Origin: Candidatus Shapirobacteria bacterium CG_4_10_14_0_8_um_filter_39_15
Lineage (GTDB): Bacteria > Patescibacteriota > Microgenomatia > UM-FILTER-39-15
NCBI GenBank assembly: GCA_002784465.1
Contig: PFLE01000011.1
Coordinates: 3,966-67,965, forward strand
Length of the DNA stretch: 64,000 nt
Direction of reading: 5' to 3'
Made by a program: the position numbers and the translations under genes. The notes under the pieces were generated by a model. It did no database searches. It was not told the DNA's origin and was given only the letters and a program-made list of their open reading frames with translations. This document shows positions 1 through 64,000 of this stretch, piece after piece. Positions within the stretch are counted from its first letter, which is position 1. Each line of letters starts with the position of its first letter.

Positions 1-1775
1 CAATTAACAAAATCGCCTTGGTAAATAACACAATAAAGGAGGAAACCCTAATTTTATATTCATAAGATTGGTTGTTGATTTTACCGTTGATGGAACCAAC
101 GCCTTCCCAAATCAGTTTTTGGCTTTTAAAAGCGATCGGCAGGCTGATTGTTCCATAGGGCGGAATAACATTGAGATGTTTTTGGTTTAAAGATAGCAAG
201 GTGAATTGATCGGTTTCAATAAGAAAATCTTTATTATAAACCGCCTCTCCGCCGGTATTTTCTATTTGAATACTACCGTTGGTTTTAAATTCACTGTAAA
301 CTTTTTTAGGAAGATTGAAAATGAATTCCAGATCAAGATTGGGACCCTCTAAATATTTACCGAAAGTGATATCAATATCTCTTGTGTTCTGGTTGCTGGT
401 TTTATAAGCGCCGGCCGGAAGGGGTTTTTCGCTATCAAGGCCGTGAATTGCAAAAACAAAATGATTCAAATCCATATTATGGAAAAAATCAATCACGCCG
501 GTGGTATTTTCCCAAGTCGGATCAACTTGCTTCCAGATATTTAGACTTTCGTCCCAATATTCCGGCCAAGCGTGGAGAATATCCTGATTAAGGCTTAATG
601 GCTTGTTTTGAGGATTATCAGTATAGGAATAACCGGTTAGTTCTCTGGCCGGAATACCGGCCGCCCGCGCAAGTGCGATAAACAGATCCGAAAATTCGGT
701 ACAAATAGCCTGGTCCGGGTTATTCAGTACTGCTCTGGCTCCCATTCTCTCTCTTTTCACTTCAAGTTTTCCATAATCATATTTAAGGGTTTTAACAACA
801 TAATCGTAAATTTTTTCCGGCGTTTTTAACTGCTGGGCCAGATTAATAATTTGCTGATCATCCACTTCCCAATATTTTTGCGGTTTTAAATATTCCTGTT
901 TATCAACAAAAGGTTCATTCATCTGAAAATCGAGATTCGGTTGACTGATAATTTGAACACGGCCTTTAGCAATTACATCCAGTTTTTGACCTTTATTAAG
1001 AAAATATGTTGCCAGCCAATTACCGTCATTATCTTGTTCCACATTTATCGGTTTTGGCTCAAGGCTTTGAAAAGTCATTATTTGATAAGCCGTATCCGGA
1101 GGTAAGGCAATTTGCGTGCTGATATTAGATTTTAAGGGATTTGAGAGATGATAAATTAAGGTAAAATTAAAAATTTGAAAATTACCAAAAGCACCCAGTA
1201 TTCCGAATTGGGAAAGCTGATTTTTATTAAATTCATAAATCTGAAAGCCGTTAATTTCCATCTTGGAAAAAGGATCGAGTGAAAGATAGGCCGGTTTCCC
1301 AAAAGAAGAAGGAATCTTTAAAACTAAATGATAATTATTTATCTGGGCGGAATCGGACAATTTCGGAATCATCACTTCCCAAGCCTGGCCGGATTTTTTA
1401 ATCGAATCGACGGCATCGTAATTTAAAGTGAAAGAAAGTATTTTATCTTTGCCGACCACCGGGCGGCTGAAATTAACAGTAATCTTTGCCTGGGAATTTT
1501 GATTGGTAACCACCGCATCCAGCGGCCCGACAGAATCAAAAGCTTTGATATTAGCAGGGTTCATTCGGTCAAGAATCATGGAATAAGAAGAAGCATAAAT
1601 TTCCGAAGTGTTATTTTTTAAAGAAATATTGTAGGTAAAATGCATGGTCCGATCGGTTTTGGCTTCCGCGGTTACTTGATAATCAGAAGTGAGATTTTCG
1701 TCGGCTTTAGCCGGAGAAATTAAAAAAGCAAAGAAAAAAACCAACAGAAAAAGAATTTTTAGCAAACGATACATC
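1..1775 (-). CDS. secreted transglutaminase-like (TGc) protein; 3' end lies beyond the window start
   Basis: Minus-strand reading frame begins at ATG 1775-1773 with a signal peptide (MYRLLKILFLLVFFFAFL). The TGc core motif ICTEFSDLFIALARAAGIPARELTGY is encoded around 620-700. The frame stays open to position 1, and it is absent from the ORF track because it has no stop in the window. Confidence 0.6.
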
Positions 1776-1838
1776 CTGTTAATTTTAGGCCGAATAATGA
1801 CTCTTGACAAGAGTTTTGGGTTTTGTTAGGGTATATAT

Positions 1839-2459
1839 ATGCCGGTAACATTATACAAAAGACAAAAGCAAATCTACGATTTTATTTCCCAATACATCCA
1901 AAAATTCGGCTGCTCGCCAACCCTTCAGCAAATAGCCGACGCGATTAATGTTCATTCTCTGGCCACCATTCACGAACATTTACAGGCAATGGTCAAAAAG
2001 GGCGTCATCCGTAAATACGAAGGAACAATTCGGGGAATTGAATTGATTGACAAAAAAATGGGTGAACTGACCAAAGGGATTGAAGTGCCGATTTTGGGCT
2101 ATATTGCCGCCGGCGCACCAATAGAACCATTCACTGATCCCAATGCCACTTTGCAAGTTTCAGCCTCAATGCTTTCAGGTGGAAAATCCTCCTTTGTTTT
2201 ACAAGTTAAAGGCGAGTCAATGATTGAAGACGGCATTCTTCCGGATGATTATGTCGTGGTTGAACAGCAGGAAGTCGCCAATAACGGCGATATTGTGGTG
2301 GCGCTATTAGATAACGGCTTTGCCACTTTAAAACGATTTTATAAAGAAGCCAGCCGGATCCGTTTGGAACCAGCAAATGCTAAAATGTCTCCTATCTTTG
2401 CCACAAGAGTAAGAATTCAGGGAAAAGTGGTGGGAGTAATCAGAAAATATCAGGTTTAA
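1839..2459 (+). CDS. lexA: LexA repressor (wHTH plus S24 autopeptidase)
   Basis: 206 aa. The N-terminal wHTH is followed by the cleavage-site motif GYIAAGAPIEP. The Ser of GESM and the Lys of TLKRFY form the S24 dyad. Confidence 0.85.
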   Translation: MPVTLYKRQKQIYDFISQYIQKFGCSPTLQQIADAINVHSLATIHEHLQAMVKKGVIRKYEGTIRGIELIDKKMGELTKGIEVPILGYIAAGAPIEPFTDPNATLQVSASMLSGGKSSFVLQVKGESMIEDGILPDDYVVVEQQEVANNGDIVVALLDNGFATLKRFYKEASRIRLEPANAKMSPIFATRVRIQGKVVGVIRKYQV

Positions 2460-3145
2460 TGAATAAATTATTTTTGGTCGCTACGCCAATAGGCAATCTT
2501 CAAGATATTTCATTTCGCGCGGTAGAAACTTTGAAAACTGTCTCAATAATCGCTTGCGAAGATACCAGAAAAACAGGACAACTGCTTAAAAATTTTGATA
2601 TTCCAAACAAACGCTTGATTTCTTATTATGAAGAAAATGAAATCACCAGGATTCTGGAGATAGTTCAATTAATTAAACTGGGTAATGATGTTGCCTTAAT
2701 TTCTAACGCCGGAACACCGACAATTTCTGATCCGGGCTATAAGCTTGTTCGGGAATGTATCAAACAGGGAATTGTAGTTGAATCAATCCCCGGTCCTTCG
2801 GCTTTATTAACCGCGCTTATTTCTTCAGGATTACCAACGGATAAATTTATGTATTTGGGTTTTCTGCCGGAAAAACAAGGAAAAAAAAGGGCTCTTCTGG
2901 AAAGTTTAAAAACAATTCAACAATTTAATAATTTAACAATCATTGTTTACGAATCCCCTTACCGTTTGCAAAAAACACTGGTTCAAATATTCGAAGTATT
3001 TGGCGATATTGACATTGTTATTGCCAGAGAAATGACTAAAGTTTTCGAAGAGACCAGACGCGAAAAAGTCAGTCAGGCAATCACTCATTTTGCAAAAGTA
3101 AACCCAAAAGGAGAATTTACAATTTTATGGAAACCAGAGTTCTAA
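2459..3145 (+). CDS. rsmI: 16S rRNA (cytidine1402-2'-O)-methyltransferase RsmI (tetrapyrrole-methylase fold)
   Basis: N-terminus LFLVATPIGNLQDISFRAVETLK...ACEDTRKTGQLL is typical of RsmI. The ATG overlaps the lexA stop. Confidence 0.85.
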   Translation: MNKLFLVATPIGNLQDISFRAVETLKTVSIIACEDTRKTGQLLKNFDIPNKRLISYYEENEITRILEIVQLIKLGNDVALISNAGTPTISDPGYKLVRECIKQGIVVESIPGPSALLTALISSGLPTDKFMYLGFLPEKQGKKRALLESLKTIQQFNNLTIIVYESPYRLQKTLVQIFEVFGDIDIVIAREMTKVFEETRREKVSQAITHFAKVNPKGEFTILWKPEF

Positions 3146-3186
3146 AGCTTGATTCAATCGGAATAATTTTGTCCACATTTTCCATT

Positions 3187-3209
3187 TTCCACATCGGATG
3201 TGGAATAGC
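3187..3209. repeat. REP-A palindrome TTCCACATCGGATGTGGAA plus TAGC, left flank of RAYT-1
   Basis: Perfect 19-nt palindrome (9-bp stem, 1-nt centre) lying 37 nt upstream of the RAYT-1 start. Confidence 0.7.
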
Positions 3210-3245
3210 TTGACACATCGGGAATAAAAGGATAAATTTATTGTA

Positions 3246-3914
3246 ATGCCTTATCGATTTACTCCATTAGTGACAGGACAGTTTTATCACATCTTTAATC
3301 GTGGGATTGCTCGGCAACCAGTTTTTCTAGATAAATATGATTACCAAAGAATGATTGATACTCTTTGGTTTTATCATTTTGCTGAATCTTCTGTCAAATT
3401 TTCTCGCTATTTAACTCTTCCTTATAAACAAAAGACTTCCTTAATTAATACACTTGCACTTTCTAAAGACATCGTCTCTATTAACACTCATGCATTAATG
3501 CCCAATCATTTTCATCTTTTATTAAGTCAAGAAAAAGATGGAGGAATATCTAAGTTTATTAAGAAGGTAATTGATAGCTATACTCGTTTTTTCAATACCA
3601 AATACGAGAGAAATGGAGCCATCTTTCAAGGTCAGTTCAAAGCGAAATTAATCGAATCAGACGAACAACTTCTTCATCTTTCCAGATATATTCATCTAAA
3701 TCCCTATACCTCTCATATTGTGAATAGGTTAGAAGATATTATTAATTATCCCTGGTCTTCAATGAGTGAGTATATGAATATACGAGAGGGGATATCTAAT
3801 CCAAAATATATATTAAGTAATTTTGGGTCAAAAGAGAAATATTTAGAGTTCGTTAACGATCAGAAGAATTATCAGCGAATCTTGGGTGATATTAAGCATC
3901 TTACTTTCGAATAA
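3246..3914 (+). CDS. REP-associated tyrosine transposase-like protein (RAYT / IS200-like Y1 HuH transposase family), copy 1
   Basis: HuH motif MPNHFHLLL. The C-terminal pattern ...IFQGQFKAKLIESDEQLLHLSRYIHLNPY...INYPWSS matches E. coli RayT (IWQPRFWEHAI...YIYINPV...DWPFSS). It is a paralogue of the ORF at 57555..58214. Confidence 0.75.
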   Translation: MPYRFTPLVTGQFYHIFNRGIARQPVFLDKYDYQRMIDTLWFYHFAESSVKFSRYLTLPYKQKTSLINTLALSKDIVSINTHALMPNHFHLLLSQEKDGGISKFIKKVIDSYTRFFNTKYERNGAIFQGQFKAKLIESDEQLLHLSRYIHLNPYTSHIVNRLEDIINYPWSSMSEYMNIREGISNPKYILSNFGSKEKYLEFVNDQKNYQRILGDIKHLTFE

Positions 3915-3931
3915 TATCCCGACGTGCGAAC

Positions 3932-3953
3932 CTATTCCACATCCGATGTGGAA
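3932..3953. repeat. REP-A palindrome (CTA-TTCCACATCCGATGTGGAA), right flank of RAYT-1, inverted relative to the left copy
   Basis: Same 19-nt palindrome as the left copy with a complementary centre base. It lies 18 nt after the RAYT-1 stop. Confidence 0.7.
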
Positions 3954-3974
3954 AGGATATCCGCCGAGAAAAAA

Positions 3975-5684
3975 TTAGTATTCCTCAAGAGTTGAAGTAT
4001 CCCCCAATGGTAAGCCCAATTCTTTGGCTTTTAAATATCTTCTGACAATTTTACCCGACCTGGTTTTGGGTAATCTTTCAATAAATTCTATTTCTCTTGG
4101 ATACGCGTGGCCGGCCAAATGGGTTTTAACGTGCTGTTGAAGCATTTGAATCAGCTTATCCGAACCTTTAAACCCCGGTTTTAGAACAACAAATGCTTTA
4201 ATTATTTCACCCCGCAAAGGATCCGGCTTGCCGATTACGCCCGTCTCCGCGACTTCCTGACATTCCAAAAGCGACGATTCGACTTCAAATGGCCCGACTC
4301 TCTCTCCTGATGTTTTTATTACGTCATCCGCCCGCCCGACAAACCAGAAATAGCCGTCTTTATCTTTATAAGCCAGGTCGCCGGACAAATACCATTTTTT
4401 ACCTTTATTGGTTACAAAATATTTTTGATATTTATGAGGACGGAGCCAAATTGTTTTCATCATTGACGGCCAACCAGGCTTAATCGCCAAATTGCCGATT
4501 TGTTTTTCTTTTAAAACTTCCCCCTTATCATTCACAATATCCGCCACCACGCCGGGAATCGGTTTTCCCATTGACCCGGGTTTAATATCCAAACAGGGAT
4601 AATTGGCAATCAGAATGCCGCCGGTTTCCGTTTGCCACCAGTTGTCATGGAAAGGCAAACCAATCGCTTTTATGCCCCAAAAAACCGCTTCGGGATTTAA
4701 CGGTTCACCCACCGAGGCTAAATGGCGCAAAGACGAAAGATCATATTTTCCGACTAATTTTTTATCGGATGCCGCCAGCATCCGAATAGCCGTTGGTGCC
4801 GTATACCAAACATTTACTTTGTAGTCTTGTATTAGCTGATACCAAGTTGCCGGATCAAAACGGCCGGAATAAATTAAAGAAGAAGCCCCGTTTGACCAGG
4901 AGCCCAGGATTTCATAGGCAATGCCGGTAACCCAACCCGGATCGGCGGTGCACCAATAAACATCTTCATCGTGAATATCCAAGACCCATTTGGCAGTCAG
5001 ATGTTCGACATAAATTGCTTTATGAGAGTGGATTACCCCCTTGGGTTTACCGGTAGTACCGGAAGTATAAAGCATAAACGCCGGCTCATCCGGATCCATT
5101 TGGGCAATTTTAAAAGTATCAACCTGTTTGGCCAGTTCCAAAGCCAGATCTTCAACCAGAACAATTTTTTCCAGATGAACAAGTTTTTTTCTAATTTCAT
5201 TAACTCGCGGTAAAAGATCATTATTGGTGATTAAAATTTTGGCTTTCGAGTTGCTTAGACGATCTAAAAGAGCTTGCGGACCAAAAGCCGAAAACATTGT
5301 TCCGGCAATCGCGCCGATTTTTAGAGTACCTAAAAATCCATAATATAATTCCGGAACTCTGGGCAGAAAAAAGAAAACCCGATCTGATCTTTCAACACCT
5401 AAACTTTTTAAATAATTGGCAAAACGGTTGGATAATAAAGATAATTCCAAAAAAGTATATTTAATTTTTAAACCGGTTTCATCCTGCCAATATAAAGCGA
5501 CTTTGTTTTTTCTTTGATTTCCGGCATTGTAATCGATTGCCCAATAGGCCGCGTTCATTTTACCGCCGGGGAATTTGGGAATACCAAAATCATAAGTTTT
5601 CCAATCGAAAGTCCGATAGGTTTTTTCGTAATCCGTTAAATTCGGCGGATTTTTATACTTCTTTCTTATTTTAGTATCGTTCAT
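3975..5684 (-). CDS. AMP-forming acyl-CoA synthetase, acetyl-CoA synthetase-like
   Basis: AMP-binding signature YTSGTTGKPKGVIHSH. 569 aa, with an ACS-like N-terminal region. Confidence 0.75.
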   Translation of the reverse strand: MNDTKIRKKYKNPPNLTDYEKTYRTFDWKTYDFGIPKFPGGKMNAAYWAIDYNAGNQRKNKVALYWQDETGLKIKYTFLELSLLSNRFANYLKSLGVERSDRVFFFLPRVPELYYGFLGTLKIGAIAGTMFSAFGPQALLDRLSNSKAKILITNNDLLPRVNEIRKKLVHLEKIVLVEDLALELAKQVDTFKIAQMDPDEPAFMLYTSGTTGKPKGVIHSHKAIYVEHLTAKWVLDIHDEDVYWCTADPGWVTGIAYEILGSWSNGASSLIYSGRFDPATWYQLIQDYKVNVWYTAPTAIRMLAASDKKLVGKYDLSSLRHLASVGEPLNPEAVFWGIKAIGLPFHDNWWQTETGGILIANYPCLDIKPGSMGKPIPGVVADIVNDKGEVLKEKQIGNLAIKPGWPSMMKTIWLRPHKYQKYFVTNKGKKWYLSGDLAYKDKDGYFWFVGRADDVIKTSGERVGPFEVESSLLECQEVAETGVIGKPDPLRGEIIKAFVVLKPGFKGSDKLIQMLQQHVKTHLAGHAYPREIEFIERLPKTRSGKIVRRYLKAKELGLPLGDTSTLEEY

Positions 5685-5685
5685 A

Positions 5686-7311
5686 TTAGGGTAGCAGGCT
5701 GCATCCGGTCATTGACGAGGGAATCGGAATTTCCAGCAAAGTTAGAATTGTAGGCGCAATATCGCCCAAAATACCGGTGGGCAACACAACCGACTTGCCT
5801 TCGTATTGCTTGCCGACAATAATAATCGGAACTGGGTTGGAGGAATGTTCCGTATCGACCGCGCCGGTTTTCAAATTAATCATTTCTTCAATATTACCAT
5901 GATCGGCAGTGAGAATAAGCGTTCCGCCCAAAGCAACGACATTTTTAACCACTTTATCTAAACAAGCATCAACCGCTTCACAAGCCTTAATTCCGGCACT
6001 TAAAACGCCGGTGTGGCCGACCATATCCGGATTAGCATAATTGATTAAAATAAAATCATAGGTTTTTTGGGCCACTTTTTCCAAAATATTATTGGTTAAT
6101 TCAACGCAGGACATTTCCGGCTTTAAATCATAGGTTGCCACTTTGGGAGAAGGAATAATTATTTTTTGGGTATTGGTGAAAAAATTCTCGCGCAGGCCGT
6201 CAAAATAATAAGTGACGAATCTTTCTTTTTCCGATTCGCTGGCCCGAAGTTGCACAAGTCCTTTATCGGAAATAATCCTGCCTAAGGGCAAGTCAACATG
6301 GTTTGGAGGAAAAGCAATTTGAACCGGTAATCCGTCCTCATATTCAGTCATGGTAACAAAAAATAAGTTCTTGATTTTCGGACCGCGGGGAAAAGTTTGC
6401 TTAATGTCAGACTCATAATAACTTTTTTTGAAATATTTTTCGGCATAGGGATCAAAAGCGATTTTTTTACCAAGAAGATTATTCATATTGTCGATCACAA
6501 AAGCCTTGGTTAATTGCCGAGGCCGGTCAATCCGGAAATTATAAAAAATTGCCGCGTCGTTAGCGTTTATCCGAGGAAACATTTTACCGTCAGGACCTTT
6601 GAAAATTATTGGTTTTAAAAATTCATCGGTTTCTTTGGCTTTGTAGCGGTCAGCGACGGCCGATTTCGGATCGGAATACAGATCACCTTTGCCTTTAGTC
6701 AAGGCCTCATAGGCAATTTGGGTTCTTTCCCAGCGGTTATCCCGGTCCATGGCATAATACCGGCCGACTAAAGTGGCAATCGTTCCGACACCATCGGATT
6801 TACATAACAATTCTATTTGATCTAGCAGTATCGAAGCAGAATTGGGAGGTGAATCGCGCCCGTCAGTAAATAAATGAAGATAGACTTTTGTTAAACCTTC
6901 AAGTTTGGCCAATTTCATTAAGGCATAAAGATGTTCCATGCTGGAATGAGCCGAACCTTGACCGATTAAACCCATTAAATGCAAGTTGCTGGAATACCTT
7001 TTGCAATGATCGATCGCCCCAAGGAAAGCCGTATTTTTGTAAAAAGAACCGTCGGCCAAAGAAAGATTTATATGAGGAAGATCCTGATAGACGATTTTAC
7101 CGGCGCCTAGATTCAGATGACCGGTTTCCGAATTGCCGCAAATCCCGTGAGGCAAGCCAACCGATTCTCCGGAGGCTTGGAGCTGGCCATGAGGATAGGA
7201 AGCATAAAGATTATTAAAGGTGGGAATTTTGGCCGAAGTTACGGCATTCCCCTTGCTTGGCGGGGCAATTCCCCAACCGTCCAAAATTAGTAAAACAACT
7301 GGTTTGGTCAT
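5686..7311 (-). CDS. gpmI: 2,3-bisphosphoglycerate-independent phosphoglycerate mutase
   Basis: N-terminus VVLLILDGWGIAPPSKGNA...ETGHLNLGAG. 541 aa. Confidence 0.9.
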   Translation of the reverse strand: MTKPVVLLILDGWGIAPPSKGNAVTSAKIPTFNNLYASYPHGQLQASGESVGLPHGICGNSETGHLNLGAGKIVYQDLPHINLSLADGSFYKNTAFLGAIDHCKRYSSNLHLMGLIGQGSAHSSMEHLYALMKLAKLEGLTKVYLHLFTDGRDSPPNSASILLDQIELLCKSDGVGTIATLVGRYYAMDRDNRWERTQIAYEALTKGKGDLYSDPKSAVADRYKAKETDEFLKPIIFKGPDGKMFPRINANDAAIFYNFRIDRPRQLTKAFVIDNMNNLLGKKIAFDPYAEKYFKKSYYESDIKQTFPRGPKIKNLFFVTMTEYEDGLPVQIAFPPNHVDLPLGRIISDKGLVQLRASESEKERFVTYYFDGLRENFFTNTQKIIIPSPKVATYDLKPEMSCVELTNNILEKVAQKTYDFILINYANPDMVGHTGVLSAGIKACEAVDACLDKVVKNVVALGGTLILTADHGNIEEMINLKTGAVDTEHSSNPVPIIIVGKQYEGKSVVLPTGILGDIAPTILTLLEIPIPSSMTGCSLLP

Positions 7312-8588
7312 ATTGTTGGCGAGACAGGTTTTAATTCGGCTTCAATTTCCAATAATCGGTTGTATTTGGCAATTCTCTCGCCTCGGGCTGGCGCGCCGAA
7401 TTTAGTATAGTCCGAACCAACGCCAACCGCAAAATCGGCAATAAAATCATCATTCGTTTCCCCTGAACGGTGAGAAACAATGACCTTCCATTTGGCATCG
7501 CGGGCCTGTTTAATTACTTTTATGGTTTCCGAAATGGTTCCAATCTGATTCGGTTTAACCAGAATCGCTCCGCAGGCTTTCCTTTCAATTGCCTTTTTAA
7601 CTCTTTCGGGGTTGGTGCACAGCAGATCATCACCGACTAAAATTGTTTCCGCGGTAACTTCAGCATTCATTTTCGTCCACGAATCCCAATCTTCTTCATA
7701 TAAAGGATCTTCTAGTAAAGATAAAGGATACTGTTCAAAAAGAGACCGGTAGAAATCAATCAAGTCGGCTGTTTCCATCGGCTGGGTCCGATCGCGGATC
7801 GTATAAACGCCATTTCTGTAAAAATTACTGGCGGCGCAGTCCAAGCCTAAAAAAACATCTCTTTTGAATTCAAAACCGCGTTCTTTTATCGCTTGAACAA
7901 TCACTTCTAGGGCATCAAGATTGGTAAATAAATTCGGCGCAAAACCGCCTTCATCGCCAACAGAATGAATCGCCCCGTGCCTGATTAAAATATCTTTAAC
8001 CCCTTGATAGACTTCTTCGGCAATTTCCAGATTTTGTTGATAGCTTTTTTGAGAAGTCAAAATAATATGAAATTCCTGAAATTCCAGATTTCCGGCGCCG
8101 TGTTTTCCCCCGTTGATTAAATTAAAAGTTGGTACCGGTATTATTATCGGGCCCAAAACTAACCCAATACCGGCGGCTAACTCCCGGACATACCGGTAAG
8201 TTGGTAATCCTTTGGCCAGAGCGCCCGCCTCGCAAATCCCTTGAGAAACACTTAATATAGAATTTGATCCCAGGTTACTTTTATTAAAACTGCCATCCAG
8301 ACGAATTAAAATATCATCAATTTCGAATTGCTTTGTTGGATCAAGACCAATTAATTTTGGCCCCATTATTTGATTGACATTATTAACCGCTTTCAAAACA
8401 CCCAAACCACCATAACGATTGGGATCGTTATCTCGAAGTTCCGAGGCTTCCATCGACCCGGTAGAAGCACCGGAAGGGACAGAAGCGATCGCTTTTTGAT
8501 TATTATCCAACCAAACAGCCGTTTCCACGGTTGGATTTCCGCGGCTGTCTAAGATTTCTCGTGCTTGAATGGCTTTAATTAAACTCAT
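7308..8588 (-). CDS. eno: enolase
   Basis: MSLIKAIQAREILDSRGNPTVETAV..., 426 aa. There is a 4-nt overlap with gpmI. Confidence 0.95.
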   Translation of the reverse strand: MSLIKAIQAREILDSRGNPTVETAVWLDNNQKAIASVPSGASTGSMEASELRDNDPNRYGGLGVLKAVNNVNQIMGPKLIGLDPTKQFEIDDILIRLDGSFNKSNLGSNSILSVSQGICEAGALAKGLPTYRYVRELAAGIGLVLGPIIIPVPTFNLINGGKHGAGNLEFQEFHIILTSQKSYQQNLEIAEEVYQGVKDILIRHGAIHSVGDEGGFAPNLFTNLDALEVIVQAIKERGFEFKRDVFLGLDCAASNFYRNGVYTIRDRTQPMETADLIDFYRSLFEQYPLSLLEDPLYEEDWDSWTKMNAEVTAETILVGDDLLCTNPERVKKAIERKACGAILVKPNQIGTISETIKVIKQARDAKWKVIVSHRSGETNDDFIADFAVGVGSDYTKFGAPARGERIAKYNRLLEIEAELKPVSPTI

Positions 8589-10891
8589 GACGTTTTTTTA
8601 ATTAACCGGTTTTCGGCTTCGTAAACGGTTTGTCTGACTTGATCAATAACGTCTGGATTAACCGAGATGGAAGTAATCCCCCACTCGACTAATTTATCAA
8701 CTAAATCAGGATACATACTTGGAGCTTGACCGCAAATTGAGCAGGTAACTTGATATTTATGACAGGTTTTAATCACTTTTTCAAGCGCCCATAAAACCGC
8801 CGGATCTTTTTCGCTAAAAATCGGCGCCACTTCACTGTTATCCCGATCAATACCTAAAATTAACATTGTTAGGTCGTTTGAGCCGATCGAAACGCCATCA
8901 ATGCCGATTTTGATAAAATCCTCCAGCATTATTACATTGGAAGGAATTTCCACCATAATCCAAAGTTTAAAAGTCGGCGACCTTAATAATCCCTTGGAAG
9001 CCATAATCTTTTTAACTTGGGCTAATTCCCAGGGAATATGAATAAACGGAATCATTAAATTTAAATTATCATATTTTTCTCTGACTTTTTTAATTGCGTC
9101 CAGTTCCAATTCAAAAACGTTCGGATCGGATAGATAGCGGAAGGCGCCGCGGTAGCCAAGCAAGGGATTCGGTTCTTCGGGTTCAAAGGTTTTGCCGCCG
9201 GTTAAATTCCGGTATTCATTGGTTTTAAAATCAGTGGCACGGTAAACAACCGGACGCGGATAGAATTGCTCACAAAATTTACTCAAACCGCGAAACATGT
9301 GGTCAATGAACAAATTTTGTTTCCGTTCTTCAATGAGTTTTTTCGGATGAATTCCCAATTGAGCCACCAAAAATTCGGCGCGGGCTAAACCAATCCCGTC
9401 AACATTCTTTTGCGCAATTTCCGACGCCAAATCCGGTTCGGCCAAATTAACATAAATTTTAGTGGCGGTTCTTAAAAGATTTTGAGAATGAGAATCGCCT
9501 GAAACTAAGGGAGTCAGTATTTCTGCTTTTTCCGATTGATCATTTTTACTAAAAGGTTTATAAATTTCGCCGGTTTTACCATTAACGGTGACGAACTGCC
9601 CGGTTTTTAAGACTTTGGTCGCCGTTTGAGTTCCGACAATACAGGGAACACCCAGTTCACGTGAGACAATGGCCGCGTGAGAGGTTTGACCACCCCGATC
9701 GGTAATAATGGCAACCACGTCTCTCAAAGCCGGAACAAAATCGGGAGTGGTCATTTCGGTGACTAAAATATCGCCTTTTGTCACTTTACCGATTTCTTTT
9801 GGTGAGTGAATAATTTTTACCGGACCGGTAGCGATTCCCGGACAGGCAGAAATACCAGTAAGCAAAACAGTTTTTTTCTTATTTTCTTCCTCCAGTTCTC
9901 GCTTCCCGCCTCCCGCCTCTTTGTTCTCTAACGTGGTGATGGGTCGCGTTTGTACAAAATATAATTTCCCTTTTTCAATTGCCCATTCGCAATCCTGGGG
10001 AAAGAAATAATGAGCTTGAAGTTCTTTACCGAATTTAGCAATCTTTAAAATCATTTTGTCATCAATTTTTCTTCGATCTTGCTTACTTTGGGGAACTTTT
10101 ACTTCTTTGGTAATATGGTTAATTTGAGTCAACTGAACGGTTTGGGTATTAGTTTCCGTCCCTATTATTTTCATTTCGCTTTTATTAATTAAATAGCGGT
10201 CAGGTGTTACTTGGCCTTGAACAATCATTTCTCCTAATCCCCAAACCGCTTCGATCACCATTTCGTTTTTAGCATTGGTGACCGGATTGACAGTAAACAT
10301 CACTCCGGAAACATCAGATTGAATCATTTTTTGAACCGGAACAGCCAAACCGACTTTAAAATGATCAAAATGATTCTGTTGGCGGTAGAAAATCGCCCGC
10401 GGTTCAAAAAGAGAAGCATAGCATTCCTGTACCGCGCGGACAATATTAGCTTCACCCTTGATATTTAGAAAACTTCTTTGTTGGCCGGCAAAAGATGCCG
10501 TCGGCAAATCTTCGGCCGTGGCGGAGGAACGAACAGCAACCAAAGTATGATTAATATTGTTACCTAATTTTAAATAAGATTTCATAATTTCCAAGGCCAG
10601 ATCTCGGGGAAAAATTGCTTTTTGAAAAACCTTTTTAATTTTATCGGAAACAGCCGTATAACTTGAGGGATCATCGCGATTAACTTCAGTTAAAATACTT
10701 TTTATTTTTGGTTGAAGATTATTTTGCTCAAGAAAATAAAAATATGCTTGGGAAGAAATCACGAAACCAGGGGGAACAGGAATCCCGAAGTTATACATTT
10801 CCCCCAAATTAGCACCTTTACCGCCAACCAAAGGAATATCTTCCTTATGAATTTCTTTAAACCAGGCAATATATTTTTGGGCAGTGTTCAT
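8585..10891 (-). CDS. ppsA: phosphoenolpyruvate synthase (pyruvate, water dikinase)
   Basis: PEP-utilizing-enzyme architecture with the phosphohistidine motif GGQTSHAAIVSRELGVPCIVG. 768 aa, which fits PpsA rather than PPDK. Overlaps eno by 4 nt. Confidence 0.8.
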   Translation of the reverse strand: MNTAQKYIAWFKEIHKEDIPLVGGKGANLGEMYNFGIPVPPGFVISSQAYFYFLEQNNLQPKIKSILTEVNRDDPSSYTAVSDKIKKVFQKAIFPRDLALEIMKSYLKLGNNINHTLVAVRSSATAEDLPTASFAGQQRSFLNIKGEANIVRAVQECYASLFEPRAIFYRQQNHFDHFKVGLAVPVQKMIQSDVSGVMFTVNPVTNAKNEMVIEAVWGLGEMIVQGQVTPDRYLINKSEMKIIGTETNTQTVQLTQINHITKEVKVPQSKQDRRKIDDKMILKIAKFGKELQAHYFFPQDCEWAIEKGKLYFVQTRPITTLENKEAGGGKRELEEENKKKTVLLTGISACPGIATGPVKIIHSPKEIGKVTKGDILVTEMTTPDFVPALRDVVAIITDRGGQTSHAAIVSRELGVPCIVGTQTATKVLKTGQFVTVNGKTGEIYKPFSKNDQSEKAEILTPLVSGDSHSQNLLRTATKIYVNLAEPDLASEIAQKNVDGIGLARAEFLVAQLGIHPKKLIEERKQNLFIDHMFRGLSKFCEQFYPRPVVYRATDFKTNEYRNLTGGKTFEPEEPNPLLGYRGAFRYLSDPNVFELELDAIKKVREKYDNLNLMIPFIHIPWELAQVKKIMASKGLLRSPTFKLWIMVEIPSNVIMLEDFIKIGIDGVSIGSNDLTMLILGIDRDNSEVAPIFSEKDPAVLWALEKVIKTCHKYQVTCSICGQAPSMYPDLVDKLVEWGITSISVNPDVIDQVRQTVYEAENRLIKKTS

Positions 10892-11278
10892 TTATTTTGT
10901 CATCCCAGATTTAATCTGGGATCTATACAAATTTCTCTCTTCTTCAAATTCTGTTCCTCTTTGGTAATCATCTTCCATCCTGATCGTATTGCCAACCTCC
11001 GGGGACGAGTGTTCCACGAGATCGCAATCGGTAATGGCGGTATAACGGTGTTTTTGCATCGGATTTATCTGATAACCTTTATCAGTTTCCATATCTATCT
11101 CCTTATCATCCAAAAGGAGTCTTGCTTGTCCCCGAATTAAAGTCAGGGTTTCCGTTTTCTGGTCGTGGTATTGCAGGCTGCATCTTTTTCCGGCTTCTAC
11201 ATGAAGAATTTTACCGGTATAAGGTAAATCAGGAGTGGTCAATAATATTTCGTAACCCCAGGGTTTTTCTATTTTCAT
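10892..11278 (-). CDS. cupin-domain protein (mannose-6-phosphate-isomerase-type cupin)
   Basis: WGYE...GKILHVEAGKRCSLQYHDQKTETLTLIRG is the cupin_2 pattern. Confidence 0.6.
   Translation of the reverse strand: MKIEKPWGYEILLTTPDLPYTGKILHVEAGKRCSLQYHDQKTETLTLIRGQARLLLDDKEIDMETDKGYQINPMQKHRYTAITDCDLVEHSSPEVGNTIRMEDDYQRGTEFEEERNLYRSQIKSGMTK
10899..10931. repeat. hairpin-family element H1 (GTCATCCCAGA-TTTAA-TCTGGGATCTATACAAA)
   Basis: Member of the GTCATyCC[stem-loop-stem']GGAATCTATAyAA family. It sits 8-40 nt upstream of the ppsA start codon and overlaps the last codons of the cupin ORF. Confidence 0.55.
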
Positions 11279-12048
11279 TTTATAATTTCCAGCAATCTGT
11301 CAACTAATTCTTCCCCGCCCAAATCCAATTTTCCCAAAGTAAAATAATCCGCTTCCAGTTCTTTAGGATCGGTGGAAACGCCAATACCGGCAACAGTCAC
11401 CATATCCTTATCGTTTAGTCCGTTGCCGATGGCCATGGTTTGATTAATATTCAGACCAAGATATTCTGTCAACTTGATTAAGGATGTGCCTTTGTTAAGA
11501 TTTTTAGGAGCAATATCGTAGGCCTCGCCATTCCACCAGCAATAAAACTCATTATTGGTATCATATTTTTTGACAATTTCCTCGATCTCTGGGACGGCTT
11601 TCCAACAATGAGGCGTAATTAAAAATTGCTTGGGCTCAAAACCGCGGATATCTTTATTGGTTTTTGCCAATTGTCTGATCGCTTCTTTCATTTGCTGGAT
11701 TTTATTTAATAATTCAGGGGTAAATTTTTCCTGCTGGATTACTTGGCCATCAATTAAAATAAATATTCCATTTTCTCCCTGCAAGCTGACATTTTCCCAA
11801 AGAAGTTTTCCATACATTCGTTCCAAATAAAGTAAACTTCGACCGCTGGAAAAAGTTAAATGAAATCTCTTTTTAAGAAGGATCATTTTATTTAAAAGAC
11901 TTTCAGAAAGTACGTGGGTTTTAACAGTCAAAGAATCTTCGGTTTCTTCAATTTCCGTGCCGCGTTCCACCGTTACGCCATCGCAGTCGAAACAAATAAT
12001 TTTAATATTCTTTAATTCCTCTGAAGTTAATTCGGATATTGGTTTCAT
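11275..12048 (-). CDS. HAD-superfamily IIB (Cof-like) sugar-phosphate phosphatase
   Basis: Motif I ICFDCDGV and motif IV GNGLNDKDM. The ORF-track start is TTG at 12054, and ATG at 12048 is the likelier start. Confidence 0.65.
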   Translation of the reverse strand: MKPISELTSEELKNIKIICFDCDGVTVERGTEIEETEDSLTVKTHVLSESLLNKMILLKKRFHLTFSSGRSLLYLERMYGKLLWENVSLQGENGIFILIDGQVIQQEKFTPELLNKIQQMKEAIRQLAKTNKDIRGFEPKQFLITPHCWKAVPEIEEIVKKYDTNNEFYCWWNGEAYDIAPKNLNKGTSLIKLTEYLGLNINQTMAIGNGLNDKDMVTVAGIGVSTDPKELEADYFTLGKLDLGGEELVDRLLEIIK

Positions 12049-12056
12049 AAACAATT

Positions 12057-12088
12057 GTCATTCCCGCAAAAGCGGGAATCTATATAAA
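12057..12088. repeat. hairpin-family element H2 (GTCATTCCCGC-AAAA-GCGGGAATCTATATAAA)
   Basis: Intergenic, between the stop of 12094..12774 and the HAD start. Confidence 0.55.
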
Positions 12089-12093
12089 TTATT

Positions 12094-12774
12094 TTATAGA
12101 CTAGCAACAAAAATATCAAGGTGGGAAAGCAGATTTAAGGCGTCATTGCCGGTTTTTTGATTGTAATCAATTTGCTGAAGTTCTTGATAGATTTTTTCCA
12201 GGTAATCAGGCATAAATAATCCTGCTTGCGCTTTTAATTTCGCTCCCTGCCAAGGAGCGCCTTTATAAAGATCTTCCTTGGCTAAAATCAACTGGCGAAT
12301 TTGCCGGGTCAACATAAAAAATACCAATTCCGGCGCTTCCGTTTTCTCAAGTTCTTTGAGAATCGTCAGCGGCTTAAGAGGATTGTTTGGTTTAATTGAA
12401 TCCAGAAACTTGAACAGCTGTTTGTCTAATTCAAAGGTTTCAATCTTCAATCCGTTGGGAATTGTTCTTCGGTCAACATTCTTTCCCTCCCACAAAATAA
12501 TTTCGTTATTAAATTCTTTTTTAAAAAGATACTCGGTAATTTTTTCTTTTCTTTGAGATTTTTGCGAAGTTAACAAATTTTCAACAACGATCAGTTTATC
12601 ATTGCCAAACATTGACGAAGAGCCCGTGGCCGACCTAATTTGTTCCAAAGAAACTTTAGTGCCGTCCAAATTAACAACTTCAATCTTTTTTTGTTGGGCA
12701 TTTCTAATTTTTAACGACAATGCCTGACGGCTGGTGATTAAATTTTCACCGCAAATTATGGAAATCTTATTCAT
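12094..12774 (-). CDS. putative DNA polymerase III delta subunit (short form)
   Basis: Delta-subunit-like N-terminus (ISIICGEN...LFGNDKLIVVEN), but only 226 aa, so this is a weak assignment. Confidence 0.4.
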   Translation of the reverse strand: MNKISIICGENLITSRQALSLKIRNAQQKKIEVVNLDGTKVSLEQIRSATGSSSMFGNDKLIVVENLLTSQKSQRKEKITEYLFKKEFNNEIILWEGKNVDRRTIPNGLKIETFELDKQLFKFLDSIKPNNPLKPLTILKELEKTEAPELVFFMLTRQIRQLILAKEDLYKGAPWQGAKLKAQAGLFMPDYLEKIYQELQQIDYNQKTGNDALNLLSHLDIFVASL

Positions 12775-13126
12775 ACAATTTCTTAAGCAAAATGTTTACC
12801 TTACTCATGTTTCTGATTAAATGGGAAACCAAAGCGCCGGAAAAGTTTTTGGGAATGTGCATCAGTTCGTGAATAAGGGTATACTGTTTATCTTTCTCGG
12901 ATAATCTGTCAAATTTTTCCGAGATAACTTCAATACAGTACGCGGGTTGACAACCGAGAGCGATGAGAAAGATCCTTGGAAGACCCCAGATGCGGGCACG
13001 GGCGCGGCTAGTTGAACCATGAGAACGAAAACAGAAAATACGGCGGTGATTAAGATAATCTAGACTAAGGATTTCAATAAGGTTTTTTACTTCCTTATCA
13101 ATATCGGGCGCGGGTTGCAATTCCAT
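12767..13126 (-). CDS. HExxH metal-dependent hydrolase, DUF45/YgjP-like (possibly truncated)
   Basis: ARIWGLPRIF ... LIHELMHIPKNFSGA resembles the COG1451 pattern RWGSC...HELxHL..NHS. 119 aa. Confidence 0.4.
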   Translation of the reverse strand: MELQPAPDIDKEVKNLIEILSLDYLNHRRIFCFRSHGSTSRARARIWGLPRIFLIALGCQPAYCIEVISEKFDRLSEKDKQYTLIHELMHIPKNFSGALVSHLIRNMSKVNILLKKLYE

Positions 13127-13129
13127 TGA

Positions 13130-13384
13130 TTATTCCTTTACCAAATAAACTTCATCGCCTTCTTTAACCGCCTGATCAACTTTCATTCCGACGGCATCTC
13201 CCTTTTTGGCCGATTCTATCTGCTTGTGTTCAACCTGCATTGAAGAAACCGTTTGGGTAAATTCATTGCCGTGACCGGAAATTCTAATTGTTTCTCCATC
13301 TTTCAATGTTGCCGACAATTCCAGTACCGCTACACCAATTTTATCGTAATAATGGGTAATTTTCCCGATTTTTACGTCTGCCAT
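13130..13384 (-). CDS. small hypothetical protein (EF-Tu domain-2-like beta-barrel?)
   Basis: 84-aa ORF in the operon with no diagnostic motif. Confidence 0.3.
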   Translation of the reverse strand: MADVKIGKITHYYDKIGVAVLELSATLKDGETIRISGHGNEFTQTVSSMQVEHKQIESAKKGDAVGMKVDQAVKEGDEVYLVKE

Positions 13385-13448
13385 TATTTCTCACCTCCCT
13401 TCGCAACACAGAGATCACTGAGAATTACACTAAAACACTGATTAATAT

Positions 13449-13685
13449 TCACAAAATTATCCTCTTTATTTCCAATTTACTCTTTCCAAAATTCAAAATC
13501 AAGCCTATCTTTATGTTAGTTGCCTTTAAATAGGAAATCATTTGTCTAACATGTTCATTGTTAATTTCTTTCGTTGATTTTAGTTCAAGAATAACCTTAA
13601 TACTAACTTTAGGTTGAGATTTATGAGGTATTTGATTGACAGATAACTCTGTTAACTCTGACTCCGGATATTTATTCTCGTTCAT
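13449..13685 (-). CDS. GxxExxY-family (PD-(D/E)xK-like) protein, apparently N-terminally truncated
   Basis: C-terminus ...VILELKSTKE...ISYLKATNIKIGLILNFGKSKLEIKRI matches the GxxExxY family tail. The N-terminal GxxExxY motif is absent. Confidence 0.45.
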   Translation of the reverse strand: MNENKYPESELTELSVNQIPHKSQPKVSIKVILELKSTKEINNEHVRQMISYLKATNIKIGLILNFGKSKLEIKRIIL

Positions 13686-13688
13686 ATT

Positions 13689-14294
13689 TTAGAGTTTCGG
13701 TGTAATTTCGTTCTGTGTTTCGGTGTTCTTTTTTCTGTGATTCCGTGTCACGTGTTTCTGTTTAGTCGTTTTCTGTGTTTCAGTGTTACTAGTTTCAGTG
13801 TAACCGGTTACAGTGCGACGATGGTGACAAATAGCAACTGCCAGCGCGTCGCAAACATCATCAAAATAGGTTTTTTTATGATTAGGGGCGCGGATAGAAA
13901 GTAATTTTCTAACCGTCGCTTTCATTAAGATTTTATCCGCTTTTCCCGATCCACCAACGACAAGTTTAATACTCATTGGTGCGTAATCAAAAACCGGAAT
14001 TTTCTGTTTGGCGGCGGCTAACCTGATAACACCCAGGGATTCGGATACGGCCATCGCGGTTTTAACATTGGTGGCAAAAAATAATCGCTCAATTGCCAAA
14101 ACATCCGGTTTGTGTTTTTTCAGAATGGCCAGCATCTCTTCGTGGATCGTGACTAAGCGGTTTTCGCGCAGGGAATCTTTGTCGGTTTTTATCCATCCCC
14201 AATCAATCAGTTCGTATTTTTCCGTTTTACCGTCGGTTTTAAGCACTCCAAATCCGGTAGTAGCCGTTCCCGGATCAATTCCCAAAATAATCAT
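13689..14294 (-). CDS. ruvC: crossover junction endodeoxyribonuclease RuvC, with a low-complexity C-terminal tail
   Basis: MIILGIDPGTATTGFGVLK...; the ORF-track start at 14309 lies a little upstream. The last ~40 aa (TETSNTETQKTT...) are encoded by GTTTC(N)GTGT-type tandem repeats at 13689-13810. Confidence 0.8.
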   Translation of the reverse strand: MIILGIDPGTATTGFGVLKTDGKTEKYELIDWGWIKTDKDSLRENRLVTIHEEMLAILKKHKPDVLAIERLFFATNVKTAMAVSESLGVIRLAAAKQKIPVFDYAPMSIKLVVGGSGKADKILMKATVRKLLSIRAPNHKKTYFDDVCDALAVAICHHRRTVTGYTETSNTETQKTTKQKHVTRNHRKKNTETQNEITPKL

Positions 14295-14357
14295 AAATAA
14301 TGATAGCACATAATATATCTGGTAATACGTTCGGCTTTTTAGTATAATTCAACACGA

Positions 14358-14409
14358 GGCCCCATCGTCTAGTGGTCCAGGATGCGAGGTTTCCTGCCCG
14401 CAGTGCCAA
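14358..14409 (+). other. tRNA 5'-half-like fragment (acceptor GGCCCCA, Glu-like D-arm, aberrant 8-nt anticodon loop GTTTCCTG)
   Basis: Has no T-arm. Its acceptor strand is perfectly complementary to TGGGGTC at 14531-14537. Confidence 0.4.
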
Positions 14410-14483
14410 GCCGCCATCGTCTAGCGGCCTAGGACATCTGGTTTTCAGCCAGAGAATCGGGAGTTCGAATCTCCCTGGCGGCA
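14410..14483 (+). tRNA. tRNA-Glu (anticodon TTC)
   Basis: Full cloverleaf: acceptor GCCGCCA/TGGCGGC, anticodon stem TCTGG/CCAGA with loop TTTTCAG, and T-arm GGGAG-TTCGAAT-CTCCC. Confidence 0.8.
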
Positions 14484-14513
14484 CAGCTTTGGCAGGCGGG
14501 TCAGCCTTGCAAC

Positions 14514-14540
14514 CACGGTCCGAATCCGTGTGGGGTCACC
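14514..14540 (+). other. tRNA 3'-half-like fragment (T-arm CACGG-TCCGAAT-CCGTG plus acceptor TGGGGTC-A-CC)
   Basis: Its 3' end GGGGTCACC is identical to the tRNA-Lys 3' end at 14944-14952. It pairs with the 5' fragment at 14358. Confidence 0.35.
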
Positions 14541-14568
14541 TCGCTTGGCTCGGTGCAAGCACTTTATT

Positions 14569-14847
14569 ATGTATTGGTTTGTCTATATAGTTGAGTGTAG
14601 TGATAGTTCTCTTTATACCGGCATTAGTAACGATGTAAATAAAAGAGTCTGGAAACATAATAATGGGTTAGGTGCTAAATCCATTAAGGGAAAATTACCA
14701 GTAAAACTCGTGTACATAGAAAGGCATAATAATATGCACGAGGCGGCAATTAGAGAAAGAGAAATTAAGGGGTGGAATAGATTTAAGAAACTAAGATTAA
14801 TTAACGAAATTCCTTATAAAGGGCTTAGTCCTGGGAATAAACGATGA
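14569..14847 (+). CDS. GIY-YIG nuclease-superfamily protein (YhbQ/UPF0213-like)
   Basis: WFVYIVECSDSSLYTGISNDVNKRVWKHNNGLGAKSIKGK...EAAIREREIKGW aligns to E. coli YhbQ. The ATG at 14569 is preferred to the ORF-track start at 14530. Confidence 0.75.
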   Translation: MYWFVYIVECSDSSLYTGISNDVNKRVWKHNNGLGAKSIKGKLPVKLVYIERHNNMHEAAIREREIKGWNRFKKLRLINEIPYKGLSPGNKR

Positions 14848-14878
14848 AGGGCTTGCCCTAAGGAAGGAAATGACGAAG

Positions 14879-14953
14879 GGCCCCGTAGCTCAGCGGTAGA
14901 GCAGTTGCCTTTTAAGCAATTGGTCACAGGTTCGAGTCCTGTCGGGGTCACCA
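14879..14953 (+). tRNA. tRNA-Lys (anticodon TTT), CCA encoded
   Basis: Acceptor GGCCCCG/CGGGGTC, anticodon stem GTTGC/GCAAT with loop CTTTTAA, T-arm CACAGG-TTCGAGT-CCTGT. Confidence 0.85.
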
Positions 14954-14956
14954 TAT

Positions 14957-14995
14957 CTACGTTCACACCTTTAAGGTGAACTACGTTCACACCTT
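14957..14995. repeat. REP-B element copy a (CTACGTTCACACCTTTAAGGTGAACTACGTTCACACC)
   Basis: Direct repeat of (C/T)TACGTTCACACC around a palindromic core CACCTTTAAGGTG. It lies immediately 3' of tRNA-Lys. Confidence 0.75.
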
Positions 14996-15008
14996 GGGAA
15001 TCGAATCT

Positions 15009-15686
15009 TTAATTCTTATATACGTTATTGAAGCAATTCTGGGCTTTCTGAAAACCAGCATCCTGGGCTTCTTTTTCAGTACAAAACCAACTTTCTCCTA
15101 AATTTTTTTCTACAAAAACCGCAGTATATTCACTGCATCCTGGAAAAAAATAATGTTTAATCGTCGTATTCTTAGTGATATTTCCTTTAATCAGACATTT
15201 AGGGTTATCCGGCTTTTCGGCAAAGCAGGGCGGTTCATGAATACCTCGATTATTTGCAACCGCTTCGTCATCGGCTTTTTTTAAAATTTTCCTCTTGGAA
15301 TTTGGAGTACCATCATATCTGACGAGTCCTTCTTTTAGTAAAGCCTCGTTAACCAAAACATTATTAACATAAACCAAGGCGAGTGTTCGGTTGAAAACGT
15401 CTTCGGTATTCGCCACAATCGTCACATTTTTTCCCAAAATCATTTTTTCCAAATATTGTTTGGCTTCTATTCCCCCGCATAAATTTATTTCCGGGGCCTC
15501 AATATTACTTAATCTGATTCTTTGCCAGCCGCCGATAATAATTGTATCCCCGTCAACAACATTGGTAACTTTATTCGATTCAGCCAGCTTTTGATTTTGA
15601 GAATATTGAAAGATATTTAATCCCAAAGACCCCACCAACCCCAAAGTCCCCAAAACCCCCAAAATTCCTAATTTATTTCTCTTCAT
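15009..15686 (-). CDS. secreted thermonuclease (SNase-like) with a Cys-rich C-terminal domain
   Basis: N-terminal hydrophobic segment, then VVDGDTIIIGGWQRIRLSNIEAPE, which is the staphylococcal-nuclease motif. Confidence 0.7.
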   Translation of the reverse strand: MKRNKLGILGVLGTLGLVGSLGLNIFQYSQNQKLAESNKVTNVVDGDTIIIGGWQRIRLSNIEAPEINLCGGIEAKQYLEKMILGKNVTIVANTEDVFNRTLALVYVNNVLVNEALLKEGLVRYDGTPNSKRKILKKADDEAVANNRGIHEPPCFAEKPDNPKCLIKGNITKNTTIKHYFFPGCSEYTAVFVEKNLGESWFCTEKEAQDAGFQKAQNCFNNVYKN

Positions 15687-15721
15687 AATATTCCCTTTGT
15701 CTTCCTTTATTTTCCTTATGT

Positions 15722-15754
15722 GTCATTCCGGTCATTGAGCCGGAATCTATACAA
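15722..15754. repeat. hairpin-family element H3 (GTCATTCCGGTC-ATTGA-GCCGGAATCTATACAA)
   Basis: Intergenic, about 35 nt upstream of the thermonuclease start. Confidence 0.55.
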
Positions 15755-15956
15755 CAGGATTATTGGCCGAATAAATAGCAACAAAAATAATCAATATTGT
15801 TATTCCTAAAACGAAAATCGAAACTCCAACAAGAGTACCCTTAATAATATTTTTTAGCGATATGCTTGTATCAAAAGGATCAAGAGGATAAATTTTCGCT
15901 TTCGGGTCGTAGATAAAAGTTATTTCAACGGTAGCATCTTTAAGCGGATTCTTCAT
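15747..15956 (-). CDS. hypothetical small membrane protein
   Basis: 69 aa with a C-terminal TM helix; weak call. Confidence 0.25.
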   Translation of the reverse strand: MKNPLKDATVEITFIYDPKAKIYPLDPFDTSISLKNIIKGTLVGVSIFVLGITILIIFVAIYSANNPVV

Positions 15957-16042
15957 TGGATAATTTAGTTTAATTCAGAGGGTTTGAAAATGCAAAAAAA
16001 AGAATTTTAATCTTGTTTAAAATACTTGAATATTTTTCTCCA

Positions 16043-16421
16043 TTAATTTATCCTGCTCATTAAAAACAAATTGACCCAAAAGAAAAATTTTTCAGAAACC
16101 ATATCTAAACTATCAACATTTAATGGATCAACCCATTGAAAATCTCCTTCTTCAGATGACGGAAGAGAAATAATGTTGGGAAGATTGCCAATAAAGTTAA
16201 CATGAACCCATTCAACGCTTCCTGACGGAACTACGGATTGGGTCACCCCATATGGTCTAAGACTCTCCGGGTTCTACCTTTCCCCCAATTCCAGAATATT
16301 TGCCGGGATTAACCTTTTTTGTCATCGGTCTTTTAACCAGCAAAACTTTTCCTTGAGAAAAAACAAGGATATTAACACTTAAAATCGTCTTATAATCCAT
16401 ATACTTCTGTAAGTCACTCAT
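16043..16421 (-). pseudogene. Nudix hydrolase pseudogene (frameshifted; Nudix box lost)
   Basis: One frame gives MSDLQKYMDYKTILSVNILVFSQGKVLLVKR...PGKYSGIGGKVEPGES and then a stop. The downstream frame (ORF-track 16043..16246) continues with a Nudix-like C-terminus. REx2EE is absent. Confidence 0.45.
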
Positions 16422-16425
16422 ATCT

Positions 16426-17270
16426 TAGGGTAATTGTCAATATTTAGCACCAAATTTGTTAATTAATAATTTTAATAATCTTTCTTTTTGTTTTGTTAAA
16501 TCGTCTTTTTTATGGTTATCTCTCCAAACATATTCTCCTAAGAAAAGTGGTAAGTAAATTCTTCTGACTCCACCCTTACTTGCCAGTTTTCTTTTGAGAA
16601 AACCCCAGAAGCCTTCCAAGCCATTGATGTGATTTTTGCCCCTGACATATTCTTTTTCCCGATGTTCAACTGTTCTATGAACATATCCCATTGCTGCCAA
16701 TCCGGTGTAACTTCTGTAGGTATCAGAACAGATGCGAGATCCGGTTCTAACCTTCTTCGTTATGATCGGTATTAGGTCTTTCGCTTCCGTATCAGAAACA
16801 ACTTTGGCAAACACTTTGCCATTTCGGCAAAGGATACCAAAGACAGGCTGTTTGGTGGTTCCAAAACCACTTTTACTTTCCTTTTGTTTTCTTTTGACCT
16901 CCAAGGTGAGTTTCATCTACTTCCACTGTTCCTGAAAACATTTTAGGGATGTCTTTTAACATGACCATTCTTAACAACCTTAATGCCTTGTTTATGGTTC
17001 CCATGCTTTTCCCTGTCTTTTCCTTTATGGTTGGACTATTTACCTCCAGTAAAAACAAATCAATAATCTTGATTCAGTCTTTTCTGGAAAGATTAAAACC
17101 AGAAATAAATTTAGGTTTTGAATCCTTTCTGCAAACCCGACAACGATATTCTCCACCGGTTAATTTCCAGTACTTTTTTCCTCCACAATTCTCACATTTG
17201 TATCTCATGTGCAAATTATATCGAAAAATCGAACCGTTTTCTTATTTTAAGGTGCTAGATTTTAGATATT
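16426..17270 (-). mobile_element. degenerate IS1595-family insertion sequence (~845 bp) with ~26-bp imperfect terminal inverted repeats
   Basis: IR-L is TAGGGTAATTGTCAATATTTAGCACC (16426-16451). IR-R is GGTGCTAGATTTTAGATATTACCCTA (17243-17268). The transposase is internal and fragmented. Confidence 0.6.
16437..17207 (-). pseudogene. IS1595-family (ISXO2-like DDE) transposase split into three frames
   Basis: Zn-ribbon piece MRYKCENCGGKKYWKLTGGEYRCRVC (17207-17070, then stop). Next piece ...GTVEVDETHLGGQKKTKGK (17058..16873). C-terminal DDE piece ...HINGLEGFWGFLKRKL...LFLGEYVWRDNHK (16916..16437). Confidence 0.7.
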
Positions 17271-17361
17271 ACCCTACTATACGTAGTCTTTCCAGTTAAG
17301 ACGTAAAGCGCCTAGGTCGAAGGCGTATGGATTAGACAAATTTATCCAAGAGGGGTGTAAA

Positions 17362-17607
17362 ATGGCAGGCCCGAGAGATACAGACAAGGACGACGACAGG
17401 AACGATGATCGGGACGACGACAAGGGTAATGACAAGGACGACAGTTGGCCTTCAGGCTACGATTATATCGACAGCTCTGGCAGCCTACATGACAACGCCC
17501 GTGAGACGATCGAAGCAAACCTAAGCAAAGAGGAAGCTTGGGGTACGGGTGCTCAGTGTAGTCAGGACGCAGACAACATCGATAGTTCTGACTCCAAGGA
17601 CGACTAG
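17362..17607 (+). CDS. highly acidic Asp-rich small protein (low complexity), locally GC-rich
   Basis: 81 aa, DKDDDRNDDRDDDKGNDKDD...; good RBS (AGAGGGGTG) before the ATG. GC is clearly above the flanks. Adjacent to the IS1595 remnant. Confidence 0.35.
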   Translation: MAGPRDTDKDDDRNDDRDDDKGNDKDDSWPSGYDYIDSSGSLHDNARETIEANLSKEEAWGTGAQCSQDADNIDSSDSKDD

Positions 17608-17815
17608 CAACCGCTGGGCCAACAACTGAATAAGTGATCTAAATTAAGAAAGGGTACTCCATAATGGAGATAAGGCGTAAGATCACTACGCTAGAACATC
17701 CGTTCTACCCTTTCTTTTCTCTTTAAAAAAAATTTAAATTAAAAATTGGTTAGGCTTCTTGACATAAACAGCCTTATATGAGATTATAAATTTGGCAAAA
17801 TGAATTACAAAAACG

Positions 17816-19090
17816 ATGAATCAGGACAATAATTTTCAGACAGTTTTTTGGCCGGTAAAAGGAGTAGAAACGGTTTTGGTGAGTTTGTGGGTTAGATCCG
17901 GAGGATGGTATGAAACAAAAGTCAAAAGAGGGATTTTCCACTTCTTAGAGCATGTTTTGGCACAAGGAACAAAGAGATATTCTTCATATTTGGAGCTTTC
18001 AAAAAAACTAGAAGAGCTGGGAATCAATCCGAAAAATTCTGTCGGTGGATATTTTTCAATATACAACTGGATAATTCCAAAGGAAACATTCTCCGATTCA
18101 CTGGCTCTTCTGGCTGAATATGTTTTCAACCCTCTATTACCAAAGGAAGCGATTGAAAGAGAAAGAAAAATTATTTTACTGGAGTATTTTGATTATTGGG
18201 ATAAACCGATTAACCATTTTAATCATTCGTTGGGCGAAAGTTTTTTTGGGAAAGGACATCCATACACTTTTGATGCTTTAGGGACAAAAGAGTCAATAGA
18301 AAATATTACCAAAGATGATTTGGTTGAAGCCCATAAGCAATATTATCAACTCAACAATATGATTTTGGGGGTAGTTGGTGATTTAGAAGAAAAGTTTGTA
18401 AATCAAGAGATTAACAAGAATTTTAAAAATCAAAGAAAGGGAGAAAAAATTGTTTTAACCGACGATGTTGTTTTGGATTTTACAAGGAAAATTGTTTTCA
18501 GTAAAAAAAATGCTGACCAAGTTGATTTTTCCCTTAATTTTCCTACGATTGGTTTTAAAGAAGAAGCTTTAAAGGAAAAATATTCACTGGCAATGTTGTC
18601 TTACCTTCTTGGTCGATCAAGGGTTTCCAGATTAAACTTGCGTATTCGGGAAAAAGAACCGCTTTCCTATTCGATTGGTTCATCAGTGAAACACTTTCCT
18701 CAAAAAGGAGTTTTTACCGTCGGGTTTTTATCCTCGATAGGAAATTCTCGCAGGGCAATCGAGATAATCAAAGAAGAAATAGAAACGATCAAAAGAAATG
18801 GTATTTCTGAAGAAGAATTTAGGGGTTGTCAAAAAAGTTTTATTTATCATGTTTCGTTAAGCTTTGATACTATTTATTCAATTGCGGACAATTTAATGGA
18901 CAATCTTGGTTGCAAAGGAAGAATCTTTTTGCCGGAAGAAAAAAAGAGGGCAATCGCAGAAGTTACTAAAGAGGATTTATCTGAAATGGCTAAAAGAGTT
19001 TTTGATTTTGACAAAGCAACTATTGGATTTATGGGGAACAAAGAGAATTTGGAAGAGATAAAAAGCACGGGTATTGATAGAATTATTTAA
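17816..19090 (+). CDS. M16-family (pitrilysin-like) zinc peptidase
   Basis: Inverted zinc motif HFLEH near the N-terminus. 424 aa, two-domain size. Confidence 0.7.
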   Translation: MNQDNNFQTVFWPVKGVETVLVSLWVRSGGWYETKVKRGIFHFLEHVLAQGTKRYSSYLELSKKLEELGINPKNSVGGYFSIYNWIIPKETFSDSLALLAEYVFNPLLPKEAIERERKIILLEYFDYWDKPINHFNHSLGESFFGKGHPYTFDALGTKESIENITKDDLVEAHKQYYQLNNMILGVVGDLEEKFVNQEINKNFKNQRKGEKIVLTDDVVLDFTRKIVFSKKNADQVDFSLNFPTIGFKEEALKEKYSLAMLSYLLGRSRVSRLNLRIREKEPLSYSIGSSVKHFPQKGVFTVGFLSSIGNSRRAIEIIKEEIETIKRNGISEEEFRGCQKSFIYHVSLSFDTIYSIADNLMDNLGCKGRIFLPEEKKRAIAEVTKEDLSEMAKRVFDFDKATIGFMGNKENLEEIKSTGIDRII

Positions 19091-19143
19091 CTTTTAACGA
19101 AGTTATTGATTTACTCAAAAAGAGACAGGATTATAATCAGATT

Positions 19144-19560
19144 ATGAATAATAAAATTTTAAAAGATGTTGTAAAAACAAAAGAAGGGGAGATAACCTTT
19201 ACCTGGTATTCCGGAAAAATTATTGAGGGATTAAAAGTTCATATGGTTTACGGTTTTTGCTTAAACAAGAAAGGAAAGATCGTTCTGGTGAGGGATAAAG
19301 ACGAGAAAAGATTTACTTTACCTGGAGGTAAAATAGAAAATAATGACAGTAAAATAACCGATCATCACCAACAAGTTAGATATCTTTGCTCGATTGAAAA
19401 CCCGGGAGATTTTATTCTCGAAAAAGATGGTTTTGAAACGGTAGAGAGAATTTTTATTGATCCTGCCAAACTTCCGGATTATATTGATTGGATAAATTAT
19501 CCGACCGGAAAAGTTCAATTTGAAGAATTTCTGGATAGAAATACAAAAATTATTTCTTGA
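19144..19560 (+). CDS. hypothetical protein, Nudix-fold-like but lacking the Nudix box
   Basis: KIVLVRDKDEKRFTLPGGKIE resembles the start of the Nudix fold, but there is no REx2EE motif. Confidence 0.3.
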   Translation: MNNKILKDVVKTKEGEITFTWYSGKIIEGLKVHMVYGFCLNKKGKIVLVRDKDEKRFTLPGGKIENNDSKITDHHQQVRYLCSIENPGDFILEKDGFETVERIFIDPAKLPDYIDWINYPTGKVQFEEFLDRNTKIIS

Positions 19561-19653
19561 TTAAAACTTTACGCGGTTCGGCTCCATGGCTCGGTCCAAT
19601 AACTCCTTCAGTTTTAAGATCTTCAATAATTTTTTGGCTATCATCCATGCTAT

Positions 19654-19944
19654 TTAAAAGGGAATGTTATCGGCTGTTTTTTCTACTTTAGGACTTTCCC
19701 CTGGTGTGACTGAAGATTTTACCGCAGCTTCGTCAGAAGTATCAAATTCCTTCTTGATTTCTACAAATTCGGTTTCCGCCTTCTTAAGTCTTTCTTTGCA
19801 TTGTTTGATCAACAACAATCCACGCCGAAATTTAGCTAATCCTTCGTCCAAATTAATGTCTTCGCTTTGAAACCAGCGATTAATTTCTTCAATTTCTGCT
19901 ATGGCTTTAGCAAAATCAAAATTTGGTATATCAGTCATACTCAA
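19654..19944 (-). CDS. xseB: exodeoxyribonuclease VII small subunit
   Basis: FDFAKAIAEIEEINRWFQSEDINLDEGLAKFRRGLLLIKQC is typical of XseB. Confidence 0.85.
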   Translation of the reverse strand: MSMTDIPNFDFAKAIAEIEEINRWFQSEDINLDEGLAKFRRGLLLIKQCKERLKKAETEFVEIKKEFDTSDEAAVKSSVTPGESPKVEKTADNIPF

Positions 19945-21278
19945 TTATTTATTTTATTGACTTTAGATTTAGCCGTTCCTTGATATAATTTTAGATTAAG
20001 GGTTTGTCCTATTGATAACTGCTTAGCACTTTTAATTATTTTACCACTTTCGTTGGCAACAATACTATAACCTTGTTTTAAACGTGCTTCGGGGTTTCCT
20101 AAAGCTAATTTTTGTTCTAACTCAGACAAAAAAGTAGCAATAAACTTGCTCCAACGAAAAGATTCTCTATTAAGAAATGCTTCTTGTCTCGAAATTTCAT
20201 TTTTAATATTCGAGAGCAAATTTTGAATCACCCCCCAATTAGTAAAAAATTTCGTTTGAATTTGTTTTATTTGCGAAATTAATGTCCGGATTTGGGATTC
20301 CAACAACCTCTGTAGATCGTTTAGTTTTATTTCTTTAATACTAATTATTTTTCTGGGCAAGGCCAGAAAATAAGCTTCATTCGTGGCAACTATTTTTTTA
20401 TAATTACTGTGACTATTCATAAAAAGTGAGGTGATATTCTTTTGAGCATTTGTAATTGTTAATTCAGCATTTCTCCAATGCTCAGAAATGATTCGTGCAG
20501 CATCAGTTGGGGTAGAAGCGGAATAATCAGCTGCCAGATCCGCAAGCGTTTCATCGTTCTCGTGCCCAATACCCGTAACGATAGGAATTCTTGAACCAAT
20601 AATGGTTTTAACCATGGACTCCGAATTAAATGCTTGCAAGCTTTCTAAGCTTCCACCACCTCGAGTAATAACTAAAACTTCCACTTCCGGCAAGTTTTCA
20701 TTTAAAAATCTGATCGCCTTAGTAATTTCGTCAACGGCCATTAATCCCTCTACTCGAACACTTATAAAATTGATCTTATATCCAAAAACACCAATATGAG
20801 TTAGAAAATCATTTTTGGCATCACCAAAACCAGAAGTAATTAAACCAATTTTCTGAGGATATGGTGGGATTGGTTTCTTTCTTTCCGCCTCAAAATATCC
20901 TTCAGTCAGTAGTTGTTTTCTAAGTTTTTCAAAGGCTAATTTTAGAGCCCCTTCGCCAATTAAACCAAGATTTTCTATTTCAAAAGTAAACCGGCCGTTG
21001 GGCTTATAGATTCTGGAAAATCCCTTGACTTGAATTTCTAATCCTTCTTTAAGCTCAATCCCAAGATTATTAAGGATTCTTTGCCAAATAAAACATTTTA
21101 AAACCGCTTTTTCGTTTTTATCAAGAATTGAAAAAAATACATATCCGTTCCCGGGACTTATTTGGCTGATTTCTCCTTGAACAACTACTTTTTGTGGAGC
21201 AATTAGTGAATTAATAAAATCAAGGTATTCCGAAACTGTATATATCTTTTCTTCTGTTTTTAAATCATTCGATTTCAT
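19941..21278 (-). CDS. xseA: exodeoxyribonuclease VII large subunit
   Basis: OB-fold N-terminus (YTVSEYLDFINSLI...VVVQGEIS) and 445 aa. Overlaps xseB by 4 nt. Confidence 0.85.
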   Translation of the reverse strand: MKSNDLKTEEKIYTVSEYLDFINSLIAPQKVVVQGEISQISPGNGYVFFSILDKNEKAVLKCFIWQRILNNLGIELKEGLEIQVKGFSRIYKPNGRFTFEIENLGLIGEGALKLAFEKLRKQLLTEGYFEAERKKPIPPYPQKIGLITSGFGDAKNDFLTHIGVFGYKINFISVRVEGLMAVDEITKAIRFLNENLPEVEVLVITRGGGSLESLQAFNSESMVKTIIGSRIPIVTGIGHENDETLADLAADYSASTPTDAARIISEHWRNAELTITNAQKNITSLFMNSHSNYKKIVATNEAYFLALPRKIISIKEIKLNDLQRLLESQIRTLISQIKQIQTKFFTNWGVIQNLLSNIKNEISRQEAFLNRESFRWSKFIATFLSELEQKLALGNPEARLKQGYSIVANESGKIIKSAKQLSIGQTLNLKLYQGTAKSKVNKINN

Positions 21279-21295
21279 AACTTTTTATTATATAC

Positions 21296-21673
21296 TTATT
21301 TCTTTTCTAGAAAACGGAGCAAACAATTTCGGACAGCATTTGTTATAAATGGTTTTCTTTCTCTTATGTCTTTTCCGATTTGTAAATTAATTGGATTACT
21401 ATTATTAATAATATATTCTCTAACATAATCTCCAAGATATAAACCTTTTCCCAATATCTTTTGGTGAAATTTTGGCAAAACAAAAGTATGAGAGGGAACA
21501 CTCACTCTTAGACTATCATTAACAATTGATGTCCAGCAAAAGATTTCAAAATTTCCTTCATTATTTTTTTCGTAACTTACCTCGATTCCAATACCAAAAT
21601 CGGATTTATCTGATTTTTCGAAAGCTTTTATTGCCCGGGTTAAAGAGCCGCTTTGGGTTTCTTGAGAAGTCAA
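21296..21673 (-). CDS. hypothetical protein
   Basis: 125-aa ORF with no recognisable motif. Confidence 0.3.
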   Translation of the reverse strand: MTSQETQSGSLTRAIKAFEKSDKSDFGIGIEVSYEKNNEGNFEIFCWTSIVNDSLRVSVPSHTFVLPKFHQKILGKGLYLGDYVREYIINNSNPINLQIGKDIRERKPFITNAVRNCLLRFLEKK

Positions 21674-22206
21674 AGGTTGCTCCGAAATCCCGCTTTCGAC
21701 TGGAAAGGCTCAATAACGGCATCAATTTTTTGTTCCAATGTTCCACCAAAAGCAATTTTATAAGTGTTCATGCTATGAAGTTTAATTCAGAAACTTGGAA
21801 AATGCAAAAATATTATAATAATCCCGGACGGGGACGAAGATCCTGCAGAAGGAAAAGCGACCAATAACCCCAACGATATGAATAATTACAAACCATTATT
21901 GGATCGGGAATAATAATTACCACAGTTAATGACTTTGGATCCATATTTTTCCTCCGATTTTCTTCCCGGTCTAAGCAGGTCTTCAATTTATTTTGATAAT
22001 CTTGATATCTATTTTCGGTGTAGACGCTGTAACTTTTCAACGCAATTAACAGCACACAGATAAGAAAAATTATTACAAATCTATACCTATAAACAAGTTT
22101 CATTTATTTAAGCCTAAGGTAAACAAAATAAAAAAGCAAACGGGGTGAAAATGCTTGCACTCAAAATTAGTCTTAGGCTAATTTTCAGGGCAAAAAATCC
22201 TTCCTT

Positions 22207-22240
22207 GTCATTCCGGGCGAAGACCCGAAATCCATACAAA
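22207..22240. repeat. hairpin-family element H4, degenerate (GTCATTCCGGGC-GAAGA-CCCGAAATCCATACAAA)
   Basis: Intergenic, between the NUDIX gene stop and the small ORF 21813..22103. Confidence 0.45.
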
Positions 22241-22248
22241 TAATCCTT

Positions 22249-22707
22249 TTATTTATTCATTCTTCCGACGTATTCACCCTGAGTTGGAAAACCTTTCTTA
22301 TAATCTTCAAAGAGTTTCTGTGATAGCGGGTGAGGAAAAAGATTTGCCGGTAAATTGTCGCTATCCAACCAAGTACACCAAACCGATCCATCGGAATGTT
22401 GCGGATCTAGAAGATGCTCTAATTCTTTAGATTTATCGATATCCCCTAAAATAAATAATTCGACACTGTGTTCGTTTTCTTCCGGTAAAATAAAAGCTCT
22501 GATATAGAGAACCTTTTTAAATTCGAATTTGGCTCCGTCACATTCTTCCGCTACTTCTCTAATGGATCCTTCCATAACCGTCTCCCCATATTCCAAATGT
22601 CCGCCGATGTAGTGATAATAATCGTGTTTTTGACGATACTGAACTAATACCTTGCCGTTTTTTATAACTACAATTCTTAACCTTACATTGATCTTGTGGT
22701 TTTCCAT
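22249..22707 (-). CDS. NUDIX hydrolase
   Basis: Complete Nudix box GGHLEYGETVMEGSIREVAEECDG. Confidence 0.8.
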   Translation of the reverse strand: MENHKINVRLRIVVIKNGKVLVQYRQKHDYYHYIGGHLEYGETVMEGSIREVAEECDGAKFEFKKVLYIRAFILPEENEHSVELFILGDIDKSKELEHLLDPQHSDGSVWCTWLDSDNLPANLFPHPLSQKLFEDYKKGFPTQGEYVGRMNK

Positions 22708-22783
22708 CTTTTTGAGTTTAAATCAAACCGGGTGAAAATGCTATAGTCCTGAGCGAGTGTGGCGAGTCGAAGGACAAAAAAAC

Positions 22784-23188
22784 TTAAATTATTTTTTGAA
22801 ATATTTCATTGGGAATAAGAATTCTAACGTTATCTCCCTCGTCTCGAACGAAAATAGTCCCGTATTTATCCTGAAAGGCAGTTTCGAGAATCGTGATAAT
22901 GCCTGGTCTGTTTTTTGTTTTTGGATCTAAATGCCCAATCATTTCTGCCATATATTCTCCAGTACCTCCACTTAAAATTAGAATTTCAACACCGGCTTTT
23001 AAAGCCACATTTTCCATTCTTAACATTAATTTATTTACCCTTAGGTTGTTGTAATGAAACAGCCTGTCTCGGTAAAGAAGAGAGAAAGGATAATATTGAG
23101 TTAACCAAGTCATAAATGAACAATTTAGGCTTTTCAGTTTCCAAAAGATTGAAAAAGAAGTTTGCGGTATGATCTTTTGATCTAACAT
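22784..23188 (-). CDS. hypothetical protein, possibly a remnant of a Rossmann-fold (LOG/DprA-like) gene
   Basis: Only the C-terminal ~80 aa (VEILILSGGTGEYMAEMIGHL...) look protein-like. The N-terminal half is low quality. Confidence 0.2.
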   Translation of the reverse strand: MLDQKIIPQTSFSIFWKLKSLNCSFMTWLTQYYPFSLLYRDRLFHYNNLRVNKLMLRMENVALKAGVEILILSGGTGEYMAEMIGHLDPKTKNRPGIITILETAFQDKYGTIFVRDEGDNVRILIPNEIFQKII

Positions 23189-23242
23189 AAGACTAAATGG
23201 AGTTTAAAGCAGTCGAAAGGAAAATGCAAAAAACATTCCCCT

Positions 23243-23255
23243 TCCGATGTGGAAA
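23243..23255. repeat. half-copy of the REP-A palindrome (TCCGATGTGGAAA)
   Basis: Matches the right arm of REP-A at 3941-3954. It lies in an accessory region. Confidence 0.4.
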
Positions 23256-23382
23256 TTACGAAACTTCCTCCCAATTTTCCTTCAAGTCAAATAATTAAAG
23301 TGTTTTCGGACATCGTAACTTGTAGTTTGATTTGGGATTATTTTCATCGTTTTTATTTCACCCGATAAAGCATCGCGGGCCC

Positions 23383-23628
23383 TCATAACACACTCCTCAT
23401 TATTCCAGGAGTTTTAGAAAACGGATATTTTTTATCGTTCATAAAATCGTTGTCCAATGTAACGAGTGAATAACCCTTGCTTTTACAGTAATCAAAATAA
23501 TACTGATCTCCCTTATTCCTTAAATTAAGATCGATTGCATTGAATAACCTTACATTTTCTTTTAGATTACTATTTCTTATAGAGTTAGCCACCTCTATAT
23601 GTTTTAAGTATATTTTTTGTCTTTTCAA
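23383..23628 (-). CDS. hypothetical protein, divergent from the LexA-MTase gene
   Basis: 81-aa ORF with no motif. Confidence 0.3.
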   Translation of the reverse strand: MKRQKIYLKHIEVANSIRNSNLKENVRLFNAIDLNLRNKGDQYYFDYCKSKGYSLVTLDNDFMNDKKYPFSKTPGIMRSVL

Positions 23629-23739
23629 GATTTTTGTTTAAATAAATTAATCTTTTCTCAACTTCCGGATATTTTATTTAAGTAATTTAACCCCTTGACA
23701 ACTTTCGTATTTCTTTCGTATAGTATATCTACAATTAAA

Positions 23740-25173
23740 ATGAAAATCAAGACCCTTACACCTAAACAAAAGAAAGTACTCGATTTTATAAACAAATTCA
23801 TCAAAAAGAACGGTTATTCTCCATCCTTGGAAGAAATGGCTAGTTACCTAAAATTGAATTCGGTCTCTACGGTTCATCAATTTATAGAAATCCTAAAAAA
23901 CAAGGGTTATATTAACAAGGAAGAAAATAAACCCCGATCAATTACCTCTGGATTTACCGAAATCCCCCTTTGTGGTTATATTGCAGCAGGCGAACCAATA
24001 GAGGCAATTTCTAATCCTCAACCGTTCAAGATTCCACAGGCTATCGTTAGTAAGACTGGCTTTTATTACGCTTTAAAAGTTAGAGGAAATAGTATGGTTG
24101 AAGACTGTATATATGATGGAGATACAATAATAATTAAACATCAAGATACCGCTGAAAATGGACAAAAAGTAGTGGCTCTAATTGACAATCTTGAAGTAAC
24201 TCTCAAAAAGATTTATAAAGAGAATGGGAAAATTAGATTACAACCGGCAAATCGAAACATGAATCCTCTCTTTGTCGATCCCTCAAGAGTAATTATTCAA
24301 GGAATAGTAATAGATATTCTTAAAAATAAGTCGATCGTTTCGGAGACGCCACTTATAGATCATACCGCACGACATATAAACACTAACCCCAAAGATCTAG
24401 GTGAATTATTGAATCAGGTAATAGAAGGTGACTGTCTTGAGGTGATGAACAGTATACCAAATAAATCCATCGATATGATATTATGTGATCTCCCTTATGG
24501 AAATACTCAAAACAACTGGGATAGTGTTATTCCGTTAGATAAACTTTGGTCGCACTATGAACGAGTTATTAAAAATAACGGCGTAATCGCTTTAACCTCT
24601 CAAGGATTATTTACTGCCAAATTAATTTTGAGTAATCCAAAACTGTTTAAATATAAAATCGTTTGGATTAAATCTAAATCTACCAACTTCTTAAATGCCA
24701 AAAAACAACCATTAAGACGACATGAAGATATTTGTATTTTCTACAAAAACCAACCGTCTTATAATCCTCAAATGTCACCCGGGGAACCTTATAATAAAGG
24801 TTTCAGAAAAAATCAACTTACGGGGAGTTATGGTGATTTTAATTCAGTCGAGGTTAAAAGTGACGGCTTACGTTATCCTACAGATGTCGTTTACTACAAA
24901 ACCGCAGAAAGCGAAGGAAAAGTATTTCACCCGACCCAAAAACCAGTAGAACTGGGAAGGTATTTGATTAAAACGTTCACAAAAACAGGCGATATTGTTT
25001 TAGACAATACTTGTGGCAGTGGTAGTTTCCTTGTTGCAGCAATCTTGGAAAAAAGACGGTTTATTGGGATCGAAAAAAATCAAGAAACATTCTTACATAA
25101 AAAACAGAGGGTTAACTATATCGAAATATGCAAAGAAAGAATAGAAAAAGCTAGAAAAGAACTAAAGAAATAA
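23740..25173 (+). CDS. fusion protein: LexA-like wHTH/S24 autopeptidase (N-terminal) plus beta-class DNA N6A/N4C methyltransferase (C-terminal)
   Basis: One uninterrupted ORF (track 23695..25173; ATG at 23740 preferred). Residues 1-200 are a paralogue of lexA: CGYIAAGEPIEA cleavage motif, GNSM Ser, TLKKIY Lys. Residues ~215-477 carry DLPYG (motif IV), then HPTQKPVEL, then NTCGSGSFLVAA (motif I), which is the PF01555-type order. Confidence 0.8.
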   Translation: MKIKTLTPKQKKVLDFINKFIKKNGYSPSLEEMASYLKLNSVSTVHQFIEILKNKGYINKEENKPRSITSGFTEIPLCGYIAAGEPIEAISNPQPFKIPQAIVSKTGFYYALKVRGNSMVEDCIYDGDTIIIKHQDTAENGQKVVALIDNLEVTLKKIYKENGKIRLQPANRNMNPLFVDPSRVIIQGIVIDILKNKSIVSETPLIDHTARHINTNPKDLGELLNQVIEGDCLEVMNSIPNKSIDMILCDLPYGNTQNNWDSVIPLDKLWSHYERVIKNNGVIALTSQGLFTAKLILSNPKLFKYKIVWIKSKSTNFLNAKKQPLRRHEDICIFYKNQPSYNPQMSPGEPYNKGFRKNQLTGSYGDFNSVEVKSDGLRYPTDVVYYKTAESEGKVFHPTQKPVELGRYLIKTFTKTGDIVLDNTCGSGSFLVAAILEKRRFIGIEKNQETFLHKKQRVNYIEICKERIEKARKELKK

Positions 25174-25912
25174 CTAAAATTTGGTTAATTTTTTCGATTT
25201 CTTGATCAGTAATTTGACCTTTCTCTTTTAGCCACTGCAAGAAATGAAAATATTGATTAGGGTGCAAAATTGGTCTTACAACTTCGACTAGACCAATTTG
25301 CTCTTTAACAAAATTAAGGTGTTTTTCTTGAAGAACCCCTCGTCCTATTAAGTCATAAACAATTCTAATAGCGTCCGCAGAAGTAAGATTTAAGTCTCCT
25401 TTTCTGTTCTTATCGATTTCAACATCTTGCGAACTAATTGACAAAATGTCTTCTAAGGTATTAAAACCATTTAGGTTCTTATTATAGAATTCTATCTCTT
25501 GCCCCCGATAAGTAAACCACGTTTTTCCTTGTTCTGTTAAAGATCCTCGAGGTAAATAAACCCCTTCTCTTTCGACCCTTTCTTTCGAAACCCAACCACA
25601 AACATACAAAATCCATTTTTTCTGCTTCTTTGTTCCCGGTAATAATCTGTTGCTGGGAGTTTCTAAGTGGGTCATTAAATATATGTCTGTATCAAGCTTT
25701 TTGTCGTATACTTGTCTTGCAAAAAAGTTGTGTTTAGCCTCTCGGGGAATTTTATCACCACTTAGATATTCCTCTTTAAACGGTAAGGATCCTCCTCTGC
25801 ATTTAACATCAATCTTAACTCCGGTTGGAAGTAAAATATCATAAGCAATCGAGTGATTTTCCATTGTCATTTCTGGCAATCCTAGTTTATTTCGAAGAAC
25901 AATCTCGGCCAA
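25151..25912 (-). CDS. putative PD-(D/E)xK restriction endonuclease (partner of the methyltransferase)
   Basis: Convergent with the MTase, with a 23-bp 3' overlap. Candidate catalytic motif YDILLPTGVKIDVKCR (D-x10-D-V-K). No family-level match recognised. Confidence 0.45.
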   Translation of the reverse strand: MAEIVLRNKLGLPEMTMENHSIAYDILLPTGVKIDVKCRGGSLPFKEEYLSGDKIPREAKHNFFARQVYDKKLDTDIYLMTHLETPSNRLLPGTKKQKKWILYVCGWVSKERVEREGVYLPRGSLTEQGKTWFTYRGQEIEFYNKNLNGFNTLEDILSISSQDVEIDKNRKGDLNLTSADAIRIVYDLIGRGVLQEKHLNFVKEQIGLVEVVRPILHPNQYFHFLQWLKEKGQITDQEIEKINQILVISLVLF

Positions 25913-26233
25913 TGCTCCGAAACCTTGCTCTTCGATATTTCCTCGTTCTGCGCCTGTCTTATTCAGATTTTTCGATATAGATTGCGCAGCTTGTTCACGT
26001 AAACTAAAACCTAAATCATCCGTGAGTTTTATAACTATTGGTCTTGGGGAATAATATTTATAGATCTTTCCTATTTTAGCACTTTTTATATTCTAAAATG
26101 AAATTCATAGAAAATAGAAGAAAATTAAAAGAAGTTATTATTTATAACAACTATCACAATTTGTCCCAATTTTACTTTACTTCTCTTTTCTTCACAAGAA
26201 AGAAGGAAAGTTGAGGGAAATAATTAAAGATTC

Positions 26234-27013
26234 TTATCCTGCTCTTTGTGCTTCTTGTGTGAGAGGAGAAGAAATTGGCGTAGGAGTTTTTTCACCTGGT
26301 CGGTGAAGACTAATATCACCGCAAGCCTGCCAAATATGTTCAAGCACTGGCATTATTCGGGGATTATTAATCGCTATTACTTTATTTAAGGGAGAATAAA
26401 GAAAATTATTAAGTCCTCCTTTGGTGGAATTTTTTAACTTTGAAAATTCATGAAACCCGGCATATAAACTCTCGGGGTATTTGGGATCTGGGTTTTGGGC
26501 TATAGATCTTCCTAAATCAAGGGCATTAAGAAAATCTTTTTCTCTCATTTTTCCTTCCGGACGATCACCAATGCAATATAGATGAAAAAGAGTTTCTGCT
26601 GACAAGGTAGGAAATTCTACTACCTGCGGTGGAACACTAACGTTAATCTTTCCAAATTTAAGGGTTGCCTCACTGGGTTTAATTTCTGCAATATTATGAT
26701 AAACAGCCCCGATACTTAACGGGGTTGGATTCTCGCGTCGAACTTTAACGGCTAAATCTTTTTTTGCTTGAGAAAATAGAATATCAACGTCTCTCCAAGT
26801 TCCTTCCGGGCTCATAACCACAAAATCCTCCTTTTGTAAAACTGCATCCCTGGCAATTCCGCCAATTACCCACCACCCTTCTTTTCCACCAGCTTCTTGC
26901 TCCACTACAGTTAGAAGATTATGTAAATGAGTCAGGTAAACTTCTCTATCTTGTGGAGTGCTTTCAACAATACGAACATTTCCTCTGGTATTAATTACTC
27001 TATCCGGAAGCAA
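26234..27013 (-). CDS. nucleotidyltransferase-fold protein (pol-beta-like NTase superfamily)
   Basis: WWVIGGIARDAVLQKEDFVVMSPEGTWRDVDILF fits the hG[GS]-x9-13-DhD pattern. Confidence 0.4.
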   Translation of the reverse strand: MLPDRVINTRGNVRIVESTPQDREVYLTHLHNLLTVVEQEAGGKEGWWVIGGIARDAVLQKEDFVVMSPEGTWRDVDILFSQAKKDLAVKVRRENPTPLSIGAVYHNIAEIKPSEATLKFGKINVSVPPQVVEFPTLSAETLFHLYCIGDRPEGKMREKDFLNALDLGRSIAQNPDPKYPESLYAGFHEFSKLKNSTKGGLNNFLYSPLNKVIAINNPRIMPVLEHIWQACGDISLHRPGEKTPTPISSPLTQEAQRAG

Positions 27014-27084
27014 GCCATTTATGGATTGTTAACTAAAGCCATTGTTGGGCAAAAGTACCACCACCATATCTTCCGGCAGATGAT

Positions 27085-27309
27085 CTAACGCCAACCGCAA
27101 TTGAATTCCATAACATTAAAACTTGGATTATGCATTTGTTCCCAAGCACCCATAAATTGAATTGTGTATTTCGTAGATAACCAATTGGCAATCACAATAC
27201 CGGTTGCTTCACGATCTTTGAACTTTGCCATGTCAGTCAAAGATATATATTCTTCTTCCTTATCTTTAATTACCGATATTTTAAGTCCATGAGCGATAAT
27301 TTTCTTCAT
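27085..27309 (-). CDS. Bro-N/KilA-N-like domain fragment (phage anti-repressor N-terminal domain)
   Basis: ISVIKDKEEEYISLTDMAKF resembles Bro-N (IRVI.D..GE.WF.A.DVAKAL). Only 74 aa. Confidence 0.35.
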   Translation of the reverse strand: MKKIIAHGLKISVIKDKEEEYISLTDMAKFKDREATGIVIANWLSTKYTIQFMGAWEQMHNPSFNVMEFNCGWR

Positions 27310-27427
27310 AATTTCTATTTAATTTTACCCCTTCAAGCATTTCGAGGCAAGCCCTTTTTCCACCCTCTAGCAATAGAAATTTATTCTTTTCCAATAAAGT
27401 AATGAAGCAATCAAAGGTATTGAGTAT

Positions 27428-27661
27428 TCAGTGTTTAGTTTTCAGTTTTGAAATTACTTTTTCCCAATATCTCCCTTTAGCTTGAAAGAAGAGAAGGTAA
27501 ATAATTTCCAAAATTCCCACACTATTAAGAATGAGAATCACAGTAAACCATTGCTTTTGTTCATTTTGAGCGGCTTTCCATAAAGCCCAGCCTTTCCAGA
27601 ACAAAGACCAAATCATTAATAGCAGAAAAGGCAAACTAGAAATCATTTGATTTATATCCAT
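27428..27661 (-). CDS. small membrane protein (two TM helices)
   Basis: 77 aa with two hydrophobic helices. Confidence 0.3.
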   Translation of the reverse strand: MDINQMISSLPFLLLMIWSLFWKGWALWKAAQNEQKQWFTVILILNSVGILEIIYLLFFQAKGRYWEKVISKLKTKH

Positions 27662-27673
27662 ATTTGTATCATA

Positions 27674-28018
27674 TCACAAAGGGGAAATGTTTTTAATCAC
27701 TCGTGTTTCATTGTAATCGATGCAGACTGCGTCTATTCGAAGTTGTTCAGGAAGTTCAGGATGAAGTAATTTATAATAGTCCCCCACTCTGGCTATTTTT
27801 CTGATTTTCCAGGGAGTAATTGCTTCTTCCGGCAGACCATACCAAGAATTTGATCTTGTTTTAACTTCAACAAAGATTAAAACATTGTCATCTAAAGCAA
27901 TAATATCAATTTCCCCGATTTTACAGGAAAAATTTCTTTGAAGAATTTTGTATCCTTGTTTTCGAAGAATGTCAACGGCTAAACTTTCACCCCTTCCTCC
28001 TAAATCTTTCGAACTCAT
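27674..28018 (-). CDS. yraN: YraN-family endonuclease (UPF0102)
   Basis: GESLAVDILRKQGYKILQRNFSCKIGEIDIIALDDNVLIFVEVKTR is the UPF0102 pattern. Confidence 0.8.
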   Translation of the reverse strand: MSSKDLGGRGESLAVDILRKQGYKILQRNFSCKIGEIDIIALDDNVLIFVEVKTRSNSWYGLPEEAITPWKIRKIARVGDYYKLLHPELPEQLRIDAVCIDYNETRVIKNISPL

Positions 28019-28314
28019 TTATTCAATTTTTTAATTTCTTTTTTAGTTTGGGTTCTTAAATAATAAAGTTTGGCTCTTTTTACTTTAGAAGTTTTCTTGA
28101 CTTCGACTTTTTGAAGCAAAGGTGAAGCAACCGGAAAAACTCTTTCGATTCCGACTCCGGCCGCCCCAATCCGCCGAACCGTAAAGGATTGATTTTCCAA
28201 GCTGCCCCGAATGGCCATGAGCATCCCTTCAAAATAATTTCCTTCACCAAAATAAACGCGGATTAAATCACCGACTTTTGCTTTTATTTCTTTGAAATTT
28301 AATTGATTTGCCAT
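28015..28314 (-). CDS. rplS: 50S ribosomal protein L19
   Basis: GDLIRVYFGEG...GMLMAIRGSL...FTVRRIGAAGVGIERVFPV. Confidence 0.9.
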   Translation of the reverse strand: MANQLNFKEIKAKVGDLIRVYFGEGNYFEGMLMAIRGSLENQSFTVRRIGAAGVGIERVFPVASPLLQKVEVKKTSKVKRAKLYYLRTQTKKEIKKLNK

Positions 28315-28420
28315 TTGAAGTATTTTAGCAGATTTTAGAAGAAAATAAAAGTGCAGTACCGGAAGAATATCAAAACAACAAGAAAGTTGTACTTTTCTTA
28401 TTATTGAACCCCTCCGGTAC

Positions 28421-30403
28421 TTAGAAGTTCACAACTGGACCGTCGTATGTAATCTTACCCATATTGATGATCACAACGCGAGAAGCAGTCTTTGCCACCT
28501 GCTGGTCATGGGTAACGATTACGACGGCGATTCCTTTTTGTATCAGTGCTTGTACTAAATCTAGAACTTTGGCAATTCCGTCTGCATCAAGCCCGATGGT
28601 TGGTTCGTCTAGAATCAGGACTTGAATTCCCGCGGTTGAGGCAGAAATCGCGAGCATTTCTACTTCACTTGGATGAAGATCCAATGGACAGCTTAGTGGT
28701 TCCAAACCGGTCCAATCAATTCCTTCCGTAACGAACGCTTCAATTCTACCCGAATCCCAATGTTGTATTTTAGGACTGAACGAAAGTTCGTCATTCACTG
28801 TCATTGAGATAGTTTGAAGAGAGGCATTTTGAAAGACGTAGCCGACTCCTCCTCTCGCCTTGACATTTCCCTTGATTGGCTTAATTGCACCGGCAAGAGT
28901 CAGCATCGCAGTTGTTTTTCCGGAACCATTAGGTCCCATAACAACCACAAGTTCGCCTTCTCTTAAGTCTAGCGAGATGCCGTTAAGAATTGCTGTTCCG
29001 TCTAGCTCCACATAGACATTGTCCATTTTAGCGATAATCTCTCCCGGAATAACAGACATTGGTGGCCGGAATTCGCGTAGAAGAGAGTATCGGGAAAGCA
29101 TCTCTTCGGTGAAGAACTCTCCGGGAAGAACATCCTGCGCAATTGTTCCTTTTTCTAGGGTAACTACCCGTGTAACAAAAGGTTTTATTTCACTCCAAAA
29201 GGGATCAGCGATTATCACGGTGCAAGGATTTTGAACGAGGAAATCCTTAAGAGCACTCAAGAATTCCTGCCGTCCTTGCGGATCAAGTTCCTGCATTGGG
29301 GAATCAAAAAGAAGAATTTTTGCTGTAGAAGCGAGAATTCCGGCAAGAACAAGCCGAACTTGCTGTCCTCCCGAAAGTTTAGTTATCTCCTTTTCCCACA
29401 AATCCCCGATTCCCATTATCTCAAGGGTTCTTCGTGCACTGATTTCGTTTTCGGCGAGGAAAGTTATCTCCTGCCCAACAGTGAGTCCGTGAAACGAAGC
29501 AAAGGGATCCGGGGATATATAACGGACTGATCCGGAAAGTTTTGCTAGGGACGTATTCATCGTATTCATCCCTGATGCAGTAACGCTTCCCATGAATTCG
29601 CCCATAATTGAACTGATAATACCCCCTACTACCCTAAGGAGCGTCGTTTTTCCAGATCCCGACCTCCCTGCTAGGTAGATAAATTCTCCACCATCAACCC
29701 TTAGGTTAATTCCCGTCAATACATCCGGAAGGAGGGGCGAGTAGCGAACATGTACGTCATTCAGAATAAGATCCCCATTTCCTTCAGGCTTTGTTCGTGT
29801 ATGCGATAAGCTGGCGGCTGCTCCTTTCTGAGTGTTGTCTATCACTCGAGGAATTATCGCCATTGCAAGTGGAATGAGATTCCTAATACTGGCGATTGGC
29901 GAATCCCACTTCAGCCCACGAATGATAAGCGATTGCGTGAGAGCCACAAACTCTCTTTTGATAATCTGGACCCCTCGAAGAATTGTCAAAACCCAAGGTT
30001 CTGCAGGTTTTATCCAGGATAATCCTTCGTACATCTCTGGAAGAGAGGTAGAAAGAAGCCAGGCAAACGAGATAAGCATCGCCCCGATGATTCTTGTCCC
30101 CATCACCAATCCTCTCTCGAAACCTGCTTGGTTCACTGTGAAAACTAACCATTGCCAGCCGCCATGACCTCTAGCGGAGAAAATCACGTTATAGAAAAAC
30201 ATCATCGCCCCGGTAATGGGAGCAGCTAAAACCAACTTCCAATTCCGATTTTCGCCCACAAGATAAATTACAATTCCAACAAGAAGGAAAAGGATTGCAC
30301 CCGGAATGTTGTTAATGAAAATGTAGAGACAACCGCTGGTGAAAACGACTACCAGCCTCACTCTTGGTGATAGAAAAGACAAACCTCTCTTCCTCGTCTT
30401 CAT
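28421..30403 (-). CDS. fused ECF-transporter T component (CbiQ/EcfT) plus two ABC ATPase domains (EcfA/EcfA')
   Basis: N-terminal multi-TM EcfT-like region, then Walker A GRSGSGKTT and signature LSGGQQ, then a second Walker A GPNGSGKTT. GC is far above the genome background. Confidence 0.75.
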   Translation of the reverse strand: MKTRKRGLSFLSPRVRLVVVFTSGCLYIFINNIPGAILFLLVGIVIYLVGENRNWKLVLAAPITGAMMFFYNVIFSARGHGGWQWLVFTVNQAGFERGLVMGTRIIGAMLISFAWLLSTSLPEMYEGLSWIKPAEPWVLTILRGVQIIKREFVALTQSLIIRGLKWDSPIASIRNLIPLAMAIIPRVIDNTQKGAAASLSHTRTKPEGNGDLILNDVHVRYSPLLPDVLTGINLRVDGGEFIYLAGRSGSGKTTLLRVVGGIISSIMGEFMGSVTASGMNTMNTSLAKLSGSVRYISPDPFASFHGLTVGQEITFLAENEISARRTLEIMGIGDLWEKEITKLSGGQQVRLVLAGILASTAKILLFDSPMQELDPQGRQEFLSALKDFLVQNPCTVIIADPFWSEIKPFVTRVVTLEKGTIAQDVLPGEFFTEEMLSRYSLLREFRPPMSVIPGEIIAKMDNVYVELDGTAILNGISLDLREGELVVVMGPNGSGKTTAMLTLAGAIKPIKGNVKARGGVGYVFQNASLQTISMTVNDELSFSPKIQHWDSGRIEAFVTEGIDWTGLEPLSCPLDLHPSEVEMLAISASTAGIQVLILDEPTIGLDADGIAKVLDLVQALIQKGIAVVIVTHDQQVAKTASRVVIINMGKITYDGPVVNF

Positions 30404-30484
30404 ATCTGCCTCCTAGAATACGTGGGACCGGACAGGCCAAATTGGGAACTGTCCGATCCCACTGACTAATGGAACCCAACAATG

Positions 30485-31270
30485 TTATTCGGCAATGCCG
30501 GCCTGGCGCAGGCGAAGGGTATATAGGGGTAAGAGGAACAACCCCAAGACGGCGGAGACCGTATCCCCCACAAACCAGCCGACACCAGGATCGATTAAGG
30601 CTGCCTCGATTGGTTTGCCACCCACGTAGGCTGCGAAGGCACCGATCAGCGCACTGACTCCACAGGCAACGACGGCAATGTCCACCGCGAGAACAAAGTG
30701 ATCCATGTTCAGGTTTCTGCCAACGTTCCCCAGGATGACGGGCACGCCCACCACCAGAACGATAAGGGGCAGAGCCAGACCCCAAGGGGATGGCAAAGCC
30801 AGAACAATATTGACCAGACCCGCCGCCATGACCGCCAGAGCGAGCACGACGACGCGAACGGCCCCGTTCAGCACGTCATACGGATCTTTGCAGCCGAACG
30901 TAGGATCAAGTCTTAACATTCGGAACAGAAGGGCAGGCAGCATTGCGTTGGCAAACCCGCCGGCAATGGGATTCTGGATGATGTCCGTAATACCCCATCC
31001 GCCATACGCGAAAATACCGGCTGTATACGCACCGAGTCCGCCTGCCACCGCTCCGAGCCATGGTCCAAGCCAGATTCCCGCGACCAACTGCAAGGCCGCA
31101 GGTAACCAGATGAAGCTCGCCCCCTTCACAGAGGGTGACGAACCAACGGTTATCATGACCCAACCGATCGCGGCGATGGCCACTGCCAGAAAGCCGGCGA
31201 AGGTGTAGCGTAGAACCGGGTCACGTCGTGCAACGTACGTCTTAGAACTTGCCATTGGAATTTCCTCCAT
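30485..31270 (-). CDS. integral membrane protein, putative ECF S-component (substrate capture subunit)
   Basis: 261 aa rich in Ala/Gly/Val/Leu with multiple TM helices. It lies between the ECF T/A gene and a 5-FCL-family gene. Other ORFs overlapping this GC-rich stretch are spurious. Confidence 0.45.
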   Translation of the reverse strand: MEEIPMASSKTYVARRDPVLRYTFAGFLAVAIAAIGWVMITVGSSPSVKGASFIWLPAALQLVAGIWLGPWLGAVAGGLGAYTAGIFAYGGWGITDIIQNPIAGGFANAMLPALLFRMLRLDPTFGCKDPYDVLNGAVRVVVLALAVMAAGLVNIVLALPSPWGLALPLIVLVVGVPVILGNVGRNLNMDHFVLAVDIAVVACGVSALIGAFAAYVGGKPIEAALIDPGVGWFVGDTVSAVLGLFLLPLYTLRLRQAGIAE

Positions 31271-31284
31271 TTTACTAACTTTTT

Positions 31285-32055
31285 TTACAGCTGAGAAGAA
31301 AGCCTGGTCGGCATACCTACCACCTCCTCCTGCATCGCCTGAAGCTCCCGAAGCGGAGGGATTGACCCCAACATTCCTGGCTGGAGACTATCCCAAACCA
31401 CCCCAAGAGTGGGTTTGTGCGGCTCGTCGACCTTGATCATCCTTCTCGGAGTGCAAATCAGATCACAAGCCGTGTCGAATGGATCGGCGGAGAATTGCTC
31501 GGTGACCACCTGGCAGTCATGAACAACTGCGACTACCGGTGTTTTGGCACTGACGACGCCGATTGAATAGAACATGGCCCATTCAAGATCGAAATAGCCA
31601 TGCCCTTTACCAATACGAATCCCTCCGATTGTTACTGCCCCTGTTCCGGTCACTAACAAGTCAATTTTGCCGAATATGCTTTTGATGCTTTGGAGTGATA
31701 TGATAGCACCTTCGTTTTCCATGCCATCCAGGGTAGCGGCATAAAGGTACCGGCTTTTTGGGATACCAGGACCGAGAAGAACAAACCCCCTCCGAATTCC
31801 ATATGTAGAAACAATGATCGTTTTTTCTTGCCATAAAGCATGGTAGCGCAACCTTTCCAAACAATTATCCGGGGTGATGAAGACAGTATCTGCCTGTCTC
31901 CAAAAATCGCTCCTTATTAACCGACCCAGGGCTTGACCGCTTCCTACAAAATCCGCGATAAATTCACCCAGATCCATGTCGAATCGGCTATCGGGACGAG
32001 CAACCCCCTTCCTTAACTTCTCAAAAACTGCTTGCCTGACTTCATTCTTATCCAT
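31285..32055 (-). CDS. 5-formyltetrahydrofolate cyclo-ligase-family (MTHFS-like fold) protein
   Basis: IGKGHGYFDLEW matches the GxGxGYYD motif, and ITPDNCLERLR is N-terminal-like. 256 aa. Confidence 0.5.
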   Translation of the reverse strand: MDKNEVRQAVFEKLRKGVARPDSRFDMDLGEFIADFVGSGQALGRLIRSDFWRQADTVFITPDNCLERLRYHALWQEKTIIVSTYGIRRGFVLLGPGIPKSRYLYAATLDGMENEGAIISLQSIKSIFGKIDLLVTGTGAVTIGGIRIGKGHGYFDLEWAMFYSIGVVSAKTPVVAVVHDCQVVTEQFSADPFDTACDLICTPRRMIKVDEPHKPTLGVVWDSLQPGMLGSIPPLRELQAMQEEVVGMPTRLSSQL

Positions 32056-32175
32056 TACTCCTCCTTCATAAAATTAATACATTTCACAGGCTAGCTCTCT
32101 ACCTCTGAACAACTTTTCGGATGCAGAGCGCTAACCTGTATATTTGTTAAAGTACAATGTTTTTATCCACCAAAA

Positions 32176-32207
32176 AAGCGCCTCTTATTGGCGCTTCCTA
32201 GTAAACA
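32176..32207 (-). terminator. Rho-independent terminator downstream of purF (bidirectional hairpin AAGCGCC-tcttatt-GGCGCTT flanked by A6/T6)
   Basis: On the minus strand, a 7-bp GC-rich stem followed by TTTTTT. Confidence 0.5.
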
Positions 32208-32437
32208 AAAACCTAATTAAAGGAAATTTTTCAACTGAAAAAAAATTTCGAACGGCCAATTTATGTATTTTCATCTTGCGGCCGGACAGTTTACAAGAAT
32301 TATTATTCTGACAATTACAAACTATAACACTGTGAAAAAGTTGTCAAGGGGCAATTATGCCCCTAGCCGTAACCATCCCCGAATTTTTGTCTCCAGATTT
32401 TTATCTGTTAATCTTTTTTTTTGATTATTTTCATTTT

Positions 32438-33853
32438 CTAGTCAAATTTATTCTTATTGGCTGTAAAAGAAGAAACAGGATATTTTCCGGTCGCGCACCC
32501 TAAACATAAACCATATTCTTTTTTAACCGTTTCGTTAACAACTTGGGAAAATTCCTCAACTGAAAGATAATTTAGCGAATCAACCTCTAGAGATTTGGCA
32601 ACTTGATTTATTTTAACCATTTCTTTTGCTATTAGCTTGTCACTGTCATTAATGTCTGTCCCTAATGGACAATAACCAATAACCGGCGGGAAAATAATTC
32701 TAAGATGTATTTTTTTAGCTCCACCATTCCGTAAATCTCCAATCCTTCTTCTTATCGTTTGCACAACCCCCCTGGTCGTTGTTCCGCGAATAATCGAATC
32801 GTCAACGATGGCGATTTCTTTCCCTTGAACAATATCGAAGGGGTGATAATTTCCATTGGCAACTTCTTTTCTCGTCTCATGGTTGGGATTAATAAAACCG
32901 CGAATTGCTCCATTGATGCTTCCGTAACGATTTTTCAACATTGACGTTTTTAAATCTATGGGTTTCCCCCAAAGTTCTGATAACCCTTGGGTAAAACCTT
33001 CTGATGCTGATTTTGCTGATTCAGCAATATAGGTCACAAAATCAATCGTTTTTGGAGGAGGATATAGTTCTACCAATTTTTTCCCAAGATTTCTTCTAAG
33101 TTTGTTAAAAATAATCATTTCGCCGGGTTTAACCTCTCTTTTATAGGAAATCTCTAAATTATTAAACGCTGATGATTCCGAAGATATGGCATAACCAGTT
33201 ATTTTATCTTGGGTAAATTCGGCATACGATAACGGACGATTACCGTATTTATCCCTAATGGCAATGATTGAATTTTTGGTAGCAAAAATTAAACAAAAGG
33301 ATCCCTCTAGTACGGGAAGACACTTCTCAATTTTGGTAATTAGACTTTTACCCGGTAAAGATAGAATTAAAGAACCAATAATTTCACTATCAGTTGTGCT
33401 AGAAAAAGAAAACCTCTTTTTTACAAGGATTTCTTTTAGCTGCGGGGCGTTTGTTATGTTTCCATTATGGGCAACAGCAAACGATCCTTTTGGTGAATCA
33501 AATAAAAAAGGAGCGGCATTTTTTAATGAAGACGAACCCGTTGTTGAATATCGGGTATGGGAAACAGCTAAATACCCCTTTAAATTTTGCTTAATATTTT
33601 CTTCACTCTCCAAATAAGTATTATATAAATTTCGTACTAAACCCATTCTTTTGAAAACCGCTGATAATTTTCGGCCATCACCAACAACAATTCCCGCCGA
33701 TTCCTCACCTCGGTGTTGCAAGGCCAATAATCCGGAAAGAGTAGAAGTTACGATCGTGTTTGAAAAATCCGGGTGAGGAAAAAATATACCAAATACCCCA
33801 CATTCTTCATGCGGATGATCAATATAAATTTTATTTGAATATAATATCTTCAT
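32438..33853 (-). CDS. purF: amidophosphoribosyltransferase
   Basis: Ntn-type Cys in CGVFGIF after a short leader. PRTase motif IAIVDDSIIRGTTTRG. 471 aa. Confidence 0.9.
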   Translation of the reverse strand: MKILYSNKIYIDHPHEECGVFGIFFPHPDFSNTIVTSTLSGLLALQHRGEESAGIVVGDGRKLSAVFKRMGLVRNLYNTYLESEENIKQNLKGYLAVSHTRYSTTGSSSLKNAAPFLFDSPKGSFAVAHNGNITNAPQLKEILVKKRFSFSSTTDSEIIGSLILSLPGKSLITKIEKCLPVLEGSFCLIFATKNSIIAIRDKYGNRPLSYAEFTQDKITGYAISSESSAFNNLEISYKREVKPGEMIIFNKLRRNLGKKLVELYPPPKTIDFVTYIAESAKSASEGFTQGLSELWGKPIDLKTSMLKNRYGSINGAIRGFINPNHETRKEVANGNYHPFDIVQGKEIAIVDDSIIRGTTTRGVVQTIRRRIGDLRNGGAKKIHLRIIFPPVIGYCPLGTDINDSDKLIAKEMVKINQVAKSLEVDSLNYLSVEEFSQVVNETVKKEYGLCLGCATGKYPVSSFTANKNKFD

Positions 33854-33880
33854 AAAACCCGAGTGCTAAAATTCGGTGGG

Positions 33881-34411
33881 TCAAGTACCAAATAAGGGAA
33901 GTTTGCCTAATGAATAAAAAGAAATCGTAATTTCCACCTTTTCTTCACCTTGCTTTAATACGGCCACGACTCCAACGACCCGGGCGTTGACTTCTTTCAT
34001 CAAATCATCTACCACTTTTATGGTTTTTCCGGTGGAAACAACATCATCAACAATCAGGACTTTTTTTCCTTTTATCAACTCGGCATCCGGTCCGTTTAAA
34101 ACCATCCCTGGTTTAGTTTTACTGGAAATCGGATGAGTCATATAACCCATGATGTTTTTTCTTAGGATTATATAACGAGGTTTTTTTAAAAGATTGGACA
34201 ATTCTTGCATTAAAGGGACAACTTTTACTTCCGGACCAACCAAATAATCAAAATCCAAATCCTTTATTTTTTCGGCCAGAGATTCGGCCACTTTTTTGAC
34301 CAATTCTCCATCACCAAGAAGGTTAAATGAAGCAATTTTCAAAAGAGGTCCTATGCTGACGATAGGAAGCTCTCTTTCCAAACCGCATATGTTTAATTTA
34401 TAAACATTCAT
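33881..34411 (-). CDS. type I phosphoribosyltransferase-family protein (PyrE/Apt-like)
   Basis: PRPP-binding motif VLIVDDVVSTGKT. Start uncertain: ORF-track 34543, with the internal ATG at 34411 more plausible. Confidence 0.55.
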   Translation of the reverse strand: MNVYKLNICGLERELPIVSIGPLLKIASFNLLGDGELVKKVAESLAEKIKDLDFDYLVGPEVKVVPLMQELSNLLKKPRYIILRKNIMGYMTHPISSKTKPGMVLNGPDAELIKGKKVLIVDDVVSTGKTIKVVDDLMKEVNARVVGVVAVLKQGEEKVEITISFYSLGKLPLFGT

Positions 34412-34533
34412 AAAATTATGATAACAGAATTGCCTTTTTTTGTTAAACTTTATATGAGCAATCAGACTGATTCGTGGTTTAGGAGGAAGATTGGTTGGTC
34501 TCGCCTGTGTTTGTAATTTGGGAAACATCACAA

Positions 34534-34592
34534 CTACGTTCACACCTTAAAGGTGAATTAGCTTCACACCTCGGGTATTTGTTCACTTACGA
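34534..34592. repeat. REP-B element copy b with a 25-nt tail (…GAATTAGCTTCACACCTCGGGTATTTGTTCACTTACGAG)
   Basis: Same core as copy a. Its tail is shared with copy c. Confidence 0.7.
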
Positions 34593-34664
34593 GATGTTTT
34601 TGAATAAGACTTTCTAAAAAATGCCAATAATCACTTTTGCCCCGATCTATTCCTATAATGTTTA

Positions 34665-35855
34665 TTACTTATACCAATTCCTAAAATTCGGATATGGTCT
34701 ATCGAACATGCAACAAAGCAGTGCCATTCGTACGTCTACTCCATTTCCTACTTGGCGAAAATAAGCCGCCCTTGGGTCACTATCCACTCGAGGGTCTATT
34801 TCTCCTCTTCTGGGCAGAGGATGGATTAATGTTAAATCTTTCTTTGCTTCTTTCATAATTTCCGGCGTTATTCTATAGAGATTTTCGTAACGCCTACATT
34901 CATCAAGATCTTTAAATCTTTCATTTTGAATTCTTGTAACATACAAAACATCAAGTGATGGCAATACTTCCGCCAAATCGCCAGTAACGACTACCTCACT
35001 TTGTCCTCCCCGTGTTAAAGATTCAATAATTGGTTGAGGCATTGATAGTTGTTCAGGAGAAATAAAATAGAACACCGCCGGTCCGCCCATACAGTTCAAC
35101 GATTTAGTCAGCGAATGTACCGTCCTTCCGTGTTTTAAATCCCCCAACATTCCTATATGCAACCTATGTAAATCATTAGCATTTTTGAGTCTTTTTTCCC
35201 AAATAATTGTGGTAATATCCAAAAGAGCTTGACTTGGGTGTTCACCTATTCCATCTCCCGCATTTATGACTCGCGGTTTTGTTCCATCACACCTAGTCAT
35301 AGATTGAAGGGCAAAAGCGGCTATTGCTGCCGCCCCGACTTCAGGGTGCCTTTGAACAATGACTGGAGAAATTTCCCCCATGACAATGGCATTGTCGGCT
35401 ACCGTTTCTCCCTTCGAAAAAGAAGACATTCTTATCATATCAGGGTTAGAAACAACGTCTAATCCCAATATTTGAGCTGCCGCTTCAAAAGACGTCCTTG
35501 TTCTGGTGCTTGGCTCGTAAAATGCAGTTTGCATGGAAAGAGGAAAAAGCCAACTTTTCAACTCAAATAACGCTCGCTGCTCCTTAGACATCCTTGTATC
35601 TCTAATTCTTGTTGCCATATTCACAATTTCAGCAAAATCATTAGCGGTTAACTGTTCCACACTAATAAAACTTTTGTTTCCCCACTCTCCCTCAATTTTT
35701 GGAGGACGCCAATGCTCGGGCATTCCAATTCTTTCCGCCTCTTCCTTCATACTTAACGATCCCTCTCTTTTATTAGTGCTTAATTCGCTCGAATTAGGCT
35801 CAATGATTCTGGTAATATCTGGAATTATTTCAAACCGTTCAACACTGGCAAACAT
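34665..35855 (-). CDS. pyrB: aspartate carbamoyltransferase catalytic-chain-like protein with an N-terminal extension
   Basis: FYEPSTRTRTSFE, HPSQALLD, GDLKHGRTVHSL. Bracketed by direct REP-B copies b and c. Confidence 0.65.
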   Translation of the reverse strand: MFASVERFEIIPDITRIIEPNSSELSTNKREGSLSMKEEAERIGMPEHWRPPKIEGEWGNKSFISVEQLTANDFAEIVNMATRIRDTRMSKEQRALFELKSWLFPLSMQTAFYEPSTRTRTSFEAAAQILGLDVVSNPDMIRMSSFSKGETVADNAIVMGEISPVIVQRHPEVGAAAIAAFALQSMTRCDGTKPRVINAGDGIGEHPSQALLDITTIIWEKRLKNANDLHRLHIGMLGDLKHGRTVHSLTKSLNCMGGPAVFYFISPEQLSMPQPIIESLTRGGQSEVVVTGDLAEVLPSLDVLYVTRIQNERFKDLDECRRYENLYRITPEIMKEAKKDLTLIHPLPRRGEIDPRVDSDPRAAYFRQVGNGVDVRMALLCCMFDRPYPNFRNWYK

Positions 35856-36025
35856 ATTATTAAACTATTCCCTCTCATCGGTGGTTGAAATTTTCTAACA
35901 ATAACTTCTTATTGTGATATCTTCTCATGTTCTTCTTAATAAAGTTTTTGGCTCTAGGAAATTATTATAAAGACAATTTACCCCGGATCAAGTCCCACTT
36001 TAACTTCATACAACAGGTGTCAATG

Positions 36026-36081
36026 TTACCCACCTTAAAGGTGAATTAGCTTCACACCTCGGGTATTTGTTCACTTACGAG
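36026..36081. repeat. REP-B element copy c (same subtype and tail as b)
   Basis: CCACCTTAAAGGTGAATTAGCTTCACACCTCGGGTATTTGTTCACTTACGAG. It contains the dnaE stop codon. Confidence 0.7.
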
Positions 36082-39000
36082 TAATTTTTGAATCTCTTTT
36101 TCTAAATTTTTATTATAATTTACCCCAAAATTCAAAACCAACTTCTTGGTATTGCCATTATTTTCAAAAACCAAAACCCCATTATTTTCACCCGGATTGT
36201 CTTTCAAAATTTTATTCAGTTCAACCAGTATTTCCGGCGCGGTTCCTTTGGGAATATTAACGGTAAAATCATAATGTGTGCCATTCCCGTTGGTTTTTAA
36301 AGTTGAAAGCGAAACTGCTTTTTCCGCAATAATCGAAATTCGATCGTCTCTGATTTCCAGTTTTCCTTCAACAATCACGATTTGATCTTTTACCCAGTTT
36401 GACTTAGACTCGGCATATACTTTAGGAAATACTATTACCTCTATCTTACCGGTTTGGTCTTCAAGCGTGGCAAAAACCATTTCCGAATTGGTTTTTTTGG
36501 TAAAAGTAGTCCGTAAAGCCGATATTATTCCTCCAATTTTAACCTTATCGATTGGTTCATATAAATCGGTTAATTCGCCGATTTTATGGCTAACTTCGTT
36601 TGTCAACAAGGCCAGAACAGCTGTCAGAGGATGCTCGGTTAAATAAAAGCCTAATAAATCTTTTTCCAAAGTGAGCAATTCATTTCTTGAAAATTCTTCA
36701 ATTTTTGGTAAATTATCCTTGCTTTCAATTTTATTCTGATTATCCTCGTCGTTGTTAAACAAATTTCCCTGACCGGAGATTATATTCTTCTGACTATTCT
36801 CGCATCCGAGCCGGATCTTATCTAATCCTGCCAATTGGGCGGCCCGAGATCCGAAGTGATCCATCGCCCCCACTTTAATCAACGATTCTAAAACTTTTTT
36901 ATTGACTTTCTGGCCATTCACCCGCCCGCAAAAATCCGTTAATGTTTTGAAATCGCCATTTTTTGATCTAGCTTCTAAAATCGCTCCAATGGCCGCTTCG
37001 CCGACATTTTTAATGGCCGAAAGTCCAAACCGAATAGCTTTGTCTTCCCGCGAACCAGTATCTCTTTCAATCGTAAAACCAACATCTGATTTGTTAATAT
37101 CCGGCGGTAGAACTTTTATTCCCATATGGTTACATTCCTGAATTCCTTCGGTCACCTTATCCGTATCACCAGATTCCGCTGTTAATAAAGCCGTCATGTA
37201 TTCATCCGGATAATGAGCTTTTAAATAAGCGGTCTGATAAGAAACAAAGCCATAGGATGCCGCGTGAGCTTTGTTAAATCCATACCCTTGAAAAGGAACA
37301 AATAATTCCCAAAGTTTTTCCGCTTCCTTTTTGGAGATGTTGGAAAATTTCTGGCAACCTTCCACAAAAATTTCGTGCTGTTTCGCCATTTCCGCCGGAA
37401 TTTTTTTACCGATCGCGACTCGCAGCTTATCAACCGATTCCCAGTTATAACCGGCCAATTCCATGGCCGTAAACAAAATGTCCTCCTGATAAACTAAAAT
37501 GCCGTAGGATTTGTCGAGAAATTTTTCCATTTTCGGATGAAGATAGGTAACTTTATTCCTCCCGTGTTTTCGGGCAATGAATTCCGGAATATTTGCCATT
37601 GGTCCGGGACGGAATAAGGCAATCATTACCATTAAATCTTCAATTCGGTTTGGTTTAAGATCAATCAACCATTTAGTCATCCCCGATCCGCCCAATTGAA
37701 AAGTTCCCATAGTTTCCCCCCTTGCCAACATATCGAAGGTCTTTTTATCATCAAGAGGTATTTTACCCAAATCAATTTTTTCGCCGATTGCCTTTTCGAT
37801 AATTTCTAAGGCCGATGTTAATATCGAAAGATTTCTTATTCCCAAAATATCAAACTTAACCAGACCAACTTCTTCGCAAGCATGCATTTCGTATTGAGTA
37901 ATTATTTTTATGCCTTCAGGCTCAAGTTGCAAGGGAGTAAAATTCGTCATTTCTTCCGGAGCAACAACGACACCGGCCGCATGAACAGAAGAATGGCGGG
38001 CATTGCCTTCAATTTCCTGTGCCACGTCTAAAACGCGTTTTGCGTCGGGTTCATTGATGTACATCGTTTTTAATTCGGGGGAGATTTCAATCGCGTGTTT
38101 AATCGTCATCGGGAAACCCTGCGACCCCATCGGAATTAATTTGGAAATTTTATCCGGAAAAGAATAAGGATGACCTAAAACTCGGCCAACGTCTCTAACA
38201 GCAGCGCGAGCTAACATCCTACCAAAAGTACAAATTTGAGCAACTTTATTAGCCCCGTATTTTTGAACAATATATGTGATCAATTCGTCTCTGCGATTAT
38301 CGGCAATATCTAAATCTATATCCGGCGGTTTAGGCCGGAAAGGATTTAAAAATCTTTCAAAGGGCAAGGCGTATTTAATCGGATCAACCGAAGTGATTCC
38401 TAAAACATAAGAAACGATCGAACCGGCGGCTGAACCTCTGGTATTTGTAACAATCCCCCGATTGGTACACCAGTTAACCATATCGGCCATTATTAAAAAA
38501 TATGAAGCATAACCCTTATTGATAATTACCTCCAGCTCATAATCGAGTCTTTTTTTTGTTTCTTCGACTGCTTGAGGATATTTTTCCGGAAAACCGGCGG
38601 AAGCCAATTCTTTTAAATAATCTGGCTCTGTTTTACCTTCCGGAAGATCAAATTTTGGAAACAGCCATTTTCCTAGTTCCATTTGCAAATCAACCATTTT
38701 GCTGATTTTAACCGTATTTTTTAAGGCGTCCGGAACATCGGCAAAAAGACTTTTCATTTCTTGCGGTGTTCGAAGATGAAAGGTTGGGTTGTCAACGTAC
38801 CGCAACCTGTCAATATCAGAAACTAATTTCCCCGTTGACACGCAAACCAAAACATCCTGTGCAAAAGCATCCGATTGCTTGAGATAATGAACGTCATTCG
38901 TCGCCACCAAGGGAATCCCTAATTCACGGCTCAATTTTACCGTATCTCTTACCCAAATATCCTCACTCCTTTGCATTTCCGTTAACCTGGTTATGATTTT

Positions 39001-39570
39001 TGCGTCTTTTGTTTTATCCAAATATTGAGAATATTGGTGCCGTTGAATTTCCAAATAATAATTATCTTCACCAAACAAATTTTCATACCATAAGACCGTT
39101 TCTTTAGCCTTCTGGTAATTATTTTCGATTAATAGCTGGCCAATTTCTCCTTTGGGACAAGCAGTCAAACAGATTAAACCTTCGTGATATTTTTTTAAAA
39201 CTTCTTTGTCAAAACGCGGACGGTAATAAAAACCTTCCAATTGGGCAATGGTAGAAATTTTCATCAGGTTTTTATAACCTTCTAAATTTTTGGCAATCAA
39301 AACCAGGTGGTTGTTTTCTTTGTCGCTTTTTCCTTCTTTTTTCCGAAGGTCACCATTGACGATATACCCTTCCATCCCAATCAACGGTTTAATTTCTTGA
39401 TCTAAACATTCTTTATAAAATTCAATTGCCCCATACATAACTCCATGATCGGTTAATGCCACTGAATCCATACCAAGATTCTTTACATAAGAAACAAGAT
39501 TTTTTATCTTAGGAAGTCCGTCTAAAAGGGAATATTCGCTGTGAACATGAAGATGAACAAAATCAGCCAT
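36052..39570 (-). CDS. dnaE: DNA polymerase III alpha subunit
   Basis: PHP domain start MADFVHLHVHSEYSLLDG (preferred start 39570; ORF-track 39600). About 1170 aa with polymerase, HhH and OB regions. Confidence 0.9.
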   Translation of the reverse strand: MADFVHLHVHSEYSLLDGLPKIKNLVSYVKNLGMDSVALTDHGVMYGAIEFYKECLDQEIKPLIGMEGYIVNGDLRKKEGKSDKENNHLVLIAKNLEGYKNLMKISTIAQLEGFYYRPRFDKEVLKKYHEGLICLTACPKGEIGQLLIENNYQKAKETVLWYENLFGEDNYYLEIQRHQYSQYLDKTKDAKIITRLTEMQRSEDIWVRDTVKLSRELGIPLVATNDVHYLKQSDAFAQDVLVCVSTGKLVSDIDRLRYVDNPTFHLRTPQEMKSLFADVPDALKNTVKISKMVDLQMELGKWLFPKFDLPEGKTEPDYLKELASAGFPEKYPQAVEETKKRLDYELEVIINKGYASYFLIMADMVNWCTNRGIVTNTRGSAAGSIVSYVLGITSVDPIKYALPFERFLNPFRPKPPDIDLDIADNRRDELITYIVQKYGANKVAQICTFGRMLARAAVRDVGRVLGHPYSFPDKISKLIPMGSQGFPMTIKHAIEISPELKTMYINEPDAKRVLDVAQEIEGNARHSSVHAAGVVVAPEEMTNFTPLQLEPEGIKIITQYEMHACEEVGLVKFDILGIRNLSILTSALEIIEKAIGEKIDLGKIPLDDKKTFDMLARGETMGTFQLGGSGMTKWLIDLKPNRIEDLMVMIALFRPGPMANIPEFIARKHGRNKVTYLHPKMEKFLDKSYGILVYQEDILFTAMELAGYNWESVDKLRVAIGKKIPAEMAKQHEIFVEGCQKFSNISKKEAEKLWELFVPFQGYGFNKAHAASYGFVSYQTAYLKAHYPDEYMTALLTAESGDTDKVTEGIQECNHMGIKVLPPDINKSDVGFTIERDTGSREDKAIRFGLSAIKNVGEAAIGAILEARSKNGDFKTLTDFCGRVNGQKVNKKVLESLIKVGAMDHFGSRAAQLAGLDKIRLGCENSQKNIISGQGNLFNNDEDNQNKIESKDNLPKIEEFSRNELLTLEKDLLGFYLTEHPLTAVLALLTNEVSHKIGELTDLYEPIDKVKIGGIISALRTTFTKKTNSEMVFATLEDQTGKIEVIVFPKVYAESKSNWVKDQIVIVEGKLEIRDDRISIIAEKAVSLSTLKTNGNGTHYDFTVNIPKGTAPEILVELNKILKDNPGENNGVLVFENNGNTKKLVLNFGVNYNKNLEKEIQKLLVSEQIPEV

Positions 39571-40156
39571 TTTGACTCCTGTGTTGTTCCCGTTCTCCAT
39601 CAGAAGCTCTTTGCCATAAATGTTGAAAGACTTCTCCCGGTGTTCCTTTCTGATCGTCTGTCAATTCGTCTAAACTGCTTATTCCCAGGGTGAAAGAAAT
39701 TTTGCCTTCTGCCTTTGCGGCTTTCCAGGGAATTCCTATGGTTTGAATATCCTGTAAAGACGTAACGCCTTCTTTGCCGTGTTCGCCGACGAAAAGAACT
39801 CCAAATTCGTCTCCCACAGAATGAGAACGCATGGCTAAACCATTCGAACCGGCAAGTTTTCCTAATTTGGCCGCCACGGTTTTCAGAACTTCATCTCCGG
39901 TAGCATGATTGAATGCATTATTAACATCTCGAAATTTGGTTAAATCCACGACGGCGACGACCACATTATCCCCAACTGTTTGCGCTTCTTGCATCCTTTC
40001 AAGAATCACTTTTCTTCCAAATTCACTGGTTTTGAATAAACCGGTCAGCTCATCAAAGGTCAAAAGAGATGTTAATCTGGCGTTATCTAAACGTAATTCA
40101 GTATTTTCTTGTTGAAGTAAATCAACTGAAGATAAATTCTCGCCTGCCTCTGCCAT
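39563..40156 (-). CDS. GGDEF-domain protein with a degenerate active-site motif (SVGDEF)
   Basis: DELTGLFKTSEF...VVVAVVDLTKFRDVNNAFNHATGDEVL...RSHSVGDEFGVLF...SFTLGIS. Confidence 0.55.
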   Translation of the reverse strand: MAEAGENLSSVDLLQQENTELRLDNARLTSLLTFDELTGLFKTSEFGRKVILERMQEAQTVGDNVVVAVVDLTKFRDVNNAFNHATGDEVLKTVAAKLGKLAGSNGLAMRSHSVGDEFGVLFVGEHGKEGVTSLQDIQTIGIPWKAAKAEGKISFTLGISSLDELTDDQKGTPGEVFQHLWQRASDGEREQHRSQNG

Positions 40157-40171
40157 AAATCTATAATAAAC

Positions 40172-41548
40172 TTAATTCTTTAACTTTTCTACCAGAATAT
40201 TTCTCACTAAATTCGGGCCAGCCTGACCTTTGGTCAATCTGGCAACTTGTCCAATAAGATATTCTAAAACCGGTGTTTTTCCGCCTTTATAATCCGCTAC
40301 CGGCTTAGGATTGTCAGCTAGTACTTGTTCTATCATCTTTTTCAGATTAGATTCTGTAAGAGAGATTGCGGATTTTTTAGTGGCCAATAACTTGATGATT
40401 TGATCCGGATCCAAGGTTTCTGAATCCACCTTTTTATTAATTATGGCGTTAGCAATTTCCAAAGGTTCCAGACGATCAGATTGTCCCAGTTTAACGCATT
40501 TTTCAAAATATTCCGCTTTTTCTTTTGTTTCGGTGAGAATAATAGCGTTTGTTTCAGTAAGTCCAAGCTCTTTTATGTATCGTTTTATCTTTGTATCAGG
40601 TAATTCTATTTTTTGAATTTCGAATTTCGAATTTCGAATTTCCGTTTCAGTCCACTGAAACGGAGGGATATCCGGTTCCGGAAAATACCGATAATCTTCG
40701 GCCTCTTCTTTTGTTCTTTGCAAAAAAGTCTTCTGCTTGACTTCATCCCAGCCCCTGGTTGTTTTGTTACCAGATTGTTTTTCTTGCCCTGTTTTTTCAA
40801 ATTCCTCCAATTGCCGTTGAATTTCATAATCAATCGCTTTTTGAGCGAATTTGAATGAGTTAATATTCTTAATCTCAACCAGAGGTGTATACACCATCTC
40901 GCCTTCCTGCTCTCCTGCCTTCTCGCACTCCAAATTCACGGTTGGTTCGCATCTCATTTGTCCCTTTTCCATATCCGCATCCGATATTCCCAAATAGCGG
41001 ATAATTTGCTGGAGTTTTTGTAAATACTCTTTTACTTGTTCTGTTGAAGTAAAGTCAGGTTCGGTAACAATTTCTACCAGCGGTACTCCGCTTCGGTTAA
41101 AATCAATCAAGGTCGCGTTTTCTCCATGTATTAATTTTGCCGTATCTTCTTCTAAATGTACTCTTCTAATTCTCACAATTTTGTCATTGCGAGGAGCCGA
41201 AGGCGACGTGGCAATCTCTTTAATGACAAGAGAACCGTTAATTGCCAGAGGCATATCATATTGAGAAATCTGGTACCCTTTTGGCAAATCAGGGTAAAAG
41301 TAATTTTTCCGGTCAAATTTTGAGATTTCTGGAATCTGGCACCCTAAAGCCAACCCCAGAAGAATCGTCCATTCAATTGCCTTTTGATTGGGGACTGGCA
41401 AAGCCCCGGGTAATCCTAAACAAACCGGGCAAGTGTGGGAGTTTGGTTCAGTTCCAAAATATTCGGCCGAACATGGGCAAAACATTTTCGAAGAAGTTTT
41501 TAATTCAACATGAACTTCTAAACCGATAATTGTTTTAAAATTGATCAT
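40172..41548 (-). CDS. gatB: Asp-tRNA(Asn)/Glu-tRNA(Gln) amidotransferase subunit B
   Basis: MINFKTIIGLEVHVEL...CPCS...CPVCLGLPGALP. Contains the in-frame GAATTTC x3 repeat at 40615-40636. Confidence 0.9.
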   Translation of the reverse strand: MINFKTIIGLEVHVELKTSSKMFCPCSAEYFGTEPNSHTCPVCLGLPGALPVPNQKAIEWTILLGLALGCQIPEISKFDRKNYFYPDLPKGYQISQYDMPLAINGSLVIKEIATSPSAPRNDKIVRIRRVHLEEDTAKLIHGENATLIDFNRSGVPLVEIVTEPDFTSTEQVKEYLQKLQQIIRYLGISDADMEKGQMRCEPTVNLECEKAGEQEGEMVYTPLVEIKNINSFKFAQKAIDYEIQRQLEEFEKTGQEKQSGNKTTRGWDEVKQKTFLQRTKEEAEDYRYFPEPDIPPFQWTETEIRNSKFEIQKIELPDTKIKRYIKELGLTETNAIILTETKEKAEYFEKCVKLGQSDRLEPLEIANAIINKKVDSETLDPDQIIKLLATKKSAISLTESNLKKMIEQVLADNPKPVADYKGGKTPVLEYLIGQVARLTKGQAGPNLVRNILVEKLKN

Positions 41549-42758
41549 TTTTATTGAATACATAGTAACCAAAACCAAAAGCACCAATAGCAACTAACAA
41601 TAAAATGTAGCCTACTCCTATTAAATCAGCAATCGCCCCGGCAAAAAGGACCGGCGGCAAAGATCCTAAAATTACCAAAAAACCTAATGTCCCAAAAACT
41701 CGAGCCCTAAAATTTTCAGGAGTTTGCTCCTGTAAAAAAGTTTGAGTAGGAATAATAAACATCACCGCTCCTGCTCCCAACAACATCATTATTAAGCTGG
41801 CAAGAATCGTAACCTCGTGAAAAAATCCTACGATTATCGCCAGGATAATTAAACTAAAGGAAGAAATAAAAGCGCCGTAGGTGATCATTTTCCGTTTCCG
41901 CCAATTTCCAGCTAGACGATTGACTAAAATTGCGCCGCCGATCGTTCCTAAAGCCAAAGGAATAATCAGTAACGGACCGGCATCGCGGATATCTATTCGA
42001 AGAACATCAACCGCGTATGAAGGTAAAATAACCGTAAAAAGACTGATCACTACTTGAACGGAAATAAGAATTAATAATGGCGCAAGAATATTTCGATGTT
42101 GACTAATATAATGATACCCTTCTCTTAGTTTACCAATCACCATTAAGAATCTTTTGGTATTGATTTTAAGAATTTTATCATTGGGTAATCGGGAAACCAG
42201 CAAGGATGCCAAAATAAGTAAAATCGAGGTAATTAAAAACGGAATTTTTGGACCAGCAATTCTTAATAATGGACCGGATAAGCCGAAACCAATCAGAAAG
42301 GCGGAGTATTGGGTAAAAAGAAAAATAGTATTGGCCGCCGGTAAAAGAGTCTTTGAAACAATCGAAGGTAAAGTCGCCGCTTCCGCCGGAAAGTAAAGTT
42401 GATTGATAATTGAATATAGAAAAATAATAGCATAGACCGCATAAATTTTATTACCAATAAGAAGAAAGCCCAACACCACAACGCTATTGAGAAGCGTGGT
42501 TATTATTAACGTTTTCTTCCTAGAAATCATGTCCACCAAAGCGCCGCTAAATGGACCTAAAATAATGGCTGGTAAGGAATAAAAAATCCAGACTAAAGAA
42601 ACAGAAGTGGTGGAGTGCGTCCGCTCAAAAATATTAATAATAATAATAAAATTAATCATTTGTAAGGTCACTTGAGAAAAAATCTGCGAACCCCAGATTT
42701 TTTGAAAATTTTTAATTTTTAGAATCTCAATGAGTGGATTGTTCATATATTTTTCCAA
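41535..42758 (-). CDS. MFS transporter
   Basis: 12-TM profile with an MFS N-terminal motif region. It sits between gatA and gatB. Confidence 0.75.
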   Translation of the reverse strand: MEKYMNNPLIEILKIKNFQKIWGSQIFSQVTLQMINFIIIINIFERTHSTTSVSLVWIFYSLPAIILGPFSGALVDMISRKKTLIITTLLNSVVVLGFLLIGNKIYAVYAIIFLYSIINQLYFPAEAATLPSIVSKTLLPAANTIFLFTQYSAFLIGFGLSGPLLRIAGPKIPFLITSILLILASLLVSRLPNDKILKINTKRFLMVIGKLREGYHYISQHRNILAPLLILISVQVVISLFTVILPSYAVDVLRIDIRDAGPLLIIPLALGTIGGAILVNRLAGNWRKRKMITYGAFISSFSLIILAIIVGFFHEVTILASLIMMLLGAGAVMFIIPTQTFLQEQTPENFRARVFGTLGFLVILGSLPPVLFAGAIADLIGVGYILLLVAIGAFGFGYYVFNKNDQF

Positions 42759-44112
42759 CTTGGAAAAGCATTTTTTCAGAAAACTGCGGTCCTAAGATTT
42801 GCATTCCTACCGGCAAACCGTCAACGAAACCAGCAGGGATGGATAAACCCGGAATTCCGGCCAAATTGGCGGTTACCGTATAAATATCAGCCAAATACAT
42901 TTGCATTGGGTCATTAACTTTTTCACCAAGTTTAAAAGGCGGATTAGGAGAAACAGGAGAAATCAAAACATCAACCTTTTTAAAAACCTCATTAAAATCC
43001 CTTTTAATTAAGGTTCTCACTTTCATGGCCTTAAGATAATATGCATCGTAATAACCAGCCGACAAAATATAAGTCCCTAGCATTATTCGCCTTTTGGCTT
43101 CATCGCCAAATTTATCCCGATCATTTCCAAATCTTATCCCGTCGTATCTGGCCAAGTTTGACGATACTTCCGCCGGCTGAATAATATAATAAGCGGCTAG
43201 TGCGTATTTTGTATGCGGCAAGGAAACCTCGATAATCTTAGCCCCCAAATCCTCCAAAACCCCTAAAGCCCCCAAGATTTTCTCTTTTATTCTCGCGTCT
43301 AGTCCTTCACCAAAATATTCTTTCGGCAAGCCGATTCTAATCCTTCTTGTCCCCCTATTCCCTCTAATTCCTTCCAAGTAATCTTCTACAGGCTTATTGG
43401 AACTCGTGGCATCCTTGGGATCAAAACCAGCCGTTACTCCTAAAATTAAAGCGCTGTCTTCAACCGTTTTTGTCAGATGTCCCATACAATCTAAAGAAGA
43501 AGCCATCGCCACTACCCCATATCGTGAAACTCGACCATAAGTTGGTTTTAAACCAACGACATTGCAAAAAGAAGCCGGCAAACGGACTGAACCGCCGGTA
43601 TCGGTTCCCATCGCTGCCAGACATTCATCTGCGGCCGCGGCAACGGCTGATCCACTGGAAGAACCGCCGGGGGTTCGTTCCAAATTCCAGGGATTGCGCG
43701 TTGGACCAAAATCAGAATTTTCTCCTGAAGCTCCATGAGCCCATGCGTCGCAATTGGTTTTGCCAATAATAATTGCCCCAGCATTTTTTAATTTGTCAAC
43801 CACGGTCGCATCGTAAACCGGAATATAATTTTCTAAAACTTTTGAACCGGCGGTTGTCTTAATTCCTTTTGTGCAATAAAGATCTTTTAAGGCAATCGGT
43901 ATTCCCAATAAAGGTTTTCTTTCCCTAAATCCCCTATCTATTTCTACCGCTTTTTCTGTTGCTTCTTCCTCGCAAACCGTAATAAAACTGTTTAATTTAG
44001 AATTAGTTTTATTTATCTGTTCCAAACAGGATTTTACTAACTCCAAACAGGAGAATTGCTTTTTTTTTAATCCTTCCCTGGCTTCTTTTATCGTTAATTC
44101 ATTTAACTTCAT
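42727..44112 (-). CDS. gatA: Glu-tRNA(Gln) amidotransferase subunit A
   Basis: Amidase signature GGSSSGSAVAAAA. 461 aa. Confidence 0.9.
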   Translation of the reverse strand: MKLNELTIKEAREGLKKKQFSCLELVKSCLEQINKTNSKLNSFITVCEEEATEKAVEIDRGFRERKPLLGIPIALKDLYCTKGIKTTAGSKVLENYIPVYDATVVDKLKNAGAIIIGKTNCDAWAHGASGENSDFGPTRNPWNLERTPGGSSSGSAVAAAADECLAAMGTDTGGSVRLPASFCNVVGLKPTYGRVSRYGVVAMASSLDCMGHLTKTVEDSALILGVTAGFDPKDATSSNKPVEDYLEGIRGNRGTRRIRIGLPKEYFGEGLDARIKEKILGALGVLEDLGAKIIEVSLPHTKYALAAYYIIQPAEVSSNLARYDGIRFGNDRDKFGDEAKRRIMLGTYILSAGYYDAYYLKAMKVRTLIKRDFNEVFKKVDVLISPVSPNPPFKLGEKVNDPMQMYLADIYTVTANLAGIPGLSIPAGFVDGLPVGMQILGPQFSEKMLFQVGKIYEQSTH

Positions 44113-44146
44113 ATTTATACATTGTTAATTCATTAAGTTTCATAAA

Positions 44147-44193
44147 CTACGTTCACACCTTAAAGGTGAATTACGTTCACACCTTCGTTATTC
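44147..44193. repeat. REP-B element copy d (AACTACGTTCACACCTTAAAGGTGAATTACGTTCACACCTTCG)
   Basis: Intergenic between gatC and gatA. Confidence 0.75.
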
Positions 44194-44472
44194 TATCAAC
44201 CGTTTAACTTTAAACATATCTTTTTCCTTTTGGGCAGCTCCCAACAACGCTTCTTTTTGTGTTTGACAAGGTCTAACCTTGTCAGTTCGAAAAACATTAG
44301 TTAAACCTGTCACGTGGCTGGTTGGCTCAATTCCACTCGTGTTAACTTCCTCCAGAATATTAAAATAATCAAAAACCTCCGAAAGTTGTTTTTGAAATTT
44401 TTCGACTTCAGCATCGGAAATCTCTAATTTAGCTAATTTCGCGACGTGTTTAATTTGTTCTTCGGTTAACAT
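44188..44472 (-). CDS. gatC: Glu-tRNA(Gln) amidotransferase subunit C
   Basis: MLTEEQIKHVAKLAKLEISDAEVEKFQKQLSEVFDYF. Confidence 0.85.
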   Translation of the reverse strand: MLTEEQIKHVAKLAKLEISDAEVEKFQKQLSEVFDYFNILEEVNTSGIEPTSHVTGLTNVFRTDKVRPCQTQKEALLGAAQKEKDMFKVKRLIE

Positions 44473-44473
44473 T

Positions 44474-45367
44474 TTATTCCATTTCTTTTAAGGCTTTAAT
44501 TCTTTCCTGAATGGGCGGATGAGTATTAAATAAACTGGAAATGTTTTTTCCTTTAAACGGATTAACAATATATAAATGAGCCGTGGCCCGATTGGCTGCT
44601 TCCAAAGGTTCTTGATCAGCGGAAATCTTTTCCAAAGCGGATATTAACCCTTCCGGATATTTAGTAATCAAGACCCCGGAGGCATCGGCTAAAAACTCTC
44701 TTCTTCTGGAAATCGCCAGTTGTATTAATTGAGCGATAATCGGCGAAAGTATTGCTAGAATTATTCCGATTAAAAAAAGAATTGCTCCCATATTTCCCCT
44801 CTCTTCCCGATTATCCCGATTACCCCTAAACAATGATCCCCTGATTAACCAGTCCGCTAGTAAAGCTAACATTCCAACCAGGATCGCGACAATTGCCATT
44901 AATCGCGTATCGTAATTTCTAACATGGGATAATTCGTGGGCAACTACCCCTTCCAGTTCCGTCCGGCTTAGCTTGCTTAGCAAACCGGTGGTAGCGCAAA
45001 CAACTGCATGTTGTGGATCACGGCCGGTGGCAAAAGCGTTAGGCGCTGTATCGTCAATCACAAATAATTTAGGCATTGGCATATCGGCTCCCAGACAAAG
45101 ATTTTCCGTTACCGTGTAAAAATTGAAAAAATCCTTGCGGTTGGCCGGTTTTGCCCCGGAGATTGTCAAAATTATTTTATCGCCGTACCAATAACTGGCA
45201 AAACTCATTACGCCGGCAAATATTAAGGCAAAACCTACCATATCCAATCCATAACCAAACGCCATCGATAATGTCCAAGTCACAAAAACAATAAACGCGA
45301 TAAAAATCACGATAATAAATAAACTCCGTCGTTTATTTTGATCTACCTGCTCGTAAACGTTTATCAT
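44474..45367 (-). CDS. htpX: M48 protease HtpX homologue
   Basis: N-terminal TM helices and HELSHV (HExxH). Confidence 0.8.
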   Translation of the reverse strand: MINVYEQVDQNKRRSLFIIVIFIAFIVFVTWTLSMAFGYGLDMVGFALIFAGVMSFASYWYGDKIILTISGAKPANRKDFFNFYTVTENLCLGADMPMPKLFVIDDTAPNAFATGRDPQHAVVCATTGLLSKLSRTELEGVVAHELSHVRNYDTRLMAIVAILVGMLALLADWLIRGSLFRGNRDNREERGNMGAILFLIGIILAILSPIIAQLIQLAISRRREFLADASGVLITKYPEGLISALEKISADQEPLEAANRATAHLYIVNPFKGKNISSLFNTHPPIQERIKALKEME

Positions 45368-45954
45368 TTTTCCAGATCAACTTTAGGAGTCGTTAAATCT
45401 TCTTTAGAAACTTCCAAAGCTTCTGATTCTTCTTCGGGCAACATTAAACCCGGTTCAGCCTTAAATCCAAACATATTGGCGACAAAGTTTGAAGGGAAAG
45501 TGACGATCTTGATATTGTAATCGGCGGTCAGGTCAATCAAAGTCCGGCGCGAATACATCACTTTATCGGCCGTATCCGTAAGTTCACTCATTAGTTGACC
45601 GGTCGGACCAGCGGCTTGCAATTGAGGAGTTGATTCAAAAACGGCTCTAATCGGCCCTAAAGCGGTTTGCAATTTTTGACTCGCGTCCACTAATTTTTGG
45701 GCTTGTCCGGATTCTAAAGCACCGGCTACAGATTTTCTTGCCTCGGTAAGCTTGTCAAAAATATCCTTCTCATGCTTCATGTAGCCTTTAACCGATTCGA
45801 TTAAGTTAGGAATAAGATCGGTTTGTCTTTTCAGTTGATTGCCGATTTCCTGAATCGAAGCTTTGATCCTTGTTTTAGTTGTCTGCAAGCTATTGTAAAC
45901 AGAAACTAAATATCCAGCCACGATTAAAATAAGAATAATTGGTAAAAATATCAT
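45364..45954 (-). CDS. lemA: LemA-family protein
   Basis: N-terminal TM helix then the LemA pattern (YNSLQTTKTRIKASIQEI...). Confidence 0.8.
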   Translation of the reverse strand: MIFLPIILILIVAGYLVSVYNSLQTTKTRIKASIQEIGNQLKRQTDLIPNLIESVKGYMKHEKDIFDKLTEARKSVAGALESGQAQKLVDASQKLQTALGPIRAVFESTPQLQAAGPTGQLMSELTDTADKVMYSRRTLIDLTADYNIKIVTFPSNFVANMFGFKAEPGLMLPEEESEALEVSKEDLTTPKVDLEK

Positions 45955-45985
45955 ATATTTAACTCTTCACCTCCTCTCGTTTTTC

Positions 45986-46018
45986 GTCATTCCAGGCTTG
46001 ACCTGGAATCTATATAAT
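45986..46018. repeat. hairpin-family element H5 (GTCATTCCAGGC-TTGA-CCTGGAATCTATATAATAA)
   Basis: Intergenic, about 30 nt upstream of the lemA start, just after the polX stop. Confidence 0.55.
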
Positions 46019-46021
46019 AAT

Positions 46022-47845
46022 TTATTTATCTAACTCATCCATAAAACGATTCAAATTTAGTGTGTTGATTATATCATTCTTTTCCGCCCATCCTCTTCGG
46101 GCAACCGCCACCCCATACTTCATCATCTTCAATTGATCAACCTGATGGCTGTCGGTATTAATAATTATTTTAACACCTTTTTTTATTGCTTGAAGAACTA
46201 AATTATCCGGTAAATCCAATCTTTCCGGCCAGCAATTTATTTCCAGCCATTTGTTATTTTTTAAGCAAAAATCGAAAATTACCTCCCAGTCGAGTTCGTA
46301 GCCCTCCCGCCGATTCAACATTCGGCCGGTAGGATGACCAAAAATTTTAATTTTTGAGTGAGAAAGTGCCTTAAGAACTCGATCTGTCATTCTCGCACGG
46401 CTTAAGTTAAAACTGGAATGGATTGAAACAATGGCATAATCCAGGTATTTAAAAGCCCCTTCTGGTAGAGCTAATTTTCCGCTTGGTTGGATGTCAATTT
46501 CTAAGCCGTTTAATATCTTTATGGGTAAATTATTTGTTCTTTTTTCACTAGAGTAATTTATTTGATCAATTAAGGCTTTTTTCTTCTTTATTATGGTAAT
46601 AATTTCATTTTCTCGGTGTTGAGAGATACTCGGGTTATGTTCGCTTAAACCTACATACTCATAACCTAACCCCTCGCACTTCCTGACAATCTCTTCTATA
46701 CTGCTCCCTCCTTCATCGTGACTGGTCTCGATCGGGAAATCTGAATGAAGATGTAAATCGCCTTTTATGTCTTTCGGTTCAATAAGCTTTGGTAGACGAT
46801 GCTGCACCGCAGCCGTAATTTCTCCCTGATCCTCTCTCAATTCCGGCGGAATCCAATCTAACCCCAAAAAATCATAAAATGATTCTTCTTTTTCAAATTG
46901 GTAAATTTTTAATTTTGAATTGTAATTTTGACCTTTGAATTTTGATTTTTGACTTAAAATCTTTATTCCATGCTCTGATAGTGACATTTCATTTTTCAAA
47001 GCAAACTCTCGTAAGCTAATATTGTGTGATTTGCTTCCGGTAAAATATTGAAGCATTGCCCCATACGATTCCGGCGTTTGCAACCGAAGATCAATTTGCT
47101 TTCCGTTATCCAAAATCACTCTGACTAATGATTGCTGGCCTTGATCAAGAACTTTTCTCACCTTTGGATATCTAGTAAACCAATCAATAACTTTTTTTGG
47201 GTCGGTTGTTTCCACCGCGATGTCAATATCTCCAATGGTGCTGACCATCCGCCTTAAGCTGCCAAGGGCATCTCCCCGAATTACCGCCGGACATTGTTCC
47301 AAATAATCCAATACTTCGTGGGCCAAGGAATCGGCTACCGGCAATAACATCCGTTTTTCTTTTGTCTGGCCTTTCCTAAACCTCACAATGCCTTCCAAGA
47401 TATCTTTTTCAGTCTTTTCCCCAAATCCCTCAATTTCCCTTATCTTTCCCTTCTTTCCCATATTTTCCAAGTCGACGATCTCTTTACCTTGTCTTAGCTT
47501 TAATTCCCCGGCCAATTGATACGCTGTTTTCGGCCCTATTCCTGGAATGGCAAGCAAAACAAACATCGCTTTAGGTAGATCTTTTTTAACTTCGTCAAAA
47601 TGAGTGACCTTACCAGTCTTAAATAGCTCGTCCAGGTAAGAAGCAATGTTGGGACCAACTCCAGCCAATTGGTCTAATTTACGGTCGTCCCAAAGATCCT
47701 TTACGTCGCTGGTGGCGTGCTCGATACTGGCAGCGGCATTTTCATAAGCCATGATTTTAAATCGGTCTTCATTTTTAACAATATAGGCGGCAGCAATCTC
47801 TCGAAGCAATTCGGCAATTTCCTGATTAGTAAAAGTTTTTTTCAT
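46022..47845 (-). CDS. polX: family X DNA polymerase with C-terminal PHP domain (PolX)
   Basis: N-terminal pol-beta-like HhH region and C-terminal PHP (HLHSDFPIETSHDEGGS). 607 aa. Confidence 0.85.
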   Translation of the reverse strand: MKKTFTNQEIAELLREIAAAYIVKNEDRFKIMAYENAAASIEHATSDVKDLWDDRKLDQLAGVGPNIASYLDELFKTGKVTHFDEVKKDLPKAMFVLLAIPGIGPKTAYQLAGELKLRQGKEIVDLENMGKKGKIREIEGFGEKTEKDILEGIVRFRKGQTKEKRMLLPVADSLAHEVLDYLEQCPAVIRGDALGSLRRMVSTIGDIDIAVETTDPKKVIDWFTRYPKVRKVLDQGQQSLVRVILDNGKQIDLRLQTPESYGAMLQYFTGSKSHNISLREFALKNEMSLSEHGIKILSQKSKFKGQNYNSKLKIYQFEKEESFYDFLGLDWIPPELREDQGEITAAVQHRLPKLIEPKDIKGDLHLHSDFPIETSHDEGGSSIEEIVRKCEGLGYEYVGLSEHNPSISQHRENEIITIIKKKKALIDQINYSSEKRTNNLPIKILNGLEIDIQPSGKLALPEGAFKYLDYAIVSIHSSFNLSRARMTDRVLKALSHSKIKIFGHPTGRMLNRREGYELDWEVIFDFCLKNNKWLEINCWPERLDLPDNLVLQAIKKGVKIIINTDSHQVDQLKMMKYGVAVARRGWAEKNDIINTLNLNRFMDELDK

Positions 47846-47923
47846 TATAGCAGTCTATCATTATAACAATATGCTATCAAAAGATTGATTCTTCCTCAAG
47901 CGTATGCTATATTTTAGGCGCAA

Positions 47924-47996
47924 GGATCCGTAGTGTAATGGTTAACACATCGCCCTGTCACGGCGAAAATTACCGGTTCGAGCCCGGCCGGGTCCG
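47924..47996 (+). tRNA. tRNA-Asp (anticodon GTC)
   Basis: Acceptor GGATCCG/CGGGTCC, D-stem GTGT/ACAC, anticodon stem TCGCC/GGCGA with loop CTGTCAC, T-loop TTCGAGC. Confidence 0.85.
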
Positions 47997-48029
47997 CATC
48001 TTCTGCCCAAAGGAGGTGATATTGGGCAA

Positions 48030-48593
48030 ATGACATTAAAATCGTTTTTAAAAAATCTTAAAAAATCGGAACAGACAATTAATACTATTTTGGGAGCCTT
48101 GGTTGTTATTATAATTGGCGTTCTAATCTTTAATTATCTTCACTCGCGATCCGCAAACAATCCTGAAAGCAACTTAAGTGTTTCCGAAGAACAGCAAGGC
48201 AATCAATCGTTGAAAGAATTGCCTCAAGTTCATCAGGTTAAGACCGGTGAAAGATTGTGGGATATTGCAATTCAATATTATGGTTCCGGCTACAATTGGG
48301 TTGATATTGCTAAAGCCAATAATTTAACTAATCCGAACGTGATTACTGTTGACCAAAAATTGGTGATTCCGGCGGTTGCTGAAAAAACATTGATTTCCAC
48401 CAATACGACAACTATCCAAGGTACAACACAAATTACGAGTGATAATTATACCGTTATTCGAGGCGATAGTCTTTGGAAAATCGCAGTTAGGGCTTATGGC
48501 GACGGCTATAAATGGGTGGAAATTGCCAAAACCAATAAATTGGTTAATCCGGGAATAATTCATCCGGGCAATGTTTTGGTTTTACCAAGGTAA
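48030..48593 (+). CDS. membrane-anchored protein with two LysM peptidoglycan-binding domains
   Basis: Two LysM repeats (ERLWDIAIQYYGSGYNWVDIAKANNL..., DSLWKIAVRAYGDGYKWVEIAKTNKL...). Confidence 0.75.
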   Translation: MTLKSFLKNLKKSEQTINTILGALVVIIIGVLIFNYLHSRSANNPESNLSVSEEQQGNQSLKELPQVHQVKTGERLWDIAIQYYGSGYNWVDIAKANNLTNPNVITVDQKLVIPAVAEKTLISTNTTTIQGTTQITSDNYTVIRGDSLWKIAVRAYGDGYKWVEIAKTNKLVNPGIIHPGNVLVLPR

Positions 48594-48626
48594 ACTACAG
48601 ATCTGATATAATTACCGTGTAACAAT

Positions 48627-48701
48627 GCGGTAGTAGTTCAGTGGTAGAATGTCTCCTTCCCAAGGAGAAGGTCGCCGGTTCGAGTCCGGTCTACCGCTCC
48701 A
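48627..48701 (+). tRNA. tRNA-Gly (anticodon CCC), CCA encoded
   Basis: Acceptor GCGGTAG/CTACCGC, anticodon stem TCTCC/GGAGA with loop TTCCCAA. Confidence 0.85.
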
Positions 48702-48773
48702 GCCAATGTAGCTCAGTGGTAGAGCAGCTGTTTCGTAAACAGCAGGTCGTGGGTTCAATTCCCACCGTTGGCT
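48702..48773 (+). tRNA. tRNA-Thr (anticodon CGT)
   Basis: Acceptor GCCAATG/CGTTGGC, anticodon stem GCTGT/ACAGC with loop TTCGTAA, T-arm GTGGG-TTCAATT-CCCAC. Confidence 0.85.
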
Positions 48774-48776
48774 CAG

Positions 48777-49490
48777 ATGAAAAGATTTTATTCCCGTTTG
48801 GCTCGAAAAGAAGAAACCCGAAGCCGCCGGCAAATATTTATTTATGGTGGTTTGTCCGTTATTTTTCTCATTTGCTTGGTTATTTTTGGTATTCCGTTAT
48901 TAACAAAACTCGCTTTTGTTTTTTCTTCAAAACAAAATTCGTCGGTCACGGAAAATAGTTTACCGTTATCGGCGCCGGTTCTTAATTCCGTTCCCCAAGC
49001 AACCAATAGCGCTTCTATTTCTTTTTCCGGTATGTCCTCTGACAAAACCCAAGTGGAAATTTTCCTTAACAACGCTTTATATACGACCGTTCCGGTTAAT
49101 AATGGGTCTTTCCAGGCACAAAATATTCAACTTAATGAAGGCAACAATACTTTTTATTCTCAAGCAATTAATTCTTCCGGGGGAAAAAGCCAGCCTTCGG
49201 ATACTCTGAACATTCTTCTTAAAACCACTCTGCCTACACTAATTATCGATAAACCGGCGGATAATTCGCAATTTAGCGGTTCAAATCAGCGCAATTTGTC
49301 AATCTCTGGCAAAACCGACCCCGATTGCACGATTTCGCTTAATGATCACTTGGCTATCATGGGAAAAGACGGTAATTTTTCTTATACTTTTACTCTGAAT
49401 GAAGGCGATAATGCTTTAAAAATTGTGGCAACTGATCAAGCGGGTAACCAAACCGAAAAGGATTTAACTATTAATTATTCTTCTAATTGA
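48777..49490 (+). CDS. membrane-anchored secreted protein with Ig-like (Big) repeats
   Basis: N-terminal TM helix then two Thr/Ser/Asn-rich beta-type repeats ending ...GNNTFYSQA / ...GDNALKIVATDQAGN. Confidence 0.4.
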   Translation: MKRFYSRLARKEETRSRRQIFIYGGLSVIFLICLVIFGIPLLTKLAFVFSSKQNSSVTENSLPLSAPVLNSVPQATNSASISFSGMSSDKTQVEIFLNNALYTTVPVNNGSFQAQNIQLNEGNNTFYSQAINSSGGKSQPSDTLNILLKTTLPTLIIDKPADNSQFSGSNQRNLSISGKTDPDCTISLNDHLAIMGKDGNFSYTFTLNEGDNALKIVATDQAGNQTEKDLTINYSSN

Positions 49491-49504
49491 GTTTCTTTTT
49501 TTAA

Positions 49505-49554
49505 TCTACGTTCACACCTTAAAGGTGATCTAGCTTCGCACCTCGGGATTTTTC
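49505..49554. repeat. REP-B element copy e (TCTACGTTCACACCTTAAAGGTGATCTAGCTTCGCACCTCGGGATTTTTC)
   Basis: Same subtype as copies b and c. It supplies the last codons and the stop of the ORF 49519..50763. Confidence 0.7.
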
Positions 49555-50763
49555 ATTTATTCCAAGCAAAATCCACCACCATCCCATTATCCACGGATAA
49601 AAAAGCGTATTGGTAAAGCAGGAGTGAATAAGCAAAGCAATTAAACTGGAACGGATAATTATATCTCCTTCCCGCCAAGCAACCCTCAAAATCCCCAAAT
49701 ACCCTAACAATCCTAAAACTCCTGTGGTTGCCAAAACAAATAATAAACTCGAATCAACCCCAGCCGCCGAATGGGCCGAATCTTCGCTGATTCTTTCTTC
49801 AATAAATCCATATTTTCCCTGGGCATAGCGGTAGCTATTGAAACCAACACCCAACAATAAGTGATCGCGGGAAATCGTTAGGGCGTGTTCCCAATTAATT
49901 ATTCGGTAACGAATTGTGCTGTCGCGTTCTAGTCTTACCCCCTCTCCGCCAGGTCTTGGTAAAATTAATAATGTAATAAACAGTAATCCAACGATTTTAA
50001 AAATAAACCTTGGTTTCTTTTTAATTAACCCTAACATTCCCAAACCCCCTAAAAACCCTAAATAACTAGCTCTTGAATATGTTAAGGCCAATGCCACGTA
50101 TGTAATGATCCAGACAATGATCAGAATTTTCTTTTTATCCTGCCAAATTTTTTCCGTTAATAAAATTAAGGTTAAAACAAGAATTATTCCCAAAAATCCC
50201 GGATCAAGAAATGTGCCAATCAACCGATAATAGTGCGGGTCCCATCCGAATTGGGCCAAGAAACGGGTATCGGGCAGAAAAATATACTGAACCAAGCCCA
50301 AAATTCCGCAAACAACTCCGGCTGCTATCAATCCACTTATCACCCTGATTTTCCCCGATACTTTCCCAATATCCCTGACAACAAAATATAGTCCGGCGTA
50401 AACTATCCATCGGAAAAGATAAAGAAAAGAAATTCCAAATTGCTTCGTGGTTAAAGAAGAATAATTAACCAGCAAAGAAAATAGGCCTAAACCAAAAAAA
50501 ATTAATATCGGTTTGGTCAAAGAGGTTGAAACTCCTCTTTTTTCCCTTATCCTCCTCATCACCCACATCACCCCTACTAGTCCTACGATCACATCCGTTA
50601 AGTAAAAATGAACCAGCGAAAGTTGCGTTGACTGTGGCGGAATCCGTAACAACTGTCCAAGTGGAAATAGAAAAAGATAAAGGTATAGCAATATAAGAAC
50701 CTTGCTTTCAGCAAGAACCTTGTTTTTCGCTTCGCTCAAAATAGCAATATATTTTTTGTTCAT
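49519..50763 (-). CDS. O-antigen ligase/polymerase-like (Wzy_C) polytopic membrane protein
   Basis: About 10-12 TM helices, with a TYSRASYLGFLGGLG region typical of the O-antigen ligase family. Confidence 0.5.
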   Translation of the reverse strand: MNKKYIAILSEAKNKVLAESKVLILLYLYLFLFPLGQLLRIPPQSTQLSLVHFYLTDVIVGLVGVMWVMRRIREKRGVSTSLTKPILIFFGLGLFSLLVNYSSLTTKQFGISFLYLFRWIVYAGLYFVVRDIGKVSGKIRVISGLIAAGVVCGILGLVQYIFLPDTRFLAQFGWDPHYYRLIGTFLDPGFLGIILVLTLILLTEKIWQDKKKILIIVWIITYVALALTYSRASYLGFLGGLGMLGLIKKKPRFIFKIVGLLFITLLILPRPGGEGVRLERDSTIRYRIINWEHALTISRDHLLLGVGFNSYRYAQGKYGFIEERISEDSAHSAAGVDSSLLFVLATTGVLGLLGYLGILRVAWREGDIIIRSSLIALLIHSCFTNTLFYPWIMGWWWILLGINEKSRGAKLDHL

Positions 50764-52385
50764 ATTTTTCCTCCAAATAAATATACCTTAACTTTTGTTT
50801 GAGAATTTTGATAAAGCAATATTTTGTTTCCAAACTTTGCCGGCAATTTTTCATTGTTTCCCACCAAAATATGAGTAAAACTGGTGCCAGGCTTAGCCCA
50901 CGATTCGTGAACATAAGGAAAATCTAAATAGTATAGATTATGAATTCCATAAACCAAAACCAGATCGTCTTTTTGAATATTGTTTTTAAACCAGCCGTCA
51001 ACATCATAAAAATCTCCATAAGAAAAGTTTAAATTACGGTTTAAAAATTCGGTTTTCGTTTCTTTTCCCAATAAGTAAGGAACAAATTTTCTGGCCGCTA
51101 ACATTCTGCTTCCCATGTTTAATCCAGCAGTAAATATGACCAATGAGACGAATAAGACTAATTTATCTTTCTGTTTTTCTAATATGGAAAAAGTTACTAA
51201 GGTTAAAGCTGGTAAATAGGGAAGAAGATAACGGTTCGATTGGGTCGGTGCCAAGAAAATTGCGAGCAAAAAATATAACGCCGTAATTTTGATAGGAGCA
51301 GATTGTTTCCAAATAAAAATTAATACCAATGGTAAAAAGATCAGATAAATTGGTGAAATAATATCATCGGGTTTTAAGGTTGCCTGCCAAAGAAAAAAAG
51401 GAGCGGTTATAAAATTTTTAATAAGATCCACAATATTAGGTAGAAGCGATGGTCCAGACGAACCAGTGCAGCCGAAAGAAAACAGGAACCAGGGGCTAAC
51501 GATTAATAAAGCTAATCCGATAAATTTCCCTGCTCTCCCAACAATCCCAACTATCCCTTCTTCCTTTAATAAAAATATTAAAATTCCAAAAGCCCCCAAT
51601 GTCCCCAATGCTAAAATCTTAGTCGCCATTACCAACCCCACCATTACCGCTGATTCCCATAACCAGACATCTTTCTTGGTCTCGTTCCATCTTAAAAATA
51701 AATCCAGGGCCAAAATTTCAAAAAAGGTTCGGGCCAAATCAACATAGGTCGTCGTTGATTGCCAACCAACAATCAGCATCGTATAGAAAGTCAGAACTCC
51801 CAACAAAGCAAATCTTAAGGTTAAATATCTCCTTAACAAACCAAATAACGCCAAAAGCCCTAATAACCCAAAGAAGAAATGAATTAGTTTAGCGGCAATT
51901 TCGTTGGAAAAAAGCAGAGCCGCCGTGTAATACATTTCCGTTAAACGGGGGAGATTGGCCGGCCACATAAGCCAGCCCGGGAAAGAAAAAATCTGGTGAT
52001 GTTCAATATATAATCTCGCCGAAGTTAAGTGATACCAAAGAGCGTCAAAAGAAAGTTCCGGTGAAATCGCGCCCAGGAAGTTTATTAAAATCTGAATTCC
52101 AAGTAAACCGAGTATTACTATTATTAATTTATCTTTTTTAATTTCGGTGATAACCCTGATTTCCCCGATTTCCCTAATCACCCTGATTATCCTAAATAAA
52201 CCATAAACTAAAAAGGGGATTGTTATTAAAAAAATTTCTACTTTTCCTAATCTTCCCAAAATTCCTAATGAGAAGACCAAATATCCATAGATTCCTAAAA
52301 TTATTCCCAACTCTACCATAATCCGCCCCTTTCCCCGAGCATTAGAATATATTTTCCCATTACTAATAAAACCCATATAACCCAC
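50760..52385 (-). CDS. GT39/ArnT-like polytopic membrane glycosyltransferase
   Basis: 541 aa and highly hydrophobic. Contains the in-frame EIR-type repeat at 52154-52192. Confidence 0.4.
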   Translation of the reverse strand: MGYMGFISNGKIYSNARGKGRIMVELGIILGIYGYLVFSLGILGRLGKVEIFLITIPFLVYGLFRIIRVIREIGEIRVITEIKKDKLIIVILGLLGIQILINFLGAISPELSFDALWYHLTSARLYIEHHQIFSFPGWLMWPANLPRLTEMYYTAALLFSNEIAAKLIHFFFGLLGLLALFGLLRRYLTLRFALLGVLTFYTMLIVGWQSTTTYVDLARTFFEILALDLFLRWNETKKDVWLWESAVMVGLVMATKILALGTLGAFGILIFLLKEEGIVGIVGRAGKFIGLALLIVSPWFLFSFGCTGSSGPSLLPNIVDLIKNFITAPFFLWQATLKPDDIISPIYLIFLPLVLIFIWKQSAPIKITALYFLLAIFLAPTQSNRYLLPYLPALTLVTFSILEKQKDKLVLFVSLVIFTAGLNMGSRMLAARKFVPYLLGKETKTEFLNRNLNFSYGDFYDVDGWFKNNIQKDDLVLVYGIHNLYYLDFPYVHESWAKPGTSFTHILVGNNEKLPAKFGNKILLYQNSQTKVKVYLFGGKI

Positions 52386-52401
52386 CCTACCCTCAACACC
52401 C

Positions 52402-53175
52402 TCATTTTCCCTGCTTCCATAATAAATATAATTTAGACCTGACTAAAAATGAATGAAAACTCATTAATAAGGCAACCGCAAATCCCGGCATTCCATCCAT
52501 AAATCCCAACCGGAAAATCCAGTTTTGAAAAAACTTTCCTAACGGAAAACAAATAATTTCCAGCAAATTTGTCTTTTTGCCTTGATCATATAATTCTTTC
52601 GCCCGTAAAGTGGAATAAAAATTAACCTCTTCCAGAAATTCCGTCATGGTGGGGTGGGGGAGATGCACTAAAGGATTTTCCAATTCTCCCAAATCCTTTA
52701 CGCCTATTTCCCATCTTTCGTGGACTTTTCCTTCCCATTTCCCCGCCTCTTTTCTTCCTAGTCTCAATAATTTCACACTTCCCGCTTCTCCATGCTTTAA
52801 TTCCCTACCCCAGATCATATCCAGCCGTTTTAAATAAAAACCCGTAACTAAGGGAGATTTATAGGAAGTAACTGATTCAATTTCTCTTCTCAATTCAGGT
52901 GAAACTCTTTCATCCGCATCCACAAATAAAATCCAGTCCCCTTTCGCCTTTTCCAATCCAAAATTTCTCTGCCTGGCAAAATCCCCATCAAGTGATCTTG
53001 AAAAAATTTTTATTTTCTCGCATCCCGCTTCCCGCATCTCGCTTCTGACTATCTCCAAGGTTTTATCGTCGGAACAATCATCCACCAGCACAATCTCATC
53101 CGCCCATTTAACTGATTCCAGGCATTCCTCAATATTCCTTTCCTCATTTTTAGTAAGAATTACAACAGAAAGCAT
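52402..53175 (-). CDS. family 2 glycosyltransferase
   Basis: MLSVVILTKNEERNIEECLESV...EIVLVDDCSDDKT. Confidence 0.8.
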   Translation of the reverse strand: MLSVVILTKNEERNIEECLESVKWADEIVLVDDCSDDKTLEIVRSEMREAGCEKIKIFSRSLDGDFARQRNFGLEKAKGDWILFVDADERVSPELRREIESVTSYKSPLVTGFYLKRLDMIWGRELKHGEAGSVKLLRLGRKEAGKWEGKVHERWEIGVKDLGELENPLVHLPHPTMTEFLEEVNFYSTLRAKELYDQGKKTNLLEIICFPLGKFFQNWIFRLGFMDGMPGFAVALLMSFHSFLVRSKLYLLWKQGK

Positions 53176-53190
53176 CAGGTAGATTTTACA

Positions 53191-53991
53191 TCAATCGCGG
53201 AAAGATGCCAAAAGTTGGTTGCAAATTACCTTAATTACCAAAAGCCCCCAATATCCCCAAGCGATCGGCCTCTTAAACCAAATAATATTTTTATTTATAA
53301 AAAGCAAGTTGCTTCGTAAATTATGGCAAAGAGTAATCTTGGAATTACGGCCCGAAGTTGCACCAAGTTTATGAAAAAAAATTGATTTCGGTTCTAATTT
53401 GACAATAAACCCCGCCTTCTTTGCTCGATAACAAAAATCAGCATCTTCGTAATATAAAAAAAATCTTTCATCAAACAATCCTATCTTTTCAAAAACTTCC
53501 CGCTTAATTAAAATTACAGCACCAGAAACATAATCAAGATTTCTTGCTTTTATTTTGTTTCTTACTGTCGTTTCTTCATGATAAGTCCTTCCCGTAAATT
53601 TATTAAAATGACCCCCAAAATCATAAACGGTCTCCCCGTTCCTCTCAAATTGAAGTACCGGTCCAACAATATTTCCCTCGCTGTTTATCAAAGCTCTAAA
53701 GCTTTTTGGGGTAAATTCAATATCGTTATTTAAAAGAAGTATCTTTTCTGCACCTTTTTCTAAAGCATATTTAATTCCTACGTTCATCCCTTTAGAAAAT
53801 CCTAAGTTTTGTTTATTTTCAATAATTTTTATTTTGGGATAGTTACCAGAAATCGCATTAACTGAATTATCCTGCGAACCATTGTCAATAACAATTATGT
53901 TTTTTAGATAATCAGGTTTGTTAAATAATTTTAAACATTTTAAAGTTTCTTTTTTTCTATTATAATTTAAAATAAGAATAAAAATATTCAT
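53191..53991 (-). CDS. family 2 glycosyltransferase
   Basis: FILILNYNRKKETLKCLKL...IIVIDNGSQDNS...NLGFSKGMNVG. Confidence 0.8.
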   Translation of the reverse strand: MNIFILILNYNRKKETLKCLKLFNKPDYLKNIIVIDNGSQDNSVNAISGNYPKIKIIENKQNLGFSKGMNVGIKYALEKGAEKILLLNNDIEFTPKSFRALINSEGNIVGPVLQFERNGETVYDFGGHFNKFTGRTYHEETTVRNKIKARNLDYVSGAVILIKREVFEKIGLFDERFFLYYEDADFCYRAKKAGFIVKLEPKSIFFHKLGATSGRNSKITLCHNLRSNLLFINKNIIWFKRPIAWGYWGLLVIKVICNQLLASFRD

Positions 53992-54068
53992 ATATAAGGA
54001 TTTTATCAGAATATTCTCATATTTGCCTCTTGACAATATTATTCTACATAAATTAAGTTATATTTGTA

Positions 54069-56531
54069 ATGAAAATTATACTAAAATCTTTTCTTCTATT
54101 TTTCATCATTTTACTTTTTAATTACCATAATTGTTTTGCCCTAACTCTGCTAGAAGATAATTTTAGTGGCGTTAGTCAAATGGATGGAAAACCCGTGAGT
54201 TGGGAAGAGCATTTAGGAGATATCGGTTCTTGGAATATCATTAATGGAGAATATATTGGAAAAGTCACAAAAGATACTTCCCAGGATTTATCTACATATT
54301 CTATAGCGGGTAACAATTCCTGGGATAACTATCGCTTTACTGTACGAATTAAAGGTGATATTGGTCTAGATAAAGTTATTCTTTTTAGATATCACTCTTT
54401 AAATGAAACTTATGCAATAAAGCTGATAAGCTCTTGGTGGGATACTTACGGAGATAAAATTACCCTGCTCAAAAATGATCTAACACAGTGGTGGGGAGCA
54501 AGTGCTGATTACGTTAATAGTCTTGGAATTTGGTACACATTATCTGTAGAGGTAAATAACAATAACATAAAGGTTTTTATCAATAACTCCACAACCCCCA
54601 TATTGGATTACACCGACACTAAAACTGAAACTAACAATCCTATTTTGAATGGAAAAATAGGATTAATGGCTTGGCCTGGATTTTATAACAATTATGGCAG
54701 CGTAACGCAGGTAAGTTTTGATGATGTCCTGGTAACTACCCTTGAATCTCCCTTACCCACCCTTACACCAACGCCTGCACCCTTACCCCCAATAGTAATC
54801 CTGCCCGGCTTGGGTTCCAGTTGGAATTCTGATGCCTTGCTTTTGGGACAGAATAAACCCCAAAGCGAATGGAAAGCAATGTTTGGTTTTACCCTTTATG
54901 AACCCTTAATCCAAACCCTTAAAAACGCCGGTTATGAGGATAATGGTCCTAACCAAAATCTTTTTCTTTTCTTTTACGACTGGACAAAACCGATTTCCCA
55001 AATCTCCGATGATTTAAAAATTTTTATCGCCAATGTTGTCAAGCCGCCGCCTAATAATAAAGTTGATTTAATTGGCCATAGTCTTGGAGGAATGGTAGGC
55101 AGAACTTATTTGCAGAATAATCCAGGCAATCCGGTTGATAAATTAATAACTTTAAGCTCTCCCCATCAAGGTGCGCCTTCGGCTTATTATGCCTGGGAAG
55201 GCGGTCAATTGGATAAACTTTTGGGGCCTTTTGAAAGAATCGGCGCCGGTCTTTTTCTCTATGGCAGAAATTTGACGCAAAATTCTCCATCGCAAGCTAA
55301 AGAAATTCAAACACTTTTTCCCGTCATTAAGGACTTACTGCCAACTTTTAATTATCTTAAGAAAGATCATTCGGAAGTCAATTTGGATCAAATGTCTCAA
55401 AAAAATATTTGGCTTATTAATCTAAATTCTTTCCTTCCGGATTATCTCACTTTACACCTCAATGCTTTTGTTGGCAATATTCCCAACAGCGTGATTGAAT
55501 GGATTCCGGTTACCTATCAGACCTGGCTTGATAAAATTTTAGGTCTTTGGCCTGATGGCAAACCAACTGACAATAATATTCTTGGGGCCGGGGATAAAAT
55601 TGCCTTGGCAAAAAGCAGCCAACTGGGAGGAGCAAATGTCTATGAAATTAATGGCGCCGATCACAGCACGATTGTTTCCGGTCCGGATTCGCTGCAAAAA
55701 GTCTTGGAAGTTCTCGGTCTGCCTTCCCAGCAATTTAACCCTTCGACTCCGCTCAGGGCAAGCAATTATTTAGTTTTTTACTTGGGTTCTCCGGCGAATA
55801 TCACTGGTATTTTTGATGGTAATCATCAACCGATTGGTAGTTTTGAAGGTAAAATGGGAATTGTTCCCGATCCTCTACCGGGCAAATATCAGGTGCAAAT
55901 TACCGGAACAGGAACGGGAAGTTATCGCTTATTTGTTGGGCAAATTAATCAAAATGGTCAGGATTTTTGGACCGATATTTCCGGAATGATAACTTTAAAT
56001 CAGGTCAAGTCCCATTTCCTTTCTTTCTCCTCTAATAATCCTCTAACTTTCCTTTATCCTGACGATTATTCGAATAGCGTTAAAACCAAACTGAATGACC
56101 TCAATATCAGCAGTACATACAAAACCGCTTTCCTTCTACTTTTTAATAAACAAAAATACGAGGACGCGATTAAATTTCTTTATGGTGTTCGTATCTTAAC
56201 CAAAGATTTTCCCACTAAAAATAAAATTCAGGAAATTATTGACCAATGCGAATTGCTTTATCTGTCGCAAAATTTAAACAAGCCTCTATATAATTCCGTT
56301 AAATTAGCTTCGGAATTAAAATCCAGCCGGTCGGTTTTTAATCAAATGGAAAGTTTGTTAAAAATAAAAGGTGCGCAGGGAAAAACGATTCCCGAATACG
56401 GTCAGCTTTATTTGCTGGCTCAAGATAAACTGAATCAAGCTTTGACAGCTAAATCTTATGAATCTCATATAAATGCCCTTGGCTCAAAAATGCTTTCCAC
56501 TGAACTAAATTATCTTCTTTCCAAAAACTAA
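54069..56531 (+). CDS. large secreted protein with an N-terminal lectin/LamG-like region and an alpha/beta-hydrolase (lipase/PGAP1-like) core
   Basis: Signal peptide and nucleophile elbow VDLIGHSLGGMVGRTYL (GxSxG). 820 aa. Confidence 0.5.
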   Translation: MKIILKSFLLFFIILLFNYHNCFALTLLEDNFSGVSQMDGKPVSWEEHLGDIGSWNIINGEYIGKVTKDTSQDLSTYSIAGNNSWDNYRFTVRIKGDIGLDKVILFRYHSLNETYAIKLISSWWDTYGDKITLLKNDLTQWWGASADYVNSLGIWYTLSVEVNNNNIKVFINNSTTPILDYTDTKTETNNPILNGKIGLMAWPGFYNNYGSVTQVSFDDVLVTTLESPLPTLTPTPAPLPPIVILPGLGSSWNSDALLLGQNKPQSEWKAMFGFTLYEPLIQTLKNAGYEDNGPNQNLFLFFYDWTKPISQISDDLKIFIANVVKPPPNNKVDLIGHSLGGMVGRTYLQNNPGNPVDKLITLSSPHQGAPSAYYAWEGGQLDKLLGPFERIGAGLFLYGRNLTQNSPSQAKEIQTLFPVIKDLLPTFNYLKKDHSEVNLDQMSQKNIWLINLNSFLPDYLTLHLNAFVGNIPNSVIEWIPVTYQTWLDKILGLWPDGKPTDNNILGAGDKIALAKSSQLGGANVYEINGADHSTIVSGPDSLQKVLEVLGLPSQQFNPSTPLRASNYLVFYLGSPANITGIFDGNHQPIGSFEGKMGIVPDPLPGKYQVQITGTGTGSYRLFVGQINQNGQDFWTDISGMITLNQVKSHFLSFSSNNPLTFLYPDDYSNSVKTKLNDLNISSTYKTAFLLLFNKQKYEDAIKFLYGVRILTKDFPTKNKIQEIIDQCELLYLSQNLNKPLYNSVKLASELKSSRSVFNQMESLLKIKGAQGKTIPEYGQLYLLAQDKLNQALTAKSYESHINALGSKMLSTELNYLLSKN

Positions 56532-56533
56532 TC

Positions 56534-56560
56534 GTCATCCTGAACGAAGTGAAGGATCTT
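56534..56560. repeat. hairpin-family element H6, divergent (GTCATCCTGAAC-GAAGTGAAGGATCTTC), followed by a T-run
   Basis: Starts 3 nt after the stop of 54069..56531. It may act as that gene's terminator. Confidence 0.4.
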
Positions 56561-56576
56561 CTTTTTCCCCGCGCCC

Positions 56577-56604
56577 TTGACAAGCTATCACCATTTGATA
56601 TAAT
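56577..56604 (+). promoter_or_regulatory. near-consensus sigma70 promoter (TTGACA, 16-nt spacer, TGaTATAAT extended -10)
   Basis: TTGACAagctatcaccatttgaTATAAT, giving a predicted start near 56611. Confidence 0.6.
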
Positions 56605-56610
56605 CTTTTC

Positions 56611-57472
56611 TTACGAATCACAAATTGGTGATGCAGTTTGAAAAAGGAGGTTCTTAACTAATTGACAGCAAACAGTCAGACAGTATGGAGATTCAATTCA
56701 CCCTGCCTGGACTGTTAGCCTACACCACTACGGCACACGGAGAGTACACGTTACTGAGGGGTCACGTTCTTGGGTGTTAGCTCCACAATTTCACGCACAT
56801 GTTGGGTATCACGGTGTGTGCCGTAAAGGGGAAGGTTTGGGTTCGGCGGAGCTTATGGTTGGGCTGTGATGCTGATCTCGCCTTTTCCTTGGATCCCGTC
56901 CGGCGGGATCCTGCTCAGACTCGGGAGGGTTTTTGTGGTGGAATCCCCCTGAGTCACAATCGACATGGCTCGGGTAAAGACCAAAAGGAGGTAGTATGGC
57001 AGTAGAAATCTTCCTGATTTCCTGGCTCGGCAAGGTTGCCAATCGCCAGTGCCAAGCGAATCCCTGTCAGGTCATGGTACCCCGAGCCGACTCCAACTCC
57101 CTCGGTTGTCATTTAGGATGGAGCCGTCTTGGGCCTGTCTAGTTTTGTTCGGGATCGGATTCGTCGGGAGTTGTCTTCGTTTTACGCCGTCGAGCTGTTG
57201 TATCTGATCAAGGTAAATCACCTTGCGTGATGCGTCAAACAGTTACGGTAATATTTACAGCGACAACTCTCTAATCGTTGTTCACAACCGGTCTAAATAG
57301 GAGGTAACATGCCTCTGTACAAATCCGGTATTTGTCGGCACAAGGTTCTGGGCCTTGTAAGCTGACTCGGTGAATCCGGGAAAATGAATGGCGTTCGTCA
57401 GCTCCGGCGGAGATGAAAACACAAGGTTACCAAACCTGTGCCACCATCATCTCTTCCGGAGCTCTTTTTTTA
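56611..57472 (+). ncRNA. candidate large structured non-coding RNA of unknown class (GC-rich, about 860 nt, no long ORF)
   Basis: GC about 50 % against about 36 % in the flanks. Longest ORF about 77 codons. An 8-bp/5-nt hairpin GGATCCCG-TCCGG-CGGGATCC lies at 56892-56912. Terminator-like CCGGAGCTC plus T7 at 57455-57472. Motif-level resemblance to RNase P P4 and to tmRNA only. Confidence 0.3.
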
Positions 57473-57473
57473 T

Positions 57474-57515
57474 AACTACGTTCACACCTTAAAGGTGAAT
57501 TACGTTCGCACCTCC
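57474..57515. repeat. REP-B element copy f (AACTACGTTCACACCTTAAAGGTGAATTACGTTCGCACCTCC), left flank of RAYT-2
   Basis: Lies 40 nt upstream of the RAYT-2 start. Confidence 0.75.
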
Positions 57516-57554
57516 TACTTTACATTCTTATTTAATTATTTTATAGTAATAATT

Positions 57555-58214
57555 ATGCCAGGGAGAAATCCAATTTTAGCTACAGGTGAAATTTATCATG
57601 TTTTTAATCGAGGTGTTGAACATCGTCAAATCTTTCATGATGTTTATGACTATCAAAGAGCAATTGGAGCAATTAATTTCTATCAACACAATCCAGAACT
57701 TAAATTTTCAGATTTTCTTAATCTCCCAATCGATCAAAAGCAACAAATTCTAAAAGATATTGATAAATTACCAAAAATTGTCGAAATACTCTGCGAATGT
57801 TTAATGCCTAATCATTTCCATTTCCTTCTTGAGCAATTAACCGATCAAGGAATTTCTATTTTTTTGAGTAAATTTACAAATAGCTATACTAAATATTTTA
57901 ATACAAGAGATAACCGTGACGGAAGTTTGTTTGGAGGTCCATTTAAGGCAGTTCGCATCGATACAACTGAACAGCTACTTCAGGTTTCTCGATATGTCCA
58001 CTTAAACCCTGTTGTTTCTTTTTTAATTAAACCCGAGGAAATAATAAATTATCAATGGTCTTCATTGAAAGAATTATTAGAAAAACCTACGACTGCTCAA
58101 AAGGAATTAATTCTTTCATCATTCCAAACTCCAGCAAAATATCAGGAATTTGTCATGGATCAAGTTAACTATGCAAAATCGCTGGAAAATTTAAAAGACA
58201 AATTTTTTGAATAA
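57555..58214 (+). CDS. REP-associated tyrosine transposase-like protein (RAYT / Y1 HuH), copy 2
   Basis: HuH LMPNHFHFLL and ...GGPFKAVRIDTTEQLLQVSRYVHLNPV...INYQWSS. About 45 % identical to copy 1. ATG at 57555 is preferred to the ORF-track start at 57438. Confidence 0.75.
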   Translation: MPGRNPILATGEIYHVFNRGVEHRQIFHDVYDYQRAIGAINFYQHNPELKFSDFLNLPIDQKQQILKDIDKLPKIVEILCECLMPNHFHFLLEQLTDQGISIFLSKFTNSYTKYFNTRDNRDGSLFGGPFKAVRIDTTEQLLQVSRYVHLNPVVSFLIKPEEIINYQWSSLKELLEKPTTAQKELILSSFQTPAKYQEFVMDQVNYAKSLENLKDKFFE

Positions 58215-58222
58215 AACGAAAG

Positions 58223-58250
58223 GTGTGAACCTAGTTCACCTTAAAGGTGG
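58223..58250. repeat. REP-B element copy g, truncated and inverted (GGTGTGAACCTAGTTCACCTTAAAGGTG)
   Basis: Lies 9 nt after the RAYT-2 stop and abuts or overlaps the tRNA-Val 3' end. Confidence 0.65.
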
Positions 58251-58321
58251 GTACGGAAGGACTTGAACCTTCGGCCTCCTGAATGTGAATCAGGCGCTCC
58301 AGCCGCTGAGCTACGTACCCA
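58249..58321 (-). tRNA. tRNA-Val (anticodon CAC)
   Basis: Minus strand: D-stem GCTC/GAGC, anticodon stem CCTGA/TCAGG with loop TTCACAT, T-arm GAAGG-TTCAAGT-CCTTC, acceptor 3' CGTACCC. Position 1 is T, giving a T1:C72 mismatch. Confidence 0.7.
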
Positions 58322-58425
58322 ATAAAATTTGTGCGGGTGCGGGTAAACCAACTGGGCCGCACAAGCTTCTTAACTTTTCCTTCTTGCTTCCATTATACCA
58401 AATACGGTAAAATTTATTAAAGATT

Positions 58426-59013
58426 ATGAATGAATTAACTAAACGAATTGGCGGATTTTTTCTTGATATTATTCAAACTATTGTTTTAGCCCTTTCCCTA
58501 TTTGTTGTTTGCTATTTGTTTTTATTCCAAGTTCATGTGGTTAAAGGAAGTTCAATGTTCCCCAATTTCCATGATGGAGATTTAATTTTAACCGATAAAA
58601 TTTCTTACCGCTTCAATCTTCCCCAAAGATTTGACGTGGTAGTCCTTAAGGCGCCTTCTTCCGAACCGTGCTCTGAACAAAATTGCGAATATATTAAAAG
58701 AATTATTGGTTTACCAAATGATAGAATCCGCCTCCTTAATAATCAAATATTTGTTGATGAATCGATTATTGCTGAACCTTTTTTGTCTTCAGACATCGTT
58801 ACCATGGGCAGCTCGGCGTTACATGAAGGAGAAACAAAAACTTTAGAAAGTGAAGAATATTTGGTGATGGGTGATAATCGAACATACTCCCGTGATGGCC
58901 GAGAATTTGGTCCGATCAAAAGAAATGCCATTATCGGAAAAGCGTGGTGGAGAGTTTGGCCTGTAAGCGACTTTGGTTTAGTTAAACACTATTCTTTGCA
59001 AACTGCTTTGTAA
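58426..59013 (+). CDS. lepB: signal peptidase I
   Basis: S26 motifs KGSSMFPNF and RIIGLPND with an N-terminal TM helix. Confidence 0.85.
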   Translation: MNELTKRIGGFFLDIIQTIVLALSLFVVCYLFLFQVHVVKGSSMFPNFHDGDLILTDKISYRFNLPQRFDVVVLKAPSSEPCSEQNCEYIKRIIGLPNDRIRLLNNQIFVDESIIAEPFLSSDIVTMGSSALHEGETKTLESEEYLVMGDNRTYSRDGREFGPIKRNAIIGKAWWRVWPVSDFGLVKHYSLQTAL

Positions 59014-59822
59014 ATTTTCAGAAGCGTTCCGTCGGTATCTTCCAACCCGCCCTTCAAAGTGAATGTTATTTTTGTTTCTGCCCTTGACCGGGTAATTTTA
59101 ACTTTTGCTTTCGCCCCATCATCCACCAGCTTTTTTTCCATTTCGTTTCTCATCCGATCCGCTTCCTCGTGAACCAAAAAAACTTGAACTTTGTTTCTCT
59201 TGGCCTCCTCGCCAACACTGTATTTCATTCTTCGGGCGATATCTTCCGCACGTCTCACCGAAGCGGCTTCCTTCAAAATTATCTTATAAGCTTCAATCAT
59301 TACCCTTGGATCCTCAATCGCGGCTAATGCTCTAGCATGACCTTCGCTGATTAAACCCGACAATAAACCGTCTTTCAAAGCATCCGGCAATGTCAGGATA
59401 CGCAATGAGTTGGAAACATAGGCCTGGCTTTTACCAATGCGGCGGGAAATTTCCGACGTTCCTAAACTAAATTCCTCAATTAATCTTTGAAACGCTTTAG
59501 CCCTCTCAATCGGATTCAAATCAACCCGCTGAACATTTTCCACAATGGCCATTTCCAACATCCCTCGGGGTGTGGTTTCCTTAATAATTACCGGTACGTA
59601 AGCTAATCCGGCAATCTTGGCTGCCCGCCATCGCCGTTCACCGGCAACTAGTTGATATCCGGCCGGTGTTTTAGCAACAACCAGAGGTTCTAAAATTCCG
59701 TGCTGTTTAATTGAGTCAACTAAATCAACTAACGATTCCGGAGTAATCACGCCTCGCGGTTGAAGAGGATTGCCCTGCAATTCGTTTATATCAAGCTGAA
59801 TAACCTGTTGATTTTCTGCCAT
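58989..59822 (-). CDS. parB: chromosome partitioning protein ParB/Spo0J
   Basis: ParB N-terminal box (IQLDINELQGNPLQPR...GILEPLVV...LVAGERRWRAAKIAGL) plus an HTH region. Confidence 0.85.
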   Translation of the reverse strand: MAENQQVIQLDINELQGNPLQPRGVITPESLVDLVDSIKQHGILEPLVVAKTPAGYQLVAGERRWRAAKIAGLAYVPVIIKETTPRGMLEMAIVENVQRVDLNPIERAKAFQRLIEEFSLGTSEISRRIGKSQAYVSNSLRILTLPDALKDGLLSGLISEGHARALAAIEDPRVMIEAYKIILKEAASVRRAEDIARRMKYSVGEEAKRNKVQVFLVHEEADRMRNEMEKKLVDDGAKAKVKITRSRAETKITFTLKGGLEDTDGTLLKIYKAVCKE

Positions 59823-59824
59823 TT

Positions 59825-60070
59825 TTAAATGACATTAACAAAAACATCACTTTTATTCTTTTTGAAAACTACCGACCCTTCCTTAAGGGCAAAAATCGTA
59901 TAATCACGACCCATACCGACGCCTTCTCCCGGATGATATTTTGTCCCTTTTTGCCGAACCAAAATCATGCCGTTTTTAACTTTTTGACCACCAGAAATTT
60001 TTAAGCCTAAACGGCGGCCGACGCGATTGGTTTTTTGACTGACTTTTCCGCCTGCTTTTGTTTTTGACAT
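59825..60070 (-). CDS. rpmA: 50S ribosomal protein L27
   Basis: [24 protein letters not shown]... Confidence 0.9.
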
Positions 60071-60165
60071 CTTAAAAAGAGTTTAAGCCATTTTTTCACG
60101 CGAGTCAAGCCCTGAAAATAAACGATTTATTTTTAGTGTTCTACTGGGGGTCAAGAGGAATTAAA

Positions 60166-60483
60166 TCAAACAGAAGAAATCTTTTCTATCGTAACTTGGG
60201 TATAAGAATGCCTATAACCAACAACTTTATGGTATCTTGATTTTGCTTTAAATTTCGCGGTTCTGACTTTTTGACCCTTAACCGCTCCTTTAACTTTTGC
60301 CTTAACAACCGTTTTTTCGATTATTGGTTGACCAATTTTTATTTTGTCTTCATCAACCAATAGCAATACCTGATCAAAATCGACTTCCTTGCCTTCTTCT
60401 AAGGATAAATTGTCTACCAAAAGGTCTTCTCCTTCGAAAACTTTATATTGACGGCCGCCATTTTTAATCACCGCGTATTTCAT
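60166..60483 (-). CDS. rplU: 50S ribosomal protein L21
   Basis: MKYAVIKNGGRQYKVFEGEDL... Confidence 0.9.
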   Translation of the reverse strand: MKYAVIKNGGRQYKVFEGEDLLVDNLSLEEGKEVDFDQVLLLVDEDKIKIGQPIIEKTVVKAKVKGAVKGQKVRTAKFKAKSRYHKVVGYRHSYTQVTIEKISSV

Positions 60484-60506
60484 TTTATGGATTATATCAA
60501 ATAATG

Positions 60507-61583
60507 TTACTTGATTTCAACCACCTCTTGATTTTTCTCAAATTTTCCGGCGGCTTCTACCAAACCGAAACAAATCATTGTTGCTAAAGCCGACGATCCG
60601 CCATAGGAAACGAACGGAAGCGGAATTCCGGTAATCGGCATTATTCCCATATTCATCCCGATATTGACGAAAATCTGGAAAAAAAGCATGGAAAAAACGC
60701 CTAAGCAAACAAGACTCGCAAATTTTGAATGACTATTTTGGGCATGTTTAAGAACGCGAAACAAAAGAATCAGATAACACATTATGACAATTGCTGCACC
60801 CACCAACCCAAATTCTTCGCTTAAAGACGCAAACATAAAATCCGTGTGCCTTTCCGGCAAAAAAGCCAAATGCGATTGGGTTCCCCTTCCCAGACCCCGG
60901 CCGAATAATTCACCGGAACCAACGGCAATAACCGCCTGAATCAAGTTATATCCCGAACCAAGAGGATCGTTATAAGGATTTAGAAAACTCAAAAAACGGC
61001 TTTTTTGGTAATCATGAAGAAAAAACCAAAAAGCAGGAATAATCATCAATATCAGAACAAAAAAACCGGCGATTGGTTTTTTCGTGATTCCTCCTCCAAG
61101 TAAAATGCCGGTCAAAACCGCCGCAATAATTAAACTGCTGCCTAAATCCGGCTGTTTAAAGATTAAAACAAGAGGGATGAGTGCCAATAAAAAAATCGCT
61201 GCTAAATGAGGAATTTTTAGCTTGTCCCATCCGGCGATTAACGAAGCAAAAAAAATAATCAGTAATGGTTTGACCATCTCCGACGGCTGAATCGAGTAAT
61301 TACCAATCGGTATCCAGCGAATCGAACCCCTCGTGACTTCACCTAAAATAAAAGTTAGAAAAAGGAAAAAAATGGAAAATAGATAGATAATTTTACTAAA
61401 ATTTTGAAAAATTCTAATATCAAATCCGGAAACAATGAAAAAAAGTAATAAGCCGACCAATAGAAAAACCAATTGCTGGTTAAAAAGCGAGGGAGTTAAA
61501 CTCCATACCATTACTAAACCAAAAGTGGAAACTATCAAAATCGAGAAGAGAATGACAAAATCAAAATTTTTGAAATATTTCAT
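60507..61583 (-). CDS. SEDS-family peptidoglycan glycosyltransferase (FtsW/RodA)
   Basis: 10-TM SEDS pattern with the C-terminal ...VSYGGSSALATMICFGL motif. Confidence 0.8.
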   Translation of the reverse strand: MKYFKNFDFVILFSILIVSTFGLVMVWSLTPSLFNQQLVFLLVGLLLFFIVSGFDIRIFQNFSKIIYLFSIFFLFLTFILGEVTRGSIRWIPIGNYSIQPSEMVKPLLIIFFASLIAGWDKLKIPHLAAIFLLALIPLVLIFKQPDLGSSLIIAAVLTGILLGGGITKKPIAGFFVLILMIIPAFWFFLHDYQKSRFLSFLNPYNDPLGSGYNLIQAVIAVGSGELFGRGLGRGTQSHLAFLPERHTDFMFASLSEEFGLVGAAIVIMCYLILLFRVLKHAQNSHSKFASLVCLGVFSMLFFQIFVNIGMNMGIMPITGIPLPFVSYGGSSALATMICFGLVEAAGKFEKNQEVVEIK

Positions 61584-64000
61584 TCGTTCAAACGTTTGAT
61601 CGAAAGAGTCTCGCCTTCATGAATCTCCGAAGCCAATGTTTGTTTCTTAATAAAATCTTCAAAAGCTTTTTGTACATTTGGAATATATACAATGACTTTT
61701 TCGTCTAGTAAACAGCCGGCAGTTTTCCTCAACTCTTGAATTTGCCGAATCAGATCTCTAACCTCGCCCTCAATCTTCAGTTCTTCGTTTATATTTGTGT
61801 CCAACTCAACTTTCAGCTCACCCTTTCCTTGTAAAACTTCTACCTTCTTTACGTTCAATTCATCTTCGATCAATTTCAATAATTCATTATCTAACTTCTC
61901 GTTTCCCTGCCTCGCCGCAAGGCGGGCCACTTCCAACTTCAATTTTTGTAAGGGTTGTCTCACCTTAATTCCTGCCTCTTTTCTTTTTGCGTGTCCCATC
62001 TCGCATATTTCCCTCACCATCCTCATCTCCCGCACCAACCCCATATCGATTTTCCCCACCGCAGGCCAATCAGACAGATGAACCGATTCCTCTTTCGTTA
62101 AATTTCGATAAATATCCTCCGCCAAGAAAGGTGTAAACGGCCCTAACAGCCGTGCCAGACTAACCAAGACTTCCCAAAGAGTTTCGTAGCATGAATCCTT
62201 GTCTTCCTGATTTGCTGTCGATGGACCGATCCGATCCCGTGATCTACGAATATACCAAGTTGACAAATCCGAGACGAAATCTTCAATCGCATGACTGGCG
62301 GTATAGGCGTCATATTTTTCTAACGATTCGGTCACAGTCTTTACCAGTTCATTCAATCTCGCCATTATCCATCTATCCAAAATGTTTCTCGCTTCCCGCT
62401 TCTCACCTCCCATTTCCCACTGGTCAATATTTGCATAGGTAACAAAGAAATTGTATATGTTCCAGAGAATCAAGTGAAATTTCCTTCTGGTTTCATCGGC
62501 CACATGATAACCAAAATTTAAATTGATTTCGGGATTTTGCGTCACGTACATCCACCGCATCACATCCACCCCGATTTTTTCGGCTGCCTCATCAAACCAG
62601 ATCGCGTTCCCCTTACTTTTGTGCATCTCTTCACCCTTTTCGTCCATCACGGTGGCATAGCCGAATAACGACTTAAAAGGATTGGTGTCTTCCATAACCG
62701 TTGACATCACTAATAATGAATAAAACCAGTTCTTAAACTGTCCCGGAAAGGATTCGGTCACAAAATCGGCCGGAAACCAATCTTTCGGCAAAGTTGAGAA
62801 AGGCACAATTCCGGCATCAAGCCAGGGATTTCCCACGTCTTTAATTCGGTTCATTAATTTTCCACACTTCGGACATTTTATTTTAACTTTATCGACCCAA
62901 GGACGATGTGGTGAATGATCCCAAAATCCTTTACCCTGAGCATCAGCGAAGGGCTCAACGGTCTTTTCTTTTAGCTCTTTCTTACTGCCGATTACCTCGA
63001 AATATCCGCATTCGCACTCCCAAATGGGTAAAGCCAGTCCCCAATATCTTTTTTTGGAAATTAACCAATCGTGCATATTTTTTATCCAATCAAGTTCCTG
63101 ATCCTTGCCCCAAGAAGGAATCCAGGTGATTTTTTCAACCACTTTTCGCATCGGATCACGCAGCGGATCCATTTTTATATACCATTCATCAACCACCCGC
63201 CAAACCAATTCGGTTTTACATCGCCAACACTGGGGATAACGATGAGTATATTTTTCAAGTTTAAATAAAAATTTCCCGTTATCTTTTTCTTTCAGAAAAC
63301 CAAATATCAATCCCGGGTCGTCTTTAGCATTTTTACCGGTTAAATCTCCATAACCATCAACATAGTTTGCGGCTTCATCTATTACCTCCACAATTGGTAG
63401 TTTCTCTCTTACGCCAAGTTGGAAATCCTCCGTACCGGCGCCGGGAACGATATGAACAATACCCGTACCTTCTTCGGCCGTCACTAAATCCTTTTCCAAA
63501 AAAACAAGATGATAAGTTTCCGGATAATCTTTTTTTGCCTGAATATTAATCGGTAGGTCGTCAAACGGCGCCGTATAATGTTCTCCTGCCAACTCAATTC
63601 CCCTGATTTCCCTGATTAACCTGATTTCCCTGATTCCAAACACTTTCGGTGCCAGATCTTTTGCCAAGATTAAAGTTTCTTTCTCTCCTTCTACTTCAAA
63701 TTCCCCATAGGTAAAGGTCGGGTTAACCGCTAAAGCAATATCGGCCGGAATTGTCCAGGGAGTGGTCGTCCAGACCAAAAATGCGGATGGATGATCAGAA
63801 TTTAAACGGTGACACTTAAAATAAACGGAAGTATGGGTTATTTCTTTATATTCTTCTGTTAAAATCTCGTGTTGAGAAATAGCCGTGCCGCAACGCGGAC
63901 ACCAGGGAACGCTGTCTCTACCTTTATACAACCAACCATTTTCGTGACACTGACGAAGGAAGTGCCAAATCATATAATTATTTTCATCAGACATTGTGTA
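61580..64000 (-). CDS. ileS: isoleucyl-tRNA synthetase, N-terminus beyond the window end
   Basis: ...MIWHFLRQCHENGWLYKGRDSVPWCPRCGTAISQHE..., KMSKS-type region, C-terminal Zn-finger-like. Contains the in-frame CCTGATTTC-type repeat at 63601-63637. The ORF-track Met at 63994 is internal. Confidence 0.9.
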   Translation of the reverse strand, partial: YTMSDENNYMIWHFLRQCHENGWLYKGRDSVPWCPRCGTAISQHEILTEEYKEITHTSVYFKCHRLNSDHPSAFLVWTTTPWTIPADIALAVNPTFTYGEFEVEGEKETLILAKDLAPKVFGIREIRLIREIRGIELAGEHYTAPFDDLPINIQAKKDYPETYHLVFLEKDLVTAEEGTGIVHIVPGAGTEDFQLGVREKLPIVEVIDEAANYVDGYGDLTGKNAKDDPGLIFGFLKEKDNGKFLFKLEKYTHRYPQCWRCKTELVWRVVDEWYIKMDPLRDPMRKVVEKITWIPSWGKDQELDWIKNMHDWLISKKRYWGLALPIWECECGYFEVIGSKKELKEKTVEPFADAQGKGFWDHSPHRPWVDKVKIKCPKCGKLMNRIKDVGNPWLDAGIVPFSTLPKDWFPADFVTESFPGQFKNWFYSLLVMSTVMEDTNPFKSLFGYATVMDEKGEEMHKSKGNAIWFDEAAEKIGVDVMRWMYVTQNPEINLNFGYHVADETRRKFHLILWNIYNFFVTYANIDQWEMGGEKREARNILDRWIMARLNELVKTVTESLEKYDAYTASHAIEDFVSDLSTWYIRRSRDRIGPSTANQEDKDSCYETLWEVLVSLARLLGPFTPFLAEDIYRNLTKEESVHLSDWPAVGKIDMGLVREMRMVREICEMGHAKRKEAGIKVRQPLQKLKLEVARLAARQGNEKLDNELLKLIEDELNVKKVEVLQGKGELKVELDTNINEELKIEGEVRDLIRQIQELRKTAGCLLDEKVIVYIPNVQKAFEDFIKKQTLASEIHEGETLSIKRLNE

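What the first reader, a model, noticed from the sequence alone, without database searches (positions are those of the whole stretch)
14957..49554. REP-B family dispersed at five further loci, in two subtypes; pyrB is bracketed by two direct copies with an identical 25-nt tail
Additional REP-B copies lie at 14957-14995 (after tRNA-Lys), 34534-34592, 36026-36081, 44147-44193 (between gatC and gatA) and 49505-49554.

The consensus is (C/T)TACGTTCACACC - TTAAAGG - TGAAyTACGTTCACACC. This is a direct repeat around a hairpin, TTCAC(AC)CTT/AAGGTGAA.

Copies b, c and e form a subtype (...TAGCTTCrCACCTCGGG...). Copies b and c share a further identical tail, TATTTGTTCACTTACGAG, and sit in direct orientation on either side of the pyrB-like gene. 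That suggests a segmental event or recombination substrate.

Copies c and e provide the stop codons of dnaE and of the Wzy-like ORF respectively. The central TTAAA/TTTAA core is flipped in copy a.
Basis: seen in the sequence. Interest (0 to 1): 0.55.

Follow-up and report, generated by a model that had tools for sequence, protein, structure and literature searches.

The report
REP repeats with their transposase, in CPR
The five repeats are real copies of a small mobile-type repeat (a REP element) whose own dedicated transposase gene lies in the same window, in an ultra-small "candidate phyla radiation" bacterium where I found no published description of such systems.

Summary
All five copies are at the stated coordinates. 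The window has seven copies in all (f 57476-57515, g 58219-58256), against 0.05 expected by chance.

The family is a genuine REP family. Copies f and g flank, in inverted orientation, a 219-aa ORF (57555-58214). This ORF is a Y1/HUH tyrosine transposase, and its best structural match is the E. coli REP-associated transposase bound to a REP hairpin (4ER8). Two paralogues (43-45% identity) each carry a different flanking repeat, REP-A and 'REP-C'. Orthologues (64-65% identity) from two other contig sets keep REP-B-like flanks.

REP-B is absent from the same gatC-gatA and dnaE sites in relatives, so those copies are lineage-specific insertions.

The b/c bracket of the pyrB-like gene is a 76-nt duplication, not a 25-nt tail. 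It has 52 identical nt of REP, then 25 nt (68% identical) of native dnaE 3' coding sequence. Closest relatives have dnaE followed directly by the phosphoribosyltransferase gene, so the pyrB-like gene is a single-gene insertion.

The REP is atypical: an invariant 13-nt palindrome, a repeated arm, weak folding and no doublets.

Verdict: new member of a known kind (REP/RAYT) in Microgenomates. Interest is moderate.

The parts
14957..14995 (+). REP-B copy a (TACG type, centre TTTAA). It starts 3 nt after the CCA of tRNA-Lys and ends 13 nt before the stop of a convergent SNase-like ORF (15009-15686, -).
34534..34594 (+). REP-B copy b (TAGC type with tail). It lies in the intergenic region between the pyrB-like stop (34665) and the PRT start (34411).
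34595..34618 (-). Decayed duplicate of the last native dnaE codons. The pseudo-tail reads LESLIQKHL, against LEKEIQKLL in DnaE.
34665..35855 (-). pyrB-like Asp/Orn carbamoyltransferase gene, bracketed by the 76-nt direct duplication. It is absent from this position in the closest relatives.
36016..36082 (+). REP-B copy c (TAGC type with tail). Its arm 1 is the variant TACCCACC, and it extends left as a longer imperfect palindrome. It supplies the last 7 codons plus the stop of dnaE (VSEQIPEV*).
44147..44183 (+). REP-B copy d (TACG type). It starts 4 nt downstream of the gatC stop and lies upstream of gatA. It is absent from this junction in relatives.
49505..49554 (+). REP-B copy e (TAGC type). 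It encodes the last 11 codons and the stop of the Wzy_C ORF (49519-50763, -), and is convergent with an Ig-domain ORF ending at 49490.
57476..57515 (+). REP-B copy f, the upstream flank of RAYT-B.
57555..58214 (+). RAYT-B: a 219-aa Y1/HUH tyrosine transposase and the cognate gene of REP-B. It has the NHFH motif and an invariant Tyr in SRYVHLNP.
58219..58256 (-). REP-B copy g, the downstream flank of RAYT-B, inverted relative to f. Its arm 1 is formed by the 3' end of tRNA-Val (58246-58320, -).
3186..3954 (+). Sister REPtron. RAYT-A (3246-3914, 222 aa, 45% identical to RAYT-B) is flanked by inverted REP-A copies (3186-3223 +, 3917-3954 -). These have the same three-arm plan and a near-identical second half (TAGCTTGACACATCGGGA).

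Best explanation
REP-B is a family of repetitive extragenic palindromes belonging to a REP/RAYT system (a 'REPtron'). The host is a Candidatus Shapirobacteria-like member of the Microgenomates (CPR/Patescibacteria).

**The element.** It is about 40 nt long. It consists of CTACG, arm 1 (TTCACACC), TTWAA, arm 2 (GGTGAA), YTASS, arm 3 (TTCrCACC), and sometimes a tail (TCGGGTATTTG...). The invariant core is the palindrome CACCTT-W-AAGGTG followed by a second CACCT.

**The gene.** Its dedicated gene is RAYT-B (57555-58214), a Y1/HUH tyrosine transposase flanked by inverted REP-B copies f and g.

**Proposed mechanism (inferred).** By analogy with E. coli TnpAREP and the IS200/IS605 transposases, RAYT-B is proposed to bind the REP hairpin in single-stranded DNA at the replication fork, then cut and rejoin it. 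That would seed new copies in trans. Copies survive only where they do little harm: between genes, after tRNAs, or over the last few codons of a gene.

**The five loci.** They are such dispersed copies. c rewrote the C-terminus and stop of DnaE, and e that of a Wzy-like protein.

**The b/c pair.** It is a 76-nt duplication of 'dnaE 3' end + REP-B' flanking a single inserted pyrB-like gene. This is most simply explained by recombination that used the REP-bearing segment as substrate.

**Shown versus inferred.** Shown: the family, its cognate gene, conservation of the arrangement around orthologues, absence at orthologous sites in relatives, and the duplication. Inferred: catalysis by RAYT-B, the single-strand mechanism, and any benefit to the host.
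For: 1. **Non-random family.** Seven copies against 0.05 expected.
2. **Transposase identity.**
   - The ORF between the inverted copies f and g hits Pfam Y1_Tnp above its cut-off (24 bits against 23).
   - Its only NCBIfam hit is 'REP-associated tyrosine transposase' (E 7e-9).
   - A family profile aligns its HUH region to ISDra2 TnpA.
   - An AlphaFold model (pLDDT 87) has 4ER8, E. coli TnpAREP bound to a REP hairpin, as its best PDB match (E 2.7e-6, TM 0.72 on the target). IS608 and ISDra2 TnpA come next.
3. **One repeat family per paralogue, as described for REPtrons (PMC6006769).**
   - RAYT-A (45% identical) is flanked by inverted REP-A.
   - A third paralogue (43% identical), just outside the window, is flanked by CTACGTTCCCACTTGACAAGTGGGAAC.
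4. **Orthologues keep the flanks.** RAYT-B orthologues of 64-65% identity in L104 and L106 are flanked by inverted REP-B-like copies.
5. **Hairpin kept while sequence changes.** More distant homologues in L022, L032 and L035 have flanking hairpins TTCCAC..GTGGAA whose stems change in a compensatory way.
6. **Lineage-specific insertions.**
   - There is no REP-B in 1.4 Mb from 80 related dnaE loci.
   - There is none in the closest relatives, 71-74% DnaE identity by tblastn.
   - DnaE in those relatives ends 1-3 residues after LL, whereas here it carries 8 extra REP-encoded residues.
7. **Placement and orientation.** All copies are extragenic or overlap at most 11 terminal codons. Six of seven lie on the same strand, within a stretch of constant negative GC skew.
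Against: - The canonical REP hallmarks are only partly present. The conserved tetranucleotide CTAC(G) lies 5' of the hairpin on the strand as written. That is GTAG 3' of the hairpin on the other strand, not the canonical 5' GT[AG]G foot. The internal tetranucleotide varies (GTAG, GTAA, CTAA, CTAG).
- The hairpins are short and weak, and there are no REPIN doublets.
- RAYT-B scores far below NCBIfam's equivalog cut-off (35.7 bits against 80).
- The genome-wide copy number is unknown. An 864-kb contig from the L007/L009 contig set has only one exact hit to the 28-nt pattern.
- No activity has been shown.
- The strict invariance of 18 core positions across contig sets would also fit a host protein-binding site.
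Confidence: 0.85

Rival explanations
1. REP-B is primarily a host cis-element, either a protein-binding site or an RNA 3'-end/stabiliser element. Its position next to the transposase gene would then be incidental, or the result of exaptation.
For: - 18 core positions are invariant in 13 copies from four contig sets.
- b and c are 100% identical over 52 nt, while the adjoining duplicated 25 nt have decayed to 68%.
- Copies sit downstream of genes and tRNAs.
- In 6 of 7 copies the sense strand of the upstream protein-coding gene carries the same orientation.
Against: - Folding is weak and mostly no better than shuffles.
- None of b-e is picked up as terminator-like.
- Copy f has the opposite orientation with respect to transcription.
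- The element is absent from the same sites in relatives.
- Three paralogous transposases each carry their own repeat. A host regulatory site does not explain that.
Confidence: 0.07
2. f-ORF-g is an ordinary IS200/IS605-type insertion sequence, and the other copies are solo ends or MITE derivatives.
For: Pfam assigns the ORF to Y1_Tnp, 'Transposase IS200 like'. The profile search of PDB finds ISDra2 TnpA. Database annotators call homologues 'transposase'.
Against: - The flanks are inverted, not direct as for the left and right ends of IS200/IS605 elements.
- There is no tnpB.
- The three genes seen in about 80 kb are 43-45% identical paralogues, not identical IS copies.
- The protein is 219 aa with a C-terminal extension.
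- The best fold match is TnpAREP, not an IS transposase.
Confidence: 0.05
3. The b/c pair, and possibly others, are merely by-products of segmental duplication, and no element-specific process is involved.
For: The b/c similarity extends into native dnaE coding sequence. A 24-nt duplication of the gatA start lies beside copy d.
Against: Copies a, d, e, f and g share no flanking sequence with one another. The same core occurs in other contig sets in unrelated contexts.
Confidence: 0.03

Closest known systems
REP/RAYT systems ('REPtrons'): E. coli REP/BIME with TnpAREP (YafM; PDB 4ER8), and Pseudomonas fluorescens REPINs with their RAYTs
   Same: - A short palindromic repeat is dispersed in extragenic DNA.
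- A Y1/HUH transposase gene is flanked by inverted copies of the same repeat.
- Several paralogous RAYTs in one genome each have their own REP family.
- REPs lie mostly after genes, between convergent or tandem ORFs, and sometimes run into coding ends.
- The best fold match of RAYT-B is TnpAREP.
   Different: - The host is a CPR bacterium with a very small genome, whereas non-IS TnpAY1 genes were reported mainly in large genomes (PMC6006769).
- The REP is AT-rich and folds weakly.
- Its conserved core is a 13-nt palindrome plus a direct repeat of one arm (1.6 tandem units of 24 nt).
- There are no inverted doublets.
- The conserved CTAC/GTAG lies on the other side of the hairpin from the canonical 5' GT[AG]G.
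- The protein is about 220 aa and scores below the NCBIfam equivalog cut-off.
Atypical REP-like flanks of TnpAY1 subclass 2.6 and class 3 (Quentin et al. 2018, PMC6006769)
   Same: The flanking secondary structures lack the GT[AG]G consensus and are weaker, and copies occur elsewhere in the genome.
   Different: Those subclasses are reported mainly in Bacteroidetes and in Planctomycetes/Acidobacteria. I did not place the CPR proteins in that classification.
IS200/IS605 insertion sequences (IS608, ISDra2)
   Same: They share the Y1/HUH catalytic core and recognise hairpins in single-stranded DNA. Their strand-specific insertion is linked to replication, which fits the 6:1 strand bias seen here.
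   Different: IS elements have direct left and right ends, are multicopy and often carry tnpB. Here the flanks are inverted, the genes are diverged paralogues, and the mobile unit is the 40-nt repeat rather than the gene.

Membership tests
REP (repetitive extragenic palindrome) family | Short (20-40 nt) palindrome-containing unit present in multiple dispersed copies, more than chance allows | tested here: met
   7 copies in 64 kb against 0.05 expected. The same core occurs in the L007/L009, L008/L010, L104 and L106 contig sets.
REP (repetitive extragenic palindrome) family | Extragenic location, mostly downstream of genes | tested here: met
   All 7 copies are intergenic or overlap only a stop codon plus at most 11 terminal codons.
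REP (repetitive extragenic palindrome) family | Cognate RAYT gene flanked by copies of the same REP in inverted orientation (REPtron) | tested here: met
   f (+) and g (-) flank ORF 57555-58214. The same arrangement holds around orthologues in L104 and L106.
REP (repetitive extragenic palindrome) family | Conserved 5' GT[AG]G tetranucleotide at the foot of the hairpin | tested here: inconclusive
   CTACG precedes arm 1 in 5 of 7 copies. That is CGTAG 3' of the hairpin on the other strand. The tetranucleotide at the 5' foot on that strand is GTAG (a), GTAA (d, f), CTAA (b, c) or CTAG (e, g).
REP (repetitive extragenic palindrome) family | Stable stem-loop, with frequent inverted doublets (REPIN/BIME) | tested here: not met
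   Minimum free energy is -6 to -23 kcal/mol with z from +0.3 to -2.9. All dispersed copies are singlets with a direct partial repeat. Only c has an extended palindrome.
RAYT / TnpAREP (Y1 HUH transposase) | HUH motif and catalytic tyrosine in a Y1 transposase domain | tested here: met
   Pfam PF01797 scores 24 bits against a cut-off of 23. NHFH and the Tyr of SRYxHxNP are invariant in 43 homologues. The HUH region aligns to ISDra2 TnpA.
RAYT / TnpAREP (Y1 HUH transposase) | Fold closest to TnpAREP rather than to IS transposases | tested here: met
   Model pLDDT is 87. Foldseek rank 1 is 4ER8_A (E 2.7e-6, TM 0.72 on the target), ahead of IS608 and ISDra2.
RAYT / TnpAREP (Y1 HUH transposase) | Passes the curated NCBIfam equivalog model NF047646 | tested here: not met
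   It is the only hit, but scores 35.7 bits against a cut-off of 80. These are distant relatives of the curated family.
RAYT / TnpAREP (Y1 HUH transposase) | Single copy per REP family, not multicopy like an IS | tested here: inconclusive
   In about 80 kb there are three paralogues of 43-45% identity and no duplicates.
RAYT / TnpAREP (Y1 HUH transposase) | Binds and cleaves its REP as single-stranded DNA | not testable with these tools
   This needs biochemistry.
IS200/IS605 insertion sequence | Direct left and right end hairpins, identical multicopy elements, often tnpB | tested here: not met
   The flanks are inverted, there is no tnpB-like ORF next to it, and the paralogues are diverged.
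Intrinsic (Rho-independent) terminator | G+C-rich hairpin followed by a T run | tested here: not met
   None of b-e is among the terminator-like sites. The hairpins are weak and no T tract follows.

The most novel reading that the evidence does not exclude
A CPR-wide, so far undescribed RAYT lineage exists: proteins of about 220 aa, with at least 1,957 homologues, and every named source is a Microgenomates lineage except one (P0143, labelled Armatimonadetes). It persists as several paralogues in genomes of under 1 Mb, and each paralogue co-evolves with its own minimal REP. Direct REP pairs such as b/c would act as the recombination or transposition substrate that moves whole host genes (here a pyrB-like gene) into the dnaE-rplS hotspot. 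That would make REPs a driver of gene-order change in streamlined genomes.
Probability: 0.2. Interest if true: 0.6.

Novelty: new member of a known kind. Interest (0 to 1): 0.4.

Why it matters
REP/RAYT systems have been studied mostly in Proteobacteria. Non-IS Y1 transposase genes were reported to be enriched in large genomes and missing from small ones such as the Mollicutes (PMC6006769). Here, three paralogous RAYT genes, each with its own REP family, sit within about 80 kb of a Microgenomates genome, whose relatives have contigs of 0.75-0.86 Mb. The protein family has about 2,000 relatives in public data, mostly unannotated or labelled 'transposase' or 'hypothetical'.

This has three consequences:
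- It gives a concrete, testable pair (RAYT-B plus a 40-nt DNA) from a group with few genetic tools.
- It explains assembly breaks and altered protein C-termini in these genomes.
- It shows that REP copies mark, and may promote, gene insertions in reduced genomes.

Tried and rejected
- **Scan of GTDB species representatives** with the 28-nt core pattern: 0 hits. The species and its REP-bearing relatives are not among the representatives.
- **Scan of viral contigs:** 0 hits.
- **Rfam:** only tRNAs at gathering score, so no known RNA family covers the element.
- **Terminator reading:** rejected.
- **Replication terminus (Ter) sites:** considered because of the one-sided orientation. Rejected because GC skew does not change sign in the window and because copies flank transposase genes.
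- **DNA-uptake sequence:** rejected because isolated arms do not occur outside the composite element.
- **Integron-like cassette for the pyrB-like gene:** not pursued. The copies are dispersed and not in an array, and no integrase was seen in the gene lists.
- **Derivation from a tRNA 3' end:** arm 1 of g is the tRNA-Val 3' end, and c shares the same TACCCACC variant. The match is only 8 nt, so I leave this as a hint that c may descend from g.
- **phmmer of RAYT-B against PDB sequences:** found nothing relevant. A profile search and a fold search were needed.
- **Literature:** searches found no paper linking RAYT or REP to CPR.
- **Mechanism of the 76-nt duplication:** I could not decide between Campbell-type integration, unequal crossing-over and RAYT-mediated capture.

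Full report
**Observation.**
The hairpin pattern TTCACACCTTAAAGGTGAA with up to three mismatches occurs seven times in the window, against 0.05 expected from shuffles. The arm TACGTTCACACC with up to two mismatches occurs 14 times against 2.2 expected, and 11 of those lie inside the elements. The two extra copies are f (57476-57515, +) and g (58219-58256, -).

The smaller claims also hold:
- The centre is TTTAA in a (and in g).
- b, c and e share TAGCTTCrCACCTCGGG.
- b and c share the tail TATTTGTTCACTTACGAG.
- The dnaE stop lies in arm 3 of c.
- The stop of a Wzy_C-domain ORF lies in the loop of e.

**Organism.**
The window is 99.9% identical to contigs of NCBI assembly GCA_002793655.1 and to several ENA and JGI metagenome contigs. 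One protein from the window is named by NCBI as coming from 'Candidatus Shapirobacteria bacterium CG08_land...'. The nearest GTDB species representatives share only 68% DnaE identity and are Shapirobacteria, Amesbacteria or Woesebacteria, that is, Microgenomates of the candidate phyla radiation.

**What the element is.**
The decisive result came from the gene lists around the window ends. The ORF at 3246-3914 carries Pfam Y1_Tnp, and a second such gene lies just beyond the right end of the window. I then tested the unannotated ORF that sits between the inverted copies f and g (57555-58214, 219 aa):
- It hits Y1_Tnp just above the Pfam cut-off (24 bits against 23).
- Its only NCBIfam hit is NF047646, 'REP-associated tyrosine transposase' (E 7e-9, though below the equivalog cut-off).
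- It is 45% identical to the ORF at 3246-3914 and 43% identical to the third gene.
- An alignment of 43 homologues keeps an N-H-F/W-H motif and a tyrosine in S-R-Y-x-H-x-N-P invariant.
- A family profile aligns the HUH region to ISDra2 TnpA.
- An AlphaFold model (pLDDT 87, pTM 0.84) has as its best PDB match 4ER8, the E. coli REP-associated tyrosine transposase bound to a REP hairpin (E 2.7e-6, TM 0.72 normalised to the target). The IS608 and ISDra2 transposases follow.

I call the three genes RAYT-A, RAYT-B and RAYT-C.

**Each RAYT has its own repeat.**
- RAYT-A is flanked by inverted copies of 'REP-A' (TTCCACATCGGATGTGGAATAGCTTGACACATCGGGA; 3186-3223 + and 3917-3954 -).
- RAYT-B is flanked by f and g.
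- RAYT-C is flanked by CTACGTTCCCACTTGACAAGTGGGAAC.

REP-A and the TAGC subtype of REP-B share their second half almost base for base (TAGCTT-S-ACAC-M-TCGGG). REP-B and REP-C share the CTACGTTCnCAC head.

The link is conserved in evolution:
- RAYT-B orthologues of 64-65% identity (L104, L106) are flanked by inverted REP-B-like copies.
- More distant homologues in Microgenomates loci L022, L032 and L035 are flanked by inverted hairpins of the form TTCCAC...GTGGAA. The inner stem bases differ between loci but stay complementary.

**Anatomy of REP-B.**
I aligned 13 copies from four contig sets. The invariant positions are CACCTT-W-AAGGTG and a second CACCT 12-13 nt downstream.

The element is 1.6 tandem units of 24 nt. 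Folding is weak, at -6 to -23 kcal/mol with z-scores from +0.3 to -2.9. No copy among b-e is picked up as terminator-like.

The conserved CTAC(G) lies 5' of the hairpin on the strand as written. The canonical REP has GT[AG]G at the 5' foot. On the opposite strand of REP-B the 5'-foot tetranucleotide is GTAG, GTAA, CTAA or CTAG. The element is therefore an atypical REP.

**Evidence that copies are insertions.**
- No REP-B (up to 7 mismatches in 28) occurs in 1.4 Mb from 80 related dnaE loci.
- None occurs in the loci of the three closest relatives found, 71-74% DnaE identity by tblastn.
- In the gatC-gatA and dnaE-downstream junctions checked in relatives, the spacers are short or the genes overlap.
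- DnaE of relatives ends 1-3 residues (closest relatives) or up to 9 residues (GTDB representatives) after a conserved 'LL'. The window protein carries eight more residues (VSEQIPEV), encoded by the REP-B tail and arm 3.
- Outside this species the 28-nt core pattern was found in only two other JGI contig sets that do not match the window. One of them includes an 864-kb contig with a single exact hit.

**Orientation.**
Six of seven copies are on the + strand, across a stretch where GC skew is negative throughout. In six of seven, the sense strand of the upstream protein-coding gene reads GGTGTGAAC-GTAR-TTCACC-TTWAA-GGTGTGAAC-GTAG.

Most genes here are co-oriented, so I cannot separate a replication bias from a transcription bias. 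A replication bias would be expected for single-strand transposition. The sample is also small.

**The pyrB bracket.**
The b/c similarity spans 76 nt. It has 52 identical nt (REP core plus tail), followed by 25 nt at 68% identity. In c these 25 nt are the native dnaE codons LEKEIQKLL. In b they are a dead copy, LESLIQKHL. The homology of those codons to DnaE of relatives shows they are not part of the element.

Eighty Microgenomates loci have gatC-gatA-(MFS)-gatB-dnaE followed directly by rplS. The closest relatives have a nucleotide-metabolism and transporter island there, and in two of them dnaE is followed after 10-12 nt by the phosphoribosyltransferase gene. In a third relative, pyrimidine-synthesis genes occupy the same place.

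So the pyrB-like gene (OTCace domains) is a single-gene insertion between dnaE and PRT, flanked by a duplicated 'dnaE end + REP-B'. The REP part is perfectly conserved while the neighbouring duplicated bases have decayed. This indicates either constraint or gene conversion on the REP. I could not establish how the duplication arose.

**Rivals.**
- A host regulatory or terminator element is not excluded as a secondary role. It does not explain the paralogue-specific flanks or the absence from relatives.
- An ordinary IS200/IS605 element is unlikely. The flanks are inverted, there is no tnpB, the paralogues are diverged and the best fold match is TnpAREP.
- Pure segmental duplication explains only copy b.

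**Comparison and novelty.**
This is a REP/RAYT system by gene, fold and arrangement, with an atypical REP. I found no paper in the searchable library that links RAYTs or REPs to CPR bacteria. Quentin et al. report non-IS TnpAY1 genes mainly in larger genomes.

The protein family is large: 1,957 hits at E<=1e-5. Sources name Shapirobacteria, Levybacteria, Daviesbacteria and Gottesmanbacteria, with annotations of 'transposase' or 'hypothetical protein'. Many hits lie on contigs of 1-2 kb.

I rate this a new member of a known kind, of moderate interest.

Noticed in passing
window 56690-57470 (+): An ORF-free stretch of about 780 nt has 51-56% G+C in a genome of 30-38% G+C. It lies between the hydrolase gene and REP-B copy f. 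It ends in a long hairpin (CAGCTCCGG...CCGGAGCTC) followed by T7. It folds far better than shuffles (-302 kcal/mol, z -5.1) and has no Rfam match. It is a candidate large structured non-coding RNA next to the RAYT-B REPtron. No similar DNA was found in any fetched relative locus.
   Followed up: partly
window 44113-44146 (-): There is an imperfect tandem duplication of the gatA start between REP-B d and gatA. ATGAAACTTAATGAATTAACAATG (from 44143) matches the real start ATGAAGTTAAATGAATTAACGAT (44112) at 20 of 24 nt. Both encode MKLNELT. The upstream copy opens a 14-codon ORF that overlaps the real start.
   Followed up: partly
window 28400-36050: About 7.7 kb is inserted between dnaE and rplS relative to 80 Microgenomates loci. 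It carries the pyrB-like, PRT and purF genes at native G+C, followed by 5-formyl-THF cyclo-ligase, an unknown ORF and a CbiQ/ABC fusion at 45-59% G+C (28.4-32.0 kb). The closest relatives carry different nucleotide-metabolism genes at the same spot, so this is an insertion hotspot.
   Followed up: partly
window 3186-3954, and L101 6262-7010 (just right of the window, between ftsZ and ileS): Two further RAYT paralogues each have their own flanking repeat (REP-A and 'REP-C'). A third REP-A-like hairpin lies at 23235-23255. Both REP-C flanks appear to be in direct rather than inverted orientation.
   Followed up: partly
window 58246-58256 and 36026-36033: Arm 1 of copy g is the 3' end of tRNA-Val (CGTACCCACC, with only CC of the CCA encoded). 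Copy c has the same TACCCACC variant in place of TTCACACC. This suggests c descends from the RAYT-flanking copy g.
   Followed up: no
window 15967, 21779, 22715, 23201; and 15713, 22198: Two other small repeat families are present. One is AGTTTAATTCAG...GAAAATGCAAAAA (4 copies). The other is a hairpin, TCATTCCGG...CCGGAAT (2 copies). Their function is unknown.
   Followed up: no
L007 8758-8860 / L009 2780-2870: In another contig set not matching the window, a REP-A-like and a REP-B-like copy lie side by side between two convergent ORFs.
   Followed up: no
window 57516-57554: A sigma-70-like promoter (TTTACA-17 nt-TATAGT) lies between REP-B f and the RAYT-B start. L104 and L106 have TTGAC right after the upstream REP.
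   Followed up: no

What the first reader, a model, noticed from the sequence alone, without database searches (positions are those of the whole stretch)
23383..25912. LexA-like S24 autopeptidase fused to a DNA amino-methyltransferase, convergent with a PD-(D/E)xK nuclease: candidate SOS-wired restriction-modification module
Seen in sequence: one uninterrupted 478-492-aa ORF (23740..25173).

Its first ~200 aa are a clear paralogue of the housekeeping LexA at 1839..2459. It keeps the wHTH, the RecA-dependent autocleavage motif (CGYIAAGEPIEA, against GYIAAGAPIEP in lexA), and the S24 Ser/Lys dyad (GNSM ... TLKKIY).

The C-terminal ~270 aa carry DLPYG (motif IV), then HPTQKPVEL, then NTCGSGSF (motif I). 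That is the motif order of beta-class N6-adenine/N4-cytosine DNA MTases (PF01555 type).

A convergent ORF (25151..25912) overlaps its 3' end by 23 bp. It has a plausible PD-x10-DVK nuclease motif, which makes it an R-like partner.

Inference: instead of a C-protein, this Type II-like R-M pair would be controlled by a LexA-type domain. Autocleavage at the AAG bond would sever the DNA-binding domain from the methyltransferase, or derepress the operon, upon DNA damage. I am not aware of a described LexA-MTase fusion.

The module sits in an accessory stretch (22.7-27.4 kb) with a Bro-N-like fragment, an NTase-fold ORF and a REP-A half-copy. This suggests it arrived on a mobile element.
Basis: partly seen in the sequence, partly recalled or inferred. 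Interest (0 to 1): 0.88.

Follow-up and report, generated by a model that had tools for sequence, protein, structure and literature searches.

The report
Self-cleaving LexA repressor fused to restriction-modification methylase
One gene in this candidate-phyla-radiation bacterium joins a complete DNA-damage-sensing LexA repressor to the protective methylase of a restriction-modification system, and the same design recurs in dozens of related uncultured bacteria with many different methylases and restriction enzymes, which suggests a previously undescribed way of tying self-protection to DNA damage.

Summary
ORF 23740..25173 (477 aa) is uninterrupted and carries LexA_DNA_bind, Peptidase_S24 and N6_N4_Mtase. 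It is not an assembly artefact: 87 of the best 120 database clusters share the architecture.

All 74 fusions examined keep the Ala-Gly cleavage bond and the Ser/Lys dyad. The closest LexA modules are fused to at least four DNA methyltransferase classes (beta N6/N4, Dam-like D12, gamma N6/Eco57I, C5). In most subfamilies the next ORF downstream is convergent. Eight of those tested match Type II restriction endonuclease families (TaqI, BsaWI, MvaI/BcnI, EcoRV, Pab1, BglII, HNH, Bsp6I).

About 91% of fusion genes have an 11-bp-period direct repeat (TTTCK-N6-TTTCK) in their promoter. Its sequence covaries with a recognition-helix residue. In the window it fills the TTGACA-18-TATAGT spacer (23702-23721).

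Best reading: a Type II R-M system whose methylase represses its own gene and is derepressed by RecA-stimulated self-cleavage.

- The partner gene spans 25151..26065. It has ATC where 32/32 homologues have ATG, and its nuclease fold is unproven.
- Cleavage would release a ~9.5 kDa fragment, not ~22 kDa.
- Some relatives also keep a C-protein.

No published description was found.

The parts
23695..23700 (+). -35 hexamer TTGACA of the methylase promoter
   Evidence: Promoter scan: TTGACA-18-TATAGT, 11 of 12 matches, the best in the region.
23702..23721 (+). Predicted operator: direct repeat CTTTCGTAT-TT-CTTTCGTAT (period 11) filling the promoter spacer
   Evidence: Unique in the window; 0.07 matches expected by chance. 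The same repeat type occurs in 67-72 of 74 fusion promoters against 4% of random windows. It covaries with recognition-helix residue 47.
23719..23724 (+). -10 hexamer TATAGT, overlapping the second repeat unit
23740..25173 (+). LexA-S24-methyltransferase fusion gene (477 aa)
   Evidence: Uninterrupted ORF. Three Pfam domains. Identical to NCBI 'hypothetical protein COT44_04420, Candidatus Shapirobacteria', and 87 clusters share the full architecture.
23740..23928 (+). Winged-HTH LexA DNA-binding domain (residues 1-63; recognition helix S43-T-V-H-Q47)
   Evidence: PF01726 at 7e-18. AF2 helices 8-24, 30-36 and 42-54, with a low-confidence hinge at 64-70.
23986..23991 (+). Ala83-Gly84 predicted self-cleavage bond
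   Evidence: Invariant in 74 fusions and 12 plain LexA proteins. Lies between strands 72-82 and 85-99 of the model.
23950..24327 (+). S24 autopeptidase / dimerisation domain (residues 71-196; Ser118 at 24091-24093, Lys156 at 24205-24207)
   Evidence: PF00717 at 2.7e-27. Ser and Lys are invariant. Best solved relative is Thermotoga LexA 3k2z at 4e-37.
24328..24396 (+). Variable linker (residues 197-219)
   Evidence: No conservation in the alignment. pLDDT below 50 for residues 197-215.
24397..25170 (+). Beta-class N6/N4 DNA methyltransferase domain (motif IV DLPY 24487-24498; motif I DNTCGSGSF 25003-25029)
   Evidence: PF01555 at 7e-26. PADLOC MTase_II PDLC03251 at 1.3e-66. 68-80% identical to stand-alone methylases in many phyla. 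PDB relatives are CcrM, RsrI and MboIIA.
25151..26065 (-). Conserved convergent partner gene, predicted restriction endonuclease (304 codons)
   Evidence: 72-76% identical to a 305-aa family. Found directly downstream and convergent in about 40 loci, whether or not the methylase carries LexA. No family or fold match.
26063..26065 (-). ATC codon at the position of the homologues' ATG start
   Evidence: 32 of 32 homologous loci have ATG; the window has ATC. The first canonical start in frame is TTG at 25912.
25802..25840 (-). D76 ... D86-V-K88, a PD-(D/E)xK-like motif of the partner protein
   Evidence: Invariant in 30 homologues, together with E54. This is a motif only; the fold is not confirmed.
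25151..25173 (.). 23-bp overlap of the 3' ends of the two convergent genes
1804..2459 (+). Stand-alone lexA with its own promoter (TTGACA 1804-1809; repeats TTTTGGGT 1814-1821 and GTTAGGGT 1825-1832, period 11; CDS 1839-2459)
   Evidence: Pfam LexA_DNA_bind plus S24. Sequence and coordinates. Its box and recognition helix (ATIHEHL) differ from those of the fusion.

Best explanation
This is a Type II restriction-modification cassette in which the methyltransferase is translated as one polypeptide with a complete LexA repressor: winged HTH, hinge with an Ala-Gly bond, S24 Ser/Lys autopeptidase and dimerisation domain, a flexible linker, then a beta-class N6/N4 methylase.

Proposed mechanism:
1. 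The fusion dimerises through the S24 domain. It binds the 11-bp-period direct repeat in the spacer of its own promoter (23702-23721) and represses its own synthesis. This keeps the methylase at a low, buffered level. It also allows a burst of methylase when the cassette enters a naive cell that has no repressor yet.
2. DNA damage, including breaks made by the cassette's own endonuclease when methylation falls behind, generates RecA filaments. These stimulate self-cleavage at A83-G84.
3. Cleavage detaches the ~9.5 kDa DNA-binding domain from the S24-methylase body. The promoter is derepressed and more methylase is made. This would be a damage-sensing feedback on the M:R balance.
4. The convergent gene 25151..26065 is the endonuclease partner. 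In this genome it has ATC in place of the start ATG, so restriction may be attenuated or lost.

Shown here: the architecture, its conservation, the operator and its covariation with the helix, and partner conservation. Inferred: DNA binding, cleavage, and the direction of the physiological response.
For: - Fusion is real and conserved.
- The N-terminal module passes the LexA equivalog cutoff and matches solved LexA structures end to end.
- A83, G84, S118 and K156 are kept in 74/74 fusions, although the modules diverge to 44% identity.
- The model shows three folded modules joined by low-confidence linkers.
- Operator: an unbiased search finds period 11 in 60 of 71 strong repeats. The repeat is present in 67/74 fusion promoters against 4.1% of random windows. 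It usually lies between TTGAC and TATAAT.
- The same repeat type sits in promoters of plain CPR lexA genes.
- Patescibacteria LexA is cited as a direct-repeat binder (PMC7739468).
- Helix residue 47 covaries with the box: 44/45 and 27/27, Fisher 6e-19, not corrected for phylogeny.
- R-M context: the partner is conserved next to this methylase in about 40 loci.
- In other LexA-methylase subfamilies the convergent partner hits RE_TaqI, RE_BsaWI, MvaI_BcnI, Endonuc-EcoRV, RE_R_Pab1, Endonuc-BglII, HNH and RE_Bsp6I.
- Unbalanced R-M activity is known to induce SOS (PMC3874152).
- Variants with only the wHTH, or with the S24 core deleted, show that DNA binding is the core function and S24 an added layer.
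Against: - No experiment supports binding, cleavage or methylation. RecA is not in the window.
- The operator PWM built from relatives scores the window site no better than the best hits in shuffled sequence. The case for the window rests on the exact repeat and its position.
- The helix-box covariation largely separates two LexA clades, so it counts few independent events.
- The partner protein matches no nuclease family or fold. The AF2 model has pLDDT 60.6 and the searches were meaningless.
- The window's R gene lacks an ATG and its last ~8 residues differ from the family.
- After cleavage the methylase remains attached to the S24 domain. By analogy with E. coli LexA fragments it might be degraded, which would reverse the predicted outcome.
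Confidence: 0.6

Rival explanations
1. The LexA module is used only as a DNA-binding and dimerisation module. The fusion would be a constitutive autorepressor, like the HTH-methylases of the SsoII/EcoRII type, and self-cleavage would play no physiological role.
For: Versions of the same methylase carry only the wHTH (L036, L037, P0103, P0105, P0114) or have the S24 catalytic core deleted (P0089, P0094). They still pair with the same partner gene and a similar repeat. Autoregulation therefore works without a protease.
Against: The Ala-Gly bond, Ser and Lys are kept in 74/74 full-length fusions across modules that are only 44% identical. That pattern is hard to explain without selection for cleavage.
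Confidence: 0.2
2. A damage- or infection-triggered suicide switch. Cleavage would expose degradation signals: the new C-terminus ...YIAA resembles the VAA/LAA ClpX tags. The S24-methylase fragment would then be lost, methylation would fail and the endonuclease would kill the cell, as in abortive infection or post-segregational killing.
For: The cleaved N-terminal fragment would end in I-A-A. From my own knowledge, E. coli LexA fragments are degraded by ClpXP and Lon after cleavage. R-M systems behave as toxin-antitoxin-like addiction modules (PMC3874152).
Against: Cleavage also removes the repressor from the promoter, which should raise methylase synthesis. The enzyme half carries no recognisable degron. 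Existing methyl groups persist, so killing would need several rounds of replication. Nothing here was tested.
Confidence: 0.1
3. In this particular genome the cassette is decaying. The endonuclease gene is no longer expressed, and the LexA-methylase survives as a solitary, damage-responsive methylase or as a remnant. This is compatible with the best explanation for the family as a whole.
For: The window has ATC where 32/32 homologues have ATG. No canonical start occurs upstream of TTG 25912, which would remove the first 51 residues. The C-terminal tail differs from the conserved ...EE.FSGI end. A 100%-identical cluster from another assembly has yet another tail (P0121).
Against: The remaining 304 codons are free of stops and 72-76% identical to homologues. 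ATC can act as a weak start, and weak translation of a toxic endonuclease may be tolerated or even favoured. A single-base consensus error in a metagenome assembly cannot be excluded.
Confidence: 0.3
4. The fusion is an artefact: a missed stop or frameshift, or a chimeric assembly joining lexA to a methylase gene.
For: None beyond the fact that the window comes from a metagenome-assembled genome.
Against: 87 independent 90%-identity clusters from NCBI, JGI, ENA and Logan assemblies have the same three-domain architecture at 59-69% identity. Seven GTDB species representatives and 31+ metagenome contigs show uninterrupted fusions.
Confidence: 0.01

Closest known systems
LexA, the SOS repressor (TIGR00498; PF01726 + PF00717), including the direct-repeat-binding LexA proteins of Alphaproteobacteria (GTTC-N7-GTTC) and Patescibacteria
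   Same: Same wHTH, Ala-Gly bond and Ser/Lys dyad, at nearly the same residue numbers as E. coli LexA. The gene sits behind its own box. The box is a direct repeat of period 11, like GTTC-N7-GTTC (PMC8565304).
   Different: LexA is a ~200-aa stand-alone regulator of a regulon. Here it is the N-terminal third of an enzyme. No second site was found in the 64-kb window, and the genome also keeps a separate lexA (1839..2459) with a different helix and box.
Autoregulatory HTH-methyltransferases of Type II R-M systems (M.SsoII, M.Ecl18kI, M.EcoRII, M.MspI, M.ScrFIA), recalled from my own knowledge
   Same: An N-terminal DNA-binding region is fused to the methylase and binds the cassette's own promoter region. 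It sets methylase level without a separate C-protein, or in addition to one.
   Different: Those are short HTH extensions on C5 methylases with no protease domain and no known link to RecA or SOS. Here the regulator is a complete, apparently cleavable LexA, attached to at least four methylase classes.
C-protein (controller) regulated Type II R-M systems (PvuII, BamHI, Esp1396I type)
   Same: Both have a dedicated transcription factor inside the cassette that times and balances M and R. Relatives L002 and L012 do carry an HTH_3 C-like gene just upstream of R.
   Different: The window has no C gene. The regulator is on the M side and fused to the enzyme. The input would be DNA damage rather than C-protein concentration.
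Restriction alleviation in Type I R-M systems (ClpXP-dependent loss of HsdR after DNA damage), recalled from my own knowledge
   Same: Same physiological logic as the proposed mechanism: restriction pressure on the host chromosome is relieved when DNA damage and repair create unmodified sites.
   Different: Alleviation acts by proteolysis of the restriction subunit of Type I enzymes. Here the proposed lever is transcriptional derepression of a Type II methylase through LexA-type self-cleavage.

Membership tests
LexA repressor family (TIGR00498) | N-terminal winged-HTH LexA DNA-binding domain | tested here: met
   PF01726 residues 4-66, 7e-18. TIGR00498 scores 178 bits against a cutoff of 111.
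LexA repressor family (TIGR00498) | S24 domain with Ser/Lys catalytic dyad | tested here: met
   PF00717 at 2.7e-27. S118 and K156 are invariant in 74 fusions.
LexA repressor family (TIGR00498) | Ala-Gly self-cleavage bond in the hinge | tested here: met
   A83-G84 is invariant.
LexA repressor family (TIGR00498) | Own gene preceded by a LexA box (autoregulation) | tested here: met
   A period-11 direct repeat lies in the promoter spacer. The repeat is shared with plain CPR lexA promoters and covaries with the helix. Binding itself was not tested.
LexA repressor family (TIGR00498) | RecA-stimulated autocleavage and control of an SOS regulon | not testable with these tools
   Needs biochemistry. 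No further site of this box type was found in the window.
Beta-class N6-adenine/N4-cytosine DNA methyltransferases (PF01555) | Domain match, with motif IV (D/S-P-P-Y type) before motif I (FxGxG) | tested here: met
   PF01555 residues 244-450, 7e-26. DLPY at 250-253 comes before DNTCGSGSF at 422-430. PADLOC MTase_II at 1.3e-66.
Beta-class N6-adenine/N4-cytosine DNA methyltransferases (PF01555) | Target base and recognition sequence | tested here: inconclusive
   The nearest solved relatives are m6A enzymes: CcrM, RsrI, MboIIA. CTSAG is the most depleted word in loci carrying this M-R pair, which is only a hint.
Type II restriction-modification system | Methylase gene adjacent to a conserved partner gene that travels with it | tested here: met
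   The partner is directly downstream and convergent in about 40 loci, with or without the LexA module.
Type II restriction-modification system | Partner is a site-specific endonuclease | tested here: inconclusive
   Invariant E54, D76 and D86-x-K88, but no hit in Pfam, NCBIfam, PADLOC, PHROGs or PDB and no fold match. By analogy, partners of sibling fusions are known restriction endonucleases.
Type II restriction-modification system | Intact, expressible endonuclease gene in this genome | tested here: inconclusive
   There are no internal stops, but the start position is ATC where 32/32 homologues have ATG.
C-protein controlled R-M systems | Small HTH_3 controller gene upstream of R, with C-boxes | tested here: not met
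   No such ORF lies between 26066 and 26233 or elsewhere in the cassette. It is present in relatives L002 and L012.
SsoII-type autoregulatory HTH-methylases | C5 methylase with a short N-terminal HTH that binds the intergenic promoter region | tested here: not met
   The window enzyme is a PF01555 amino-methylase and its regulator is a full LexA. The two work alike in principle but are not homologous. One sibling (L151) is a C5 methylase, but it also carries the full LexA.

The most novel reading that the evidence does not exclude
LexA-methylase fusions would be a general, so far undescribed control principle of Type II restriction-modification in Patescibacteria. The protective methylase would itself be the DNA-damage sensor. 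Chromosome breaks made by its own endonuclease, or by other damage, would trigger RecA-dependent self-cleavage and a burst of methylase, closing an autoimmunity feedback loop. The regulator-operator unit would be swapped freely among unrelated methylase and endonuclease pairs. In about half of the cassettes a perfect DnaA box next to the promoter would add a replication-initiation input.
Probability: 0.35. Interest if true: 0.9.

Novelty: new variant of a known kind. Interest (0 to 1): 0.78.

Why it matters
R-M systems must keep methylation ahead of restriction. The known solutions are C-proteins, HTH-methylases, promoter methylation and antisense RNA. None of these senses the actual danger, which is damage to the host chromosome.

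A cleavable LexA built into the methylase would be the first direct wiring of a Type II R-M system to the RecA/SOS signal. It would be a Type II counterpart of restriction alleviation.

It appears in organisms (CPR/Patescibacteria) with tiny genomes that rely heavily on R-M for defence and cannot yet be cultured. Sequence-derived, testable regulatory logic is therefore valuable there.

The family also offers a natural set of matched LexA-helix and operator pairs, and a portable damage-responsive repressor-enzyme design. The proposed mechanism can be tested in E. coli with a handful of constructs.

Tried and rejected
- **Bridging to a known nuclease family.** A profile search of 1.84 billion representatives found only 59 relatives. 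The distant ones hit no nuclease family in Pfam. The fold remains unproven.
- **Generic operator PWM.** A PWM from 78 relatives' sites ranks the window's own site first at 14.2 bits, but shuffles reach similar scores. It could not define a regulon in the window or a site at the R promoter.
- **Phage origin.** Only 2 of 55 IMG/VR hits are fusions. Rejected as the main habitat.
- **Fixed chromosomal platform.** The idea was that R-M cassettes are swapped in behind a resident LexA module. Upstream neighbours are unrelated between loci, so the whole promoter-M-R unit moves.
- **Compositional island or tRNA-flanked insertion in the window.** GC is 0.31-0.36, like its neighbours from 18 to 28 kb, and there is no nearby tRNA.
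- **Literature.** Seven searches found no description of a LexA-methylase fusion. The one paper most likely to mention it could not be read. It is Sanchez-Osuna, Barbe and Erill 2017, Environ Microbiol 19:3465, on the Patescibacteria SOS network.
- **recA in the window.** Not found.


Full report
**1. The observation**

The ORF at 23740..25173 (+) is uninterrupted. The alternative TTG at 23695 is the -35 hexamer of the promoter, so ATG 23740 (477 aa) is the likely start.

Pfam finds three domains in order:
- LexA_DNA_bind, residues 4-66, 7e-18
- Peptidase_S24, residues 76-191, 2.7e-27
- N6_N4_Mtase, residues 244-450, 7e-26

The N-terminal 196 residues pass NCBI's LexA equivalog model, at 178 bits against a cutoff of 111. 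They align end to end with solved LexA structures; the best is Thermotoga LexA 3k2z at 4e-37. The C-terminal part matches PADLOC's Type II methylase model PDLC03251 at 1.3e-66. Its nearest solved relatives are CcrM, RsrI and MboIIA.

Motif IV (DLPY) precedes motif I (DNTCGSGSF), which is the beta-class order.

An AF2 model (mean pLDDT 68) shows three folded modules. They are separated by a low-confidence hinge (residues 64-70) and a low-confidence linker (residues 197-215).

A separate, ordinary lexA lies at 1839..2459. It is 39-41% identical to the fused module.

**2. Not an artefact, and conserved where it matters**

The protein is identical to NCBI 'hypothetical protein COT44_04420' of a Candidatus Shapirobacteria genome. 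Of the best 120 database clusters, 87 have the same three-domain architecture at 59-69% identity.

In a 24-sequence alignment A83, G84, S118 and K156 are invariant. The same holds for all 74 fusions and 12 plain LexA proteins recovered from loci. These LexA modules diverge to 44% identity.

Residue numbers almost coincide with E. coli LexA (A84-G85, S119, K156; from my own knowledge).

**3. The partner gene**

The frame is open and homologous from 26065 to 25151 (304 codons). It is 72-76% identical to a 305-aa family.

Homologues lie directly downstream of this methylase, and convergent to it, in about 40 loci. This holds in three situations:
- the methylase carries the full LexA module (L001-L007)
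- it carries only a wHTH (L036, L037)
- it carries nothing (L008-L035, L041, L044, and the archaeal L063)

E54, D76 and D86-V-K88 are invariant, which fits a PD-(D/E)xK site. Nothing else confirms a nuclease:
- no hit in Pfam, NCBIfam, PADLOC, PHROGs or PDB sequences
- only 59 relatives among 1.84 billion representatives, none bridging to a known family

In the window the codon aligned with the homologues' Met1 is ATC. All 32 homologous loci with a complete 5' end have ATG. The last ~8 residues also differ from the family.

**4. The wider pattern**

I searched metagenome contigs with the LexA part alone. Most of the closest LexA modules (45-63% identity) sit in ORFs of 428-643 aa.

Their C-terminal parts form 20 clusters, and 19 of these are DNA methyltransferases:
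- many N6_N4_Mtase subfamilies, including permuted ones
- Dam-like MethyltransfD12 (L155, L153, L133)
- gamma-class N6_Mtase/Eco57I (L102)
- C5 DNA_methylase (L151)

In most clusters the next ORF downstream is convergent and abuts or overlaps the methylase 3' end.

Pfam recognises eight of these partners as Type II restriction endonucleases:

| Pfam family | Locus |
|---|---|
| RE_TaqI | L098 |
| RE_BsaWI | L083, L085 |
| MvaI_BcnI | L122 |
| Endonuc-EcoRV | L133 |
| RE_R_Pab1 | L107 |
| Endonuc-BglII | L091 |
| HNH | L099 |
| RE_Bsp6I | L151 |

Three clusters have a second, co-directional methylase followed by a long convergent ORF.

LexA modules up to 89% identical are joined to methylase domains from different clusters. 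Within one methylase cluster the LexA modules fall to 44% identity. Upstream neighbours are unrelated between loci. The regulator-operator unit and the enzyme pair are therefore shuffled, and the whole promoter-M-R cassette moves.

Among GTDB species representatives, six of the seven fusion loci are labelled Patescibacteria-group (Moranbacteria, Parcubacteria, Patescibacteria); L002 is labelled 'uncultured Planctomycetales'. Only 2 of 55 IMG/VR hits are fusions.

**5. The operator**

The window promoter is TTGACA (23695) - 18 nt - TATAGT (23724), with 11 of 12 matches. Its spacer is filled by CTTTCGTAT-TT-CTTTCGTAT (23702-23721). This repeat is unique in the window, with 0.07 matches expected by chance.

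An unbiased search for the best direct repeat upstream of each gene returns period 11 in 60 of the 71 cases with at least 8/9 identity. A TTC[GT]-N7-TTC repeat with at least 7/11 unit identity is present in 67 of 74 fusion promoters. It is present in 4.1% of random windows from the same loci.

The repeat usually lies between TTGAC and TATAAT. In 16 of 84 cases it is inverted and lies just downstream of the -10. Promoters of plain CPR lexA genes carry the same kind of repeat.

Direct-repeat LexA boxes are known from Alphaproteobacteria as GTTC-N7-GTTC (PMC8565304). They are also cited for Patescibacteria (PMC7739468). I could not read the primary paper, Sanchez-Osuna et al. 2017.

The residue after the invariant His of the recognition helix covaries with the box. 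F/Y/H goes with TTCNA (44/45) and Q/E goes with TTCG[G/T] (27/27). Fisher gives 6e-19, not corrected for shared ancestry.

The window fusion has Q47 and TTTCGTAT. The window's stand-alone LexA has the helix ATIHEHL. Its own promoter carries TTTTGGGT and GTTAGGGT at period 11 (1814-1832). The two regulators probably have different specificities. This is an inference.

**6. Mechanism**

Shown:
- A full LexA is fused to the methylase of a conserved M/R pair.
- Its gene sits behind a LexA-type operator that overlaps the RNA polymerase binding site.
- The residues needed for self-cleavage are under strong conservation.

Inferred:
- The fusion represses its own promoter.
- RecA filaments trigger cleavage at A83-G84. 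This frees an ~83-aa DNA-binding fragment ending in ...YIAA and leaves the S24 domain attached to the methylase.
- The promoter is then derepressed.

The logic is attractive because unbalanced R-M activity itself induces SOS (PMC3874152). The methylase would rise exactly when the chromosome is being cut or when repair creates unmodified sites. The absence of repressor in a naive host would give 'methylase first' on establishment.

Derivatives exist with only the wHTH, or with an internal deletion of the S24 core that keeps the cleavage loop (P0089, P0094). This suggests autoregulation is the basic function and damage sensing an added layer.

The LexA module does not simply replace the C-protein. 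L002 has both the fusion and an HTH_3 C-like gene in front of R. L003-L005 have a MazE/AbrB-like gene there. The window has neither.

Rivals:
- constitutive autorepressor without cleavage
- a suicide switch if the cleaved methylase is degraded
- for this genome, a decaying cassette with an unexpressed endonuclease

**7. Comparison with what is known**

The system works like the HTH-methylase autoregulators (SsoII type) and, in outcome, like restriction alleviation. It is not a member of either.

It is a member of the LexA family by every sequence criterion I could test, and of the PF01555 methylases.

It qualifies as a Type II R-M system by gene-pair conservation and by analogy with its siblings. 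The endonuclease activity of this particular partner family is unproven.

I found no paper describing LexA-methylase fusions. Public annotations call these proteins 'hypothetical', 'LexA' or 'methyltransferase'. Prior mention in the unreadable 2017 paper cannot be excluded.

**8. Verdict**

It is a new variant of known kinds (LexA regulators; self-regulated R-M systems). It is widespread in Patescibacteria and modular across methylase and endonuclease families.

The main uncertainties are:
- the untested biochemistry
- the identity and integrity of the window's endonuclease
- the direction of the physiological response

Noticed in passing
Loci L001-L160, 40-90 nt upstream of LexA-methylase start codons (e.g. 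L003, L004, L092, L093, L096, L106, L119, L120); absent from window 23590-23740: A perfect DnaA-box 9-mer (TGTGGATAA / TTATCCACA) lies next to or in place of the -35 element in 36 of 74 fusion promoters. There are only 50 occurrences in the whole 532 kb of loci L081-L160, and it occurs in 1 of 11 plain lexA promoters. This suggests a replication-initiator input to these promoters. It is not explained.
   Followed up: partly
window 26063-26065 (- strand): The endonuclease-like gene has ATC where 32 of 32 homologues have ATG. The next canonical in-frame start (TTG 25912) would remove 51 residues. This is either attenuation or loss of restriction, or a consensus error.
   Followed up: partly
window (whole) and loci carrying the same M-R pair (L001-L037, L041, L043, L044, L063): CTCAG/CTGAG (CTSAG) is the most depleted word relative to other CPR loci. 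O/E is 0.40 against 0.65 (z -7.2). The window has 18 sites against ~48 expected, while CTAAG/CTTAG are not depleted. This is a tentative candidate for the recognition sequence and is confounded by phylogeny.
   Followed up: partly
L002 and L012 (HTH_3); L003, L004, L005 (MazE/AbrB-like), immediately upstream of the R gene: Some relatives carry a small regulator gene in front of the endonuclease gene. One type is a classical C-protein-like HTH_3 (1.7e-16). The other is a MazE/AbrB-like protein (6e-6). L002 combines it with the LexA-methylase.
   Followed up: yes
L011, L014, L021, L023, L026-L030, L032, upstream of the R gene: Unfused versions of this M-R cassette often abut the 3' end of a tRNA-like sequence (GGTTCGAATCC...CCGCCA). 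This fits insertion at tRNA genes. It was not checked with a tRNA finder.
   Followed up: no
Proteins P0089, P0094; P0103, P0105, P0114; loci L036, L037: Shortened derivatives of the same methylase exist. Some keep the cleavage loop (LGYISAGEPME) and the last S24 strand but lack the catalytic core, through an internal deletion. Others keep only the wHTH. These would be natural non-cleavable versions.
   Followed up: partly
window 1804-1841: The stand-alone lexA promoter has TTGACA, then TTTTGGGT and GTTAGGGT at period 11, and a TATATA box ending 2 nt before the annotated ATG. The mRNA may be leaderless, or the start may be mis-set. The box differs from that of the fusion.
   Followed up: no
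Loci L038-L080 (Bacteroidota, Campylobacterota, Bacillota and others) and L063 (Micrarchaeota): The methylase domain alone is 68-80% identical across distant phyla. Together with the partner gene it also occurs in an archaeal MAG. This is an unusually well conserved and widely transferred methylase.
   Followed up: no
window 28400-31800: GC content jumps from 0.31-0.38 (18-28 kb) to 0.45-0.57. The jump spans a 660-aa ORF (28421..30403) and the region downstream of it. Not examined.
   Followed up: no
window 22249-23628 and 26234-27309: The flanking ORFs are a NUDIX protein (1e-7), an 81-aa ORF with a weak DUF5615 match (0.0014), a 259-aa ORF with a faint nucleotidyltransferase match (phrog_1614, 0.008), and a 74-aa KilA-N fragment (6e-6; phrog_32500 2.4e-14). 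None is conserved next to the cassette in relatives.
   Followed up: partly

What the first reader, a model, noticed from the sequence alone, without database searches (positions are those of the whole stretch)
28330..32210. High-GC (~50-58 %) island carrying a fused ECF transporter, a putative S-component and a 5-FCL-family gene: probable horizontal acquisition
Composition jumps abruptly from about 35 % GC (rplS) to about 50-58 % across 28421..32055.

The three ORFs are a fused EcfT-EcfA-EcfA' gene, an Ala/Gly/Val-rich polytopic membrane protein in the S-component position, and a 5-formyl-THF cyclo-ligase-family protein. The last carries the GxGxGYYD-like motif IGKGHGYFD.

The high GC creates many spurious opposite-strand ORFs in the track. 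The left boundary has nested inverted repeats: GTACCGGAAG...CTCCGGTAC and AAGAAAGTTGTACTTTTCTT at 28350-28415. The right boundary has a bidirectional terminator and a GGGGCA-ATTA-TGCCCC hairpin.

A vitamin or folate-type ECF uptake module imported from a high-GC donor would be an adaptive gain for an auxotrophic, host-dependent cell.
Basis: partly seen in the sequence, partly recalled or inferred. Interest (0 to 1): 0.5.

Follow-up and report, generated by a model that had tools for sequence, protein, structure and literature searches.

The report
Borrowed nutrient-uptake cassette in CPR bacterium
A three-gene import-and-processing cassette with foreign-looking DNA composition sits in the purine-salvage region of a tiny symbiotic (CPR) bacterium, behind a previously undescribed switch-like RNA leader; it has been exchanged with Chloroflexi, but not recently, and more likely handles a purine-like compound than folate.

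Summary
Genes at 28421-32055 (minus strand) have 46/58/49 % GC against 38.8 % for the window. GC3 is 0.43/0.64/0.51 against 0.335±0.054.

It is not an assembly chimera: more than 12 independent contigs carry the same junctions.

Horizontal exchange with Chloroflexota (Anaerolineae) is supported:
- the same cassette occurs in about 15 Anaerolineae MAGs;
- CPR copies are not monophyletic;
- relatives lack it.

It is not recent. No homologue outside this organism's own population exceeds 80 % identity, and divergent CPR genomes carry it in the same slot between an adenine-PRTase gene and rplS.

The "folate" reading is not supported: the enzyme scores far below the 5-FCL equivalog cut-off.

The boundary inverted repeats are a terminator and part of a 5' leader, not insertion scars.

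That leader is a conserved, covarying pseudoknotted RNA with no Rfam match. In sister genomes it precedes purine nucleoside and nucleobase transporters and salvage enzymes. In other phyla the same S-component family pairs with Qng1-like, GTP-cyclohydrolase-II-like and NADAR enzymes.

Best reading: a purine- or guanine-derived-compound salvage importer.

The parts
28336..28421 (-). Intrinsic-terminator-like element directly after the stop codon of the EcfTAA' gene. It is a long imperfect hairpin (28355-28421) followed by a U-rich tail (UGCACUUUUAUUUUCUUC).
   Evidence: Sequence. RNA fold: -31.6 kcal/mol, z -6.9, 0 of 200 shuffles as stable. The simple terminator scan missed it because the loop exceeds 8 nt.
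28421..30403 (-). Fused energy-coupling module EcfT-EcfA-EcfA' (660 aa).
- EcfT/CbiQ is about aa 1-205, with two XRG coupling motifs (ILRG, IIRG).
- NBD1 is about aa 215-440: Walker B is LLFDSP with no catalytic Glu, there is no H-loop His, and the signature LSGGQQ is canonical.
- NBD2 is about aa 455-660: Walker A, Walker B and H-loop are canonical, and the signature LHPSEV is degenerate.
- The result is one consensus and one degenerate ATP site.
   Evidence: Pfam CbiQ 54.6 bits and ABC_tran 119 bits in two stretches. ECF_ATPase_1/2 are the best NCBIfam models, below their equivalog cut-offs. The motif asymmetry is conserved in 91 homologues.
30485..31270 (-). Substrate-capture (S) component of a new family (261 aa, or 256 from the second ATG). 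It has about 8 helices and an AxxxA motif (A29-A33) in helix 1. The core is very conserved: KGASF(L/I)WLPAALQL..GVWLGP, AYGGWG..DII.NPIAGG.AN, GWF.GDT.S.
   Evidence: - No Pfam or NCBIfam hit. Weak PF07155/PF12822 hits in a few members.
- AF2 model pLDDT 87.1, pTM 0.83.
- Alignments A1 and A7.
31285..32055 (-). 5-FCL-family paralog ('FCLL', 256 aa), first gene of the operon. It keeps the N-terminal K/R residues and the R-x-G-K-G-H-G-(Y/F)-F-D loop. It carries family-specific motifs FITPDNC, TLDGME and VVHDCQ, plus a roughly 50-aa C-terminal extension.
   Evidence: - PF01812 44.6 bits, cut-off 27.
- TIGR02727 29.2 bits, cut-off 84.9.
- No PDB sequence hit at E<=1.
- AF2 pLDDT 83.7.
- Alignment A2.
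32056..32139 (-). Proximal 5' UTR: a long hairpin (32086-32139) followed by a Shine-Dalgarno-like GAAGGAGGAG just before the FCLL start codon. It is conserved in the window's closest relatives (L011, L118), with base changes that keep pairing.
   Evidence: Fold of 32056-32170 (-): -31.9 kcal/mol, z -3.5. Alignments A4 and A5.
32172..32316 (-). Conserved structured leader RNA, a candidate riboswitch or attenuator. Its order is:
1. 5' CAGAAUAAUA;
2. P1 hairpin (UCUUGU/GCAAGA);
3. loop ending GGCC;
4. A-rich linker ..AUAAAUU;
5. GGCC, forming a pseudoknot with the loop;
6. a U-run;
7. a variable hairpin;
8. an intrinsic terminator (GCGCC..GGCGC + U6, 32172-32194).

   Evidence: - nhmmer and covariance-model hits in 27+ related CPR loci, and one in the window.
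- 97.2 % of cells paired; 11 of 14 pairs with two-sided changes; 0 of 500 shuffles as good; slid controls 43-68 %.
- Pseudoknot third pair is G-C 17, A-U 7, A.C 1; 0 of 5000 shuffles as good.
- Whole leader fold z -6.0.
- No Rfam family at E<=1.
32319..32347 (-). Promoter-like element for the leader and operon: TTGACA (32342-32347), a 17-nt spacer, then TAGTTT (32319-32324). The relatives have TAACTT as the second hexamer. Sequence conservation with relatives starts exactly at the -35 box.
   Evidence: Alignments A5 and A8: TTGAC is invariant in 21 sequences and the upstream sequence cannot be aligned. The consensus scan did not call it in the window, because the -10 matches only 3 of 6.
32348..32363 (-). 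GGGGCA-UAAU-UGCCCC hairpin, 75 nt downstream of the purF-like stop and directly 5' of the -35 box. It may be a weak terminator of the upstream gene. It is not conserved in relatives.
   Evidence: Sequence. Fold -14 kcal/mol, z -2.3. Absent from L011 and L118.

Best explanation
**What it is**

The region is one transcription unit:
1. promoter;
2. structured leader RNA ending in a terminator;
3. the 5-FCL-paralog enzyme (FCLL);
4. a new-family S-component;
5. fused EcfT-EcfA-EcfA';
6. a terminator.

**How it most likely works**
- The S-component captures a small solute outside the cell.
- It docks through its AxxxA helix on the EcfT domain.
- It is toppled by ATP binding and hydrolysis at the single consensus ATP site. 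This site is built from the NBD2 Walker motifs and the NBD1 signature; the other site is degenerate.
- The cytoplasmic FCLL then processes the imported compound, probably in an ATP-dependent step on an N-formyl or amide group.
- Transcription is probably gated by the leader RNA.

**Shown**
- gene identities and folds;
- operon layout;
- conservation and covariation of the leader;
- conserved cassette order in more than 20 genomes.

**Inferred**
- transport direction;
- the enzyme's chemistry;
- ligand control.

**Substrate**

The substrate is most likely a purine- or guanine-derived base or nucleoside, rather than folate.

**History**
- The cassette belongs to a family shared by Chloroflexota (Anaerolineae), ANGP1-type bacteria and one Microgenomates (CPR) clade.
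- It has crossed between these phyla more than once.
- In the CPR clade it occupies a variable cargo slot between an adenine-PRTase gene (plus the leader RNA) and rplS.
- The raised GC and GC3 of all CPR copies favours entry from higher-GC donors with incomplete amelioration.
- In this lineage the event is old and the cassette is fixed.
For: **Transporter**
- Pfam and NCBIfam domains.
- An AxxxA motif in helix 1. The literature ties this motif to EcfT docking (PMC11109136).
- XRG motifs and the ATP-site asymmetry are conserved in 91 homologues.

**Cassette**
- The order FCLL, then S, then EcfTAA' holds in L011 and L013-L027 (except L019, whose contig ends after the S gene), L035, L048, L103, L118 and L119.

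**Not a chimera**
- Identical junctions occur in ENA, JGI, Logan and NCBI assemblies.

**HGT**
- GC3 and codon outliers.
- Concatenated S+EcfTAA' identity is 58-62 % for the window against other CPR clades, and 71-75 % for CPR L023 against Anaerolineales and L119. The L19 proteins of the two CPR hosts are only 45 % identical.
- L023 groups with L119 plus Anaerolineales at 96 % bootstrap.
- About 14 of 21 syntenic relatives lack any cassette.
- GC3 of L011 and L118 (0.59/0.74/0.52) exceeds the window's, at similar flank GC for L118 (0.37-0.38; 0.43 upstream of L011).
- Bacteroidota copies match the GC of their hosts.

**Purine link**
- The slot neighbours are an apt-type PRTase (NF005592, 180 bits), XPRT-like, guaA, purA, purB, MTA-nucleosidase and purF-like genes.
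- In sister genomes the same leader RNA precedes: Bmp/PnrA-like binding proteins; a PNP+Bmp fusion; a PNP/MTAN-like enzyme; an NMT1-type binding protein; a xanthine/uracil permease; and a PurA fusion.
- In Alphaproteobacteria FCLL sits with NMT1-type and BMP-type ABC importers.
- In other phyla the S-component family pairs with Qng1-like, GTP-cyclohydrolase-II-paralog and NADAR N-glycosidase genes.
Against: **Substrate**
- No substrate was tested, and the S-component has no characterised relative (at most 20 % identity to solved ones).
- The partner enzymes point to several chemistries (queuosine, riboflavin intermediates, formyl compounds). 'Purine-like' is only a common denominator.
- The leader's regulon also includes proteins of unknown function and a LysM protein.

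**Direction of transfer**
- It is not settled. In the concatenated NJ tree three CPR lineages are basal to an Anaerolineales clade.
- In L119 the cassette has lower GC3 than its high-GC host. Both suggest CPR-to-Chloroflexota transfer.
- All CPR copies show nearly the same GC3 pattern (about 0.5/0.65/0.45). This includes the deeply divergent type B, which is 25-30 % identical in the S and EcfTAA' proteins.
- That uniformity could mean a maintained compositional state rather than an amelioration snapshot.

**Method limits**
- The trees are neighbour-joining on few taxa.
- For the window lineage no specific donor can be named.
Confidence: 0.6

Rival explanations
1. Folate module. The S-component imports 5-formyl-THF (folinate) or another folate, and the adjacent enzyme is a working 5-formyl-THF cyclo-ligase that feeds it into the one-carbon pool.
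For: - PF01812 membership and a 5-FCL fold.
- The ATP-loop motif R-x-G-x-G-x-G-(Y/F)-F-D and the N-terminal K/R residues are conserved.
- FolT-type S-components are among the structural neighbours.
- The logic suits a folate auxotroph.
- 5-formyl-THF shares the 2-amino-4-oxopyrimidine ring with the substrates of the other partner enzymes.
Against: - TIGR02727 scores 29 bits against a cut-off of 84.9.
- Identity to solved 5-FCLs is 13-18 %.
- The family fits the COG0212 paralog listed as 'Not a 5-FCL enzyme... lacks detectable 5-FCL activity' (PMC3223725).
- There is no THF riboswitch or any other Rfam hit.
- The regulon and neighbours are purine salvage, not one-carbon metabolism.
Confidence: 0.12
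2. Thiamin-pyrimidine salvage. The cassette imports a thiamin breakdown product or precursor (of the formylaminopyrimidine or HMP type), and FCLL acts on it. This follows the published link of the 5-FCL paralog to thiamin metabolism.
For: - The literature links the paralog to thiamin salvage through gene clustering and co-expression (PMC3223725; PMC4120688).
- FCLL lies next to NMT1/THI5-like binding-protein ABC importers in Alphaproteobacteria and another genome.
- The best structural hit of the S-component is the protein first named HmpT.
Against: - No TPP riboswitch and no thiamin genes occur next to any of the roughly 40 cassettes examined.
- In CPR, an NMT1-type binding protein is one of several purine-type cargo genes behind the same leader RNA. 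The NMT1 neighbour therefore need not mean thiamin.
- Structural similarity at 14 % identity says nothing about substrate.
- I could not verify membership in the published paralog family by direct sequence comparison.
Confidence: 0.12
3. Queuosine or 7-deazaguanine precursor salvage. The S-component family imports queuosine, queuine or preQ bases, and the variable partner enzymes free or convert the base.
For: - A Q_salvage/Qng1-like gene (PF10343, 196-206 bits) lies directly downstream of S+EcfTAA' in three Bacteroidota loci.
- The N-terminal half of the S-component is about 70 % identical between those loci and the window.
- Many Q-precursor transporters are still missing, and ECF QrtT/QueT types are known (PMC11130926).
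Against: - No preQ1 riboswitch hit.
- Most non-Chloroflexi copies pair with a GTP-cyclohydrolase-II paralog rather than Qng1.
- No known Q-pathway step needs a 5-FCL-like enzyme.
- The CPR regulon consists of ordinary purine-salvage genes.
Confidence: 0.15
4. No horizontal transfer into this lineage. The cassette is ancestral to the CPR clade, or even to a CPR+Chloroflexota ancestor. It was lost many times, and its high GC is held by selection.
For: - The same slot is used in divergent CPR genomes.
- GC3 is nearly identical in all CPR copies, including type B.
- The cassette is fixed in the population.
- No mobility genes or repeats lie at the borders.
- The phyletic range (Chloroflexota, ANGP1, CPR) matches lineages that some rooted phylogenies place together (from my own knowledge, not tested here).
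Against: - CPR copies are not monophyletic: L023 groups with Anaerolineales at 96-100 % bootstrap.
- Cross-phylum identity (71-75 %) exceeds CPR-to-CPR identity (58-62 %), and far exceeds that of the flanking L19 (45 %).
- Bacteroidota and Saccharibacteria homologues carry host-like low GC3, so high GC3 is not intrinsic to the family.
- L119 shows a compositional mismatch in the opposite sense.
Confidence: 0.15
5. Assembly artefact: a high-GC fragment from another organism was joined into a CPR contig.
For: Sharp composition change at both ends.
Against: - The same three genes, with the same flanks on both sides, occur on at least 12 contigs from ENA, JGI, Logan and NCBI assemblies of different samples.
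- The upstream leader RNA and promoter are host-type elements conserved in related CPR genomes.
- Syntenic copies exist in other CPR MAGs.
Confidence: 0.01

Closest known systems
Group I (dedicated) ECF transporters with their own T and A genes, such as YkoEDC, CbrTUV, QrtTUVW and BioMNY
   Same: The S-component gene sits next to its own energising module. The S-component fold, the AxxxA helix-1 motif, the CbiQ-type T domain with two XRG motifs and the two ABC ATPase domains are all present.
   Different: - T, A and A' are fused in one 660-aa polypeptide.
- One ATP site is degenerate throughout the family.
- The S-component matches no Pfam or NCBIfam family and has about 8 helices instead of 6.
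- A soluble enzyme gene is a fixed part of the cassette.
5-formyltetrahydrofolate cyclo-ligase (MTHFS/YgfA, EC 6.3.3.2)
   Same: Same Pfam family and fold. The glycine-rich R-x-G-x-G-x-G-aromatic-aromatic-D loop and the N-terminal basic residues are conserved.
   Different: - It is about 250 aa rather than about 190.
- It fails the equivalog model: 29 bits against 84.9.
- Identity is 13-18 %.
- It has its own invariant motifs with Cys, His and Asp (FITPDNC, VVHDCQ) and a C-terminal extension.
COG0212 '5-FCL-like' paralog (Arabidopsis At1g76730 type), linked in the literature to thiamin salvage; biochemical function unknown
   Same: - It is annotated as 5-FCL but is not one.
- It occurs in bacteria, in archaea (a Halalkaliarchaeum plasmid, 42 % identity) and in a fungal MAG (55 %).
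- It clusters with NMT1/THI5-type transporter genes (PMC3223725).
   Different: - Membership could not be checked against the reference sequences.
- Here the partner is an ECF importer of a new family.
- The context is purine salvage, not thiamin genes.
Purine-responsive riboswitch regulons (guanine/adenine class upstream of xpt-pbuX, pbuG, nupG, pur genes)
   Same: A conserved structured 5' leader with an intrinsic terminator precedes purine base and nucleoside transporters and salvage enzymes in many genomes.
   Different: - There is no match to the purine class or any other Rfam family at E<=1.
- The architecture is a hairpin plus a 3-4-bp H-type pseudoknot with an A-rich linker, closer in outline to preQ1-I-like pseudoknots than to the three-way junction of purine riboswitches. 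That comparison is from memory.
- The ligand is unknown.
Compositionally deviant genomic islands acquired by recent HGT
   Same: GC, GC3, codon-usage and tetranucleotide deviation; patchy presence among relatives.
   Different: - There is no integrase, tRNA target, direct repeat or mobility gene.
- No near-identical donor was found.
- The same slot is used in divergent relatives.
- The borders are regulatory elements.

Membership tests
ECF transporter (group I, dedicated module) | Membrane S-component with the characteristic S-component fold | tested here: met
ECF transporter (group I, dedicated module) | AxxxA motif in helix 1 for docking on EcfT | tested here: met
   A29-V-A-I-A33 in the window protein. 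The AVAIAA block is conserved in most of 28 homologues. The motif's role is taken from PMC11109136.
ECF transporter (group I, dedicated module) | EcfT (CbiQ-family) scaffold with two coupling-helix X-R-G/S motifs | tested here: met
   PF02361 54.6 bits, aa 8-197. ILRG and IIRG are conserved in 91 homologues.
ECF transporter (group I, dedicated module) | Two ABC ATPase domains (EcfA, EcfA') | tested here: met
   Two ABC_tran stretches. ECF_ATPase_1/2 are the best NCBIfam models at 197 and 195 bits, below the equivalog cut-offs of 315 and 330. One composite ATP site is degenerate.
ECF transporter (group I, dedicated module) | ATP-driven uptake of a specific solute | not testable with these tools
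   Needs uptake or binding assays.
5-formyltetrahydrofolate cyclo-ligase (EC 6.3.3.2) | Score above the curated equivalog model for bacterial MTHFS | tested here: not met
   TIGR02727 29.2 bits against 84.9; NF007661 17.4 against 343. No PDB 5-FCL found by sequence at E<=1.
5-formyltetrahydrofolate cyclo-ligase (EC 6.3.3.2) | 5-FCL fold and nucleotide-loop motif | tested here: met
5-formyltetrahydrofolate cyclo-ligase (EC 6.3.3.2) | Conversion of 5-formyl-THF to 5,10-methenyl-THF | not testable with these tools
   Enzyme assay or ygfA complementation is needed.
COG0212 5-FCL-like paralog (At1g76730 type) | PF01812 member that is not a 5-FCL orthologue and is present in all three domains | tested here: met
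   Bacterial hits, an archaeal plasmid hit (42 %) and a fungal MAG hit (55 %).
COG0212 5-FCL-like paralog (At1g76730 type) | Clustering with thiamin-type (NMT1/THI5-like) transport or metabolism genes | tested here: inconclusive
   NMT1-type ABC importers flank it in Martelella, Roseinatronobacter and GCA_035911095. No thiamin enzymes or TPP riboswitches were seen.
COG0212 5-FCL-like paralog (At1g76730 type) | Direct sequence relationship to the reference proteins (Arabidopsis, Haloferax) | not tested
Recently acquired genomic island | Composition that deviates from the host at synonymous sites | tested here: met
   GC3 z +1.7/+5.7/+3.3; codon chi-square ranks 5, 1 and 2 of 38; tetranucleotide z up to 8.
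Recently acquired genomic island | Mobility signatures at the borders (integrase, tRNA, direct repeats) | tested here: not met
   The ORFs called at and next to the borders are rplS and the purF-like gene. The nearest tRNAs are 13 kb or more away. The border repeats are a terminator and a leader RNA. No separate direct-repeat search was run.
Recently acquired genomic island | Near-identical copy in a donor lineage, and absence from close relatives | tested here: not met
   The best homologues outside the organism's own population are 63-80 % identical and are themselves CPR. Every contig with the identical L19 that extends upstream carries the cassette. More distant relatives lack it.
Riboswitch (for the leader RNA) | Conserved structure supported by covariation | tested here: met
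   P1 and terminator: 97.2 % paired, 11 of 14 pairs with two-sided changes, 0 of 500 shuffles as good. The sequences with the second and third P1 forms were not in the model seed. Pseudoknot pair: G-C 17, A-U 7.
Riboswitch (for the leader RNA) | 5' position before functionally related genes, with an expression platform | tested here: met
   It is followed by an intrinsic terminator, then transporter or salvage genes of purine metabolism, in 20 or more loci.
Riboswitch (for the leader RNA) | Direct, selective ligand binding that changes gene expression | not testable with these tools
   Needs in-line probing, ITC and termination assays. A protein-dependent attenuator or an sRNA cannot be excluded.

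The most novel reading that the evidence does not exclude
The island is one arm of an undescribed purine-salvage system of ultrasmall bacteria, with three parts.

1. The leader is a new riboswitch class sensing a purine-type ligand.
2. The new S-component family imports ring-opened or formylated purine precursors. Candidates are formamidopyrimidine (Fapy/FAPy-type) or formamido-imidazole compounds, as base or riboside.
3. The 5-FCL paralog is an ATP-dependent cyclo-ligase that closes the imidazole ring to regenerate a purine.
   - The chemistry mirrors 5-formyl-THF to 5,10-methenyl-THF.
   - In other phyla a GTP-cyclohydrolase-II paralog, NADAR or Qng1-like enzymes would process the same import differently.

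This would also assign a function to the COG0212 paralog, which the literature read here still lists as of unknown function (PMC4120688).

The probability given is for the whole reading. The 'new riboswitch class' part alone I put near 0.5.
Probability: 0.12. Interest if true: 0.9.

Novelty: new variant of a known kind. Interest (0 to 1): 0.62.

Why it matters
**1. Nucleotide supply in Patescibacteria.** How these bacteria obtain nucleotides is an open question. [quoted passage not shown] A leader-controlled set of interchangeable purine-type importers, including this ECF cassette, is a concrete and testable candidate.

**2. An orphan enzyme.** The cassette ties an enzyme family without an assigned function (the 5-FCL paralog) to a dedicated importer of a new S-component family.
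- In other phyla that importer swaps FCLL for Qng1-like, GTP-cyclohydrolase-II-like or NADAR enzymes.
- This narrows the substrate search to guanine-derived heterocycles, and makes the family's function directly testable.

**3. A new RNA motif.** The leader RNA is a well-supported structured motif with no Rfam counterpart.

**4. An unusual ATPase design.** The fused EcfTAA' with one degenerate ATP site is not a design I know from characterised ECF transporters.

**5. A caution for HGT calls.** A strong compositional island need not be recent, and its 'boundary repeats' may be regulatory RNA.

Tried and rejected
**Searches that led nowhere**
- The genome-collection scan with the purF-like neighbour found no relatives.
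- The cluster look-up gave no organism names.
- The afdb50 fold library was unavailable, so the Arabidopsis paralog could not be compared.
- The original 5-FCL-paralog paper could not be opened by DOI, PMID or PMC id.
- phmmer of FCLL against PDB gave nothing.
- A literature search for a newer function of the paralog found none.
- Rfam searches of the window, the island and 22 related loci gave no riboswitch at the cassette. The one FMN riboswitch, in L017, belongs to a neighbouring NMT1-type ABC operon.

**Readings considered and rejected**
- *Boundary inverted repeats as insertion or recombination scars.* They are a terminator and a leader RNA that is present in relatives without the cassette.
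- *A small ORF (29 aa, starting at the ATG in the leader).* The ATG is not conserved, and substitutions show no third-position bias (my reading of alignments A5 and A8).
- *High GC explained only by Ala/Gly/Val-rich composition.* GC3 is raised too, and Bacteroidota homologues with the same motifs have GC3 of 0.21-0.32.
- *The adenine-PRTase as part of the mobile cassette.* It has host-like GC3 and no homologue next to the Anaerolineae cassettes.
- *L011 as a candidate high-GC donor.* It and L118 have lower-GC flanks than the cassette (0.37-0.43), the same leader RNA and, in L118, rplS downstream. They are CPR relatives.

Full report
**1. Observation**

The window has 38.8 % GC.

- Between 28350 and 32100, 300-nt windows rise to 0.44-0.47, then to 0.51-0.60 (peak 30450-31350). 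They return to 0.36-0.38 after 32100.
- No other 1-kb bin in the 64 kb exceeds 0.47.
- Three minus-strand genes fill the interval: 28421-30403 (660 aa, 46 % GC), 30485-31270 (261 aa, 58 %) and 31285-32055 (256 aa, 49 %).
- The deviation is not only an amino-acid effect. GC3 is 0.43, 0.64 and 0.51 against 0.335 ± 0.054 for 54 other genes.
- Codon-usage chi-square ranks the three genes 5th, 1st and 2nd of 38, and tetranucleotide distance reaches z = 8.
- The motif IGKGHGYFD, the overlapping opposite-strand ORFs, and the inverted repeats at both ends are all present.

**2. Source, and whether it is an artefact**

- The 660-aa protein is identical to a protein of Candidatus Shapirobacteria bacterium CG08_land_8_20_14_0_20. 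This is a Microgenomates-group CPR bacterium.
- At least 12 contigs carry the identical 5-FCL-like protein, and 12 carry the identical L19. They come from ENA, JGI, Logan and NCBI assemblies of different samples.
- Every contig long enough to show the junctions has the same gene order. A chimeric assembly is excluded.
- The cassette is fixed in this population.

**3. The genes**

*The 660-aa protein* is EcfT (CbiQ, 54.6 bits) fused to two ABC ATPase domains.
- Across 91 homologues, NBD1 lacks the catalytic Glu (LLLD[SA]P) and the H-loop His, but keeps LSGGQQ.
- NBD2 has canonical Walker A, Walker B and H-loop, but a degenerate signature (LHPxxx).
- The family therefore has one consensus and one degenerate ATP site.

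*The 261-aa protein* has no Pfam or NCBIfam match.
- It has an AxxxA motif in helix 1. The literature associates this motif with docking on EcfT (PMC11109136).
- It is therefore an S-component of a new sequence family, with about two extra helices.

- Identity to solved 5-FCLs is only 13-18 %.
- It scores 29 bits on the 5-FCL equivalog model, whose cut-off is 84.9.
- Its family has bacterial, archaeal and fungal members.
- In Alphaproteobacteria it sits beside NMT1/THI5-type ABC importers.
- I could not compare it directly with the reference sequences.

**4. A conserved cassette**

- The order FCLL, then S, then EcfTAA' recurs in about 15 Anaerolineae/Anaerolineales MAGs and in two 'Bacillati bacterium ANGP1' MAGs.
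- It also recurs in one Patescibacteria MAG (L023) and in one low-GC contig labelled Gammaproteobacteria (L020).
- It is found in several metagenome contigs as well.
- In Anaerolineae its GC equals that of the host (GC3 0.45-0.88).
- In the low-GC hosts it is always raised.

**5. Horizontal transfer: supported, but neither recent nor simple**

*Evidence for transfer*
- The compositional outliers.
- For concatenated S+EcfTAA', CPR L023 is 71-75 % identical to Anaerolineales L013 and to L119, but only 61 % identical to the window.
- The ribosomal protein L19 of the two CPR hosts is just 45 % identical.
- L023 groups with L119 and three Anaerolineales at 96 % bootstrap. The window groups only with L011 and L118, at 100 %.
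- Relatives lack the cassette (section 6).

*Evidence against 'recent'*
- The closest homologues outside this organism's own population are 63-80 % identical.
- They are themselves CPR: lower-GC flanks than the cassette, the same leader RNA, and rplS downstream in L118.
- No donor-like sequence exists in the 5.8-billion-protein collection.
- Divergent CPR genomes carry the cassette in the same place (section 6).

*Direction*
- Direction is favoured, not proven. The raised GC3 of every CPR copy suggests entry from higher-GC donors followed by decay.
- The higher GC3 of L011 and L118 than of the window points the same way. L118's flanks (0.37-0.38) match the window's; the 449 nt upstream of L011 are at 0.43.
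- Against this, three CPR lineages are basal to an Anaerolineales clade in the tree.
- In L119 the cassette has lower GC3 (0.53-0.62) than its host genes (0.66-0.83). Some transfers may have gone the other way.

**6. The slot**

- A metagenome scan with the adjacent adenine-phosphoribosyltransferase (NF005592, 180 bits) returned 70 CPR-type loci.
- In 21 of them both the PRTase and rplS (often followed by UPF0102) are present. The interval between them varies from 1.1 to 5.9 kb.
- It holds one of the following:
  - the type-A cassette (L023/L048);
  - a deeply divergent type-B cassette, in L049, L051 and L071. This is FCLL at 44-52 % identity; a 282-297-aa protein that hhalign matches to the S-component family at 97.6 % probability; and an 785-801-aa EcfTAA' at 28 % identity;
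  - other genes such as purB, purA, an MTA-nucleosidase-like gene or a 298-aa unknown.
- L103 also carries the PRTase followed by a type-A cassette, but its contig ends before rplS.
- About 14 of the 21 loci have no cassette.
- All CPR copies, including type B, share nearly the same GC3 pattern: about 0.45-0.53, 0.59-0.66 and 0.43-0.48, against flanks of 0.25-0.40.
- That uniformity is the main argument that composition may be partly maintained rather than purely historical.
- Bacteroidota and Saccharibacteria homologues, however, have host-like GC3 of 0.21-0.32.

**7. The boundaries are regulatory, not scars**

- *Left.* The sequence after the EcfTAA' stop folds into a long hairpin (-31.6 kcal/mol, z -6.9) followed by a U-rich tail. 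This is an operon terminator.
- *Right.* Conservation with relatives begins exactly at a TTGACA box (32342-32347). It continues through about 145 nt that end in the GCGCC/GGCGC+U6 terminator at 32172-32194.
- nhmmer finds this element in 27 or more CPR loci. So does a covariance model seeded with only nine sequences of one P1 form. There is one copy in the window, and none in the Anaerolineae, Bacteroidota, L020 or L103 loci.
- Its parts, 5' to 3', are:
  - CAGAAYAAUA;
  - a P1 hairpin in three covarying forms (UCUUGU/GCAAGA, UCACCU/AGGUGA, CCUG/CAGG);
  - a loop ending RNCC;
  - an A-rich linker ending AUAAAUU;
  - GGYN, which can pair with the loop as a pseudoknot;
  - a U-run, a variable hairpin and the terminator.
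- On the model alignment, 97.2 % of cells pair and 11 of 14 pairs show two-sided changes. No shuffle of 500 reaches this, and slid controls give 43-68 %.
- The third pseudoknot pair is G-C in 17 sequences, A-U in 7 and mismatched in 1. No shuffle of 5000 matches this.
- No Rfam family matches at E <= 1.
- A coding explanation was rejected: the ATG is not conserved and there is no third-position pattern.

**8. What the leader controls**

The gene immediately downstream of the element is one of:
- FCLL, followed by the cassette, of type A or B (9 loci);
- a Bmp/PnrA-like ABC binding protein (L056, L059/60);
- a nucleoside-phosphorylase+Bmp fusion (L050);
- a PNP/MTA-nucleosidase-like enzyme (L069);
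- an NMT1/THI5-like binding protein (L073/74);
- a xanthine/uracil-family permease (L067);
- another ECF S-component-like protein (L061);
- a fusion containing adenylosuccinate synthetase (L074);
- unknowns of 298 and 364 aa, and a LysM protein.

This is the pattern of a purine-salvage regulon.
- The slot itself lies among apt, XPRT-like, guaA, purA/purB and purF-like genes.
- The same two ABC importer types (NMT1 and BMP) flank FCLL in Alphaproteobacteria.
- The conserved leader on one side and rplS on the other may explain why different cassettes end up in the same place. This is an inference.

**9. Partner swapping in other phyla**

- In Bacteroidota, S+EcfTAA' is followed directly by a Q_salvage/Qng1-like gene (L028, L029, L030).
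- In Saprospiraceae, Saccharibacteria and three further metagenome loci it is followed by a GTP-cyclohydrolase-II paralog, which scores below the RibA cut-offs.
- In two of those loci it is preceded by a NADAR/YbiA-type N-glycosidase (TIGR02464, 109 bits against a cut-off of 73.7).
- The N-terminal half of the S-component is about 70 % identical across all of these, so the substrate is probably the same or similar.
- The known substrates of these partner families, and of 5-FCL, share a guanine-derived 2-amino-4-oxopyrimidine ring. They are Q-5'-monophosphate, ribosylaminopyrimidines, GTP/FAPy and 5-formyl-THF (from my knowledge of those families; Qng1 from PMC11130926).
- That common denominator is an inference, not a result.

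**10. Mechanism, and how sure**

- I am confident (about 0.9) that this is a dedicated ECF importer operon with a new S-component family.
- I am fairly confident (about 0.7) that this lineage's cassette reflects old inter-phylum transfer.
- I hold with moderate confidence (about 0.45) that the substrate is a purine- or guanine-derived compound, and (about 0.5) that the leader is a ligand-sensing riboswitch.
- The idea that FCLL closes a formamido precursor into a purine ring is an analogy with 5-FCL chemistry and is untested (about 0.12).
- Folate, thiamin-pyrimidine and queuosine readings remain possible, each at about 0.12-0.15.

**11. Novelty and verdict**

- The compositional island is real and the gene calls were right.
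- It is not a fresh import with insertion scars. It is an old, exchanged cargo operon in a regulated purine-salvage slot.
- The new elements are the S-component family, the single-site fused EcfTAA', the fixed pairing with an orphan 5-FCL paralog, and an undescribed leader RNA.
- I file it as a new variant of a known kind, with interest 0.62.

Noticed in passing
window 32172-32347 (-); also L011 131-320, L118 76-268, L023 2631-2818, L049 7521-7717, L050 7649-7817, L061 7521-7699, L069 3158-3313, L070 1279-1453 and others: A conserved promoter, a structured RNA of about 110-150 nt (hairpin, 3-4-bp pseudoknot, A-rich linker) and an intrinsic terminator. It has no Rfam match. It lies upstream of purine base and nucleoside transporters and salvage genes in 27 or more CPR loci. 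It is a candidate new riboswitch or attenuator.
   Followed up: yes
window 28421-30403 (-), aa 364-374, 397-401 and 576-581; 91 homologues: Family-wide asymmetry of the fused ECF ATPases. NBD1 lacks the catalytic Glu and the H-loop His, and NBD2 has a degenerate signature motif. Only one of the two composite ATP sites looks catalytic.
   Followed up: partly
L028 5965-9749, L029 5977-9781, L030 813-4569, L031 4085-9430, L032 5515-9429, L120 5001-8604, L122 5001-8983, L124 5001-8991: In Bacteroidota, Saccharibacteria and unnamed metagenome contigs, the same S-component+EcfTAA' pair lacks the 5-FCL paralog. It is joined instead to a Qng1-like queuosine-salvage gene, or to a GTP-cyclohydrolase-II paralog with or without a NADAR N-glycosidase.
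   Followed up: partly
L046-L115 (for example L049 7001-12390, L064 2626-8218, L070 747-2760, L069 2626-6185): In a Microgenomates clade, the interval between an apt-type PRTase gene and rplS-UPF0102 is a variable cargo slot of 1.1-5.9 kb. It holds type-A or type-B ECF cassettes, or purA/purB, an MTA nucleosidase or a 298-aa unknown. In loci where rplS was not detected (L061, L056/L059), a third ECF type or Bmp transporters follow the same PRTase and leader.
   Followed up: partly
L119 5168-10465: In a high-GC contig (host GC3 0.66-0.83) the cassette has lower GC3 (0.53-0.62). It lies between a ComEA-like gene and a 43-aa HHH_3 fragment. This suggests an insertion coming from a lower-GC donor, the reverse of the situation in the window.
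   Followed up: no
L017 625-3445: An FMN riboswitch (87 bits) precedes an NMT1/THI5-type ABC importer (permease, binding protein, ATPase), about 1.7 kb upstream of the cassette in an Anaerolineaceae MAG. This looks like a RibXY-type riboflavin importer (recalled from the literature, not tested). Adjacency to the cassette may be coincidental.
   Followed up: no
L016 485-1979, L019 3915-5453, L026 4337-5910, L027 4333-5864; L007 3878-8750; L116 3991-7720: Many free-living carriers have two divergent 5-FCL-paralog genes (about 37-44 % identical to each other's type), either in tandem or flanking the transporter. A GntR/UTRA or MurR/RpiR regulator often lies next to them. The CPR copies keep only one paralog.
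   Followed up: no
window 23695-25173 (+): A 477-492-aa protein combines a LexA DNA-binding domain, an S24 peptidase domain and an N4/N6 DNA-methyltransferase domain (Pfam list). This is an unusual fusion.
   Followed up: no
window 32438-33853 (-): A purF-like amidophosphoribosyltransferase scores 252 bits, below the equivalog cut-off of 350. It has host-like GC3 (0.28) and is inserted between the PRTase and the leader RNA only in this lineage. One other locus (L084) has a 36 % homologue next to the PRTase.
   Followed up: no
L118 4163-4475: At the end of this Logan contig an L19 N-terminal fragment runs directly into a PRTase fragment. It may be a local misassembly or a rearrangement. It does not affect the cassette itself.
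   Followed up: no
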